A stretch of 64,000 nt of DNA from Chiloscyllium plagiosum (GCF_004010195.1 NC_057743.1:34801877-34865876), one strand, 5' to 3'; positions 1 through 64,000 are shown, counted from the first letter of the stretch. Notes: a model not told the origin generated them from the letters alone. Translations and numbers: made by a program.

Positions 1-984
1 GGTTTTGTGTCTATCACACAGTGGGTGCCACACCACAAGAGTGTCATGCATTTTCATTTTACGGATTTTAAATATAATCCAGTCATTTCCTGCAGGCTGC
101 TTCATTTTGAAACCTTGGACAGGGGCCAAGAATTTTCAAACCTGCAGCTGCTACCAACCTGGAGAAGGACCAGGCTGACCTCAAGATGCGCCTGATCAGA
201 ACACTACGAGGTTGTGTGATCTTAAAAGGAGATGTAGCCTAACCTCAGTCAGACAAAGGAGCATGACGCATGTTACAAAGAGCAATGCCAAAGGGGATGT
301 GTTAGTGGCACACACGAATTGTCAACAGAGGCAGCACTTTCAGTAAATCGAGTCACCCAGGTGACTGTCACTGTGATGTTTGTCAGGTTTGAGGCTTAAA
401 TGTACTGGGAAATGCATTAATAACGTGGTAGTCTAATTCCAATAAGAACTGGCGACTAATACCAGATGCTCCTTCCCCAATCACCTTTACCCACTCCTCA
501 ACTTGACCAGCCACTTCCCACCCAGGTTAACCAGAGCTTCACACCAGCCCGTAATGAGCATTAACAGACCAAACAAAATGCCGCTCAGCAACACCCAAAC
601 TAAGCCATGCGCTTTGGGAACAGCTATGCTGTTTGAGTGAGTCACGTTCCCCCAAGGCATCTAAAGCAGCTCGGCTACCCATTTAATCCTCTGCCATGGT
701 GTGTGATTACTGCCAGGGTAATTAGCTGCTCACTCTGTCACAACATTCAGAATGCATCCAGCACCGACTTTACAGCATCAAAATCCCAGTTCTGTATTCC
801 TTAAACCAAATCTGTTGAAGGGTGTAAATAGGAACATCTGGTGCATCACATTAAAAGAAGCTTGCCCTTTGTGTCAAGGAGATCAGTGCAGCTTACAGAC
901 ACCAAGATGCTTCCTCCCCCGCTTCTTTGCGCCACACGCTGTAGGTTGCTTTATATCACAGCATCCCAGTTCTAAGCAGAAAGC

Positions 985-1284
985 GTTCTCCCCGTGTCTG
1001 CATGTCTCCCCTCCGGGTGCTCTGGCTTCCTTCCACAGTTCAAAAACATGCAGGCGAGGTGGATTAGCCATGGGAAAATACCCATAGGGTCCAGGGACAT
1101 GCAGACGAGGTGGAATAATCATGGGAAATTGCCTGTAGTGTATAGAGATATATAGGCTAGGTGGATTAGCCACAGGAGATGCAGGGTTACAGGGGTAGGC
1201 TGGGTCTAGGTGGGATGCTCTTCGGAGGGTCAGTGCAGACTCGATGGACCGAACGGCCACTTTCCACAATGAGCCTATGATTCT
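985..1284 (+). mobile_element. HE1-type shark SINE, 5' truncated
   Basis: Body ttctccccgtgtctgc...ccgggtgctctggcttccttccacag and 3' end ctcttcggagggtcagtgcagactcgatgg...ctatgattcta, shared with other copies in the window. Confidence 0.8.
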
Positions 1285-1299
1285 ATCCTGCGATTTAGG

Positions 1300-2000
1300 G
1301 TACAGCAGCCGGCCAGTGTTTCCGAGCGGCCCGTGCTTGCAATGACACCCCTCCTTCAGTTGTGTGAATAGAGAATACTCTGGAGAGTTTCTGACAGTTT
1401 CAAGCTCTGCATCACCTCCCTACCCCTCCTTTATCGGTTGCCTGCGTCAGCTTTTATCAAGTTGCTAATTTAACGCAAAAGGGGATTGCTTAGTAAGGCC
1501 GGGCGAGAGCTCAGAATACACACCAACTCTCTCTCCTTGCTCCGAGGGGGGTTGCAGGGAGAAGGACAGAGAGAAACAGCTGCAGTCGAAAAAGCCTTTT
1601 TTTTTCACCACAGCATCCGCTCGATGGGGAAAAAAAACAGGGTGGATTACATTTGTAGATAATAAAATTAGATAATCTAAAAGCCAAAATCGACAGAGTG
1701 TCATTTGCATCTAGTTACTCTGCACTCCCACCGTCTGCTTCTGTTCAAACTTCGCTCACTTGGTATCTTGCCAACAGACTGTTAAATAAACTCTCCGTTA
1801 ATCCACAAGCGTCACCTGAATGAGTCACTTGGACCGCCTAGAGCTACAGGTTCAGTTTGAACTCTGTACACACGCAACAAAAAAAAGGCCAGCCACAAAG
1901 ATTTCCCCCACCCCACACCACACACTATGTGCCTCTTCCCTTTTATCCTTCAGTCTCAGAGCGCCGCCGCTTAAAAGGGCAATGACATTCTTAAAACGGC
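1300..2000. promoter_or_regulatory. CpG-enriched unique region, candidate enhancer or promoter-proximal region
   Basis: Visibly more CpG than the flanks. K50 homeodomain motifs GGATTA (~1644), TAATCT (~1673) and TTAATCC (~1798); CTAATT (~1465); TGAGTCA (~1821). Confidence 0.4.
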
Positions 2001-2249
2001 AACATCTACAGCCTTACCTGCACCTTCCATTTAAAAAAGTGCGGTGTCTGAGTTCACCTGTTAACTCTCCCCTCCTCACCCCAAACAAACACCTCTCCCT
2101 GACATACCAACACCTTCCCCCTCAGCAGCCAGGTCCTGACTTGGGTCGAAAACCTAGTTTGAATTCCACTATTTAAATTTTTTTTAAAAAAGCACACAAG
2201 CAGAACTCCAGCTTAATAGTGATCCCCAGGAATGCCCAAATACAGAGAG

Positions 2250-2375
2250 AAACCAAAAACCGAAAGAACTGCGGATGCTCTAAAATCAGAAACAAAAATA
2301 GAAACTGCTGGAAAAACTCAGCATCACAGGTGCTGCCAGACCTGCTGAACTTTTGCAGCAATTTCTACTTTTGTC
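2250..2375. mobile_element. Short fold-back fragment of a Penelope-like terminal repeat (family C)
   Basis: aaagaactgcggatgct...ctggaaaaactcagca followed by its inverse tgctgccagacctgctgaac; the same motifs occur at 30538-30815, 42345-42467 and 62115-62235. Confidence 0.6.
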
Positions 2376-3374
2376 ACAGAGAGAAACCAATTCGCAGAGA
2401 TAACAACTTCACCCAATGTACCCTTCGACAATCTGAGCCGCTGTATAACGTGGAAAAGAAACAGTTGCGAGCACCCCAATTGGCAGCACTTTAAAACTAA
2501 CAGGGTCAAAAATCAACTAACTGATCATGGCCACTGAGCAAAAGCAGGTCCTTAACATTGCTAAATGGAAATATACAACAGTAGGTTTACATTCAGGAGA
2601 GGGCTTCAGAGACATTTTAACATTACACAGAATGTATCCAACACATATTGATTTTAAATATGGTCCCTTTAACACCAAGGTGTGGTACACAAGAAGCTGG
2701 TCAGCTGGTGATTGTAATTCCCATGGTACCAAGTCTGTGTGTACTTACTCTGTCTATGCTGCTTGGAAGTGCTTCAAGAATAAGTGCTTACATCACACAC
2801 ACATATGAGAAGAGAGAGGAACCATGTGTGGGCTGCTGATCACGTGTCTTTAAAGGAAAAGCATACTGGGTTTCAGGCCTAGCAAAGGAAAAAGATGTAC
2901 TTTCCACTTGGTGACTAATAGGGAACATACAGACAGCATAGGGTGTGTTGAAACAATCGATAATAATCAGAGGAAACAAGACACTAATCACGTCCCCTTT
3001 AAAGACACAATACCTAATGCTCCAACTTGGCTAATGTGAAAAGACTGTAACACATCTGGTGAACATAAGTTATTGAAATGATCTCATTTCTCCCCCCACC
3101 CCTTGCCCCAGTTTAGTTTTTAAAACATTTTTCCATGTTTGACTTAGCCAGGGACAGAGCGACCACTGTGCTACCATATTACCTAGCGCAGTGACTGGCC
3201 AAAGTTTGAAACATACGCTATGCTTAAATCCAAGCTGCACTCGGACAAGAACAAACATTAGCGAGGTGGGGCTAAAATAAATCACAAGGAACATAATTTT
3301 GTAAAACAGGAGACAAAACATATTAGGAAAAGTTCCATTCTTGCAAGAACACCTTGTGCAAGAAAACAAAAATT

Positions 3375-3520
3375 CTCCCATTTATAGGATGCCATTTTCC
3401 ACCGCAGGACATCATAAAGCATTCTAAAATCAATGAAATACTTTTTGAAGAGACGTCACTTTTGTACTATAGAAAATGCAGCAGGTAATTTCTTCACACC
3501 AAACTCTCACTAACAGCAAA
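3375..3520 (-). mobile_element. Deu-domain SINE (SacSINE1/AmnSINE-like) 3' fragment
   Basis: caatgaaatactttttgaagagacgtcacttttgtactatagaaaatgcagcag matches the recalled reverse complement of the DeuSINE 3' region. Confidence 0.55.
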
Positions 3521-3555
3521 AAGGCAGTGTCCAGAGCTTTTTTATCTCTCCACCT

Positions 3556-3640
3556 TGGAGGCTTCCTGCCTCTATTCCTGATGAAGGGCTTTTGCCCAAA
3601 ACGTCGATTTTCCTGCTCCTCGGATGCTGCCTGACCTGCC
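3556..3640 (+). mobile_element. Penelope-like terminal-repeat fragment (family A) with hammerhead core
   Basis: tattcCTGATGAagggcttttgcccAAAAcgtcgattttcctgctcctcggatgctgcctgacctg; the GAAA is mutated to AAAA. Confidence 0.75.
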
Positions 3641-4094
3641 AAAGAGTGCAGAGTGGGGGCCTTATCTGGAAGATGCCCACATCTGGTACTGGAGCAGCCT
3701 CTCAGTATTCCTCTTCACACATCCAGAGGCATGTGGATGCAGACAAGGCAAACTGCTTACATCTGTTTTCATTGATAGACTTTCTTTTCCTGAAACAATT
3801 CACCAGACGATCGTTTGCGAGCTGGCACTAATGCATGACGAGCATGACATATTGACCCACATCCACAAATGCATATTGGAAGGATTTACAAATTGCTAAT
3901 TAAAACATTGGCCATGTTACAAAGGCACCTTCTTTGGCCATCAAATCCTGGAGAAGGACTTAAACTTGACTCAGAGGAAGGGACACCACTCATTGTTCCA
4001 TAGAACAATCTCCTCCCCCAACCTCAAGTATCCAGCCTGAATCTTATGCTTGAGGCAGGACCCAGGAACCTGTAATTCTTTAATTCAGAGGCAG

Positions 4095-5500
4095 GATAAA
4101 TCTGTTAGAATTCTTTGAGGAGATATCGAGCAAGTTAGACAAAGGAGAGTCAGTGGATGTGATCTATTTGGACTTCCAGAAGACCTCTTTTCAAGGTACC
4201 ACACAGGAGGCTGCTAAAGTCAAATAGGGCTCATGGTGTTTGGGGCAAGGTACTGGCATGGGCAGAGGTTTGTCTGACTGGCAAAAGGCACACAGTAGGG
4301 GTAAAGGTACCTTTTTCAGAATGGCAACCTGTGACGAGTGGAGTTCTGCACGGGTCCATGTTGGGACCATAACTATTCAGGTTATACATTATTGAACTGG
4401 ACAAAGGAACTGAAGACATTGTGGCTAAGTTTGCAGATGGCACAAAGATAGGTGGAGGAACAGGTAGTGTTAAGGAAGTGGAGAGGCTGTAGAAGGACAT
4501 GGACAGGAGAGAGGGCTAGGAGAGAGGGCAAAGAAGTGGCAGTTGGAATACAATGTGGCAAAATGTGAAGTTATGCACTTTAGTAGGAAGAATAGAGGAG
4601 TAGACTATTTTTAAAATGGGGATAGACTTCAGAAATCTGAAGCATAAAGGCACATAGGAGTCCTAGTTCAGAATTTTCGTAAGGTTAACATGCTGGTTCA
4701 GTTGGTGATGAAGGGCTTTTGCCCGAAACGTCGATTTTCCTGCTCCTCGGATGCTGCCTGACCTGCTGTGCTTTTCCAGCACCACTCTAATCTTGATTCT
4801 GGTTTCCAGCATCTACAGTCCTTGTTTTTACCATGCTGGTTCAGTTGGCAGTTAGGAAGGCAAATGCAATGTTAGCATTCATTTCAAGCAGGTTAGAATA
4901 CAAGAGCAGGGATGTACTGCTGAGGCTGTATAAGACTCTAGTCAAACTGCCTTTGGAATATTGTGAGAGTTTTGGGTCCCATATCTAAGGATGGATGTGC
5001 TGGCATTGGAGGGTGTCCGGAAGAGGTTTACAAGAATGATCCTGGGGGATGAAGTGCTTATCATATGAAGAACAGTGAAGGACTCTGGGCCTGTACTCAA
5101 TGGAAGAATGAGGGGGAGGTCTGATTGAAATTTACAGAATACTGAGCGGTCTGCATAGAGCAGGCATGGAGAAGATGTTTCCACTAGGAGGACAGACTCG
5201 GATCTAAGGGCACGGCCTCAGAGTGAAGGGGCAACCCTTTCGAACTGAGATGAGGAAGAATTTCTTCAGCCAGAGGGTGGTGACTCTGTGGAACTCTGCC
5301 TAGAAGGCCATGGAGGTCAAATAGTTGAATGTGTTTAAGACAGAGTTGGTAGGTTCTTGGTTAGTAGAAGGATCAAAGGTTACAGGGAGAAGGCAGGAGA
5401 ATGGGATTAAGAAACATATTAGTCGTGATTGAAAAACAGAGCAGATTTGATGGGCTGATTGGCCTAATTCTACTCCTATACCTTGTCGTCTTATAGGACT
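4095..5500 (+). mobile_element. CR1-clade LINE, RT and C-terminal region of ORF2 plus 3' UTR, degenerate
   Basis: Encodes remnants DVIYLDFQK...KVPHRRLL and KFADGTKIGG...; ends with the typical CR1 3' tail ggcctaattctactcctata. Interrupted by a PLE at 4706-4831. Confidence 0.9.
4706..4831 (+). mobile_element. Short Penelope-like insertion (family A) with 17-bp TSD
   Basis: TSD catgctggttcagttgg at 4689-4705 and 4832-4848. The insert begins tgatgaagggcttttgcccgaaacgtcg and ends tttttac. Confidence 0.85.
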
Positions 5501-6194
5501 GCTGCTAGCAAGATACAGTTGAATAGAAAAGCAGGATAATGGTGGGACTTTTTTTTAAACAGTCCAAATAGAACTCCATAATGTTAGAGGATAGCAGTCA
5601 ATATGCATTCCTCTCTTGAATAATTTCTCAGCTAATGTTGAACAATCAAAAGAGGAGGGCAAACATGTTTTATATTAAAACCAGGAAAGTGAAGGGATGC
5701 TAAAGGACAGAAAAGGCAATTGAATGCAGTTAGGGACGGAGACGTTCTATGTATATATTTTACAACTGGAATACCTACACAATTGGAATATCTCCCATGG
5801 GATATCAACCGTAAGCTCCGACCGTTAGTCTGCTCCATCTTAACTAACTCTAGACATCTCAGCTCAGTATCACACCACATGTTGCATTAAGATAATGAAA
5901 CAAAGCCTCACTTCTGTACAATTATTTTTATGTCCTTGCTTACTGAAATATGAACAATATGCAATAAGTGGTTCCTGTTAAGCTCCTGTCATCCAGCTTC
6001 TAAACCTGAATGACATTCATACAAGCATATTCGACATAAATATGAAGCAAGCTCAATTATGTCTCAAAGGCTCATCCTATGGGCAACAGAGAGCAACAGT
6101 CAGAGCCCCAGGATTATAAATTTCAATGATTCCCACTTTTGCCAGGCACAGCTTTTCCACTGGCATGTGGAAGTATTGACTATATGGCAGCTTC

Positions 6195-6575
6195 TGGGTA
6201 ATGATGCTGGACTAGTAATCCAGAGGTCTAAGCTGACTGACTAATGTTTAATTAATTTGAAGGGCACAGGTTCAATCCCACTACAGACTGTGATGGAATC
6301 CAATTTTAAGACTATTAGTAAGATAGTCTCAACGATTGTGGATTGGTGTGAAAAACCAGCTGGTTCATTAATGTTCTTTAGAAAAGGAAATCTACCGACC
6401 TTACCTAGCGTGGCCTAACATGACTCCAGACCCATACAATGTACTTGACCTTAAAAGCCCTCTGAAATGGTCTAAAAAGCCTTCTCAACTGCAAGACACA
6501 CAGTTCAAGGGCAATTATAGACATGCAACAAAATAAAGCCTTGACATAGATATCCGTATACCATGAAAAAAATTA
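6195..6575 (+). mobile_element. tRNA-derived SINE, second family (ggactagtaatccagag / ggcctacatgtgactccagaccc type)
   Basis: Head ggtaatgatgctggactagtaatccagagg...ggttcaatccc and core ccttacctagcgtggcctaacatgactccagaccc; related copies at 22160, 25715, 29112, 39820, 43265 and 49295. Confidence 0.65.
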
Positions 6576-7002
6576 TCCTTCTCCATGAATCCTCAAACTT
6601 TTATGTACGTTCATTTTAAAAGGCAAGGATATGATAAAAATCTTACTTCCAACAACTTAGTTCCAGTTCTCTTTCTTGAAACAGAAATGTCCTTTAGAAA
6701 GCCTACATATTAGTCTAAGAGTGAAACATGGCATTGAACTATGGCATCTGACCCAGCTGACTGAAATTACCATCTGTTTGTGTTGTAGTCCAACCTCACT
6801 TTGACCTAGATGTTGATGGGGTCCAAGATTCACACCAATGGCAGCATTAGACAATACTTCATTACAAGTTGCTACCAGCTTTCCTCACCTCAGCTTTGTA
6901 AATGAAACACAAATCTTTAAATGACTGTGGAGGTGGGGTCAAAGGCAGACTTAGAACTTCTTAAAGGACTATTTCTCCCGCTAGGCAAATACATCATACT
7001 TA

Positions 7003-7686
7003 GAGTCATAGACTCACAGAGATGTACAGCATGGAAACGATTCTTTGGTCCAACCCGTCCATGCTGACCAGATATCCCAACCAATCTAGTCCCACTTGCC
7101 AGCACCTGGCCCATACCTCTCCAAACACTTCCTACTTATATACCCATCCAGATGCCTTTTAAATGTTGCAACTAGTATCGACCACTTCCTCTGGCAGATC
7201 ATTCCATACGTGTACCACCCTCTGCGTGAAAAAGTTGCCCCTTAGGTCTTGTTTACGTCTTTCCCCTCTCACCCTAAACTCTTCTCTCTAGTTCTGGACT
7301 CCCCCACCCCAGGGAAAAGACTTTGTCTATTTATCCTATCCATGACCCTCATGATTTTATAAACCTCTATAAGGGTCCCCCTCAGCCTCCAACACTCCAG
7401 GAAAACAGCCCCAGCCTATTCAATCTCTCCCTATAGCTCAAATTCTCCAACCCTGGCAACATCCTTGTAGATCTTTTCTGAACCCTTTTAGGTTTCACAA
7501 CATCCTCCCAATGACCTCCCAACTCCTGTATTCAATATTCTGACTAATAAAGGAAAGCATACCAAACGCCTTCTTCACTATCCTATCTACCTGCGACTCC
7601 ACTTTCAAGGAGCTATGAACCTGCACTCCAAGGTCTCTTTGTTCAGCAACACTCCCTAGGACCTTACCATTAAGTGTATAAGCCCA
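7003..7686 (-). mobile_element. CR1/HER1 LINE 3' fragment
   Basis: The reverse strand encodes the ORF2 C-terminus (RGNFFTQRVVRVWN...) and a 3' UTR ending ctatgactcta. Confidence 0.9.
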
Positions 7687-9195
7687 GCTTGCTGAGGAAT
7701 TTACATAAAATTTTATTTTAAATGTTGATGGATATTCTATTCTTTATACTTTATTCTTACCCATTCCAAGATATTCCAGAATAGTTAAAATCCAACCTGG
7801 ATTATATTGGAATTGATATTCCACCTTTTAATAGCTTCTACACAGCCATACTGTTGATCATAATGTGTAGTTTGTAATTTGTTAATAAAATTGTTAAATT
7901 GATAAATCATTTCATTTAGGTTTTTCTGATACAACTGCAAAGAACTCTACTCTTCATATAATCCTTAAGCAAGGAAATATACATTCAGGCAAGAGGAATT
8001 CTAGACCCTTAACATATCTGGGACATTTATGCTGTTGATAAAGCTTATAATTAAGAGGTATGCAGCAAGGTAACATTCTCGGGCAATTTACTCACCTGTG
8101 GGATGGTTATATAAATCCTACAGAGCCAAGTGTAAGCATTTGTGGAATTCACAAACTTGAACTCAGAGTTGAGACGTTACCAGAGAAATACTTTTGATGT
8201 AACTTAGTTCTAAATAAGAGTTAGAATCTATAAATCCCTTCAGAATGGTTTGCAATTACTTACCACTTGTGCCAATGCTAGTTTTCGGTTAAGTGCCACC
8301 ACTAAGCTATGTTGGAACTTGCCAGCTTGCGGGAAGAGGTGAGAAACTATCTGCCAACAAGTGCTGGTACAGGTATCATTAGGGACCTATTAAGACCAAA
8401 GCCAACTGGAAGTGTCTCCAGGATGGAAGAATCTACAGGGAGTGGATTGAGAAACCCACACATATTTGACATCCTAACGTCACCCATTCTCCTGCCAAAT
8501 ACCCCCATTTCATGCCCACAGTTATGAGATGGCCACACCTCTATCCTTCCATTGTATGAATTATAGAGTTATAGTCAGTTTTAGTCTAAGATTTTCAAGT
8601 AGTCCTTATGATGCATCTCAAGATAGAGATACCCTTTCTCTCTCCTCAGTACATTGACAGCTCCCAACCCTCTCTGTTTGTCTGAGAGGGTTGCATGGCT
8701 TTTTATTGACTCTGTAGCCTCAGAACCCACTTAATTGGAATAGTGACCATGAACCCTGGCCATTAAATAACACACACATAAAAATACTTGGGTGTCAAGA
8801 GTCAAGATGATACACTGGGGGACTGAGGAATGTTGCTGAAATCAGGGTCCCAACCTCAGGAAAAATACCCCCCCAAATTGTTTCTTAAATTACTATTCAC
8901 TTCTACCCATCCAGAGAGCTACGTTACCCCAGAGTAATATTTTTTCTTTTTGTAATCTGACCTGAAATACCACTGGAAGGGTGAATAGGATTCCCATGTC
9001 AATTCTGCTCTGACATTTCCAACTGATTTGCTAATACTTTCTTCACGGTTAAGTAGTTGCCCTTCACTAACTAGTACCTGTCAGCTGTCCAGCCCAGCCA
9101 GGAACATCACCACGTCAGCACAAATCAATAACTCGCCCAGCATGAAATAAGGTTTTGGTATGTACCAGCCAATGCCTAATCAATAAGATCCACAA

Positions 9196-9702
9196 AAGTC
9201 ATACGACATGGAAACAAACCCTTTGGTCCAACCATTCTGTGCCGACCATAATCCCAAACTAAACCAGTTCCATTTGCCTGCATTTGGCCCATATTCCTTC
9301 AAACCTTTCCTATTCATGTCTTATAAACATTGTAACTGTACCCGCATCCATCACTTCCCCTGGAAGTTCATTCCACACACGAAGGACTCTCTGTGTGAAA
9401 CAAAAACATTTCTCCCCATGTCTTTTTAAAATATTTCTCCTTTCATCATAAAAATATGTCCCCTAGTCTTGAAATTCCTCACCCTAGGGAAAGGACACTT
9501 GCCATTCACTTTTTCTATACCCCTCATGGCTTTATTAAACTCTACAAGGTCACCCCTCAACCTCCTACACCCTAGTGAAAAAAGTCCTGGCCTATCCAGC
9601 CTCTCCTTCCAACTCAAACCCTCCGGTCCCAGAAATATCCTGGTAAATCTTTTCTGAACCCATGCCAGCTTAATAGTATCCTTCCTATGACAGGGAGACC
9701 AG
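9196..9702 (-). mobile_element. CR1 LINE 3' fragment
   Basis: ORF 9426-9617 LDRPGLFSLGCRRLRGDLVEFNKAMRG...KTRGH is the CR1 ORF2 C-terminal motif. Confidence 0.9.
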
Positions 9703-9777
9703 ATTATTTGTGTCGAAAGGCCACTTCCTAGAAGAATCCATTCCCTAACTGCTCCAACTAGTGATGGTTACATTTTG

Positions 9778-10050
9778 GCAAAAGTGAGGACTGCAGATGC
9801 TGGAGATCAGAGTCTATATTAGAGTGGTGCTGGAAAAGCACAGCAGGTCAGGCGGCATCCGAGGAGCAGGAAAATTGACGTTTCAGGCAAAAGCCCTTCA
9901 TCAGGAATAGAGTCAGGAAGACTCCAGGGTGGAGGAGAGGTGGGAAGGGAGATTGACAGGTGGGACAGGTCATGAGGACAGTGCTGAGCTGAAAGATTGG
10001 AACTGAGGTAAGGTGGGGGGAGGGGAAATGAGGAAACCAGCAAAGTCCAT
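9778..10050 (-). mobile_element. Penelope-like terminal repeat (family A) with hammerhead core
   Basis: Minus strand reads ctattcCTGATGAagggcttttgcctGAAAcgtc, followed by tcctgctcctcggatgc...cctcactttt. Confidence 0.8.
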
Positions 10051-10195
10051 ATTGTGTTCCTGATCTTTATTGTACCAGTCAATGGGAGCAGACAGGCAGG
10101 TGCCCAAAGCAGCTAGAAGGCCAAATGATATATTGGCCGTCATTGCATGAGAATTTGAGTTCAGAAGTAGTGATGTCTTACTGCAGTTCTATAGG

Positions 10196-10412
10196 TGAAA
10201 ATGTGTTGCTGGAAAAGCGCAGCAGGTCAGGCAGCATCCAAGGAACAGGAGAATCGACGTTTCGGGCATAAGCCCTTCTTCAGGAATCCTGAAGAAGGGC
10301 TTATGCCCGAAACGTCGATTCTCCTGTTCCTTGGATGCTGCCTGACCTGCTGCGCTTTTCCAGCAACACATTTTCAGCTCTGATCTCCAGCATCTGCAGT
10401 CCTCACTTTCTT
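10196..10412. mobile_element. Penelope-like fold-back element: perfect 90-bp inverted repeat with 15-bp TSD
   Basis: Arms 10196-10285 and 10287-10376 are reverse complements around a 1-nt loop. TSD ctgcagttctatagg at 10181-10195 and 10413-10427. Confidence 0.9.
10284..10321 (+). ncRNA. Minimal type I hammerhead ribozyme motif (PLE-associated)
   Basis: GAAUC-CUGAAGA-A-GGGC(UUAU)GCCC-GAAA-CGUC-GAUUC: conserved core, 4-bp stem II, palindromic ACGU stem III, GUC cleavage triplet and 5-bp stem I. Confidence 0.7.
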
Positions 10413-10710
10413 CTGCAGTTCTATAGGGCCTTGGTGTGACCACAGCTGGGATGTTGTGCACTGTTTTGGTCTCCCTACCTAAGGGAGAATGTACTTGCCA
10501 TAGAAGGAATGCAGCAGCAGTTCACTCGAGGCTCATACCAGGGATGACAAGACTATCCCATGAGAAAAGATTGGTTCCGCTTGACCTATATTCACCAGAG
10601 TTGGGAAGGATCAGAGGGAATGTGATTGAAATGTATAAAATTCTTACAGGGCTGGACAGACTAGATGCAAGGATGATGTTCCCTGTTTTGGGAATCTAGC
10701 ATCAGGGGTC

Positions 10711-11280
10711 AGAGTGATAGAGTTATTGAGTTGTACAGCATAGTAACAGACCCATCTGTCCAACTGATCGGATATCCTAAATTAATCCAGTCCCATTTGC
10801 CAGCATTTGGCCCATATCCTTCTAAACCCTTCTTATTCATATACCCATCCAGATGCCTTTGAAATGTTGCAATTGTACCAGCCTCCACCACTTCCTCTGG
10901 CAGCTCATTCCATACACACACCGCACTGCATGAACAAGTTGCCCCTCAGGTCCATTTTAAATCTTTCCCCTCTCACTTTAAGCCTTATAATATTTGAACC
11001 CCACACCCTGGGGAAAATACCTTGTCTATTTACCCTATTCACACCTCTCATGATTTTATAAATCTCTATAATGGTCACCCCTCTGCATCTGATGCTCCAG
11101 GGAAATCAGCCCCAGCCTATTCAGCCTCTACCGATAGCACAAACCCTCCAATCCTGGCAACCACCTCGTAAATCTTTTCTGCACCCTCTTAAGTTTAACA
11201 ACATCTTTCTTATAGCAGGGAGACCAGATCTGAACACAGTATTTTAAGTGTGGCCTCACCAATGTCCTTTATAGCTGCAA
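10711..11280 (-). mobile_element. CR1/HER1 LINE 3' fragment
   Basis: ORF 10709-10921 VWNELPEEVVEAGTIATFQRHLDGYMNKKGLEGYGP. Confidence 0.9.
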
Positions 11281-13032
11281 AAATTAGTAACTGTTTGGAC
11301 TGTAAATTTCATCCTTAGCAATAACACTTTACTCAACTGAGTCTTTTTCATATTCCTTACGTACCTTTCGGAATTGAAGTGTGTCATTTACAACTAAGCT
11401 GAGGGAAAATCTTCACTCAAAAGGATAGGAATTCTCCACCACAGAAGACTGTGGAGGTCAAGTCATTGTACATATTCAAGAAAGACACAGATAATTATTT
11501 TAGATTTTAAAGGCTTCTCTGAGTATGGAAGAAAGTGGGAGTATGGCCCTGAGACGTAGATGGTCATGATCAGATTGAATAATGGAGAAGGATCAGAGGA
11601 ATCGTTGGCCTATGCCTGATCCTATTTTCTATGCCTATGTCTCTGTCAATTTCTTCGCCGCTGAGGTTACAAACCTGGTCGGTTCTTCTGAAAGGCGGTT
11701 TCCATTAAAAGAACTCAGGGAAGAAAATACCTTCCGGGAGTAGCAGAGGCAATCAATGCCCTGTGGCCTTCGGTTCAAATCCTGTTCTAACGCAATCAAT
11801 CAACGCAAGTAACAGCTTCTGCTCCTATTCATGATGTTTTTGAGTTTCCAAAGCGACCATCCTGCGTAAATGCAGGTTTTGGCTCCATTTCAGTTGGCAG
11901 CATCCTCACTGGAAGAATGCATATGTCACTTCACTTCCTGAATTACCAGAATCGCAGTACTTAGGAGGCCACTCAGCCCCCTGTGCTTGTGCCAGCTCTT
12001 TGAAAGAGCAATTCATCTCATGCTCTCGTGACCTCCTCTCTGCCAACAATTTTCTCTCCTTCTTATAGATCCAATTCCACTTTGAGAATCACTGTTGAAA
12101 CTACTTTGCTCTCAGACAGCTCATTCCAAATCATAACAGCTCGCATTGTATATATAAAAAAACTCATCTCCACCTCAGGTGCTTTCCAGCTATTACATTA
12201 AATCTTGTCCTCCAGTTACCAACTGTCCTACCAGCGGAAACATCTTTTCCTTACTTACTGACAAAATGCCTCAATTTGGATCACGGGCAGTAAGATTAAT
12301 TTATTTCAGCCATCCCAGAAGGAAAATCAAGCATCCAATATTGGTATTCATGCGATAATAAATTTTTTTACAGCTGTGAAAAGAAATCAATGCAAACTTT
12401 CACGGAAATAGGAGCAGTGGTAATGGGTTTACCACCAGAATTTACCCTGTAATGATTTTCCATTAGCTGCTTTTATTCCATATTAGATTTACAAAATCCT
12501 CACAGTCTGACCCACTAAAACACTAAAAGTACATTGAACCTAATTGGGCAGTAAACGGAAATTTTGGGTTTACAACATACACACTCGGTGCCCGAGGCAA
12601 GAGAATATATATTTTTTAAAAAAGTGAAATGGATTGGTTTGACATACAGAGTCACAGAGGATCAAAAACTGAACCTTTGCCTCTGGGGGCAGAGTTCACA
12701 AGTGCAGTCATCTCCTCCTCTCAGCAACTCCTCTGCTGCTCCTTTACTCATCCATGGGAGAGAATGCTTGAAGGTTTCACCACTGTGACTAACCTTTCAG
12801 TTCTTCTAAATGGAATGGAATTTTGGCCTCTATTGCTAGGTGGATGGAGTTTAAAGACAGGGAATTCTTGTTACAACAGGGGTTTTAGAAGCCATACTAA
12901 GAGTAAAGATTTGGTACTCGTATTTGGGAAAGTGTATACTGGCACTGAGGCAGCTCAGAAGTGATTCACTGGGTTGATTCCTCGGATGAAGGGGCTGAGT
13001 TCATAGGCTGAACAGGTTAGGTTGGTTTTTTT

Positions 13033-13321
13033 TTAGATTACTTACAGTGTGGAAACAGGCCCTTCAGCCCAACAAGTCCACACTGACCCGCGACCCACCC
13101 AGATCCATTCCCCTAACACTACAGGCACCTTTAGCATGGCCAATTCACCTAACCTGCACATTTTTGGATTGTGGGAGGAAACCGGAGCACCCGGAGGAAA
13201 CCCACGCAGACATGGGGAGAATGTGCAAACTCCACACAGATAGTCGCCTGAGGCGGGAATTGAACCCGGGTCTCTGGCGCTGTGAAGCAGCAGTGCAAAC
13301 CACTTTGCCACCATGCCACCC
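13033..13321 (-). mobile_element. HE1-type SINE, near full length
   Basis: Minus strand gggtggcatggtggcaaagtggtttgcactgctgc (A box) ...ccgggttcaattcc (B box), body, and tail ...gtaagtaatctaa. Confidence 0.9.
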
Positions 13322-13656
13322 ATAATGTTATTCATTGGAGTGTAGTAGGACAAGAAATGATCTTATCAAAATATACAAGATTCTGAGGGGGCACGATACG
13401 TATGGCATTCTAACAGGTTATTTTAGAATAGATTATTTAAGACATAGGTGAGGCAATATTTCTTCATTCAAAGGGTATTGAAGCTGTAGAATTCTCCAGC
13501 TGTGGAGGCCAAGTCACTGAAAATATTCAAGAAAGGTGTAGATACATGTTTATGTTTTAAAGGCATCAAGGGTTGTGTGGAGAAAGCAGAAATATGGCAT
13601 TGAGATAGAGGATCAGCCATGATTAGATTGAATGGCAGAATAAATGTGAAGAAAAT

Positions 13657-14518
13657 ATTACTACCTCAATGGAATCAATTTAGGTAAAGGGGCAGTACAG
13701 AGAGATCTGGGTGTTCTTGTACACCAGTCAATGAAGGTAAGCATGCAGGTACAGCAGGTAGTGAAGAAAGCTAATAGCATGCTGGCCTTCATAACAAGAG
13801 GAATTGAGTATAGAAGCAAAGAAGTGCTTCTGCAGCTGTACAGGGCCCTGGTGAGACCACACCTGGAGTACTGCGTGCAGTTCTGGTCTCCAAATTTGAG
13901 GAAAGACATTCTGGCAATTGAGGGAGTGCAGCATAGGTTCACGAGGTCAATTCCTGGAATGGCGGGATTACCTTACACTGAAAGACTGAAGCGACTGGGC
14001 TTGTATACCCTTGAGTTTAGAAGACTGAGAGGGGATCTGATTGAGACGTATAAGATTATGAAAGGATTGGACACTTTGGCAGCAGGAAACATGTTTCCGC
14101 TGATGGGTGAATGCCGAACCAGAGGACACAGCTTAAAAATACAGGGTAGACCATTTAGGACAGAGATGAGGAGAAACTTCTTCACCCAGAGAGTGGTGGC
14201 TGTGTCGAATGCTCTGCCCCAGAGGGCAGTGGAGGCCCAGTCTCTGGATTCATTTAAGAAAGAGTTGGATAGAGCTCTCAAAGATAGTGGAATCAAGGGT
14301 TATGGAGATAAGGCAGGAACAGGATACTGATTAGGAATGATCAGCCATGATCATGTTGAATGGCGGTGCAGGCTCGAAGGGCTGAATAGATCAGTGGTGC
14401 TGGAAGAGCACAGCAATTCAGGCAGCATCCGACGAGCAGCGAAATCGACATTTCGGGCAAAAGCCCTTCATTTTACCTCGAAGGGCTGAATGGCCTACTC
14501 CTGCACCTATTGTCTATT
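13657..14518 (+). mobile_element. Young CR1 LINE 3' fragment with an uninterrupted ORF2 C-terminus (ORF 13731-14330)
   Basis: 199-aa ORF: KKANSMLAFITRGIEYRSKEVLLQLYRALVRPHLEYCVQFWSP...RRLRGDLIETYKIMKG...FFTQRVV. Confidence 0.95.
14388..14476 (-). mobile_element. Short Penelope-like insertion (family A variant) with 15-bp TSD
   Basis: TSD ctcgaagggctgaat at 14373-14387 and 14477-14491; the insert contains gacatttcgggcaaaagcccttca. Confidence 0.8.
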
Positions 14519-14694
14519 TGCACTGATGGATGAATCACAAACCAGGGGACATAGTTACAGAATGAGGGACATACATTTACATACAAAGGAATGTCTTCTC
14601 TTAGAAGGTAATGAACGTCTGTGATTCCCTCCTCCACATTGTTGCAGAGGCTAGTTCATTGAAAATGTTTTAGAAGAAGTTGAAGATTATAGAG

Positions 14695-15130
14695 AGAGAG
14701 AGTCATACAGCACAGAAACAGACCTTTCGGTCCAACCAGTCCATGCCGACCAGAATCCCAAAGTAAACTAGTCCCACTTGTCTGCGCTTGGCCCATATCC
14801 CTCCAAATATTTCTTATTATGCACTTATCCAAACATCTTTTACATGTTGTAACTGTACCTACATCCACCACTTCCTGTGGAAGTTGATTCCACACACGAA
14901 CCACTCTCTGTGTAAAAAAGATGCCCCTCGTGATCTTTTTAAATCTTTCTCAGCTCACCTTAGTAGTACATCCCCGAGTCTTGAAATCCCCCACTTGAAA
15001 AGACACCTGCCATTCACCTCATCTATGTCCCTCATGGTTTTATAAAACTCTATAAGGTCACCCCTCGACATCCCACGCTCCAGTGAAAAAACTCCCAGCC
15101 TATCCAACCTCTCACTATAACTCAAACCTT
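14695..15130 (-). mobile_element. CR1 LINE 3' fragment
   Basis: ORF 14656-14904 MVRVWNQLPQEVVDVGTVTTCKRCLDK. Confidence 0.85.
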
Positions 15131-15904
15131 ATGAGGAGCTATCATGACAGAGGACTTGAAGCCTGGGGCATGACCTTGTAGAATGCTAGGGCAAGCATCA
15201 GGGGCCAAATGGCCTACTCCTGTTCCTATTTCTTATGTTCAACCTGAACGGCACATTTCAGTTTTCACATCAATCCTGCAGTAGTGGATGACTTATTCTC
15301 ATTCAATTTATTCCATTTCACAGGATGCCATAGTGAGATTTCTAAAAGTTTACTACAGCTTTCTCAGAAACCAAAGCCAGCTTGTGTATCTAACATCAAC
15401 CCCACCCATGATGTTAAATTAGGGCTGATGTGTTGTTGCGAGATTCACTTAGGATCGTGCTTCACTTCTTTCTTGAATTGTGAGATTTGCTGTAAACCAG
15501 GGCAGCAAACCCTTTACGACCCTTTACCTGATAGAGATGGTGATGATAAATTTCCTCAATCTTAAAATGAAGGGGGTCTGGACAGAGTAGCTAGGAAGGA
15601 ATCGCTCCCATTAGCAAAAGGGTCACGGATTCAGAGGACACCAATGCAGGGTGATTTTTGTTACACGGCGAATGGTTAGGATCTGGAATATGCTTTCTAA
15701 AGAAAATTGGATAACTATCGGAAGAGAAAAGTCCTGCAGAGTTACAGATAAAAGGCAGGGGAGTGGGATCTAACGGAGTTGCTCTTATAGAGAGCCAGCA
15801 TGGGCACAATAGACCAAATGGCCTCATTCTATGCTATAACCATTGTACAAACCTATCATCTGACATGATTTGGAGGTGCCAGTGTTGGACTGGGGGGTAC
15901 AAAA

Positions 15905-16685
15905 ATAAAAGGACAAAGAACAAAGAAAATTTACAGCCCAGGAACAGGCCCTTTGGCCCTCTAAGCCTGTGCTGATGCAAAACCACTGTCTAAATCCATC
16001 GCCCAGTTCCTAAGGATCTGTATCCCTCTGTTCCCCACTTACTCATGCATCTGTCCAGATGCACCTTAAATGAATCTACCGTGCCTGCCTCTACTACCTC
16101 TGCTGGCAACGTGTTCCAGGCACCTACCACCCTCTGTGTAAAGTCCTTTCTGGGTATATCCCCCTTAAACTTTTCACCTCTCACCTTGAACGCGTGACCT
16201 CTCGTTATTGAATCTCTCACCCTGGGAAAAAGCTTATCTCTATCTACCCTGTCTATATCCTTCATGATTTTGTAGACGTCAATCAGGTACCCCCTCTATC
16301 TCCTGTTTTCTAATGAAAACAATCCCAACTTACTCAACCTCTCTTCATAGCTAGCACCTTCCCTACCAGGCAACATCCTCATAAGCCTTCTCTGCATCCT
16401 CTCCAAAGCATCCACATCCTTTTGGTAATGTGGCGACCAGAACTGTACACAGTATTCTAAATGCGGCCAAACCAATGTCTTGTACGATTTTAACATGATC
16501 TGCCAGCTCTTATAACCGGTCCAATGAAGGCAAGCATACCATATGCCTTCTTGTCCACTCTATCCACCTGTGCAGCCACCTCCAGCGTACAAAGGACCTG
16601 AACTCCCAGATCTCTCTGCACATCAACTTTTCCCAAGGCTCTAGAATTAGACCTTCCAAAATGCATCATCTCAAATTTGCCTGGT
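15905..16685 (-). mobile_element. CR1 LINE 3' fragment
   Basis: ORFs 16296-16496 (LVWPHLEYCVQFWSPHY) and 15990-16265 (TRGHAFKVRGEKF...FTQRVVGAWN). Confidence 0.9.
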
Positions 16686-16912
16686 TTAGAACTGAAACCA
16701 ACATGCCCATTCTAAAAGATGAGCGAGTTAGCAAACAATCCAGGTCTTTTTCAAGATGTAATTTCAATTACATCACATTGTAAACGTTTGCTATAAATTC
16801 TGTGTCCTACGATCTTATTCCCGACAACCACCTGATGAAGGAGCAGCGCTCGAAAAGCTAGTCCTTCCAAATAATCCTGTTGGACTATGACCTGGTGTAG
16901 TATGATTTTTAA
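16686..16912 (+). mobile_element. Penelope-like terminal repeat (family B) with hammerhead core
   Basis: caccTGATGAaggagcagcgctcGAAAagctagt...ttccaaataatcctgttggactatgacctggtg; same family as 37115-37941. Confidence 0.75.
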
Positions 16913-18279
16913 AATAATCTGAAATGTGTCCTATGTTTCTCTCATCACAGATGCTGCCTGACCAGGTCCCAGGACACAGGGTATATCAGGGTCCAAAAAC
17001 TAGGGCTTGGAGCTCTACAGGGGGCATCTATGCTCAAATTCAGGGCTGTCTATTTGGGCAGTGATTTCTGTCCCTTCCCAGGCCTGACCTGCTGGGGATT
17101 TCCAAATTGCTAAAATACTATCAGTTCCGCGCAGTTCAAATCAGGAAATTATGGAAAAAAACATCAAACGATTCTGCCAAAAGGAAGAAGTGCAACTAGA
17201 TTCCAAGTCAATTCCTCTCTCTGTTGGTTTGCTTTTAAAACAATGCAGAAGTGACTTACTCATGGGCACCTTCCTGCAACATTACAAACCTTCTCTCCTG
17301 CACCTCTGCCTAAAGACAGGACTTTGCCATCATCTAAAGAGAACAAGCCACTTTGGGAAGAGAGTGAATATGACTGGACAGTAACTTGCTTTCTCTACAT
17401 CCTAAGCGATGCTAACTTTCAAATCTAAGAGTTTTCAACCTTGATCTTTGTGTGGTTATGGTGATAGAGTAGGGGGCCAGGTCTGGGTGGGATGCTCTTT
17501 GGAAGGTAGGTGCAGATTCGATGGGCTGAATGGCCTCTTTCTGCACTCTAAGTTATCCTATGATTGATGGTGCCCTTTGTGCATGTTATAGGGAGAGGTC
17601 AGGAGAATGGGGTCGAGAAACATATCAGCCATGATCAACCAATGGGCTGAGACCTGATGCTGTTCCAAATCTTGTGATCCTATGACCCCACCACATGACG
17701 TGCAGTACTCAGCCAGCCAGATGGGAATCAGTACATGTTAGTGGATTAGACAATATCAGATAGCATTACAGCAGTTACTACAACAGGGCTTCAGGTCTCC
17801 AAACTGCAAAAGACACAGGCATGCAGCTGCCATCAATATCCAGTGACCTGTCAATATCACGCGAGGTCAGCTTCCAGCATGACCAACTCAGAAGCAGGCT
17901 TTCCCGATCACCCGTTAGAACACCGGGTGACGACTGTTCAGGATAAATACCATGGCCGTGTGATAGCGGCAGATCTCATGCTGGAGCAACAGCAAACAAC
18001 CACTTCCTCAATCCCTTCAAAAAACTGTCTTCTGAGTCTGTCTGAGACTGAAGACAAGAGATTGTTCTCGCTTATGGTTCCAACTTTGGCATCCTGCAGT
18101 AAGGATGAAGTGGTATTCACTGAATTCAACCTCTTTTCTCACTGCAGTTATCTCTGCAGGATAATACTGAGACACTGTCTGGTTGATCTGATGGATTGTG
18201 GAAGACCTTATGATCTTCATACACAACACAAACACCTAGTCATGTTACACAAGCTCAGGACATACCCTGGCATACATAC

Positions 18280-19730
18280 GTGTCAACATGAGAAAGGGCC
18301 AGGGCGAGCCGTATTCAGGAAATGTGAATGCATCAACAAAGGTGTATGATGACAGTTCCCAGTTCATTTCTATTCAATCTCCTACTGCACAAGATAGTTC
18401 GAGCACACTCAAGGGTAAGGTTCAGAGGCATTTTTTGAACTTGCTTTGGAGTGATAACCTGCCTAAAAGTATATATGACAGGATTCGCCCTTACAGCCCG
18501 CTGTATCCCTGTAGAAATGGGCTGCCCATGACATGTTGAAGTGATGGACTGTAACACCTTATTTTATTTATTCTACACAGCCATAAATTGGTCTAATAGT
18601 TCCGCAGGCTACTTTTAAACCATGTTTCCACAGATATTGTGAAGGATTCCTTCGTTTTCGCAAAGATCATACAAAGCTACAGGGAGAGCAACACTGTGCT
18701 CCCTTGCCTTTTCAGCTGAGCCAACCTATTCACAAGTGTATCTGGTCAGGAAGCCATTGACATTTGCTGTAGGTCACTATATCTTGGACAGTCTTGATGT
18801 GTTAATGGTGCCTGAAACCATTTTCATAGAACCAATGAAGTTTAGTAACTCCAGCGATTGAGTTCAGTTTCAATAACCCACTTGTATAACCAAAAGAATA
18901 ACGTTGCCGTTGGTTCACCTCTGAACCCAGCTCTTGCTAACATCTCCATTGGTTGCCATGAGAAATGCGTCTTCAACAGAATGACCACAAACCTCCTCAC
19001 CTGGCATAACTGCAGTAAGGGGTAGATGACCTGTTTGTGTAACTTGAACCTGTTGGATTGTTCAGAATTTGTTTGCTCAGCTCTTTAAAATCCATCCTGT
19101 ATAAATTTAACACTGTCATGGAATAATTAAGTGGGCTTCTTTCCCTCCACGTTGAGAAACTTGTCAGCAGGTTCTCTACAGTTATCTCTCACCAGCCTGC
19201 ACTGACTGACTAATATGGGCGTTTACATTCCTATAATCACATGCATAATGAAATCAACCTGATTAGAAAGCTCATGAATAGATCTCTAGTCAATGGCTCA
19301 CCATGTAAGCTTAATATTGAGATTGTGTTAAAAACTACACCCTCTGGCCCTTATCAAACCATCACTTGCTGTCTATCATGCAGACTCATGAAGAGCCTAT
19401 GGTTGCAATGTTTGACCCTGAAGGTGACCAAGTCTACACCAATTATCCTGGATGGGGAAGGTGTCTTGAATGTTTGAGAAACAGGTGAAGTTGCCTGTCT
19501 CATGCTGCTACTTTGTAGCAACCACACCAGTGGGTACAGGATGTTGCCACCAAGCCAGTAAGACAAATGAATTCGCTGGTAAATGAGTTTCCATGGCCGT
19601 GTGATGCCAGGCATGGAAGACATATGTCTCAACAACTGGTGGACTATATCAAACAACACATCTATCTCTCTGATTGTCTGCAGAGGGCACTTTGCCAACC
19701 ACACCTGCAAAATTCAGAACACAGTGGGTA
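18280..19730 (+). mobile_element. Old, heavily degenerate Penelope-like RT/GIY-YIG coding remnant
   Basis: Frame-broken motifs resembling DKGxG (18290), DRIRP...GLP (18480), IVKDSF (18637), VAxGSPLxPALANI (18903), VDD (19022) and the GIY-YIG-like EFxxxCDAR (19585). Confidence 0.65.
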
Positions 19731-19734
19731 ACCA

Positions 19735-19985
19735 GTGGAGATAAGCAGGAATTCTTCAGCCAGAGAAGGGTGAATCTATGGAATTCATTGCCACAGAAGG
19801 CTGTGGAGGCCAGGTCTTTGAGTGTACTTAAGATAGAGATAGATAGGTTCTTGAACATCAAGGGGATCAAGGATTATCAGGAGAAAGCGGGAGAATGAGG
19901 TTGAGAAACCTATCAGCCATGATTGAATGGCAGAGCAGACACTATGGGCTGAATGGTCTGATTTCTGCTTCTATGTCTTATGGAC
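19735..19985 (+). mobile_element. CR1 LINE 3' end
   Basis: FFSQRRVNLWNSLPQKAVEARSLSVLKIEIDRFL, followed by the 3' UTR. Confidence 0.9.
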
Positions 19986-20477
19986 TTAACATTCTAAGAT
20001 CGTTAGTCTGTGTTGCAAAGCTTTCCCTTTGCATGTGCTAAGTATACTCACTCACAGGACCCTGTTCTGTGTGGCCAAAGATATTTGTGCATACATTGTA
20101 CCTTTTTCATTCAGAAACACTCTTGGATTCAGCCAGTTGAATTTCCCATAGCAACACCCTGACCAGAGTCTACCTGTCTGGACTGCAGTTAATTAACCAA
20201 CTAAGATTGACAATTAACAGATTTCCAACATCTCAGCACCTTTTATGCTGTATAAATTGATATTCCCTCTCAAAGTTTGGTTTCTTGCTTCCAGTCCTAA
20301 CAAATGCAAAATGAAAAGCCTCAGCTTGGTGTCTCTTTTTGACAACATTTAAGTTTTGTCCTACCAAGCAATTATTTGTTTTGTATATCACTGGATAAGA
20401 GGGAAAAGCATTTGTGTCCCAACAAGATTCAGGAAAGCAAGTTAACTTAACAAAAACATTGAAATTGCCCACATAAT

Positions 20478-21090
20478 GATCCACTGCAGTACTGAGGGAA
20501 TGATGCATTGCTGGTTGGGTCATCATTCAGGTGAGATATTTCAGACCTTCTCAACAGGATGTAAAAAACATCCCATGACATTATTTAAAAGAAGTGGGCA
20601 ATCAGCCTGGTATTCCTCAACCATCAGGAAGCAAACAGCTTAATGGATGTAAGTTTGCTTACTCAGCTGAAAAGTTTGGTTTCAGATGTTTCATCACCAT
20701 ACTAGATAACATCACAAATGAGCCTCCAGTGAAGCACTGGTAGCATGTCTCACTTTTTATTTATGTGTTTAAGTTTCTTTGGGTTGGTGATGTCATTTCC
20801 TGTTCTTTTTCTCAGGGGCGGTAAATGGGATCCAGTTCTGGTTTGTTGATCGAGTTCCGGTTGGAATGCCATGCTTCTCAGGTTTCTCGTGCGGGTCTCT
20901 GTTTGACTTGTCGTGGGATGGATGTGTTGCTTAATCTGATCATGATCATATTGCTGGGAGTGTACTGTGTGTAAGCTGGCTGCTATGTTCCTACGTTACA
21001 CAAGTGGTACCCCACTCCAAAAATAACTTCACTGGCTGCAATTGACTTTAGGAACAAATGTGAAGGACACTACAGAAATGTAGTTCATGC
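20478..21090 (+). mobile_element. Deu-domain SINE, split by a Penelope-like insertion
   Basis: gcagtactgagggaatgatgcattg...ggatgtaaaaaacatcccatgac, resuming after the insertion as tggctgctatgttcctacgttaca...cttcactggctg. Confidence 0.65.
20645..20928 (-). mobile_element. Penelope-like 3' fragment (family D) with 7-bp TSD
   Basis: Homologous to 56296-56630. TSD gcttaat at 20638-20644 and 20929-20935. Confidence 0.8.
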
Positions 21091-21789
21091 TGTTATTAAG
21101 GGGCAATGGAAGGGGGCTTTACATTGGAAGAGAAACACAGTCCCTTGTTGCACCTCTCAGTGAATGTAGCGTTCACCAGCTGGACTGATGTTAACGGTAT
21201 CAAATGAGGCTCACCATTGTCCGCTGTCTGCCTCAATCGAAGGGGAGCAATCAGAGAGGGACAGGGGGTGGCTGTGAGGATGGGATGTACAGCCTCAGAT
21301 ACAATACATTTATGGAAAAACCATGAATGTAATTTACAATATCTAACAATAAGTTCAAAGCAAATCCTTACAAACAGATCAGGATTGGCTGAAGTAAGCC
21401 TTTTAATGTATGTTTTCGGGACGTTCAGCTTTACGCTTTGTTTCCTTCGGTCTGTAAAATGACAACAATTAAAGTCCCATTGGTGCAGCTCTGCCAACTG
21501 ATCATTTTACTAACTATTCATAATTGATGCAATTCTCAAATTATTCAAACTGTCAAAAAAAGACAGAGCACTGGTCCCAGCTAACTATTCGTTCATTTCT
21601 GATCACTTCTGTCAATCTCAGCTCAGTTACATTCTTACACTTTCTTAAAAGTTTAACACATCCAAAACCAAAATGTGCCTTTTGCAGCATCTGAACTAAT
21701 GTCACTTTTCTGCTGTCACTTTTGAGTTATTACAAGATTAACTTAGAGTGCTGAATTTAATGCCCATTATATCTTTAGAATCAACCAAA

Positions 21790-22450
21790 CAGCCTTTCAC
21801 CTTGCATTAGCCATTGTCTTGAGCTCATTGAAAACTCTGCTGCTTTCATACTGACTCTCACCAAGTCCTGTTCAAACATTTCCCTTGCGTTCTCTGACTT
21901 ACATTAGTTATTGATCCTGGCAACAACTCAATTTACAAATCCCTCGATGACATAACCTCTCCTATCCCAGCCCGACAAAAACATTCCAAGATCTCTTCCC
22001 TCCTCCAAATCTGGGCATTAAAAGATTAAGTTCTCACCACTCCACCACTGGCAGCTACGCATTCAGTTTCTTGGAAGTGAACCACCAAAATTCTCCTCAG
22101 AAAACCGTGACTCCTCTCCACCTGGCTCTTTTGTTCCTTAAACTCTACCTCATCTGTTTTTTTATTCATCACAGAATGTGGGCATCTCTGGCTAGGCCAG
22201 TATTTACTGCCCATCCCTAATTGCCCAGGGGGCAGTTAACAGTCAAACACATGGGTCTGGAGTCACATGTAGGCCAGACCATGTAAGGATGGCAGATTTC
22301 CTTCCCAAAAGGACATTAGTAAAACAGTTGGGATTTTCCAACAATTGGCAATAGTTTCATAGTCATCATTAGACCCATCATTGTCCAAGCCTTTCATCAT
22401 CTTTCTTAAACTTACCTTATGTCCCTAGTGTGATATTTTGTTTGGTAACG
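21790..22450 (+). mobile_element. L2-type LINE 3' fragment, with an inserted SINE at ~22160-22385 on the minus strand
   Basis: aaaactctgctgc...ctctgacttacattag...tcctccaaatctggg...ccaccactggcagc matches the L2-like 3' end also seen at 38340 and 55290. Confidence 0.55.
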
Positions 22451-23047
22451 CTTGGAGGTCGTGTTGCGGCTGTACAGGACATTGGTTAGGCCACTGTTAG
22501 AATATTGCGTACAATTCTGGTCTCCTACCTACTGGAAAGATTTTGTGCAACTTGAAAGGGTTCAGAAAAGATTTACAAGGATGTTGCCAGGGTTGGAGGA
22601 TTTGAGCTAGAGGGAGAGGCTGAACAGGCTGGGGCTGTTTTCCCTGGAGTGTCGGAGGCTGAGGGGTGATGTTATAGAGATTTACAAAATTATGAGGGGC
22701 ATGGATAGGATAAATAGGCAAAGTCATTTCCCTGGGGTCAGGGAGTCCAGAACTGAAGGGCATTGGGTTAGGGTGAGAGGGGAAAGATATAAAAGAGACC
22801 TAAGGGGCAATTTTTTCACACAGAGAATGGTACGTGTATGGAATGAGCTGCCAGAGGAAGTGGTGGAGGCTGGTACAATTGCAACATTTAAGAGGCATTT
22901 GGATGGGTATATGAATAGGAAGGGTTTGGAGGGATATGGGCCGGGTGCTGGCAGGTGGGACTAGATTGGGTTGGGATGTCTGGTCGGCATGGACGGGTTG
23001 GACCGAAGGGTCTGTTTCCATGCTGTGCATCTCTAGGACTCTATGAG
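22448..23047 (+). mobile_element. CR1/HER1 LINE 3' fragment
   Basis: ORF 22692-22964 RGERYKRDLRGNFFTQRMVRVWNELPEEVVEAG. Confidence 0.92.
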
Positions 23048-23112
23048 TGCTTCGAGATGTTTAATTACATCAAATGTATGACAGGAATGTTTTTATTTGC
23101 ATATTTATTTAG

Positions 23113-23346
23113 TGTAGTGAAAGGAACCAAGGCCAGGTTGGTCTCATTGAGCTTGAGATCCCTGATTAGGGTTGTTAACCTGGGCTAATCAGGGAGCCCT
23201 GGTTGACAGACATAAGCAGGAGTTTCAGAGAGTCTCACTACACTGGCCACAGCCTGTGAGCTGGCTGGTCAGGGTCGGTGTACTGTGCACATGGTAAATA
23301 AAGGGAGATGTGGTGATTGAATACTGGCCTGCAAAGAGTTATTTCA
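23113..23346 (+). mobile_element. Short solo LTR (234 bp)
   Basis: TG...CA termini, AATAAA at ~23297, 5-bp TSD tttag/cttag, and an internal inverted repeat tccctgattag...ctaatcaggga. Confidence 0.65.
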
Positions 23347-23374
23347 CTTAGGATCAATATTGTGATCATGCATT

Positions 23375-23860
23375 TAGAGTCATAAATGTACAGCATGGAA
23401 ACAGACCCTTCGGTCCAACCCGTCGATGCCAACCAGATATCCCAACCCAATCTAGTCCCACTTGCCAGGACCCGGCCCATTTCCCTCCAAACCCTTCCTA
23501 TTCATATACCCATTCAAATGCCTTTTAAATGTTGCAATTGTACCAGCCTCCACCACATCCTCTGGCAGCTCATTCCGTACACGTACCACCCTCTGCATGA
23601 AAATGTTGCCCTTAGGGCTCTTTTATATCTTTCCCCTCTCACCTTAAACCTATGCCCTCTCGTTCTGGACTCCCCCACCCCAGAGAAAAGACTTTGCCTG
23701 TTTATCCTATCCATGTCCCGCATCATTTTGTAAACCTCTATAAGGTCACCCCTCAGCCTGTTCAGCCTCTCCCTGTAGCTCAAATCCTCCAACCCTGGCA
23801 ACATGCTTGTAAATCTTTTCTGAACCCTTTCAAGTTTCACAACATCTTCTCTAAAAGGGA
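23375..23860 (-). mobile_element. CR1/HER1 LINE 3' fragment
   Basis: ORF 23514-23840 LERVQKRFTSMLPGLEDLSYRERLNRLRGDLIEVYK. Confidence 0.92.
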
Positions 23861-24894
23861 TCCCAGTTTGGCAAATAACCGACTCTAATTAATCTTGCTA
23901 GATTACTGTGTTATAAAATCCCTCATTCCACCTCAGTATGCAAATGGTTTGGTACTGATGAAAAGACAAACCTAGTGAAAGAAAATAGCTTTCATTGCTT
24001 ACCTGGCATTTGTGTTGAACAGAGTATGTGTGCTAATGAAATTAATACGACAGGCAGAGTATTATTTTTATATTGGCAAACTCCACACTTCTGAAACTTG
24101 GAGGCTTAGCACCATTTCAAAAATCAGGATCAGGGACTGCGATTAAATTAAAGTGAAGGGTTATGCCAGGAATTGAATGTTCATGGCAAATGTATCAGGA
24201 CAGAGTCACCAGACTGACTGGTTTTCAGCTAACAGAAGACGGTCTATATAGCTTTCCCCTCACTTGAACAATCTAAACATTAAATTAATTTGTCTAACAG
24301 ATCATATTCCCCAATTCTTTGCAATATGGAGGAAAGAGGGCAAAAATTAAAATCATTCATTATTTACTCCAATTAATTATCTAAGAAATGAGGTTGTCTT
24401 TCTTTCTTTTGGGTTGCCATGGTATTTATAATTTAGAAGCCTGGCTGGCTGCCAATTATGAGAGGGCTGCATCGATCTCTGTCCTGAGCAAACCCCTGAT
24501 GCGTCTGTCAGGAATACATAAAGAAAAAGCCTGCTGCACAGTGACATGTGGGAATCACTCTGATTGACACGCTAACATTGCTGTCAACACAATCAGGAAG
24601 GCCAGGAGCTGGAGGAAACATTGCAGCACACAAATAGTGATAAATCCTACTTTGACTTAAATTAATTGGCATCCCAGTCATGTTTGCCCCCTTTAACTAG
24701 AGCTAGAGTGCATCGGCAGTTCAAGTCGACTAAGGGGGCAGTCAGCAAGGAATATGGGACGTGGGGGCTTCCTAATGAAAGAGATTGAGGACAAAAATAG
24801 GTAGGGTCCTTTTTTAAGGGTCAGGCCATATAAAACATTGCACGCAGGTGTCATCACACACTTAGGAAGAGTGTGAGGGTCCTTCAGATAATGC

Positions 24895-25290
24895 AGAGAG
24901 GATTTAACAGAATGGTTCCAGGAATGTGGGATGTTAGCTCTAAGGACCCGACCTGGATAACGTGGATGTGGAGAAGGCATTTCCACTAGAGACTACGGCC
25001 TGAGGGCACAGCCTCAAAGTGAAGAGACAATCCTTCAGAATTGAGATGAAGAGGAACTTGTTCAGCCAACAGGTGGTGACTCTGTGGATCCCATTGCTGC
25101 AGAGGGCTGTGGAGGCCAAGTCATTGACTGCATCTAAGACAGAGATAGATAGGTTATTGACTGGTAAGGGGATCGGGGGTTATGGGGAGAAGGCAGGAGG
25201 TTGAGATTGAGAAACATATCAGCCACGATTGAATGATGAAGGAGACTTGATGGGCTGAATGGCCTAGACTGGCTTCTGTATCTTAGGATT
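24895..25290 (+). mobile_element. CR1 LINE 3' fragment
   Basis: ORF 25019-25204 FRIEMKRNLFSQQVVTLW...AVEAKSL. Confidence 0.85.
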
Positions 25291-25959
25291 GGAGAAAGTG
25301 GGGTTGTTCTCCCTGGAATAACAGAGATTTTAATTGAACTGTATTAGTTCACAGCAGGTTTAGATAAGATAGACAAATGTGTCTTCACTATATAAAGACT
25401 CGGGGAGATGGATTTAAAGTTCTCAGTGTAAGAGTTGGCTGGAAGGTCCAGTTGGTGCTAGGGGAATCTATTTTGCCACAAGGAGTGTGAATGAGGTGCA
25501 ATCGCTGCTTACGGCGGGGGGGGGGGGGTTGTAAGTAGAGGTGAAGAAGGATTTTGAACAGATGTTGAAGGGCCTGTGAAGCAAATAAACTTTCAGGGCT
25601 GCAGAGATAGGGTGGAATAATGAAATTGATTGGGTTGCTCTGTAGAGAATTGTCATTGGTTCAAGGGGTCAAATTGTCTCCTTCTGTTCAGTGATGACAT
25701 TCCCTCAGGAAGATTTTTTTTTAATTCATTTACAAGATATGGGCATCATCCAAAGACAATTAGAGTCAATACTTCACTGTGGATCTGGACTCACATGTAG
25801 GCCAGACCAGGTAAGGTCAGCAGATTTGCTTCCCTCAAAGACATATGCGAACTGAATGGTTTTCGTACTGCACAAACAGTGGTTGCATTAAGCCAGCACT
25901 CCACTCCAGATTTTCGTAAAACTCAAATTTCTATTCAGACCCACGTCCTTTGAACATTC

Positions 25960-26500
25960 GTGTCATACAGTCATAGAAACAGACCCTTTGGTCCAACTCG
26001 TCCATGCCAACCAGATATCCTAACCTAATCTAGTCCCATTTGCGAGTACTTGGCCCATATCCCTCTAAACTGTTCCTACATACCCATCCAGATGCCTTTT
26101 AAATGTTGTAATTGTACCAGCTTCCACCACTTCCTCTGGCAGCTCATTCCGTACATGCACCACCTTCCTTGTACAAAAATTGCCCCTTAGGTCCCTGTTA
26201 AATCTTTCCCCTCTTACCTTAAACCTATGGCCTCTAGTTTTGGACTCCCTCACCCCAGGGAAAAAAACCTTTTCTATTTATCCTATCCATGCCCTTCATG
26301 ATTTTATAAACCTCTATAAGGTCACCCCTCAGCCCCCAACACTGCAGGGGAAATAGTCCCAGACTATTCAGCCTCTCCCTATAGCTCAAACCCTGGAACC
26401 CTAGCAACATCCTTGTGAATCTGTGCTGAACCCTTTCAGGTTTCACAATATCCTTCTTGTAGCAGGGGGGACCACAACTGAACACAGTATTCCAAAAGTC
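25960..26500 (-). mobile_element. CR1/HER1 LINE 3' fragment
   Basis: ORFs 26234-26485 and 26065-26253 encode CR1 C-terminal motifs. Confidence 0.9.
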
Positions 26501-26764
26501 TATGGTTCTGGATTACTTAGTCCAGTGAGATTTCTAACACACTGACACCTCCCCTTAGGGTTGTTGGAAACCTGATGGGTGGGTTGGACTATCCTTTTGT
26601 CTCAGGGGTCACAGGCATGCACAGGTAACACTGAGCTCTGGGAATTGTGTCCCAAGACTGACACTGGGACAGTTGGATGGAAAGCACCCCCCCCCCACCC
26701 CCCAAAAACCTCATGATCACCTGGGGAAGAGACCTGCAGGTGCTGCATTTTCAGTTGCATTTAC

Positions 26765-26935
26765 TTTTGATCTACCCATCCCACTCAGCACGCCCCCACC
26801 TCCCATTCCTGATGAACAGCTTACACCTGAACCATCGATTCTCCTGCCCCTCGGATGCTGCCTGACCTGCTGTGCTTTTCCAGTGCCACACTTTTCGACT
26901 CTGATCTCCAGCACCTGCAGTCCTCACTTTCTTCT
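26765..26935 (+). mobile_element. Penelope-like terminal repeat (family A), degenerate hammerhead
   Basis: cccattcctgatgaacagc...cgattctcctgcccctcggatgctgcctgacc...cctcactttct. Confidence 0.7.
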
Positions 26936-27052
26936 CCAACTACCCATCCACACAAACGTCCTCCTCAATGAGGTCATTTCAATTGGGGGGGGGGGGAGGA
27001 AGATAATTGCACGTCTGCAGATTTCCTATTGCTTGGCAATGTTTCTCAGCCA

Positions 27053-27245
27053 GGCGAAAGTGAGCACTGCAGATACTGGAGATTAGATCGAGAGAGTGGT
27101 GCTGGAAAAGCGCAGCAGGTCAGGCAGCATCCAAGGAGCAGGAGAATCAACGTTTCGGGCAAATTAAGGGCTTTTGTCCAAAACATTGACTCTCCTGTTC
27201 CTCAGATGCTACCTGACCTGCTGTGCTTTTCTAGTACTCTCAACG
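27053..27245. mobile_element. Penelope-like fold-back insertion with 14-bp TSD
   Basis: Inverted arms around ~27160. TSD atgtttctcagcca (27039-27052) and atatttctcagcca (27246-27259). Confidence 0.8.
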
Positions 27246-28737
27246 ATATTTCTCAGCCACCTCTTTTCCCCTCTTGTTTTTACTCAGGTGAGCTTGAACA
27301 CCTTCTCCCCTTCAGAGAAGCACAAATACCTGCAGTCTGCATGCAGTGAGAAATGACAATTTAACACAAATCAACTCGTCAACTCTATCAGACTGGGGAG
27401 CCTCAATTCACACAGACTTTATTGCATTTGGGAAAATGTCAGTCAAACACAGTCTCCACAGGAGCCAGGCTTTGAGATATCCTGTGCACCATTAGTCAGG
27501 GTGTACTGGGCCTCATTAATGCCACTATTAATGTAATGCTGAAAAGATGAATGTCTTTGCAGATCAACTTTCTAGAGAAGGTGTCGTGTGGTGAGGTGGA
27601 AAAGATATCCAGTGGTTGTTCTTCTAAAATTTGAAAAAAAGACCATGAAATTCTCCTGAACTGGCTCTGATTGGGTCAGCCAGCTAAGCAGTACAAGTCA
27701 CCTCAGTGCGCTCTCAATGTGGGGTACTGCTTTGCGGTGAAAATAAATTGCCAGTGTTTTATTATCACAGCTTGCTGTCAGATCAACCCCTTTAATTAGT
27801 CAGCTGCTGTTCCAAAAATCAGAATCCTCCCGATGAGCACCCCTTCCTCTCCCGGAGACGTTAGTGCAACTTGCCAAATGTTCCTGCACCCACGACCCTT
27901 TCTACTGGTCGCTCCTAACCCCAGTACGGGAGGGCTGCTGCTTTTAAGAGACCCAATCCCTCTCTTCCCTGACTTCAATCCAAGTACTGTACAAACCTCG
28001 CAGGCCAGGTCACTGCAAATTAATCAGGAGCGATTTCTTTTTTCCTTCTCTTTCGCATCCTTAGCCCAGGGTCACTGAGTCTAATTGCATCTCCCCCTCC
28101 CGCCATCCTGTCTGATTTCAGCTAATTGCCTGCAGATTGGATATCAAAACCAGAGATTTTCTGTATGATTCAGAAGCAAATCACACGGCGCCCTTATCCA
28201 CCACCTCCCCTCCGACTCCACAGGAATACAGACACCTCCTGATCTCGCTCTGCCTGCGTTTTAGGTCCATTTGTTATCATCACTGATGTCAAGATCATCA
28301 CTGTCAACCAGGTTCAGTTTAAACTGTGGCCGGACTGGTTGTCAACATGCCGGCACTGGTGGGAAAGATGGAGAGGGAAGGTAGAAGGGGAGACATTGAT
28401 TTGTTCCAGTCTGAGGGCAGGGTTAGAGGTAGCTGGATGTACTGAAGTGTCACCTTGCTCTCCAGCACTGATTATAAGACATCCAATTGAAAGAGCATTA
28501 AAAAGCACCCCTCCACATTGGAAGTGCACATAATTGCCCCACTCCCTCTGGGTTGTTGTGGAACGTGATGTTCCAAAGGGGTTAATGTTCATGTTATATT
28601 GACTCCTCCCATTCCCAATGTGTTACACATCATCTGTGAGTGGAGACAAGGAATTCTAATGTGCCTGTCAGAGGGAGCTGGTGTAGCAATACCTGCTCTC
28701 TAATGTCTGTAATGATGCCTGACCAAACGTGGTTGCA

Positions 28738-28972
28738 TCATGGAATCCCTACAGTGTGGAAAGAGGCCATTCAGCTGCACTAACCCTCCAAGGAGCACCC
28801 CACACAGATCCCTACCCAATCCCTGTAATTACCATAGCCAATCCACCTCACCTGCACATCTTTGGACAGGGGGAGGAAACCGGAGCAAACTCAGATACAC
28901 ACACACACACACACAACACAGGTCCCTGGTGCTATGAGGCAGCAGTGCTAACCACTGAGCCACCATGCCACC
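28738..28972 (-). mobile_element. HE1-type SINE with an internal (CA)n
   Basis: aatccctacagtgtggaa...gaggcagcagtgctaaccactgagccaccatgccacc. Confidence 0.85.
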
Positions 28973-29111
28973 TAACTGTTGCCATGCAATAAATCTTTTT
29001 ACTACTTAAAAACAGTACCTCCTCTGTAGATACGCTACATTGGTACCACTAATAACTAACTGGCTAGCCCATGACAAAGCAAAGACAAAGGAGCATTGAG
29101 GACCAAGCTGT

Positions 29112-29410
29112 GGGAAGATGGTGGTGTGGTGGTAATGTCCCTGGATGAGCTAATGTTCTGAGGGGAAGTGTTCGAATCCCACCATGACAGACAGTGATAT
29201 TTAAATTCATTTTTTTAAAAATGCCAAACAAAAAAAAAATAGTTTAATGGTGACCACAATCAATTATTGTAAAAACTCATCCAGTTCTCTAATGCCTTTT
29301 AGGGTAGGAAATCTGCCATCCTTGCCTGGTCTGGCCTACATGTGATTCCAGAGCCACAGCATTATGTGGTTAATGCTTAACTACTCTCTGGGCAATTAGG
29401 GATGGGCAAA
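29112..29410 (+). mobile_element. tRNA-derived SINE, second family
   Basis: tggtggtgtggtggtaatgtcc...gttcgaatcccacc...ggtctggcctacatgtgattccagag...ggcaattagggatgggcaa. Confidence 0.75.
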
Positions 29411-29596
29411 TTAAACAAAAACCTCAGACATGTGTGGTAGAGGTGGCAAATACCACAAGGGATAAGGAATAACCATCTGGGAAAATGAGTTTCACTATTT
29501 CACTTAATCCCTTCCCTGACTTTCAGTGATTGTGTTCAATTGATGACTCTCTTCACTAAATCTCCAACCAGGAAATAATCTATAAAAGCATGCATT

Positions 29597-30223
29597 TATA
29601 CAGGGTGCTCCTTTAATAAGGTTATGCTATCCTTGGCTTTTGTTTTCCAGAGAGGTCATAAAAGACACAGACTCCGAAAAGTCTGGGGTTGAAGAGTCTC
29701 GGGCCAATTTGTTTATAACCAACAGATACTGCCTCGCGCAGAAGGCTTTCAAGTCTTACAAAAAACTTGTGAAATGAAAGGGGAGTGGTCAATTCTCCCA
29801 GCTCAGCTTTTCTCTGATTTGGTTTGGTTTTAGCTGTAGTGTGGAAAAAGCTACTGGACCCAAAGAAGCAGGCCCAGCCTGGTATTCTCTCTGACTTCTC
29901 TCCTGTAAGACAATGTTTGATTTTACCTTTTGTGCCAAGGGCTGTTTATGAGGATTGTTGCAAGTATTGGGAATAGCATCATTAAGTTGGCATAATCTGT
30001 TGGGTTTTTGTACAGGTTAAGTTATTCTGTATTCTGTTCTCTTTCATTTGTTTTTCATTCGGTAATCTTGTAAACAAATTCTGTTTTGTTTAAAACTAAG
30101 TGATTTGACCAGCTGCATCCCTCCTGGAATATCCACTTTGCACCTGCTTAAAATAACTAGCAAAGTTAGGGTCTGGGCTACCTTCTTGAAATGTTTTGAG
30201 GGGGTCTGACCTGGTCCATAACA
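29597..30223 (+). mobile_element. Probable solo LTR
   Basis: Ends ...ggggtctgacctggtccataACA after a T-rich U5-like region with a poly(A)-signal variant (gtaaacaaa). The 5' boundary is uncertain. Confidence 0.5.
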
Positions 30224-30225
30224 AC

Positions 30226-30499
30226 TCGGCAAAAGTGAGGACTGGAGATCAGAGTCAAGATTAAAGTGGTGCTGGCAAAGCACAGCAGGTCAGGCAGCAT
30301 CCGAGGAGCAGGAGAATCAACGTTTCGGGAAAAAGCCCTTCATCAGGAATGAGGCTAGGAGCCTCGGGAGTGGAGAGATAAATGGGAGGGGGTGGGGCTG
30401 GGGGGGAAGGTAGCTGAGAGTGCGATAGGTGGATGGAGGTGGGGTAAAGGTGATAGGTTGAAGGAGAGGGTGGAGCAGATCAGTGGGAAGGAAGATTGA
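30226..30499 (-). mobile_element. Penelope-like terminal repeat (family A) with 9-bp TSD
   Basis: Minus strand attcCTGATGAagggctttttcccGAAAcgttg. TSD cataacaac at 30217-30225 and 30500-30508. Confidence 0.8.
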
Positions 30500-30537
30500 C
30501 ATAACAACCGCCAGTAAGACAATAAAACTTTCCAGGT

Positions 30538-30815
30538 ACAAAAACAAAAATTGCTGAAAAACGGTCAGCAGGTCTGGCAGCATCAGTGGGGTTCTAAGGA
30601 ACGGTCACTGGATCCAAAAATTAACTCTAATGTCTCTCCACAGAGGCTGCCAGACCTGCTGAGCTTTTCCAGCAATGTGGGATTCTGAGGAATGGTCACT
30701 GGACCCGAAATGTTAACTCCGATTTCTCTTCACAGGTGCTGCCAGACCTGCTGAGCTTTTCCAGCAATTTCTGTTTTTGTTTCTGATTTCCAGCGTCCGC
30801 AGTTCTTTTGGTTTC
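30538..30815 (+). mobile_element. Penelope-like family C: tandem terminal repeats plus an inverted 5' segment
   Basis: Two tandem copies of ttct(g/a)aggaa-ggtcactgga(c/t)ccgaaa-gttaactc...gccagacctgctgagc; hammerhead-like CTGAGGA...GAAA at 30685-30710. Confidence 0.7.
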
Positions 30816-32789
30816 TATTGAAGACTTTCCAGGTGCTTCGCAGGACCGTTTTTGAACAAATTCTGTTGACTCAGTGTCAAATCGTATTTGACACTGAGTT
30901 AAGTCACTAAGAAATGTCAGGTGACAACGATAATTGTCCAAAGAGTCAATTTTAAAAAGCCTCTTAAAGGACAAAGTTTTGGGAGAGGATTCTGGAGACT
31001 AAAGGTTAAGAGGAAGGCATGGCCACCAGTGGTGAAGTGATTAAAATTGGGGATGTTCGAAAGCCCAAAAGGGAAAGAATGCAGATTTCTTTTGAAGAGT
31101 TGTGGGGCTGGAGAAGATTAAGGAGACAAGGAGAGAGAGTGAAGCCAGACAGGGATGTGAACATAAGAGTGAGAATTTTAAAATCAAAGCATTGTTGGAC
31201 AGCGAGTCAACATAGACCAACAACAAGAGAGATACACAATTTTTTTTTTAAATTGTAAGGCTTTGGAATCATAATGACAGACTCATGGGGATTTGGGGAT
31301 GGCGATATAAGAACACATATATAAAGGAAATCTCGAAAAGGTTTGAAGAAGTGGGTAATCAGAATGCAAATCCAAAAACATTATGACATCCACTGACTAT
31401 AAATTAGGTGTTGGAAGAAGTTACAGATAACATGCGTTTATCTGCAAGGAATCAACCTCAGGGTTTGAGTTCTCCCACAAGAAGAACAGACAAATAAAAT
31501 CAAACACACAAGTGAAGCTGACTGCTGTCAGGGACCTGCTTGCCACCGGCTAAAATGTAGCTCAAGTAAGCACCAGGGAACAGGGGTGCCTGTTCTTCTA
31601 GCTACAGTCCAACAAAAGCTAAACAAGAAGAAAAAAAGGGTAGAAATATACTGAAGGCTTTCTGTCCTCACTTAAAACCGGGATAACACAGGATCGCCGT
31701 CTTCAGCACGTACTCACATATTGACGTATAAATTGCTCCCTAAGCAATGCTATACTTCAGAAACCTTCTGCTCAGCCTGGAATGTTACCCACTGTGTTGC
31801 AGAGGCCAGTCTGGGCCTTAGATGTGGCTGCTTTGGGGAACGAGTGGAATGTCAAAGGAGGGAAGCAGCCACGAGCTAAAGGAAGTAGCAGTCTCAGAGC
31901 CACAGGGGGCCAGAACCAATAGACTGCGAGATAGGAATTCCAAACATGGGTGTAGGATTTCTCTTGGCCACAATTCAGTGTAACTCGGTTCTTTATACAT
32001 GGCTGATGAGTTTTGCTACACATCGTTGCCCCCTTCCTCCGTCCCACCTTCACTCCTTCCCAGCGGAAGAGTTCAATAAAGTCTAGAGCTAAGAATCTAG
32101 TCCATTATTAGGCTTTCTATAGTCTGAAGGCCATCTTGAATGCAACATTGTAATGTTAACTGCAAAAATCAAGCCTCTTATTCCCTTCCAATGCAGACAA
32201 GCTGATGGGGAAAAATGCCTTGACCAGAGCTCTAAAACTGATGGGATCCCATTAACCATCTCGTCTTCCTGATAATCTGTTCCATTGTCTTCAATTGTTC
32301 TCTCCTAGGTATGACTCCCTGAAACCTGCCAACCTTCCTCATGCACACCAAGGTCACCTAAAAAGGACATGTTCTCCGGCTGACTATCTTTTTTTGTGAT
32401 AGCTTGATAGAACCAAGCCATTTTCCTGGCCATTTCAGTGGTAGTTCAAAATCAACCACATTGCAATGGGTCTGTAGTCCCATGTCAGATCAGCAGACTT
32501 TCTCTTCTAAAGGGCATCAGTGAACTCAGGTTTGTTTATAATTCAGACCAGCGTATTTTTAAAAATCCAGATTTATTTAGTTCAGTGAAATTAGATTCCC
32601 TAGCTGACGTGTGGGATTGGAATTCATATCTCTATTACATTAGTCCAACCCTATAGGTTACTGGTCCAGTAATATTATCACTGTGGCACTGCTTGCTCTT
32701 AAATGGTTTGACACTGCTGACGTCTGGAGAATGACTCAATGAAAGGAGTCCAAAGACCAAAATTAAGATGGGGAGTGAATTTACCTTGA

Positions 32790-33040
32790 GCAGGTACATG
32801 GGAACACCACTTGCAAGATCCCCTCCAAGTCACCTTACCATCCCCTCTTGGAAACAAAACGCCGTTCTTTCTTGTCTCTGGGTCAAAGTCCTGGAATTCC
32901 CTCCCTAACAACATTGTGGGTCTACCTACAGCACAAGCAGCAGTTCAAGAGGACAGCTCACCCCCACTTTCTTAAGGGACAACAAGGGATGGGGCAATAA
33001 ATGCTGGCCCACCCAGCGACACCCATATTCAATGAGCAAA
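32790..33040 (+). mobile_element. LINE 3' end sharing its tail with the second SINE family
   Basis: gggtcaaagtcctggaattccctccctaacaac...cagttcaagagg...gggatggggcaataaatgctggccc; a similar fragment lies at 35040-35330. Confidence 0.6.
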
Positions 33041-33582
33041 TGTTTACAAAATATCAAACATTTTGACAAATGCATCTTGCAACATGGCCAGAAAACATTT
33101 CAAAACCAGCTTAGCCCAAGTAGTTCACAAGGATGGATGGAAAGATGCCACATGGAAGATGGTACTATTGACTAAGTATAAAGTTTGATGATAACCATTG
33201 TTCCGGGTGAAATTAAAATCAGGAAAACTGATTAACAGTGGCTGAATTTACACTCTCATCTGAAGTCAAAATGACCAACTGTGACTTCACCCTGTGTGAT
33301 TATCTAATTAGCATGTTACTTAAACTGTTCGAAAGTGAATTTGGGGACTACACTGATCCATAAAAACATCATGACCTTGTTGCCAGGGTCAAGCAATGAG
33401 AGATAAATAGAATGAGAGATCAGAGAAGCAAAGAACAAAACACAGAAAAGAAAGGTTGTTACTCAGAAAGAGTTGAGGATTGAGGTTTGAGGTAGAATCA
33501 GAAAGAGAAATGTAAATACAACAGGAAAATCTGAGGAGATGGTTGAAATTCACCTTCTTACACAAAACAAGTGCTAAATAAC

Positions 33583-33896
33583 AGGACAGCACAGTGACTC
33601 AGTGGTTAGTACTGCTGCCTCACAGTGCTAGGAACCCAGGTTCAATTCCAGCCTTGGATGACTGTCTGTGTGGAGTTTGCACATTCTCCTGTCTGTGTGG
33701 GTTTCCTGCAGGTGCTCCAGTTTCCTCCCACAATCTAAAGATGTGTAGCTTAGGTGAATTGGCCATGCTAAATTGCCATAGTGCTTGGTGTATTAGTAAA
33801 GGATAGGGGAATGGGTCTGGATAGGTTACTCTTCAGAGGGTTGATGTGGACTTGTTGGGCCGAAGGGCCTGTTTCCATATTGTAGGGAATCTAATC
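33583..33896 (+). mobile_element. HE1-type SINE, full length
   Basis: ggacagcacagtgactcagtggttagtactgctgcctcacag...ggttcaattcc...gggaatctaatc. Confidence 0.9.
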
Positions 33897-34562
33897 AGTC
33901 ACTCATCACACTTTGCTAGTGTAGAAAAGAGGGATTATATGTGACCATCTCTTTTATGTCTCTATCAAAGTTGATCCCCACAGTGAGAATGTGAGTCAGC
34001 AGACTCTGAAAGTGAGAATTACAGAAAATGAAGGGTCAGAGATAACAAAATACCGGAGAAAAGAGAAAGCATTTTCTGTGCTCCAACTGACAGGCAATCA
34101 AAATGGCCTACTTTGGGCCTTTAAGGCCTTTGGCAAAATACCCAGAGTAATGGAGGTAGGGGAGTGAAAGGGAGATGAATAGGCAAGGAATAAGTTTAAA
34201 AAAGGAGGAAAGAATGAGAGGGAAAAGAAGCAGAATCAAAGTCAACCACAATGATGAGAGAGGGAAACAAGGGGTTAGCAGCAGGAGACACATAGAAATC
34301 ACTACCAGACAAGAGCCACAAACCTATTTTTATTTTTGATCACAAGGCATGAACTGGTGATGGCTGAACTCTGTTTGTAATAGATACGGCTTTGACATGC
34401 GCATTTCTTGAGCTATAAGTTGTCTATGAATGTAATCACAATTAATAACAGACAGATTTGTACTGTATATCCTAACACTGACATTGTATTGGAGAGTTGA
34501 AAGGGGTGAGAGGAAGCAGTTGGAGATAAGATGTTATATTGTGCTCTGCGTATGTGCCGAAT

Positions 34563-34880
34563 GAATCACAGAATCCCTGCAGTGTGGAAGCAAGCCATCT
34601 GGCCCATCAAGCCCACACTGACAGTCCAAACAGCATCGCCCCATCCCTGTAACCCTGCATTTCCCATGGCTAATCCACTTGGCAGGCATATCCCTGGACA
34701 ATTTTCCATCGTCAATCCACCTAACCTGCACATCTTTGGACTGTGGAAGGAAAGCGGAGCACCCGGAGGAAACCCGCGCAGACACGGGGAGAATGTGCAA
34801 ACTCCAAACAGTCACTTGAGGGTGGAATTGAACCTGGGTCCCTAGCACTGTGAGGCAGCAGTACTAACCACTGAGCTTTG
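34563..34880 (-). mobile_element. HE1-type SINE
   Basis: HE1 body and tRNA head on the minus strand. Confidence 0.9.
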
Positions 34881-36619
34881 GTGGTGTTGAAAAAAATCAA
34901 TTTCTTTCAGCTGCTCTGCTTTCTGATCACAAGCTGATACCAACTGTTACAGATATTACCCAGGGGCTCAATTCTTCACCTCTTCCGTCTACATGACAAT
35001 ACCTGCAAGCCATTCACTCAGGCAAGGGGATAGATGAGTGCAGCTCCAACAACACTCAAGAAGCTCCATCACCTAGAAAGACAAGGGCAGCAGATGCATG
35101 AGGACAGCACTGCCTGCAGGTTTCCCTCACCATCCTGCCTTGGAAATGTGTGGTCCTTCCTTCAGTGTTTCTATCCCAAAGTCCTGGAACTCTCTCCCTA
35201 ACGTGTGTGTGTGTGTGTGTGTGTGTGTCAGTGTCATTGTCTGCAACAGTTCAAGAAGGCAGCTCACCACCAAGTTCTTAAGGGACATCCAGGCTTATCC
35301 GGTGAGGGCCACATCCTATGAAAGAATAAACAGGACAATCTCATTGTCCTCACCCACAATGCACTACAGCCGCAGTGAGAGACTGCCGAGCGATGAATAC
35401 CAGGTCAACCAGAACCTTCTCAATTAAATACAAGAGTATAATATCAGAGTAAGGAGGAGGGGTTTCCTCCTCAAGTCTATTGGTGACTTTTAATCTAAGG
35501 GTTTAATAATCCTGGAGACGGATATAACTCAATATGGAGAGAGTGAGTGTGAGAATTTGAATAACTTCACTTGCTTCTGCCCTATCTGGTTACACAAGCT
35601 GGAAACCTCAATGAATAACAGACCACTGACAAGACAAGAAATAACTTAAAAAATAAGGGAGCCAGATATCAGATCACAGCTCTCACCTAATAAACAGGTC
35701 TCACCTCGTGGTCTCACCTTGCTGACCAACATAGCTTGTATTTCTGCATATTTCAGAAAGAAAATCCCCAGAAAACAGAAATGTTTCTTTAATATACTGC
35801 CACTGCCTCAGACAGGGTTTTAATAATATAATTTTCAGCTCTGACAGTACCACTGACAAATGACATCCTATTTCACTGGCACTAAGGCACATTATGTTAG
35901 ACCACTCCCAGATTTCAGATGGGGTAAGGACAGGGGGACAAACCGACTTTGCCAGAACAAAAAATAGCCTTCATTCAGACTCACTGATCAAGAAAATGGA
36001 ATTGGAGAACAGAAAAGGTTCCACACAATTCTCTCATCGGTTCAAATTCCTGTTCAGGTCACAATCCTACAGATTGAACTCGAAGCACCTAAGAAATAAA
36101 TATCACTGTTGAACATATAAATTGTACCGATAATCAGGAGATCAGTGCACAGAGAGAAATCTGTACTAGGAGAGGTAGGTTTGTAATATGTTGCATAAAA
36201 TAAGGAATATGAAAACTGTCTGCATTTTGTGTCTATAATATATAGACACAGACACTCTTAGACAGGATTAATAAGCTCCTTTTTGTCTAACCTAATGACA
36301 TGCTGCAAATTCATAAGTCACTGCAAACTTTCCCAGGGGCTGTTCCAATAGCCTAACTGAGGTGCATCAGCTGAATTTTAGAAACACAAATCATATATTC
36401 AGGCAAGATGCAGTCAAGCCATTCAAAGTGCACAAAGCATAGAGGCCTCATTATCCAGGTTAGTAGCCCTTTGTTGTGTGCAACTGTACCCACCTTGAAT
36501 TGTTCAGTTTAATCAGCCTGTCTAATTATGGCTGATGTTCTTTTAATGATGATACAATCATGCTAGGAAGCCTGACTGGTTTATTCATGCATATTAATAG
36601 GAAGCAGTGCTACAACATT

Positions 36620-37100
36620 GAATTTTTAAAGTAGCAACAGGACATTTGGCCCAACTAGTCTCTGGTGTTTATGCTCCACTTGACACTCCTATCATACCTC
36701 TTCATCTAAGCTTATTAACACAATGGTCTGTTCTTTTCTCCCTCCTGTCAACTTCATTAAATCTATATTATTCACCTGAACTCCTCCACGTGGCAACAAG
36801 TTCCACATCCTAACCAGACTCTGGGTAAAGATATTTCTCCGGGTGAAGACATAGCCCTTATTCACAGCTATTTGATGTTGATGACACCAGTTCAGGTGTC
36901 TCCAGCAAATGGAAACATTTTCTCCATCAATCCGGTCAGACTCCTTCATAATATTAATGGTCACCCCTTCACCTGGTCTTCTACAGAAAGAAAAAGCAAG
37001 GCCCCAACCAGTTCATCTTTCATGAGAATTAGGAGCTCTGAATACCAGTGTCATTCTTGTAAATCACTTTCATACATTCTCTAATGTCCTCAAATTCCTT
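36620..37100 (-). mobile_element. Old CR1 LINE 3' fragment
   Basis: ORF 36692-36964 RRNIFTQSLVRMWNLLP. Confidence 0.75.
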
Positions 37101-37114
37101 CCTCTAACTGGAAG

Positions 37115-37941
37115 TTATGATGTGGAGTACCATTGTTAGACTGGGGTAGACAAAGTTAAAAATCACACAACACCAGGTTATAGTCCAACAGGTTTATTTG
37201 GAAGCACTAGCTTTCAGAGCGCTGCTCCTTCATCAGATAGCTAGTGGGCCAGGATACATAGGACACAGAATTTATAAGTAAAAGATCAAAGTGTCATACA
37301 ACTAATGCACTGTATTAGACAAACCAAGGTGGCTGTTAAGTCTTTAATCACTTAGAGTGGGGATGCAGGTTCCAACTGATTAATATGTAAATCCCAGAAT
37401 TTCTTTCAAGTCACCGCCCAAGATAACTTAAGGTTTTATCAGTTCTTAAAAAAAGATGACATCTCAGCTCAGATAATGCATTAAAGGTGTGAGGTTAGAC
37501 TCCGATGTATCCCAACCTGGAGTCAGACTGGTTTTATTTCCAAAGTAAGAATTTATAAAATGTCACACTGACTGCTCAGACTCCAGGTGGGATACAGACA
37601 AAGTCAAACCTCACACCTTTAATGCATTATCTGAGCTGAGATATCACCTTCTTTAAGAACTGATAAACCTTAAATTATCTTGGGCAGTGACTTGAAAGAA
37701 ATTCTGGGATTACACATTAATCAATCAAAACCTGCATCCCCATTTTCAGTGATTAAAGACTTAACAGCAGTCTAGGTTTGTCTAATACAGTGCATCAGTT
37801 GTATGACACTTTGATCTTTTACTTATAAATTCTGTATCCTATGTATCCTGGCCCACTAGCTACGAAGGAGCAGTGCTCTGAAAGCTTGTACTTCCAAATA
37901 ATCCTACTGGATTATAAGGCAGTGTTGTGTGATTTTTAACT
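37115..37941. mobile_element. Penelope-like family B fold-back element with ~370-bp inverted arms
   Basis: Arms ~37154-37524 and ~37579-37941 are diverged reverse complements. Minus-strand hammerhead core CTGATGAaggagcagcgctctGAAAgctag at 37236-37207. Confidence 0.85.
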
Positions 37942-38091
37942 GGAGATTAGATTTGTGCACAGCTTTTTGTTTTAGCTAAGTCTTAACCAGTGAAATGAGG
38001 GAGTTGAAGTCAGATATTAAAACATGGTGAGCAGTTTGCTATTGTGCCGAAATCTGGCCTCAGGTCAGCAATGCAGTGCACTGCCCCTTAC

Positions 38092-38253
38092 CTCCATGAG
38101 TTGGGACTCCCATACTGTTGGCGAGTTGATACAGACGTTGCTGTTGCTCTTCATACGTCCCATGCTCATTCAACGCGGACATCATTCGCCTGTAGTGTTC
38201 TTCAGGTGTCATCTGCATAATCTGATCCTCAATCAAGGGAGTGTGACACTTTT
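38092..38253 (-). CDS. SAMD11: Internal coding exon of SAMD11 (sterile alpha motif domain-containing 11), phase 1-1, 162 nt
   Basis: Translation (E)KCHTPLIEDQIMQMTPEEHYRRMMSALNEHGTYEEQQQRLYQLANSMGVPTHG resembles the recalled human SAMD11 segment MAPEDHYRRLVSALSEASTFEDPQRLYHLGLPSHG. Minus-strand acceptor ttttgttttcctcttcatcaag| and donor CATGGAG|gtaagg; length is divisible by 3. Confidence 0.88.
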
Positions 38254-38339
38254 CTTGATGAAGAGGAAAACAAAAAGACAGAATATTTTGAGGATTTTTG
38301 CAAAAACATGCCTGAATTGGATAAATACAACATAGGACT

Positions 38340-39085
38340 TTTGTCTTGCATTGATCAAGCAGTGTCTTGGTTATTTTTGTTTTCAAATCCCTTCACATCC
38401 TTGCCCCTTTGTAATTTCCTCCAACCACACAAAATTCCTACATTGTCTGGACTCCTCGAATTCTGGTTTGTGTACATTCCTAATTATAGCTGCCTCATCA
38501 TTAGCATATACCATCCATTCCTTATGCCCCAAGCTCTAGCCTTCCCTCCCTTTACACCTTGTCCCCTTTCTATCTCGTTACCTCCTTTGAGAGACTGCCT
38601 TTGGCACAAAGGGCGGCACTGTGGCTCATTGGTTAGCACTGCTGCCTCACAGCACCAGGGTTTGATCCCAGCCTCGGGTGACTGTCTGTATGGAGTTTGC
38701 ACATTCTCCCCATGTCTGAGTTGGTTTCCTCCGGGTGCTCTGGTTTCCTCCCACAGCCCAAAGATGTGCAGGTTAGGGTGGATTGGCCAGGCTAAATTGC
38801 CCACAGTGTCCAGGGATGTGTAGGTTAGGTGCATTAGTCAGGGGTAAATATAGGGTAATGGGTTACTCTTTGGAGGGTTGGTGTGGACTTGTTGGGCCCA
38901 AGGGCCTGTTTCAATACTGTGGGGAATCTAAGAAAACCTAGTACTTTGACCAAGCCGCTGGTCATCTGACCTAATATTTCCTTACCCAACCCAATGTCAC
39001 ACTTTGTTTTGAAATGTTCCTGTGAAATACTTTTTGGGATGTCCCATTGTAGTAATGATGCCAAATAAATAAGGTTATTTGCTGT
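38340..39085 (+). mobile_element. L2-type LINE 3' fragment interrupted by an HE1 SINE
   Basis: ttttcaaatcccttcac...ctctagcc, resuming after the SINE as ctttgaccaagcc...ggtcatctgacctaatat...gctgtg. Confidence 0.6.
38611..38930 (+). mobile_element. HE1-type SINE, full length
   Basis: gggcggcactgtggctcattggttagcactgctgcctcacag...gggaatctaa. Confidence 0.9.
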
Positions 39086-41416
39086 GGGTGTTGGTGGCAA
39101 GGGGAGATGAGGAGAAATTCTTTCTGCAGTGTGTCATGATGTTTGAAATCCGAATGCGCGAGAAAGCTGGGGAAAGCAGATTTCAAGTTTCAGAAAGGAA
39201 CTGGACACGCACTTGGATTTGCCAGTTTCTGAGGAAAGAGCAGCAAATGAGGGAATGCATTTTACAGCTCCCCTGGAGAGCTGGCATTGACATGACCAGT
39301 CGAATGGCTACCTTTGCTGTTGTTAAATTTTTTGATTCTACAATTTTGAGCATTGAGACATCACCTCTTGGCGAACCTAAGCCTCGAATCATGATGGGAG
39401 CCAAAGAAACTATGACTTTTTTCACACTGTTCTGTCAGGGTTAGCTCAGGTTAATAGCTGATGCATCTATGACTATTTCCACATGGAGTTCCTGCACTTT
39501 ACATTCACACTCTTACTGTACAAGTGACCTGGGCAGTGTATTCCACAGCAGAGAAATGTGGGCCAGATCAGTGCAACAGTGATGACAACACTAAACTGGA
39601 GGTAGAAAATCCATGGGGTTGATCATCTCAGTTTAGCACAGGATTTCACAGACCTAGACAAAATGATTGTGTGTGAAGTTTTAATAAAACCATTAACGCA
39701 TTTAACCCTCCATCGAGAAATCAAGGATTTCTGTTGCTCACGTGGATTGTTAATGTCAATATTTATCGGCCATCCCTAGTTCCTCTTTTCAGGGAGAGAT
39801 AATGGTGCACATACCTTTCTTTCATCTACAGGAATGAGGGTATGGCTGGCAGGACCAGGATTTATTACCCACAGGCAATTAAGAGCCAAGCTCATTGCTG
39901 TGGGTCTGCAGTTACATGTAGTCCCTAAAGGACATTAGTGACCAGATGAGTTTTTCCCCGATAATTAATTCACAGTCATTATTAGACTCTTAAATCCAGA
40001 GTTTGTTTATTCAATTCAGATTCCATTATCTGCTATTGAAGGATTTGAACCCAAGTCCATAGAACATTCTCAGGGTGTTTGGATTAGGAGTCCAGTCATA
40101 ATACCACGAGGCCATCATATCGCCTTGAATCGCTACATAATCCCACACCCTGGGCTCCTTCATGTCTCACTTGGTTAAACACTGCAGGGTCAGTTATTTT
40201 CTAAATCCCTCTGGATTTCAGCCTTATCTCCATGTTTAGGAGGATCCAAGTGGTCTGGATGAATGTTGATCGCATTGTTCCCGATTGTCAGAATGAATTG
40301 AGAGTCAGTCTAATACTGCACCCACTAACGCAACCAGCAAATCTGAGCAGCACTGCGGACACTCTCACTGTCCCTCACAAAGCCTGCAACACGCTTGGGT
40401 CCAGTCGAGCCAATCATTACCCAGCCAGCTCCATCCTCATCATCTGACCTCCTGCTCTTAAGGTGGTGACGTTGCTGGGATAGAGAATCACGGAGGGTGT
40501 CAGCATGAAACAACTGCGCGAGAGCACGCTGGTAGCTATTCAGTCAAGAAGGCACCAGAGACTGCCCAATCCAATTTGCACTCAGCTGTGGGAGGAAGAT
40601 GGGGGAATGGGAGCAAGGGGCTAAGGTGGAAGCATCTCTTATGAACAAAAGCAGCAGGACCCTGACTGATAGCTTCCTCCTTCCTAGCTCAGGTATTGCC
40701 AGCATCAATTGGTGATGTTGGCTGAGATCAGCTAACTTGAGGATGCACAGAAATCAAATCGCAGCACTGACTTTATTCTGTGAATGAGGAGAGTCCAATG
40801 GAGGACAGAGGTTTAATGCCTCACTGAAGAAAAACAACTCTGTCAGCTCAACAGAATTTTCTTTGTCCCAGGCCAGTGGTGACGTCAGTTTTTAAGACTT
40901 TAACTCCTTCTGCATTGGCAATCAACATTTGACTTTTAATTAGCAGCGTGACAAGATCTGAAACCTTGCCTCTCAGTGGAGCAACACTGCCTCCGTGCTC
41001 TAAGGTAGACAACAGACATTTTATGGGAAACGTAGACTTGAAACCTGTGCAGCTGAATGTCGCAGTCAGAATAATTAAATAAAAGAGATCTAGGACCTTG
41101 TGTTATTCACAGGAACACTCGTTATCTATACTCCAATTATTCAGCGGCCCAATTAGCTGTTATAAGTTTGCACAAGGCAGCATCTCTTTACAGTGTCCAT
41201 TTCATCGAGTGACAAACCCAAAATCCATCCTTCTTAATATCAGAACAAGCTTCGATCTTTCGTGGTGTATGTCTAAGGGCTTAAAGTGGTTTCTTGTGAT
41301 TTGGGATCTCTGGTTAGGAATGCAGCAATACTCTCAAGCAATTAGTCACCTCCTTGTAAATCCGAACTGATCTCAACTCATGAAGGAACTTTTATACTCT
41401 TCACCTTCCATTCCAC

Positions 41417-41972
41417 AGAGATAGCTGAATTGGAGACAGCTGGATCAGAGATAGTGAGATTGGAGGTGGTGGGATTGGAGATAGCTGGATCGGAGGCAGT
41501 GGGATTGGAGGTAGTGGGATTGGAGGTAATGGGATTGGAGGTAACGGGATCAGAGGTAACGGGATTGAAGGTAATGGGATTGAAGGTAATGGGATCAGAG
41601 ATAGCAGGATTGGAGGTAGTGGGATTTGATGAAGTAGGATTTGAGATAGCTGGATCGGAGGTAACGGGATTGAAGGTAGCGGGATCGGAGGTAGTGGGAT
41701 TGGAGGTAGTAGGATTGGAGATAGCTGGATCAGAGATAGCAGGATTGGAGGTAGTGGGATTTGATGAAGTAGGATTTGAGATAGCTGGATCGGAGGTAAC
41801 GGGATTGAAGGTAGCGGGATCGGAGGTAGTGGGATTGGAGGCAGCGGGATTGGAGGCAGCGGGATTGGAGGCAGCGGGATTGAAGGCAGCGGGATTGGAG
41901 ATGGCTGGATCAGAGATAGCTGGATTGGAGGTAGTGGGATTGGAGGAAGCAGGATTTGAGGCAGTGGATCAG
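41417..41972. repeat. 15-bp minisatellite (consensus ~GGATTGGAGGTAGCG), ~37 units with a 135-bp higher-order duplication
   Basis: GGAT recurs every 15 bp; the block starting at 41592 is repeated at 41727. Confidence 0.95.
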
Positions 41973-42344
41973 GTCTGCAGTGCACTGGAAACTGTGCCTT
42001 GGGTTGTATCTGAAGGAGGAATTGATTGATGGTTCAATGCCAAATGAATCTTTAGATTTGTCAGTTTTTTCACTAGTTCAGCATTTCCTTTTGAATCATC
42101 AATGAAACAGTGAGGGCAGGTTGAATCACATTCAGGTTCTGGATCAGGGATTTGGAAGGCTATCAATGGGGTGCAGGCTAAAACTAAACTAGAAGTAAAT
42201 CAAACTAGATCCCTGGATGTACAGCCAATGGATTAAATTATAAATCATAAGGGAGCAGTAGTAAATCTCTAAAGGCACCAATGGAGCCAAATGTGGAGTT
42301 TTCCACACAGTTCTAGACAGTATACTACATTAAACAACAAGCCA

Positions 42345-42467
42345 AAAGAACTGCAGATGCTGACAATCACTTCTTCAAAGGGTCACTGGACCCAAATGCT
42401 ATCTCTGCTTTCTCTCAACAAATACTGCCAAACCTGCTGAGGTTCTCCAGGGATTTCTGTTTTTGTA
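42345..42467. mobile_element. Penelope-like family C short fold-back fragment
   Basis: aaagaactgcagatgctg...aagggtcactggaccc...ctgccaaacctgctgag. Confidence 0.6.
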
Positions 42468-42517
42468 GCATACTACAGTATCCAGGAATGGGGGCAGTGC
42501 AGAAAGAGAAAAAAGAT

Positions 42518-42956
42518 CATTGAATAGAATCCCTACAGTATGGAAGCAAGCCATTCAGCCCATCAGGTCCACACAGACCCTCCAAGAGCATCCCACGCCT
42601 TTCCCTATAGCCCTGGATTTCCAAAGGCCAATCCTCCTAACCTGCAACACCTTTGAATTATGGGAGGAAACTAAAGCACACAGAGAAAACACATGCAGAC
42701 ACAGGAAGAATGTGCAAACTCCACACAGACAATCACCCGAGGATGAAATCAAATTGTGGATTAGTGGTGCTGGAAAAGCACAGCAGTTCAGGCAGCTTCC
42801 GAGATGCTGCCTGAACTGCTGTGCTTCTCCAGCACCACTAATCCAGAATCTGGTTTCTAGCATCTGCAGTCGTCATTTTTACCACAAGGCTGGAATCAAA
42901 CCTGGGTCCCTGGTGCTGTGAGGCAGCAGTGCTAACCACTGAGACACTGTGCTGCC
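42518..42956 (-). mobile_element. HE1-type SINE carrying a PLE fold-back insertion (42754-42886)
   Basis: The HE1 body is split by tggattagtggtgctggaaaagcacagcagttcaggcagc / gctgcctgaactgctgtgcttctccagcaccactaatcca. Imperfect TSD aggatgaaatcaaa / aggctggaatcaaa. Confidence 0.85.
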
Positions 42957-43484
42957 CAGACATTGGTACCCAGTTTAAGGTACTGCATTATGAGGAGAGG
43001 TTGAACAGTTTGGGATTTCATAACCCAGAGAAGAGAATTGTGGTGAGCAAAGTTCATTTACATATTTTAATTAGAATAGATAAATTGAACATTTATAGTA
43101 TCTTCAAAATTGTCATAAATTCTGGAAAGAGACAAGAGATTCAAGGGACTTTGCAAACAGACTGTTCAGATGAAGGGGAAAACAGTGATTCAACGAGAAT
43201 TCGCTGGAGAAGTAAGCTGAAGGCCCAGGATAATTCTCTGGACATATGGCTTCAATTCTCATCCTGGGAGCTGAGGGAGTTCTAAGTTCAATGAATAAAC
43301 CTGGAGCGTAAATCAAATCACAGTTATGGTCCAACCATCGAGAGTTGTAAAACCCATCTGGTTCAATAAGGTTCTTTCACCAAGAAAACTGGTCTGATCT
43401 ACACGTGATTCCAGACCAAGAGCAGTAGGGTTGATTTTCAAATGCCCTCAGAATGGCCTAGCTTCAAAATCCCAAACTGTTTGC

Positions 43485-43770
43485 AGAACATAGAATATAG
43501 GACAGTACAGACTCTTCGGTCTTCGATGTTGTGCTGATCTTTTATCCTACTGTAAGATCAGATTAACCTACATACCTTTTGTTGTACTATCTTCCTTGTG
43601 CCTATCTAATAGTTGCTTAAATGTTCCTAATGTATCTGACTCCACTACCACTGCTGACAGTGCATTCCACGCACCTACCACGCTCTGTGTAAAGAACTGA
43701 CCTCTGACATCTCTCCTAAACCTTCCTTCAATCACCTTAAAATTATGGCCCCTCATGACAGACATAGCAC
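43485..43770 (-). mobile_element. CR1 LINE 3' end
   Basis: ORF 43568-43765 RGHNFKVIEGRFRRDVRGQFFTQSVVGAWNAL. Confidence 0.88.
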
Positions 43771-44157
43771 AGATACATTAAACTGGCTACCAATATTTTT
43801 ATCTCCTTCTGCACTGCCTCCTGTTCCTGGATAACCCCTAGTGTACTGCGGCTTGAGACACTTAGTTCAAAAGCGATTAGGGATTGGTGATGATTACGTC
43901 CCAAGAAAGAATGAAGAAAGTAAACTAGACAGATCATGTGGTTTGAAAAGTCTGGATTTACAAATACCACACCCTCCTGCTAAGGTGGTCTTCTGAGAGC
44001 CAACACAAAGCAACAATAAGTGTCAAGGGGAAATTTCTCTGCTGGACAGAAAACATGAAAACTCCAAAATTACAACTGAGTCAATATACAAGGGAGTGAT
44101 CACACTCATCCCCTGACCACACGTAGATTTTAATAAGCACAGTGGAAAGCTTGTGTC

Positions 44158-44613
44158 ATATAATCTCTACAGTGTAGAAGCAGGCCACTCAGCCCATTGA
44201 ATGCAAACTGACCCTCCAAAGAACATTTCACCTCCTACCCTATCTTATGGGCAATTTAGCATGACCAATCTACCTAACCTGCACTTTAGATTAGATTAGA
44301 TTAGATTCCCTACAGTGTGAAAACAGGCCCTTCAGCCCAACCAATCCACACTGACCCTCTAAAGAGTGACCCACCCAGACCCATTCTTCTACATTTACCC
44401 CTTCACCTAACACTACGGGCAATTTAGCATGGCCAATTCACCTAACCTGCACATTTTTGGACTATGAGAGGAAACCGGAGCCCCCGGAGGAAACCCATGC
44501 AGACACGGGGAGAATGTGCAAACTCCACCCAGACAGTCACCCGAGGCTGGAATCGAACCTGGGATCCTGGTGCTGTGAGGTAGCAGTGCTAACCACTGAG
44601 CCATCACGCTACC
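44158..44613 (-). mobile_element. HE1-type SINEs: a 3' fragment plus a full copy with (TCTAA)n tail
   Basis: (TTAGA)n at 44286-44306, followed by the HE1 body and head. Confidence 0.88.
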
Positions 44614-44775
44614 CTCAGCATGATCTCATCACAGCTTACAGTGATACAGGTTACTGTCCAATTCTGGTCAAAGTTACATGATCAGCAATGGGTCACATTT
44701 CAGATTACAGGGTATAATGGACCACTTATCGAAGTGTTTCTTGATCAGTGCTCAAGGAGAACATCTGGTAATGAT

Positions 44776-45132
44776 TTGATTTAGATTAGATTAGATTACA
44801 GATTAGATTAGATTAGATTAGATTAGATTAGATTACAGTGTGGAAACAGGCCCTTTGGCCCAACAAGTCCACACCGACCCGCCGAAGCGAAACCCACCCA
44901 TACCCCTACATTTACCCCTTACCTAACACTATGGGCAATTCAGTATGGCCAATTCACCTGACCCTGCACATCTTTGTGACTGTGGGAGGAAACCGGAGCA
45001 CCCGGAGGAAACCCACGCAGACACGGGGAGAACGTGCAAACTCCACATAGTCAGTCGCCTGAGGCGGGAATTGAACCCGGGTCTCTGGCGCTGTGAGGCA
45101 GCAGTGCTAACCACTGTGCCACCGTGCCGCCC
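44776..45132 (-). mobile_element. Young HE1-type SINE with a long (TCTAA)n tail
   Basis: Intact CpG-rich head gggcggcacggtggcacagtggttagc; (TTAGA)n at 44776-44835. Confidence 0.93.
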
Positions 45133-45714
45133 ACAATGCTCAGGAATAATTAGACAGCTTCATTCTTGAACAATATCTCAACTTCTCAGTGAATGTACAT
45201 GTACATGTACATGGATCTACATTTGTATCATGAGTCTATCTCCTATGTACAGGGCATTGCTGGAGTAGATATGCAAGACCATCATTTAGGCATTCTCAAT
45301 TATCTGCCACTTTCCACAGGGGAGGGAGCTCTCTTCCATTTGAGAGGATAATAGAGGCTCCATTAGTACAGGATCTTTCAACATAATCAGTTCTGCAAGC
45401 TCATTCTCCCCTCCTCTGAGCGTTTCGAAAGCTTTGTTATTAAGCTAAATTAAGTCAAAAGATTTTCATGAGTTAAAATGCTGAAACTAGCACAAGAGCG
45501 GAATAATCTGACTACAGCGGAATAATCTGAACATGGGCTGATACTGTATCGATATACAGGACAGCCATTGGAAGACTCAAACCCATTCATTCACATGCTC
45601 ATCAAAATTATCACAAACTCTCTGACTGTACCCAAACAAATTGCAGCATTGGTCAGGGATGGAGTTAGCGTAGAGTCCACTCATTACAGGATCAAGCTCT
45701 TTTGCCTCTGCTAG

Positions 45715-46870
45715 GTCACAGAGTCATACAGCATAGAAACTGACCCTTCAGTCCAACCGACTGTGTCGACCAGACATCCCAATCGGACTTAATCCCATTT
45801 GCCGGCACTTATCGCTCTAAACCGTTCCTATTCATATACCCATCCAGATGCCTTTTAAATGCTGTAATTGTACCAGCCTCCACCACTTCCTCTGGCAGCT
45901 CATTCCATACACGCACCACCCTCTGCATGAAAAAGTCACCTATCGGGTCCTTTTCAAATCTTTCCCCTCTCACCTCACACCTGTGCCCTGTCATTTTGGA
46001 CTCATCCACCTTCGAAAAAACCTTGCCTATCCACCCAATCCATGCCCTTCATAATTTTATAAACCTCTATAATGTCACCCCATAACCTCCGATGCTCCAG
46101 GGTAAAAAAAACCAACCTATTCAGTCTCTTCCTATAACTCAAACTCTCCAGTCCCAGCAACATTCTTGTGAATCCAATAGAAGGGTGATCAGAGTTGTAC
46201 GTAGTATTCCAAAAGTGGCCTCATCAATGTCCTGTACAGCTGCAATATGACATCCCAACTTCTATAATCAATGTTCTAGCCAATGAAAGGAAGTGTGCCA
46301 AAAGCCTTCTTCACCACCTTGTCTACCGGTGACTCCACTTCCAAGGAACTATGCATCTGCACTCCTGGGTCTCTTTGTTCACCAACACTGACCAAGGGCC
46401 CTACTATTAACTGAATAGGTCCTGCTCTGATTTGCCAAACTAAAATGCAACACCTCACGTTTACCTAAATTAAACTCCATCTGCCAGTCCTCAGCCCATT
46501 GGCCCACCTGATCAACATCCCACCGTACTCTGAGATAATCTTCTTCACAGCCCTCTACCATTACAACCCTATTATTCTTATAGATGTCCAAGGTCTCCTT
46601 ACATACTTGCTTTGCAATTTTCTGCTGACTATTGGGTGGCCTATAATACAATCCCAACAAGGTGATCATCTATTTCTTATTTCACAGTTCCACCCATATA
46701 ACTTCACTGGACAATGTCCCAGGAATATCCTCCAAATTACAGTCATAATGTTGTCCCTAACCAAATACCCTACTTCTCTTCCTTGCTAACCTCATTTTCT
46801 ATCCTTCCTGTAGCATTTATACCCTAGAACATTAAGCTGCTAGTCCTGTTCATCCCTGAGCCACCCATAC
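45715..46870 (-). mobile_element. Internally deleted CR1 LINE (endonuclease segment joined to the post-RT C-terminus)
   Basis: ORF 46379-46669 ITLLGLYYRPPNSQ...NRVVMV (AP endonuclease) is fused to EEDYLRVRWDVDQVGQWAEDWQMEFN (post-RT). Confidence 0.85.
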
Positions 46871-47365
46871 AGTCCTAGGGTCCTACAGCAGAGAAAGGCC
46901 CTTTGGCGCAAACTGGATCATTGCGACCAAAATGTCCATCCACGCTAACCCCATTTCCCTGCACTTGGCCCATATCCTTCTAATCCTTTCCTATCCATGT
47001 ATTTGTCCAAATGCCTTTTAAATGTTGTTAATGTACCCACCTCAACCAGTTCCGCTGGCAGCTCATTCCATATGCATACCAACCCCTGCGTAAAAAAGTT
47101 GCCCCTCAGATTCCCTTTTATTCTTTCCCTACTAACCTTAAACTGATGCCCTCTAGTCCTCAATTCCCCAACCCTGGGAAAAAGACTAAGTGCATTCACC
47201 CATGCCTCTCATGATCTTACAGACTTCTATAAAATCCCCCTCAGTCTCCTACGGTCTAAAGAAAAATGCCCTAGCTTGTCCAACCCCTCCCTATAACTCA
47301 GACCATTGAGTCCTGGCAACATCCTTGTAAATTTCTTCTGCACTCTTTGCAGTTTAATAACAGCC
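46870..47365 (-). mobile_element. CR1 LINE 3' fragment
   Basis: ORF 46945-47199 LFPRVGELRTRGHQFKV...FFTQGLVCIWNELP. Confidence 0.9.
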
Positions 47366-47436
47366 TTGCCTCACTTACATAACTAGTTTTTTTTGTTGGT
47401 TTGATTATTTTAACAACAAAAAGATGAACTCATTAG

Positions 47437-47722
47437 TTCATAGAATCATCGAATCCCTATGGTGTGGAGCAAGGCCATTCGGCCCATCAAGTTCACACAG
47501 ACTGTCTAAAGAGCATCCTAGCCAGACCCACTCTTCCATCCTATCCCTGTAGCCTGCTAATCCAGTTAGCCTGCACATCCCTGGACACGATGGGCATGGC
47601 CAATCCACCTAACCTGCACATCTTTGGACTGTGGGAGGAAACTGGAGACCCGGAGGAAACCCACACAGATACTGGAAAATGTGCAAACTTCACACAGACA
47701 GTCACCCGAGGCTGGAATCAAA
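47437..47722 (-). mobile_element. HE1-type SINE
   Basis: HE1 body on the minus strand; head truncated. Confidence 0.85.
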
Positions 47723-49104
47723 CTGGCATACACTTGAGGACTTAACCAGAGGTGCAATTTGGCAAGGACAGAAATCATACTTCTGTGTTCAGACCATGTT
47801 GGTTGAGAAAACTAGGAGAGATTATCCTGATGGGACATAGGTGAGAAAGCAGGCACAACACGCTAAAGACAATTCCATTCATGTTCCCATCAAATGAAGC
47901 TCTGCACCACATGGTCTCCCAGTAAGATGCCTTCAATGTACATTGGTCCTACCAAACCCTGAATGCCTGCTGTTTGATTTCCAGCTTTCTCATCTCTACT
48001 GAGATCTTGAGTTAAAACAGTCGATGTCACAAACTGATGGCATCCCACAACATTTTGTACCACTGGCATCCCATACCTATTACAATGTTTAAAGATATTT
48101 GGATCAGTACACGAATAGGAAAGGTTTGGAGGGATATGGGCCAAGCGCAGGCAGGTGGGACTAGTTTACTTTGGGATTACATTCGGCATGGACTGGTTGG
48201 ACTGAAGAGTCTGTTTCAGTGCTTTATGGCTGTATGAGCTGGGCAGTATTCCCCTCTGAAACTCATGCGAAAACGTTGCTGGAGAGAAACAGCACTGTTG
48301 CAAAATTTAAATAATATTGGCAAACATTCAAAGGTTGGAAATCTTCGGCAAATATTAGAGGAGGCCCTATTCAGAGAATAGAATCCCGACGGTGCAGAAA
48401 GAGGCCATTCGACCCATCAAGTCTGCACTGACCCTCCAAAGTGCATTCCACCCAGTTTGAAGTCAGGACGTACATTTTCTTAAGAGAAACAGACAATGGC
48501 GGGTTTTTACATTCGCTATACCATTTCCAGGAAGGCAGCCAGCCCTTGACAATATTTGCAGCTTTCAAGTGGACACACAATGGCTGCAGTCTCAAAATAA
48601 CGAGCATATTCCACAAGCAGGGTTTGAGATTTTGAAGTACTCAGCCCAGTGATGGTGCCAGCTCATGCTGTTTCCGTGCCTGCTCTTGTCATTCCGGTGA
48701 AATACTGTCCCTGATCCTCTCAAATCTAAGTCACCCAGGTGTGAAAGCCCTCACAATCTAGCCTGCTCAGATCAGATACCAGTATCTGTCCCATCTTCCC
48801 CCTCTCTCATTAATTGCAGGCTCTGCCATTTTCCACTTTAATCCATGCTTGAAGACAGCACTTTCAAAATATTACCCATCAAAGGGAAGCTTAGATGAGC
48901 AGCTCCTAACTGTTGCTTACAGACATAATTCCATAGCACAGCAGTTCCATGGCAACTTCATACTATTTCTGATTGTGAGAAAGATTAACTTGGAACTAAA
49001 ATGATCTAAACGTTTGCACACTTGCAGTTAAAATATGTTCCAGTAATGAACAATCGCAGATTCTGAAATTTTAATGATTGAAACCAGCGTAGAGATGTTA
49101 ACAA

Positions 49105-49830
49105 AAGAAAGAACTTGCATTTATATAGCACCTATTCACAACCTCAATGCTTTCAGGTCAATCAAATTCTGAAGTTACATGACTGAAACTAGTGTATACA
49201 TGTTAATGAAAGAAAGTATCTGCATTTATATAGTGACCTATTTGCAATCTCAATGCTTTAGGACCAATCAGCTTTTGGAATTGCATTGTTGAAGGTTCAC
49301 TAATGCCCTTAAGGAAAGGAATCTGCCATCCTTACCTGGTCTGGCCTACATGTGACTCCAGACCCACAGCAATGTGGTTGACTCTTAACTATCCCCCTGG
49401 GCAATTCAGAATGGGCAATAAATGTTGGCCCAGCCAGTGATGCCCACATCCCATGAGTGAATAAAGAAACCTAGTATATGGATGTTAATGACAGAAAGAG
49501 CTTGCATTTATATAGTGCCCTAATCACTATGTCTTTGTTTTCGGGTGAACCAAACATGATTGAGGTAAACATGGCAGCTAAACTCAGCAGGCTCCCACAA
49601 ACATCAATGAGATAATTACCAAATAATGTCTTATTTAAGCACTGATGGTAGAGAGATAAATACCAGTCGGAAGAAAACTCTTTCACTCATCTGCAAATAG
49701 TACCTTGGGTCTTTTACGTTCACCCAAGGGGGCAGAGGGGGTCTAAATTTAATATCTACACCCACGCCCTCAGTGCCTCAGCGTTAGCCGTGATTAAGTA
49801 CTCGAGTGTTTTAAAATAAGTTGGGACTTC
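49105..49830 (-). mobile_element. Deu-domain SINE with repeated 3' tails; a second-family SINE is inserted at ~49295-49468 (+)
   Basis: gcatttatatag tail occurs three times (49117, 49222, 49504); Deu core ctcccacaaacatcaatgagataat...aaatagtaccttgggtcttttacgttcacc. Confidence 0.7.
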
Positions 49831-50002
49831 ACTCAGTAATGTGCCAGGCAGTACTAACACTTCAAAGCATTGAGCTGAAATTCCTCTGCTATTTTGGCGA
49901 TAGTATTAACCACTTTACCTTAAACAGCTTAAACACTTTTGTCAGAAACGCAGAGGGAGGAACTTCAGATGAACTTTCCACACGGTGGCAAATAAGCATC
50001 TA

Positions 50003-50675
50003 TTAGACCGTGAGATACAGGAGCAAAAGGCGGCCATTCAGCCCATCCAGTCTGCTGCACCATTCAATGAGATCCTGGCTGGTCTGATAACCCTCTTTCC
50101 TGCCTTTTTTCCCTATAACTCTCGACTCCCTCATGAATGAAAAATCTGACAATTTCAGTCTTGGTTATATTTAATGGCACAACCTCTACAACCCTCTGCA
50201 GTAAAGAACTCTACAGATTCACAACACTCTGAGTGAAGAAATTCCTCCTCATCTCTGTTTTAAATGTGTGGCCCATCTCATTGGATAACAACAGCGCTGA
50301 TGATCTCAGAATTTCTACAAGTGATACATGCAGCTTCTCATCTGTATTTAAATGTTTGTCCATTAGTATTAAGGTCATACAAAATTGAAACAGATCCTTC
50401 GGTCCGACCAGTCCATCCCGACCATAATCCCAATCTAAACTAGCCCCACCTGCCTGCTCCTGACCCATATCCCTCCAAACCTTTCTTAGTCATGGATTAT
50501 CCAAATGTCTTTTAAACATTGTAATTGTACCCATATCCACCAGTTCCTCAGGAAGTTCATTCCACACGCGAACCACCCTCTGTGTACAAAAGTTGCCCCT
50601 TGTGTTTTTTTAAAATCTCTCTCCTCTCACCTTAAAAATATACCCCCTAGTCTAGAAATCCCACATTTTAGGGAA
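50003..50675 (-). mobile_element. Two CR1 LINE 3' ends (50003-50280 and 50372-50675)
   Basis: FKTEMRRNFFTQSVVNL and the HER1-type 3' UTR. Confidence 0.85.
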
Positions 50676-53402
50676 ATTCTTTAATTTGACAGGGTAGTGT
50701 CATAACTTGTCGACATCACACCCAGTGGTTACTTGCCTCATGCTGTCCAATCAGGAAACAAGAATTGTCTGTGGTTGCATAGATATTTGTAACCCACATA
50801 ATCTCATCTCGCCAAAGTAGGAGATATGATATCAAAACGCAGCAGCTTATGACCTCAATGGAAAAGGGTTCTCACGAAAATAAAACTACTCCTGACTTGA
50901 CAAGAATCCAAGATAATTAATAGGTGCTGGCTGCGCCCAAACATTCACCGACTTGTCACTCCAACCAAATATTGTAAATCTGTCTCCTTCATCCTACCAG
51001 AACAATTTTTCAAGGCTATGTGTACTCCAAAGCAAAACATTCACATTCCACTTCCCTTTGATCACTGCTCTACCTGAATGTTAAGAAAACGTTTCTTGCA
51101 ACATTAGGAGATGGAAAACTGAGGCCAGGATAAAATTGAAGTGAATTAATATTTCCTGATCGACATGTTCAGCAATGTTATTCCAAAGGTCTGGAACAGG
51201 TATAACTTGAACCTAGGCCTCCCAGCCAGAAGGTATGGACACTACTACCATGCCACAAGACCCTTACCATTAGCTAATGTAGATGGTGTTTTCATAAATC
51301 GATTTAGAGATGTTATGACACACTGCTGGACTGGGTGAGACTTGAATCGAGGCCACCTAGCCCAGAGGTACAGACACTGTGCCATAAAGTGAGATTATCT
51401 ACTCAGTTAAAAGCATAGTCCATCAGTCAAGGAAATTACGCTTAATCTGTACTCTTAACGCCATACATTTATCTTTGTGCCAGACCCTTCTCCATAACTC
51501 TGCGCAGTTCGACAAATTCAAATGACAAAAAGAGTGTGGAGGTTGTGTTTGATGAGTGAGGGCTGTGGGGAATGGAAAGAGAAGAAATGTTGCAGTGTAA
51601 GCTATGAGTTGGAATGCAATTCCTGAAAGGGTGCTGGCTGAAGTTTCAATATTTCTACAGAGAGCTGGAAATTGAATTGAACTGAAAAGGAAATTGCAGG
51701 TGTGTGGAGAAAGTGTGGCAGAATGGAACGAAATGGATAGCGCTTTCATCGAACTAGCAGGGCTTGATGGGCCAAATCACTTCCGGCTGTGCTGCACAGT
51801 ATAAGGATTCTAATAGCCAAACACATTATTCCCATTACACCACTACCACTCAAATGGATAGTATAACAGCATCTGTGCGATACTGAAGTGTCACCTTTTG
51901 TATGGAATCAATGTTGGACTAACCCTGAGGGTGTAATTAAAAGCCACACTAATCCTCGAGCTATTGATGGAGTGTCGCAGACAAATAGGCACTGAACAAT
52001 CACCAACAAACGACCTCAAAATTTGTGGCCACTTAGTGCGCAGGGGAGAGCATCCAGCACCCTTGAAAGCATTATCCAGAGTGATTCAAGCTTTCAGCAC
52101 AGGGGCAGGGAAACGATGAGGCAAAAATACTTACTACCAAAAAGTGGATCCAACAACATCACTACAATAAAAGCCAGAACAAAACTGCATGTATTTCACA
52201 ACTATTCTTCTCTCCTCAATTCCCCCCTGTCCATACCTAAAGGCACAACTTCCTTGCTGAAGGAGTAGGTTGTATATTCCAGTGACCACCTGGTATCTGC
52301 TTTAGGCTCAGTAAACACTATTCAATCATGAGAGATCATAAAATAGCATCAAACACCACACAAACATTTAACCACAAGGGTCACTTGCTAATAATTAGAT
52401 GCGTGACCCTTGGCCAGGTTTCCTCTCCCTATCTCGGTGGTGGGGGTTGGGGGGGGGGGGGGTTTACTAATGATCCTGTCGATGCCTGGCCTCTTTTGTT
52501 TTGTTAATAAGCCTTGTTGGTCGACCACAGACTGCAACACAACAACTTCCTTGTGAACTGGACAACATGTTTAGTTGCCACAGAAATCTGCCAATACTCT
52601 CCATGATGAATATACCTTTCATACTGAATGTCAGACTTTATACACAAGGTATACAAAATCTGAACTCTCCTCAAACACGTATGCCAGAGTTCCAGTTTTC
52701 TGACCCAGAGACGCCCAAAGAATTTACAAAGTAAACATAGTAGTCAAGCAAATACTAGTCTTGCAAAACTTCCAAAACACATCAATTATTTGGCCTCTTA
52801 TTTGGCAGTAATTTCTAAGAAAACTTATGCACAAGCAGTAACTTGAGACAGAGTGAACCATGATAATGTCAAACTTTGTAACCATGCTTCCGACTTCACT
52901 CCATCCATGAGCAATGCCACAGGATGTAATCAAGAGTCCAACTTCTTGCACATCACCAATCAAATCTGTGGGATTGCATGTTAAGCCAGGCCTAGAATAG
53001 ACAAACTTTTCTCATTAACACAAAGACCTTGCTGGTTTGGTAAAATAGACAGTGAAGATCCCTTGTAAAAAGCAATTGCCTGAAATGATTTATGCCACTG
53101 CAATTATTTTTCACAAATTTCTGGAAACATTTTTCTTTCTAATGCAGATGAATAATTAGTGGTATATCATTAATAAGATAACACATTCATTAGGAAGTTT
53201 CTAAAAATCTATCTAACTTCATGGAAAGTTTCCCATTGACTTAGAAATTCTTCAGAATTTCAGACAGATTCTGATCAGGGCCCTGATATGACATTAGGAA
53301 AGAAAATTAGAGCATTTAGAATGAAGAGGGGAATGAGAGTGGGGGAATACTTTGGCATGGATTGAGAGATTAATGTAAAGAAAATACAAGAGTAGGAATA
53401 AA

Positions 53403-53730
53403 TGGAGAGCCACACAATGGCTCAGTGATTAGCACTGCTGCCTCACAGTGCCAGGGACCCGGGTTCAATTCCAGTCTCGATCATCTGTCTGTGTGGATAT
53501 TGCATGTTCTCCCTGTCTCTGCATGGGTTTACTCCCACAGTCCAAAGATATGCAGGTTAGATGGATTGGCTGTGTTCAATTGCCCAATGTATTTAGGGAT
53601 GTGTAGGTTAGGTGGATTAGCCATGGGGAATGTAGAGTTACAGGCATAGGATAGAAGCTGTGTCTGGGTGAGATGCCATTCAGAGGATCAGTATGGACAT
53701 AATAGGCCGAATGGTCTGCTTCCACACTGC
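53403..53730 (+). mobile_element. HE1-type SINE
   Basis: tggctcagtgattagcactgctgcctcacagtgccagggacccgggttcaattcc... Confidence 0.88.
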
Positions 53731-53734
53731 AGTT

Positions 53735-54680
53735 TTCAAGTTGGCAGGCTGGGGTACTATAAGGATCAATGTTGAAACTCAGCTATTCATGATCTATCCA
53801 CGAATTGAATGTGGGAACGAAATGTAATATTTCCAGGTTTGTAGATGACATTAAACTCAGCGTGAGTGTGATTTGCAAGGAGGATGCAAAGATGCTTCAA
53901 GGGGATTTGGCGAGGCAAAGTGAAATTTGGCAGATGGATTACGATATGGAGAAAGGTGCGGTTATCCACTTTGGGAGAAAAAAAAAGCATAAATACAGGG
54001 CACATCTTAAACAGTGAGAAACATTGAATTTCAGAGGGCCTAGTTCATAAGTCACTGAAATTAAACATACAGGTACATCAAGCCATTGAGAAGGTAAAAT
54101 GATCTGTTGGCCTTTATTACAAAAGGATTTCGGTACAGAAATAAAGGTGTCTTACTGCAATTACACCCAGCCTTGGTGAGACCACACCTGCTGCAGCTTT
54201 GATCGCCTTACCTATAGCAAGATATACTCATCATAGAGGGTGTACAATGAACGTTCACCAAACTAATCCCCGGGATGGAGAAAGAAGAAATAGATAGTGC
54301 CTTCACTCTCTAGACTTTAGAAAAATGAGAGGGGGTCTCATTCGCAGATTACAGAATTCTTGTAGAGATTGACAAAAATGCAGGGAAGATGTTTCCTATT
54401 GCTGGGGGTTTCTAGAACGAGGAGAGAGATGCTCTCAGAATGGGGGGGAAAGGCCATTTATTATCAGCGATGAGGAGGAACCGCTTCACTCAGAGTGTGG
54501 AAAATCTTTGAAATTCTTTTCCCTCGAGGGCTTTGGAAGCTCAGTCTTTGCGTATATGTCTTTATACAAGTCAAAACCATTGGGATAGTGCAGTAGAATG
54601 GATTTGCAGGTAGAAGATGAGTCAAAATCTCATTGAAGGGCAGAGTGGATGCAAAAGGCTTCGCCTGCTCCTATTCCTTA
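53735..54680 (+). mobile_element. Old CR1 LINE RT and C-terminal fragment
   Basis: ORF 53805-54017 CNISRFVDDIKL...WQMDY...VIHFGRK. Confidence 0.85.
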
Positions 54681-55289
54681 TATTGTGCCCCAGAGTATGT
54701 AACCTATAGTTTTCAACTTGTCTTGCATCCATGTGTACTGAAGCAGTAAAAACCTGCAAAACAGAGTGTGTGGGATGAGGCACCTGATGAGTCAGGTCTA
54801 GAACCTCTTGTGGCTTTGGAACTCATGAGTAAAGCGGACCTGAGGTCACCTTACCTCAAACCCCCATCTCACCCCCTCAGTAATTTTGCATGCATCAAAT
54901 ATTCTGCCTTCGCTGTTTTGTTCCTATTATTAAATTTCACAACGCGGCCACTTTGAACATCAGCTCTGCTTTCAGGCTGGGTCTCTCTCTCTGAGTTACT
55001 CCATCGTCCTGCCAATACCACTGGATGATTGGGTCAATTTCTTCTTTCTTCTGGATCAATCTGCATGGAGAGGAAATGCTCCCCATCCCATTCGATTCTC
55101 AACCCCATCAGTCCTCGCCCACATTTGTGCTACCTCTTGATTGTTTCAATGCACTCATCTGTTCCACTCTCCATAATTTAAGTTCATCGAAATCTCAAAT
55201 GCCTGTGTCCTTTCTTCCACCAGTTTGCCCATCACCCTTGCACTCAAATGTTGAATGCCAATCGAGCAACGACTTGTTTTTTGTAATTC

Positions 55290-55660
55290 TTACCCAACTT
55301 TTCAAGTTCTTCAATGACTTAGCTCTTACTCACTTCTATGGTCCAGCCCTCTAATGGTCAGTGATAACTCTGCTCTTCCAATCTGGCTTTGTATGCATCC
55401 TAAGTTTAATTGCTCCATTACTGATGGCCATAATCAATCCCTGTACTCTGGAGATCGCTCCCTAAACCTCTCTGCCTCTCCACCTTGTTTCTTCCTGTAA
55501 AATACTTCCAAATAAAATCCACCTCTTTGAGCAAGCTTCTGGTCGCCACTCCTAATATGTGGGTCAGTGCCACGTTTTGTTGGTAATGCTCTTATGAAAT
55601 GCCTTAGGACAAAAAAGGTGCTATAAAAATGCATGCTGCCAATGGTGCTGCTGTTGTCAG
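55290..55660 (+). mobile_element. L2-type LINE 3' end
   Basis: ctccctaaacctctctgcctctc...cacctctttgagcaagc...aaggtgctataaaaatgca. Confidence 0.65.
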
Positions 55661-56295
55661 GGATCAGAACAAATGTTTAACTGAGGGAAATAGGATCAAA
55701 AGGTTACAATTTAACCTTGGACCCTAGATGTTGAAGATTCAGGCAGTAGAACTGCACTAATGTCCTTATTCCTTTCAATTTTTCACTATTATATTAACTG
55801 CCACCGCACAGTCTGAAACTGGCTTATTTCGGATATTAATGTAATAAAATCACCAAGGCCAGTGATTTATGGCTTACACAAAACAAACAGACAAATCTGC
55901 TGCATTCAATCCCTGAAATGCTGTGAAAATCCCAGAATCCTACTTAATAAAATTGTAATTTGACTTCTCCACGCACCAGAAACTGGAGTACCCGAAAATC
56001 ACTTTTCACTACCTCCTTCCCACTGTCAACACATAGAAACAAAACCCTTAAAAAAGAATCATCAACAGTTATCGCGAGCTAGTGTACACCCCACCGTCCC
56101 CCAAAAAAACAAGAACAAGGCAGGTTTAGATGGAACCCATTTCAAGAGAGTCAGACAAATAAAGGTTGACAGTAAAAGGTCTTCATTGTTTGTGATTTTC
56201 TCACAGTGTCGTAAGAAGGTGAAAACAATGGTTTCTTGTAAATAATTGAGTAGCTTGGTGTGCTGGCCCATCAGTCAGGAAAAGAAGATCCCAGG

Positions 56296-56882
56296 ATGTG
56301 GCTGTAAGTTTGCTCACTGAGCTGGAAGGTTAATTTTCAGATGTTTCGTCACCATACTAGGTAACATCCTTAGTGAGCCTCTGGTGAAGCGCTGGTGTGC
56401 TGTCCCTCTTTCTATTAATGTGTTTCGGGTTCCTTGGGTTGGTGATGTCATTTCCTGCATTGATGTCATTTCCAGTATTGGTGATGCCATTTCCTGTTCT
56501 TTCTCTCCAAGGGTAGTGGATGGGGTCCAAGTCAAAGTGTTTGCTGATAGAGTTCTGGTTGGAATGCCATGCTTCTAGGAATTCTTGTGTGTGTCTCTGT
56601 TTGGCTTGTCCTAGGATGGATGTGTTGTCCCAGTCGAAGTGGTGTCCTTCCTCATCTGTATGTAAGGATAATAGTGAGAGTGGGTCATGTCGTTTTGTGG
56701 CTAGTTGGTGTTCATGTATCCTGGTGGCTAGTTTTCTGCCTGTTTGTCCAATGTAGTGTTTGTTAAAGTCCTTGCAAGGTAGGTTGTAAATGACATTCAT
56801 TTTGCTTGTTGTCTGTTTCGGGTCTTTTAAGTTCACCATCTGCTGTTTAAGTGTGTTGGTGGGCTTGTGGGCTACCATGATG
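56296..56882 (-). mobile_element. Penelope-like element 3' part (family D) encoding a GIY-YIG endonuclease
   Basis: ORF 56357-56878 NVIYNLPCKDFNKHYIGQTGRKLATRIHEH...EFLEAWHS; hammerhead-like ctaaggatgttacc-tagtat-ggtgacGAAAc at 56373-56343. Confidence 0.9.
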
Positions 56883-57999
56883 ACCCCAGTTTGGACATCT
56901 CATGCAGGATGAGTTGCAAGGACAGCTGAGTGGAGGGGAAGGCGAAGGCAAGAGAAGCAGCTTTTCCTCCCCCCCTACCCCTCCACCATCGGGGGAGAGG
57001 TTTAAATGGAACCCATTTCAAATCCTGCCTGCCTAATTTCACATTCTGCTGAAGTCAACCAAAAGTGGACATCTGACTGAAACCCACCCTGTTCCTGATT
57101 CTTACCAAGCACGTCCGATGGAGGAACAGTTTTTTAAAGGTGCGTGCCACAAGACTGAATCATACAGAGTACTCGGAACGTTTGAAGCAACAAACTGCAA
57201 GCCATGAACCAAATGTTGGTTGTTTCAGGAACGTGACTGACTACAAAATCAAATTTGTGCCTTCCATCAGCGATGGCCACCAAACCTAGACCAACAGAAA
57301 CCACACCAAGCAAACAGAAGAGGCAGTGACTCAGACAGAGGTCTGTGGGATGTGTATCTGTCCCCAGTATCTCATTCTCCTCCTGTAACAGCATTGATTC
57401 CAAACTTCAATCACCTATTTAACCCGGAGAAGCATCTCCATCAAGACAAAACTTATGTTTACCGGAAGTCCTGACGTGTCTTCTTCAGCAGTAGTTAGAG
57501 CTAAGGGACTGGGAATCATAACCATTTAAGAAATAGGAGAAAGCAGAACTATCATCTAGACCTGTGTCATAAACCTCTTTTAACCCACTCAATAGAATCC
57601 CATTGACCTTTCTGCTTGAACTCCACTTTCAGACCTCTCCCAATATCTCTCAAGCAGCTCAACTTCCTTACGAGAAACCGTGCTTTTCATCTTCTTACAA
57701 CGCAGTGGGACAATCGCAAATAATGTCAACCTCGTCTCAGTCCCAACTTCATCTGTCCAACTTTGCCAATACCACATTAGTTTGTTTTTTGATGTATCGT
57801 TCCAGCATTATCACCTCCACTACTCTATTACTTTCTCTTTCAAACAAATGTACTAAATTGCACCAAAAAAAACTGAGAACAGCAGAGACCATTATATAAC
57901 CACAGAATCCCTAAATGTAGAAGTAGGCCATTCAGCCCATCGGGTCTACAACAACCATCCGAACAGCATTCATCCCAGGCCCACGCCCCACCTTTTTAT

Positions 58000-58486
58000 T
58001 ATAGACAAAGATATATCATGATAGAGAGATAGACAGACAGGCAGACTGAATAATAGGTCGACAGATAGACCGAGAGACAGATAGTTAGATTGATAATTAG
58101 ATAGACTAATAGACAGATAGATTACAGCGGTGCTGGAAAAGCACAGCAGGTCAGGCATTATCCGAGGAGTAGGAAAATCGACGTTTCGGGCAAAAGCCCT
58201 TCATCAGGAATAAAGGCAGGGTGCCCTCCACTCTGCAGGCCCCCTGCCTCTATTCCTGATGAAGGGCTTTTGCCCAAAACGTCGATTTTCCTGCTCCTCA
58301 GATGCTGCTTGACCTGCTGAGCTTTTCCAGCACCACTCTAATCTAGACTCTGGCTTCCAGCATCTGCAGTCCTTGTTTTTACCTGACAGACAGATAGACA
58401 GATGGGTAGATTAATAAATAGATAGACTGATAGAAAGACAGATAGATATTACGACAGATATATAAGATATAGATATGATTATAGAT
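58000..58486. repeat. (GATA/GACA)n microsatellite interrupted by a PLE fold-back element
   Basis: Degenerate GATA/GACA runs at 58000-58120 and 58385-58486. Confidence 0.8.
58119..58384. mobile_element. Penelope-like family A fold-back element with hammerhead cores on both strands
   Basis: Arms ~58119-58221 and ~58241-58345; intact minus-strand core CTGATGAagggcttttgcccGAAAcgtcg; ends tttttacct. Confidence 0.85.
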
Positions 58487-59074
58487 CAACCCTACTACAT
58501 ATTTGACTTTTCACTACATCCCTCAATCTCATTGTGCCCCAGGCACTCATCAAATTGCCTCTTGAACCCACTTGTACTGTTCCTTTCCCTCGTAATTTAT
58601 TCCACTTGTCTATTACCCTTGTGGGTCGTACTTATCCAACTGACTTCCTTTCTTATTCCCAGGTTGCTTTCCCCTTCTGTTCTTCGCTGTCAGGCACTGC
58701 ACACTGGGAGTTTGGTGCCAAATCCTTTAGAAAAAGTTTTGAAACAAGAGAGTAGCAGGGCCAGCCGGCTGTTAGTTACTAAGCAACCTTCTGAAATTCA
58801 GTCAATCATTCTGCGATTTTTTTTTTCCCAGAGCTGGAAGTAGCTGTAAGCCTATTTTAAAACTGCAGAAGAATTCCCTCATTCCTCTCCTGTTTTACAT
58901 GGTTCCTGCATCATGAACCCATCAAAAATCAAAAGTACCCCTTCTCCCAGCAACATTGGTGACCTCTGACCTAACCTGGCCTTAGGTCAGGGGTGAACAA
59001 GACGATTGTGATCAGGCCTCGTCACTCAGGGCGCCAGGAAAAGCTCAGCGAACAGAAATATTTGATCTAGGGAA

Positions 59075-59900
59075 CACAGTTTAAGATTAAGACTGGGATG
59101 AGGAGAGATTCTCTCACCGAAAGGGTCACTGGCCTGTTGCATTCTCTTCCCCAGCAAACAGTGGTGACTGGGTCATCAAATTTATTCAAGATTGAGCGAG
59201 ATAGACTCTTTATAGACAAGATAGCCCAGAGGTTGAAGAAGGGTGGTGGCAGAGGAGGGGTGGGGGTGGATGAAACCTCAACCAGAACCACCATGATCTT
59301 GCCAAATGGCAGAACAGGTCAAATGGACTACCCTGTTCTTAAATGCTATCTTTCTAAGTATCACTGGAGGCAACAACTCTCTGTTCCTGCCCTGTTTTTC
59401 ATGAGATCCCTATATTTAAAGGAGAATATACTTGCAGCGGAGATGACAAAGCAGTCTAGATTCACTGGATCAGTTCCTAGAATGATTACCTCTGTCAACT
59501 GTACCAATATTCTCTGGAGCTTAGAAGAGTGAGAGGTGGTGATCTTTTTAATACACACAAGTTTCTGAAGTGGCTTGACTGACAGACATAAAAAAGCATT
59601 ACCCACTGACTGAGAGCTCAAAATCTCAGGAAGAAGAGCTGATCGTTGAGGACTGAGACGAGGAAATATTTCTTCACTCAGAGGGTTATGAACCTTTAGA
59701 ATTCTCTGCCCCAGAGAGCTGTGGCTGCTCCATCGCTTAATTATACTCAAGGTTGAGATTTCTGGTCTCTTGGGAAATTAAGAGATGTAGGGAATGGGCA
59801 GAAAAGTAGAGTTGAGGCCAATGATCTACCATGGGTCATACTGAATGGTGGAGCAGGCTTCAGTGGCTGAATGGTGTACCACTGTTCCTATTCTTTATGC
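59075..59900 (+). mobile_element. Two old CR1 3' fragments
   Basis: MRRDSLTERVTGLLHSLPQ and gacgaggaaatatttcttcactcagagggttatgaacc. Confidence 0.75.
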
Positions 59901-60782
59901 TCCCTCATTGATCCACTCTGTTTATTAAAAGCTCTCACCATGTTACTGCTCTGAAGCTAGATTCGGTTCCTGGTCCAATTGTTGGCATCAATCAAGCTGC
60001 TCAAAGATTTGACAAAGCTGAAAACGGAACAATTTCAACCAGTCAGATATCCATTTATCAAACCTAAATAAGAGTTCTGGTTCTGTTCAAATGTCTGTTT
60101 CCATCATCATTTGCATTACTGATCACATTGCCTATGATCAAGTTGAACCACAACCAACCTGTCCCTGTGGGACACAGTGATTTCTACATGATCACAAGAT
60201 ATGAAATTTGATGATCCAATATCTGACCAATAGGACAAACCCGGATCCAGCACGTTCAAACACATTCATTTTCAAACAGGTCATGATGACCTACAAAACA
60301 CCACTGCAAGTACAATTGATGGAGGCTACGAATATTTTGCATGCCATGCTATACTGTAGTTTGCTTCAACAATGAAAATCCCAAAATACAGCCGCCACTT
60401 ACAAGCAGATGGAGCTCACATATTTTCTGTGACAAAAAACTGTGATCAATCAATCGATGAGCACAAAAGCATCTCCATGACTCATTACCTCTTTGCTGTT
60501 CTCCAGATACAAGCTCCAGGGTATTGTGTTAAAGTGACACCCAGGTCTGTGTGTCCATGAAAGCCCAAGTTCCACAGCATTTTCCTGCATAGAGTTCCAG
60601 GCAGTTTTCTTACAAGTGGGAGGGGTCAGCATCAGCCCCTCCTGAAGCCTAGCAGTGGGCTGGCCAATTAAACTTCAGCAGTGGACAAGCAGGATAGGAG
60701 GCATTTGCATGGAACGGGAACACAAATTACTTTGAACAAGGTTACCACAATAAAAATGCAGGAGGCAGTAATTGTGCTTATC

Positions 60783-60935
60783 TATAAAGGTAAAGTCACC
60801 ATAGTCCTACTCTTGACAACTGGTGGTGGTTTAACCCTGAGGGTCACCACACCTCAGGTGAGGTTGAGAAGGCAGAAGCTTCATGGTAACCTCAGCCAGT
60901 GTGGGAATTGAATCCATGCTGTTGGCATTGCAAGC
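60783..60935 (-). mobile_element. SINE fragment with a tRNA-like head and an (ACCTTT)-type tail
   Basis: Tail aaaggtaaagtcaccatagtcc and B-box-like ggattcaattccc on the minus strand. Confidence 0.45.
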
Positions 60936-61164
60936 CTGTGGATGGCCATCAACACGGTGAAAAATGTTCTTTGGTCAGACCAAAACTAGTTGGTCTTGCA
61001 GAGCAAGGAATTGACCCTGGCTGAGTTTTGCAAACTGACACATCCCAAGGTCCAGGACTACGTGCTGAGGGATGAACTAAAGCTCAGGACAGCTGTCACC
61101 AAGGCCCAGTGGGGAAAGACCATTGTCTGAGGTCTTTCTGCTGAAGTTAAATGGGGAGTCTACC

Positions 61165-61927
61165 TGGTCAGGTCTACGCCCCCTAACAAGCCACCTTCCC
61201 CTGCCACCGCAGGAATTGCAAAACCTGCACCTACACCTTCCCCCTTACCACCGTGCAAGGTCCCAAAGGGGCCTTCCACATCGATCAAAGTTTCACCCGC
61301 ACTTTCACCCATGTTATTTATTGTATCCACTGCTCCCGATGTAATCTCCTCTACACTGGGGAGACTGGACACCTTCTCACAGAGCACTTCAGAGAACATC
61401 TTCAGGACACCCGCACTAATCAACCCCCCCCCCCCGCCCCATGGCCGAACATTTCAACTCCCCCTCCCACTCTGCCGAGAACATGTAGGTCCTGGGCCTC
61501 CTCCATCACCACCCGACGCCTGGAGGAAGAACGCCTTATCTTCTGCATCAATTTGGACTTCACCAGTTTCCTCATTTCCCGTCTCCCCACCTTACCCCAG
61601 TTCCAACATTCCAGCTCAGCACCGTCCTCATGACTTGTCCTACCTGTCAATCTTCCTTCACACCTATCCACTCCACACTCCCCTCTGACCTATCACCTTT
61701 ACCCCCACCTCCATCCACCTATTGCACTCTCAGCTACCTTCTCCCCAGCCCTACCCCCTCCCATTTATCTTTCCACACCCAAGGCTCCCAGTCTCATTCC
61801 TGATTAAGAGCTCCAGCCCAAAACGTCAATTTTCCTGCTCCTCGGATGCTGCCTGATCTGCTGGGCTTTTCCAGCAACACACTCTCAACTGTGATCTCCA
61901 GTGTCTGCAGACCTTATTGTCTCCTTA
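61165..61927 (+). mobile_element. Penelope-like element 3' part (family A) with a GIY-YIG remnant
   Basis: ORF 61253-61633 HVIYCIHCSRCNLLYTGETG...FREH...RLEEERLIF, followed by the family A terminal repeat. Confidence 0.88.
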
Positions 61928-62235
61928 GACAGGCAGGAGGTTGGAAGAACACACCAGGTCTGGCAGCATCAGCAGCTGGAGAAGTTTGAAGTTTCGGATG
62001 CAACCCTTCTTCAGGATGTTAAATCAGGATCCATTCAGTTATCAGACTCTGCCAATGCCTCAAATATAGGTAAATATATTATTGCACAAGTAAGAAATAC
62101 CTTTGGTTTAACTGTTCTGAGGAAGAGTCTCTAGACCCAAAACATTAACTCTGATTTTTCCACACAGATGCTGTCAGACCTGCTGAGTTTTTCCAGCAAT
62201 TTCTGTTTTTGTTTCTGATTTCCAGCAGTTCTTTC
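61928..62235. mobile_element. Further PLE terminal-repeat fragments: 61928-62016 (minus) and 62115-62235 (plus, family C)
   Basis: Minus strand cCTGAAGAagggttgcatccGAAAct; plus strand ttCTGAGGAagagtctctagacccaaaacattaact. Confidence 0.6.
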
Positions 62236-63864
62236 ATGTTTACCTTGGGTTTGTTTGTTGGATAGAGACAAATTCCAACATCTATTTATTCCTTCATATG
62301 CTACTGCACAGAACCAAACGGCTTTAGGGACGATGTGTGTTCTATCAAGATTTTTTTTGTGAATAAAGTAGATTTTTGAAATTAAAAGAAAACAGCCAAC
62401 TGAACTAACCCACCCTCTGCAGCTTAGCTATAACCCATTTCAGAAAGTTATAAACCTACCCTTTGGTGATTCACTTCTTTGCCTCTTGGTTTCTGGACAA
62501 TCACTATTGTTGTTTGGTGAACATACTCTTCGCTTTCCTAAAATTTCATCTGTTGCGTGGGTTGGGGGGAGGTGGGAGAGAAGAGAGCAAAGAATGGTCA
62601 TTATACTTTATCAAAGACCACCTGTACATCATTACACTATGGACTTTGTTGCCTTGCGTTGTTTATGCATCAATACTGCAAAAATTTATGACAAAGTCTT
62701 GTTGCTTTTTTTTTTACTTCTCCTTCGCTGCACCATAATTTTCCTTCCGCTGTAAATTTTGGATTCCCAACTCTTCCCCCCCCCCCCCCCCCCCCCACCA
62801 CCCCATCCCCACTCACTTCTCCTTTTTCCTTTCCTGAGCTAATTAATCCCTGTGTCTAAGCACCAGAGATCTCTAAATCAATTGAGGCAGAGAGTAGCTG
62901 AAGCGCACACGTTAAAAATAAACTGACCTTGTTTGCTATTTTGTCAGAACAAAATACTTCGCATCAGGCTGAACAACATTCGAGCAGAACGTGGACACCA
63001 CTCGCCACAAATTGCCCCGCATCTGCATAAATCAAGCTGCAAATTTTACCCATGCCTTCTCAAGATTGTTTTCAGAATCCTCCTTACTTATTTCCTTCCT
63101 CTAATCTGCTGCCTTTCCCCCTCTCTCAGCCTGCTTAGGTCTTCTCTCCTGGTTCTAAACCTCTTGTGAGTCCCATTATTTTAGTTCCACCCTCTTGTTC
63201 CCCTTAGATTCTCACTTTCCTCCTGCTGGACTATGTGGCAATGGATAATCCTTACATCCGTGGCACTCTCTCTCTCTTAACACCGACGCCAGCTTCTAAT
63301 ATACAATTACAGCGTACACTGAACAGATTTAAAATCAATATGTTCCTAATATCGTTGGTGAGACTGAAAGCATGATGCTGCATACGAACAGGAAGCAGCA
63401 GAGTGTGTGCATTTCAAACAACAAATTTTCAGCTGTCAGGTGCTTATTAACCAAACTGAGGAGACAGACACATGCAGCAACATTCATTCCTTCTGACTGA
63501 TGAATTCAGAATGCTGCAGATCACTTATTAAACCCACACCAGCCCTTCTTGCTCGCCTTCAAAGTTAAGTGTTACAATCACTGGGAAAGAAAAAGCACAG
63601 CCAGACTCTATCCCCAGCTTGTGCTGACTTAGCCCCGAGCAGCTCAGGAGGCAGCAATGTAATTGTCCTCGAGCTCCCTTAGATTACGGGAGGGTGAGGG
63701 TGGTGGAAGGGGCAGAAATAAATCTGCCTGGATTCTCACTCCTACTTTCAATCTATTAACCTTTGCTGGAGAGTGCATCAGCTTGGAAATGTGGGCAGAA
63801 ACAGGTTCGAGCCTAACCCTGGTGCCACAAATGGCCATACAGCCTGCTGAGGTTCACTGTCTTT

Positions 63865-64000
63865 CATGGAATCATAGGACCCCTGCAGTGTGGAAGATGG
63901 CCACTCAGCCCTTCGAGTCTACACTGACCCTCCAAAGAGCATCCCACCCAGACTCACCCTTCTACTCTATGTCTGTAACCCATGGCTCATCCAACTGCAC
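63865..64000 (-). mobile_element. HE1-type SINE 3' part, running off the window
   Basis: cagtgtggaagatggccactcagccc...ccctccaaagagcatcccacccagac. Confidence 0.8.

Follow-up and report, generated by a model that had tools for sequence, protein, structure and literature searches.

The pLTRs of metazoan Penelope-like elements (PLEs) carry a class of minimal hammerhead ribozymes (Cervera and de la Pena 2014, PMC4209133), the monomers of which are inactive and the dimers weakly active in vitro. Fishes, coelacanth (about 4,000) and Xenopus (about 9,000) are on record as carrying them; the text consulted in that article and two of its three supplementary files make no mention of sharks, and the literature searched yielded no earlier shark report of these hammerheads. 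The ribozyme of the Anolis Poseidon element PAc cleaves only in the presence of the element's protein (Frangieh et al. 2024, PMC11167929), and PMC4209133, PMC8557442 and PMC11167929 treat in vivo cutting by minimal PLE hammerheads as an open question. Type I hammerheads related to those of PLE pLTRs are also found in animal non-LTR retrozymes, reported in the one chondrichthyan sampled (bioRxiv 10.64898/2026.07.22.740005), and type I hammerheads occupy introns at conserved amniote loci such as RECK (PMC6155905).

The window analyzed here is a 64,000-nt stretch of the Chiloscyllium plagiosum genome (GCF_004010195.1 NC_057743.1:34801877-34865876) that lies, by tblastn, entirely inside the minus-strand gene SAMD11. 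A first-pass annotation of this DNA had taken the minus strand to be the SAMD11 sense strand, which is borne out by exon matches at 62553-62461 and 38257-38093:

62461 to 62553, minus strand: SAMD11 coding exon, amino acids about 378-408 of P0012 (tblastn, 93.5% identity)
38093 to 38257, minus strand: SAMD11 coding exon, amino acids about 408-462 of P0012 (tblastn, 96.4%)

The same annotation described dispersed hammerhead motifs from several PLE families and proposed that the SAMD11 pre-mRNA could assemble them into dimers and cut its own introns. Our analysis makes it highly probable that the motifs are PLE-borne minimal hammerheads and that the copies in SAMD11 introns are inert debris rather than cutters of the gene's RNA. 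Twenty copies spanning the core, from three lineages (A/C/E, B and D), are present in the window, and four have intact cores:

3578 to 3605, plus strand: family A copy, G12A, antisense
4705 to 4833, plus strand: family A copy, 5'-truncated inside the core, C3G, without stem I; target-site duplication of about 17 bases
9877 to 9904, minus strand: family A copy, sense, G.U stem II closing pair, broken stem I, preceded by the last endonuclease-ORF codons
10205 to 10392, unstranded: fold-back insertion of family A, flanked by a target-site duplication of 15 bases
10256 to 10283, minus strand: family A hammerhead, intact, sense, missing from the first-pass annotation; predicted to be buried in a hairpin, 38.2 kcal/mol to open
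10289 to 10316, plus strand: family A hammerhead, intact, antisense
14386 to 14471, minus strand: dead family A copy in sense orientation, its core truncated
16832 to 16860, plus strand: family B copy, GAAA and palindrome broken, antisense
20644 to 20928, minus strand: second family D remnant, an endonuclease end and a dead core at 20718
26805 to 26936, plus strand: family A copy, decayed
27085 to 27250, unstranded: family A fold-back without intact cores
30319 to 30346, minus strand: marginal family A copy with a stem II of 3 bp and a GUU site, sense, outside fold-backs; nearest intact partner 20 kb off
30549 to 30795, unstranded: antisense family C cluster made up of a tail piece in inverted orientation and a tandem of two broken cores, at 30594 and 30685, spaced by 91 bases
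37208 to 37236, minus strand: family B copy, sense, G.U closing pair, without Watson-Crick stem I; inverted pair with 37710-37939(+)
56340 to 56373, minus strand: family D copy, sense, G5A, broken palindrome
58118 to 58383, unstranded: head-to-head fold-back insertion of family A whose two arms differ in tail, one short and the other long (inverted repeats, fold)
58180 to 58207, minus strand: family A hammerhead, intact, sense, predicted cut 58180/58179; predicted to be buried in a hairpin, 39.4 kcal/mol to open
58256 to 58283, plus strand: family A copy, G12A (CpG-type change), antisense
61800 to 61827, plus strand: family A core, decayed
61988 to 62014, minus strand: sense core of variant E with a tail related to A/C, disrupted in both stem I and the palindrome, missing from the first-pass annotation
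62117 to 62226, plus strand: family C copy, decayed

Repeat copies with the architecture first described were recovered, within one base, at all 11 places originally listed, only three of which pass the intact-motif test as written (10289+, 58207- and, marginally, 30346-); in the family C core at 30685, for instance, the closing pair is a U.C mismatch and the palindrome is missing. The description of several intact cores on the sense strand holds for three of nine sense copies (58207-, the unlisted 10283- and the marginal 30346-) and fails for the other six.

Sequence evidence confirms the motifs and places them, as minimal type I hammerheads, at PLE ends. This identity, already put forward in the first pass, is upheld by an invariant core, by compensatory substitution in all three stems and by a PLE endonuclease or reverse transcriptase (RT) upstream of all four families. 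Every one of the eight subfamily majorities has the CUGANGA and GAAA boxes with a NUH cut site; the core is invariant and N17 is never G, while stems I and II and the stem III palindrome change pairwise, and the catalytic positions and NUH rule are retained across Neptune- and Poseidon-type lineages. The extra base between A9 and 10.1 is A or U throughout. The 10.1-11.1 pair is G-C in seven majorities and G.U in that of family C, its CpG decayed; 49 exact genomic copies of family C have G-C. Helix III is replaced by a palindrome, ACGU in A, C and one D group and AGCU in B, with ACAU, a CpG-type change, as the majority in the older D group. Stem II differs among families with its pairing kept, as had been observed, and stem I, on which the earlier account was silent, covaries as well: AUUC/GAUU in A (2 bp, U.U, 1 bp), CAC/GUG in B, GUU/AAC in C, and UCA/UGA or GCA/UGC in D. 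The shark motifs thus share with the described class (PMC4209133) the type I order, the two boxes, the extra base before stem II, G10.1-C11.1, a palindromic 15.1-16.1, a short stem I, many families per genome and a preponderance of solo copies from truncated elements. They differ from it in a stem II of 4-6 bp (7-8 bp in Schistosoma), a stem I of 2-3 bp and abundance, with 18,175 copies of one exact 28-mer alone.

Chance resemblance within repeats might be argued from an Rfam scan of the window, which returned no hammerhead family at E up to 5 and matched only microRNA-model hairpins over fold-backs; minimal motifs lie outside the Rfam hammerhead models. A strict descriptor hit the window four times and 200 dinucleotide shuffles not at all (mean 0.0, maximum 0); for a loose one the figures were seven and a mean of 0.31 (maximum 4). 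These shuffles, the compensatory changes in three helices and the 28-mer count, which fell to 0 for the reversed control, rule out chance look-alikes, to which we assign a probability close to nil. By rough extrapolation, the genome would contain 0.6-0.8 million copies, with the motif intact in 0.11-0.15 million.

The earlier description of the families as unrelated was too strong, because A, C and a fifth variant, E (62014-), have a homologous downstream tail. The reported linkage of families A and D to GIY-YIG ORFs stands, with remnants of Pfam E 0.018 and 0.002, respectively, both below the curated cut-off:

61187 to 61633, plus strand: GIY-YIG endonuclease remnant of Neptune type with a CxxxxCxxC linker; the decayed family A core at 61800 lies downstream of it
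56357 to 56899, minus strand: Penelope/Poseidon-type GIY-YIG ORF remnant, its last codons overlapping the family D core

Across the genomic copies, an endonuclease lies on the same strand within 900 bases upstream of 16/143 A and 16/27 D copies; family B has one upstream in 1/25 loci, plus one inverted, and family C in 3/25 loci, with RT upstream in two. Fragments of RT followed by a C-terminal GIY-YIG endonuclease occur in order upstream of the core in two loci, L043 and L172 (PF00078 E 5.5e-4, PF01541 E 0.002, both below cut-off). The hammerheads sit in the terminal repeat of a PLE. Families A and B would fall in the Neptune clade by the CX2-5CxxC linker before the endonuclease, a zinc-finger linker also present in Nematis and recorded here at 61187 and L043 (family A) and at L153 and L158 (family B). 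Families C and E are provisionally assigned to the same clade by their relation to A, and C lies downstream of a related endonuclease (33-43%). Family D probably belongs to the Penelope/Poseidon clade, having no linker zinc finger between thumb and endonuclease in the thumb-to-EN frame of L048. No full-length intact element was seen among the long copies examined, because assembly gaps fall inside each of them; what looked like an open frame of 3,731 aa next to a D endonuclease proved to be such a gap. A search for longer homologues of the A endonuclease yielded one shark protein.

The junctions of these copies are informative on insertion. In all four families the 3' ends are bimodal, falling downstream of the cut at two positions separated by about 40 bases, and about half of the copies lie in head-to-head fold-backs that pair one long with one short end (84/94 pairs; A 42/47, p 1e-8; B 27/28). 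Partial tandems, an inverted 5'-truncated copy, a 30-40-base tail and target-site duplications, all hallmarks of EN+ PLEs, were found. The head-to-head arms, one-arm tail and duplication resemble the inverted 5'-truncated pLTR and the 30-40 bp tail at one end described for EN+ PLEs (PMC8557442, PMC3846280), whereas the shark insertions are mostly 100-300-base stubs without an ORF. As in PAc (PMC11167929), two reverse-transcription start sites would define the tail, both target strands would be cut and extended, and the main template would be uncleaved RNA; the systematic pairing of a long with a short arm, counted here, sets the shark data apart from that report. Reverse transcription would start at these two sites, which lie 40-105 bases beyond the 3' side of the ribozyme, and in most cases end soon afterwards, so that the ribozyme would be the part most often copied, and each fold-back may be a single insertion primed from both target strands. 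Among duplication-bounded solo A copies, 12/16 have their 5' end no more than 22 bases from C3 and carry short, mixed leaders. No peak of 5' junctions at the cut site was seen among ordinary copies (A 0/174, B 0/74, D 0/29, C 2/70); the A count indicates that cleaved linear RNA is rarely copied. Non-LTR retrozymes form tandem arrays with a ribozyme in each unit (10.64898/2026.07.22.740005), in contrast to the dispersed stubs of the window, where the sole tandem (30594/30685) has two broken cores in place of complete hammerheads.

Elsewhere in the genome, eight chimeric loci of U6 with family A or B were found. In every one, a U6 with exactly five Ts is joined to the first base after the predicted cut, without microhomology; the eight loci carry eight different tail variants, and family A has T-runs a few bases away on both sides. 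With one exact pattern per family, the corresponding search gave three matches for family C, none with U6, and none for family D. In the U6/LINE-1 chimeras of Moldovan et al. 2019 (PMC6789731), RtcB joins the 2',3'-cyclic phosphate of U6 to 5'-OH RNA, and a five-T U6 3' end is likewise joined to retroelement RNA and retrotransposed; the shark chimeras differ in that the partner is a PLE and the joint falls at one fixed bond, that of the predicted ribozyme cut. The same joint would result from ligation by RtcB at the RNA level or from template jumping off the cut 5' end onto U6, and both routes require an RNA end at the predicted bond. The joints therefore suggest, indirectly, that A and B ribozymes cleave in the germ line, and they lend the same indirect support to self-cleavage as a dimer. 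We regard it as probable that they form a fossil record of germ-line cleavage in which U6 joined the 5'-OH product at the scissile bond on no fewer than eight separate occasions, across two unrelated families. The literature searched contained no report of U6-Penelope chimeras or of germ-line cleavage deduced from such joints.

The absence of cut-site starts among ordinary A copies would also suit a motif retained without cleavage in vivo, either because the element's protein uses it as a signal for binding or folding or because it coincides with a promoter signal; the U6 joints would then have some other cause. Work on Anolis, in which ribozyme mutants insert unimpaired in vitro and no RNA-seq ends fall at the site (PMC11167929), and the proliferation of clades without the ribozyme (PMC8557442) point the same way. 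Such a signal fits poorly, however, with the retention of catalytic positions and of the NUH rule in Neptune- and Poseidon-type lineages alike, and with the placement of all eight U6 joints on the predicted bond in two unrelated families; the PAc study found no such sign of in vivo cleavage in Anolis. We hold this alternative to be improbable. Under the favored interpretation of PLE-borne ribozymes, selection for a working ribozyme would act on the element's own RNA, in which tandem copies and probably the element's protein may allow the dimer fold, and cleavage would at least sometimes produce a 5'-OH end, ligation to U6 and a DNA copy.

The proposal that the SAMD11 pre-mRNA contains sense copies that pair by way of their palindromes, mutually or with element RNA in trans, and cut introns to some consequence draws on the three sense copies of the window that pass the motif test and on the U6 joints, which indicate that the same families are able to cleave in cells. 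It also gains from fold predictions in which opening costs less than 8 kcal/mol for 11/19 foldable intact sense copies, including 6/9 within SAMD11, and sequestration therefore does not account for all. Intron self-cutting is nonetheless not supported, because the best sense copies are predicted to be sequestered, potential partners are distant, strand bias is absent and the A and B cores decay like their flanks. Both 58207- and 10283- are predicted to be fully paired with their own antisense arm, which is transcribed first; they lie in different introns, and intact sense copies within SAMD11 are 16 kb or more apart. A dimer would depend on a 4-bp palindrome and 2-bp stems I, and one in nine Xenopus dimers cleaved in vitro (10.64898/2026.07.22.740005). 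Even for a true 406-base tandem (L047), the dimer is predicted to lie 16 kcal/mol above the best fold. One single-cell poly(A) run, which its library type and uncertain species match deprive of weight, placed 1,184 reads, drawn from about 2% of the run, on this tandem with no pile-up of ends, and a second run placed none.

In 1.04 Mb of oriented genic DNA, sense and antisense copies number 122 and 119 (intact, 21 and 22). Solo copies alone give 63 and 58 (intact, 9 and 9; 95% interval 0.26-0.74), a weak test, and a strand-bias test of this kind is blind to harmless cleavage. Once inserted, the A and B cores decay like flanking DNA, fastest at CpG: non-CpG divergence in core and tail is 5.9% and 6.3% for A (p 0.70) and 8.1% and 7.1% for B (p 0.47), CpG-site divergence is about 21%, and 82/128 A copies have a CpG-type change within the motif. 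The outcome named in the first pass as counting against its hypothesis, a core no better conserved than its flank among genomic copies, is thus what A and B display; in C and D the core is less diverged than the tail (11.9% against 19.0%, p 0.001; 6.5% against 12.0%, p 0.013), which we tentatively read as mixed subfamilies. Amniote intronic hammerheads are single conserved loci (PMC6155905), unlike these young or decaying repeats without strand bias, and conservation of the core above the flank, as expected of a domesticated intronic hammerhead, was not found in A or B. We consider consequential cutting of SAMD11 introns unlikely.

The copies in SAMD11 introns are thus likely inert insertion debris and not an RNA-cutting device, and the motifs of the window are ordinary members of a described class that have little to say about SAMD11. 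Their very high copy number makes this genome suited to measuring selection on intronic ribozymes and to reading the insertion mechanism from junctions. The U6 joints bear indirectly on the published question of whether minimal PLE hammerheads cut in vivo and, if they have been read correctly, the cut ends would be substrates for a cellular RNA ligase, a step needed by the circular-RNA model of Penelope replication.

The window lies entirely inside SAMD11, with the minus strand as sense, since exon matches flank it on both sides: 12 further matches span window positions +231,900 to -75,666. A 62-residue frame at 38087-38272 (minus) is 96% identical to shark SAMD11, and the host genome measures 3.56 Gb.

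SAMD11 exons within the window (tblastn)
62553-62461, minus strand, SAMD11 exon
38257-38093, minus strand, SAMD11 exon

An intronic 15-base minisatellite of about 33 units (41358-42047) holds 196-227-codon frames open on both strands, for which Pfam returned low-complexity matches only. LINE-type 3' fragments form a close inverted pair at 22464-23759 (arms 22805-23030 and 23386-23611, 92% complementary). The 17750-19713 stretch contains several long frames uninterrupted by stops and, at 18516 and 19025, faint RT-like words; Pfam and tblastn found no support there.

Repeat copies were present at all 11 places listed by the first-pass annotation, and seeds from five variants (families A to D and variant E) yielded 28 family pieces in the window, 20 of them spanning the core (9 sense, 11 antisense). 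Under a strict descriptor demanding both boxes, a stem II of at least 3 pairs with G-C closing, a 4-base palindrome, NUH and a 2-bp stem I, 3 of the 11 pass and 8 fail: G12A is present in the family A copies starting at 3578 and 58256, C3G in 4706 and G5A in 56373, while closing pairs, palindromes or stem I are broken in 9904, 16832, 30685 and 37236. The same descriptor identifies four motifs in the window, named by core start and strand (10283-, 10289+, 30346- and 58207-); 200 shuffles gave no hit. The four families, previously taken as unrelated, reduce to three lineages, as A, C and variant E have a common downstream tail. The final endonuclease codons run into the family D core at 56340-56380 (minus), placing the stop codon inside loop II.

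Alignment of 232 copies provided eight subfamily majorities, across which the boxes are invariant and position 17 varies among C, A and U but is never G. Stem I changes in pairs (AUUC/GAUU, CAC/GUG, GUU/AAC, UCA/UGA, GCA/UGC), the palindrome is ACGU or AGCU, and stem II has 4, 5 or 6 pairs. With invariant boxes and covarying helices, the motifs are minimal hammerheads, as had been proposed; they are real and belong to a known class, their architecture agreeing with the minimal type I hammerheads (min-HHR) in the consulted portion of Cervera and de la Pena (PMC4209133). An Rfam search of the window did not detect the motif. No shark report of min-HHR motifs was found in the papers searched; a 2026 retrozyme survey includes one chondrichthyan (10.64898/2026.07.22.740005).

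The proposed Penelope-like origin holds for A, B, C and D, all of which have GIY-YIG frames upstream of their cores, within 900 bases in 16 of 143 A copies and 16 of 27 D copies, and also at B and C loci retrieved from the genome. The A and B endonucleases contain the CX2-5CxxC linker characteristic of Neptune and Nematis, whereas D, like Penelope/Poseidon, has none; by this linker, A and B would resemble the former and D the latter. RT fragments lie farther upstream in four fetched loci (L043, L044, L172, L186). For endonuclease and RT alike, Pfam scores fall under the curated cut-offs. Exact genomic copies number 18,175 for an A 28-mer, 1,563 for a B 35-mer and 49 for a C 36-mer. Extrapolation from a 1.04-Mb sample (SAMD11 and eight spectrin-repeat genes, gene strand taken from exon matches) gives a rough genome total of 0.6-0.8 million copies, with 0.11-0.15 million intact motifs.

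In all four families the 3' ends are bimodal, at distances from the cut site of about +65/+105 (A), +60/+95 (B), +65/+100 (C) and +40/+75 (D). Many copies in the sample form fold-backs, or head-to-head inverted insertions (A 92/176, B 52/74, C 23/74, D 13/29), and in 84 of 94 fold-back pairs a long arm is joined to a short one. A target-site duplication of 15 bases accompanies the 10283/10289 pair. These features fit, as far as the consulted parts of the sources describe them, the tail and inverted pLTR known from EN+ Penelope-like elements (PMC8557442, PMC3846280) and also measurements on an Anolis element, which showed two start sites and priming from both strands (PMC11167929). Copying would begin just 3' of the ribozyme, each fold-back representing a single event. 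None of 174 ordinary family A copies in the sample starts at the cut site, which implies an uncleaved or rejoined RNA template. Among 16 solo A copies in the sample that are bounded by duplications, 12 begin no more than 22 bases from C3, and several of these have a short G-containing leader before ATTC.

It had been suggested that SAMD11 pre-mRNA could cut its own introns through dimeric ribozymes. Predicted sequestration, spacing, absence of strand bias and core decay together make this very improbable, the motifs in SAMD11 being mostly decayed or predicted to be sequestered. Both 58207- and 10283- are predicted to pair fully with an antisense arm that comes earlier in the transcript, at core-opening costs of 39.4 and 38.2 kcal/mol, although strong sequestration is predicted to be absent in six of nine intact sense SAMD11 copies. 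These two motifs sit in different introns, and intact sense copies in SAMD11 are at least 16 kb from the next. Across the 1.04-Mb sample there is no strand bias among core-spanning copies (sense:antisense 122:119; intact 21:22), nor after removal of fold-back members (63:58; intact 9:9, a weak test for intact solo copies); harmless cleavage, however, would give no bias either, and cleavage within introns can be tolerated. The core is not preserved better than its flank in A or B (non-CpG divergence, core vs tail, 5.9 vs 6.3% and 8.1 vs 7.1%), and CpG positions diverge by about 21%; because in A both G12 and the palindrome fall within CpGs, 82 of 128 A copies carry a CpG-type change. Cores are better kept in C (p 0.001) and D (p 0.013), which would favor intron cutting but may reflect unresolved subfamilies. 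Published min-HHR activity, in the portions consulted, is nil for monomers and weak for dimers (PMC4209133), with one of nine Xenopus dimers active (10.64898/2026.07.22.740005) and Anolis cleavage needing protein (PMC11167929). Two intact family A cores stand in tandem, 406 bases apart, at a locus outside the window (L047:4330-4840, minus); the element's ORF begins between them and they have a 14-base flank in common, an arrangement that provides a native substrate suited to dimer assays.

Among the best 30 of 48 scored U6 loci, two run straight into the family A tail. A genome-wide exact pattern, permitting 0-30 bases between U6 end and tail anchor, gave seven A matches at six loci, all with an identical joint, and one B match; reversed controls gave none, three C matches were all without U6, and D had no match.

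U6 joints to family A or B elements (7 A, 1 B), outside the window, same genome
L196, L213, L220, L221, L223, L224, L226, L227

In all eight loci, several of them fold-backs themselves, 24-105 bases of U6 are followed by exactly five Ts and then by the first base past the predicted cut. The first 13 element bases differ in each; for seven, ordinary copies sharing those 13 bases mostly have GAAACGTC or GAAAGCTA just before them, and the eighth has no exact counterpart in the sample. The distinct starts and their usual preceding bases show these to be separate events without microhomology. Many other U6 copies (L193, L194, L201, L202, L206, L211, L215, L216, L218, L219) adjoin other repeats directly or nearly; in most cases the neighbor is a single SINE-like family, entered at its 5' end. 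The U6 copies at L195, L198, L203 and L209 are arranged as short tandem arrays whose flanks resemble one another, with two of the copies separated by about 350 bases.

A hammerhead leaves a 5'-OH on the RNA downstream of its cut. Mature U6 ends in five Us and a cyclic phosphate, and RtcB ligates U6 to 5'-OH RNA, according to the consulted part of PMC6789731. Either ligation or a template jump requires an RNA end at the predicted bond. Our literature search found no publication on U6-Penelope chimeras. Judged from genomic sequence, these joints would constitute an indirect record, at loci outside the window, of cleavage by the A and B ribozymes, and it is this record that is worth following.
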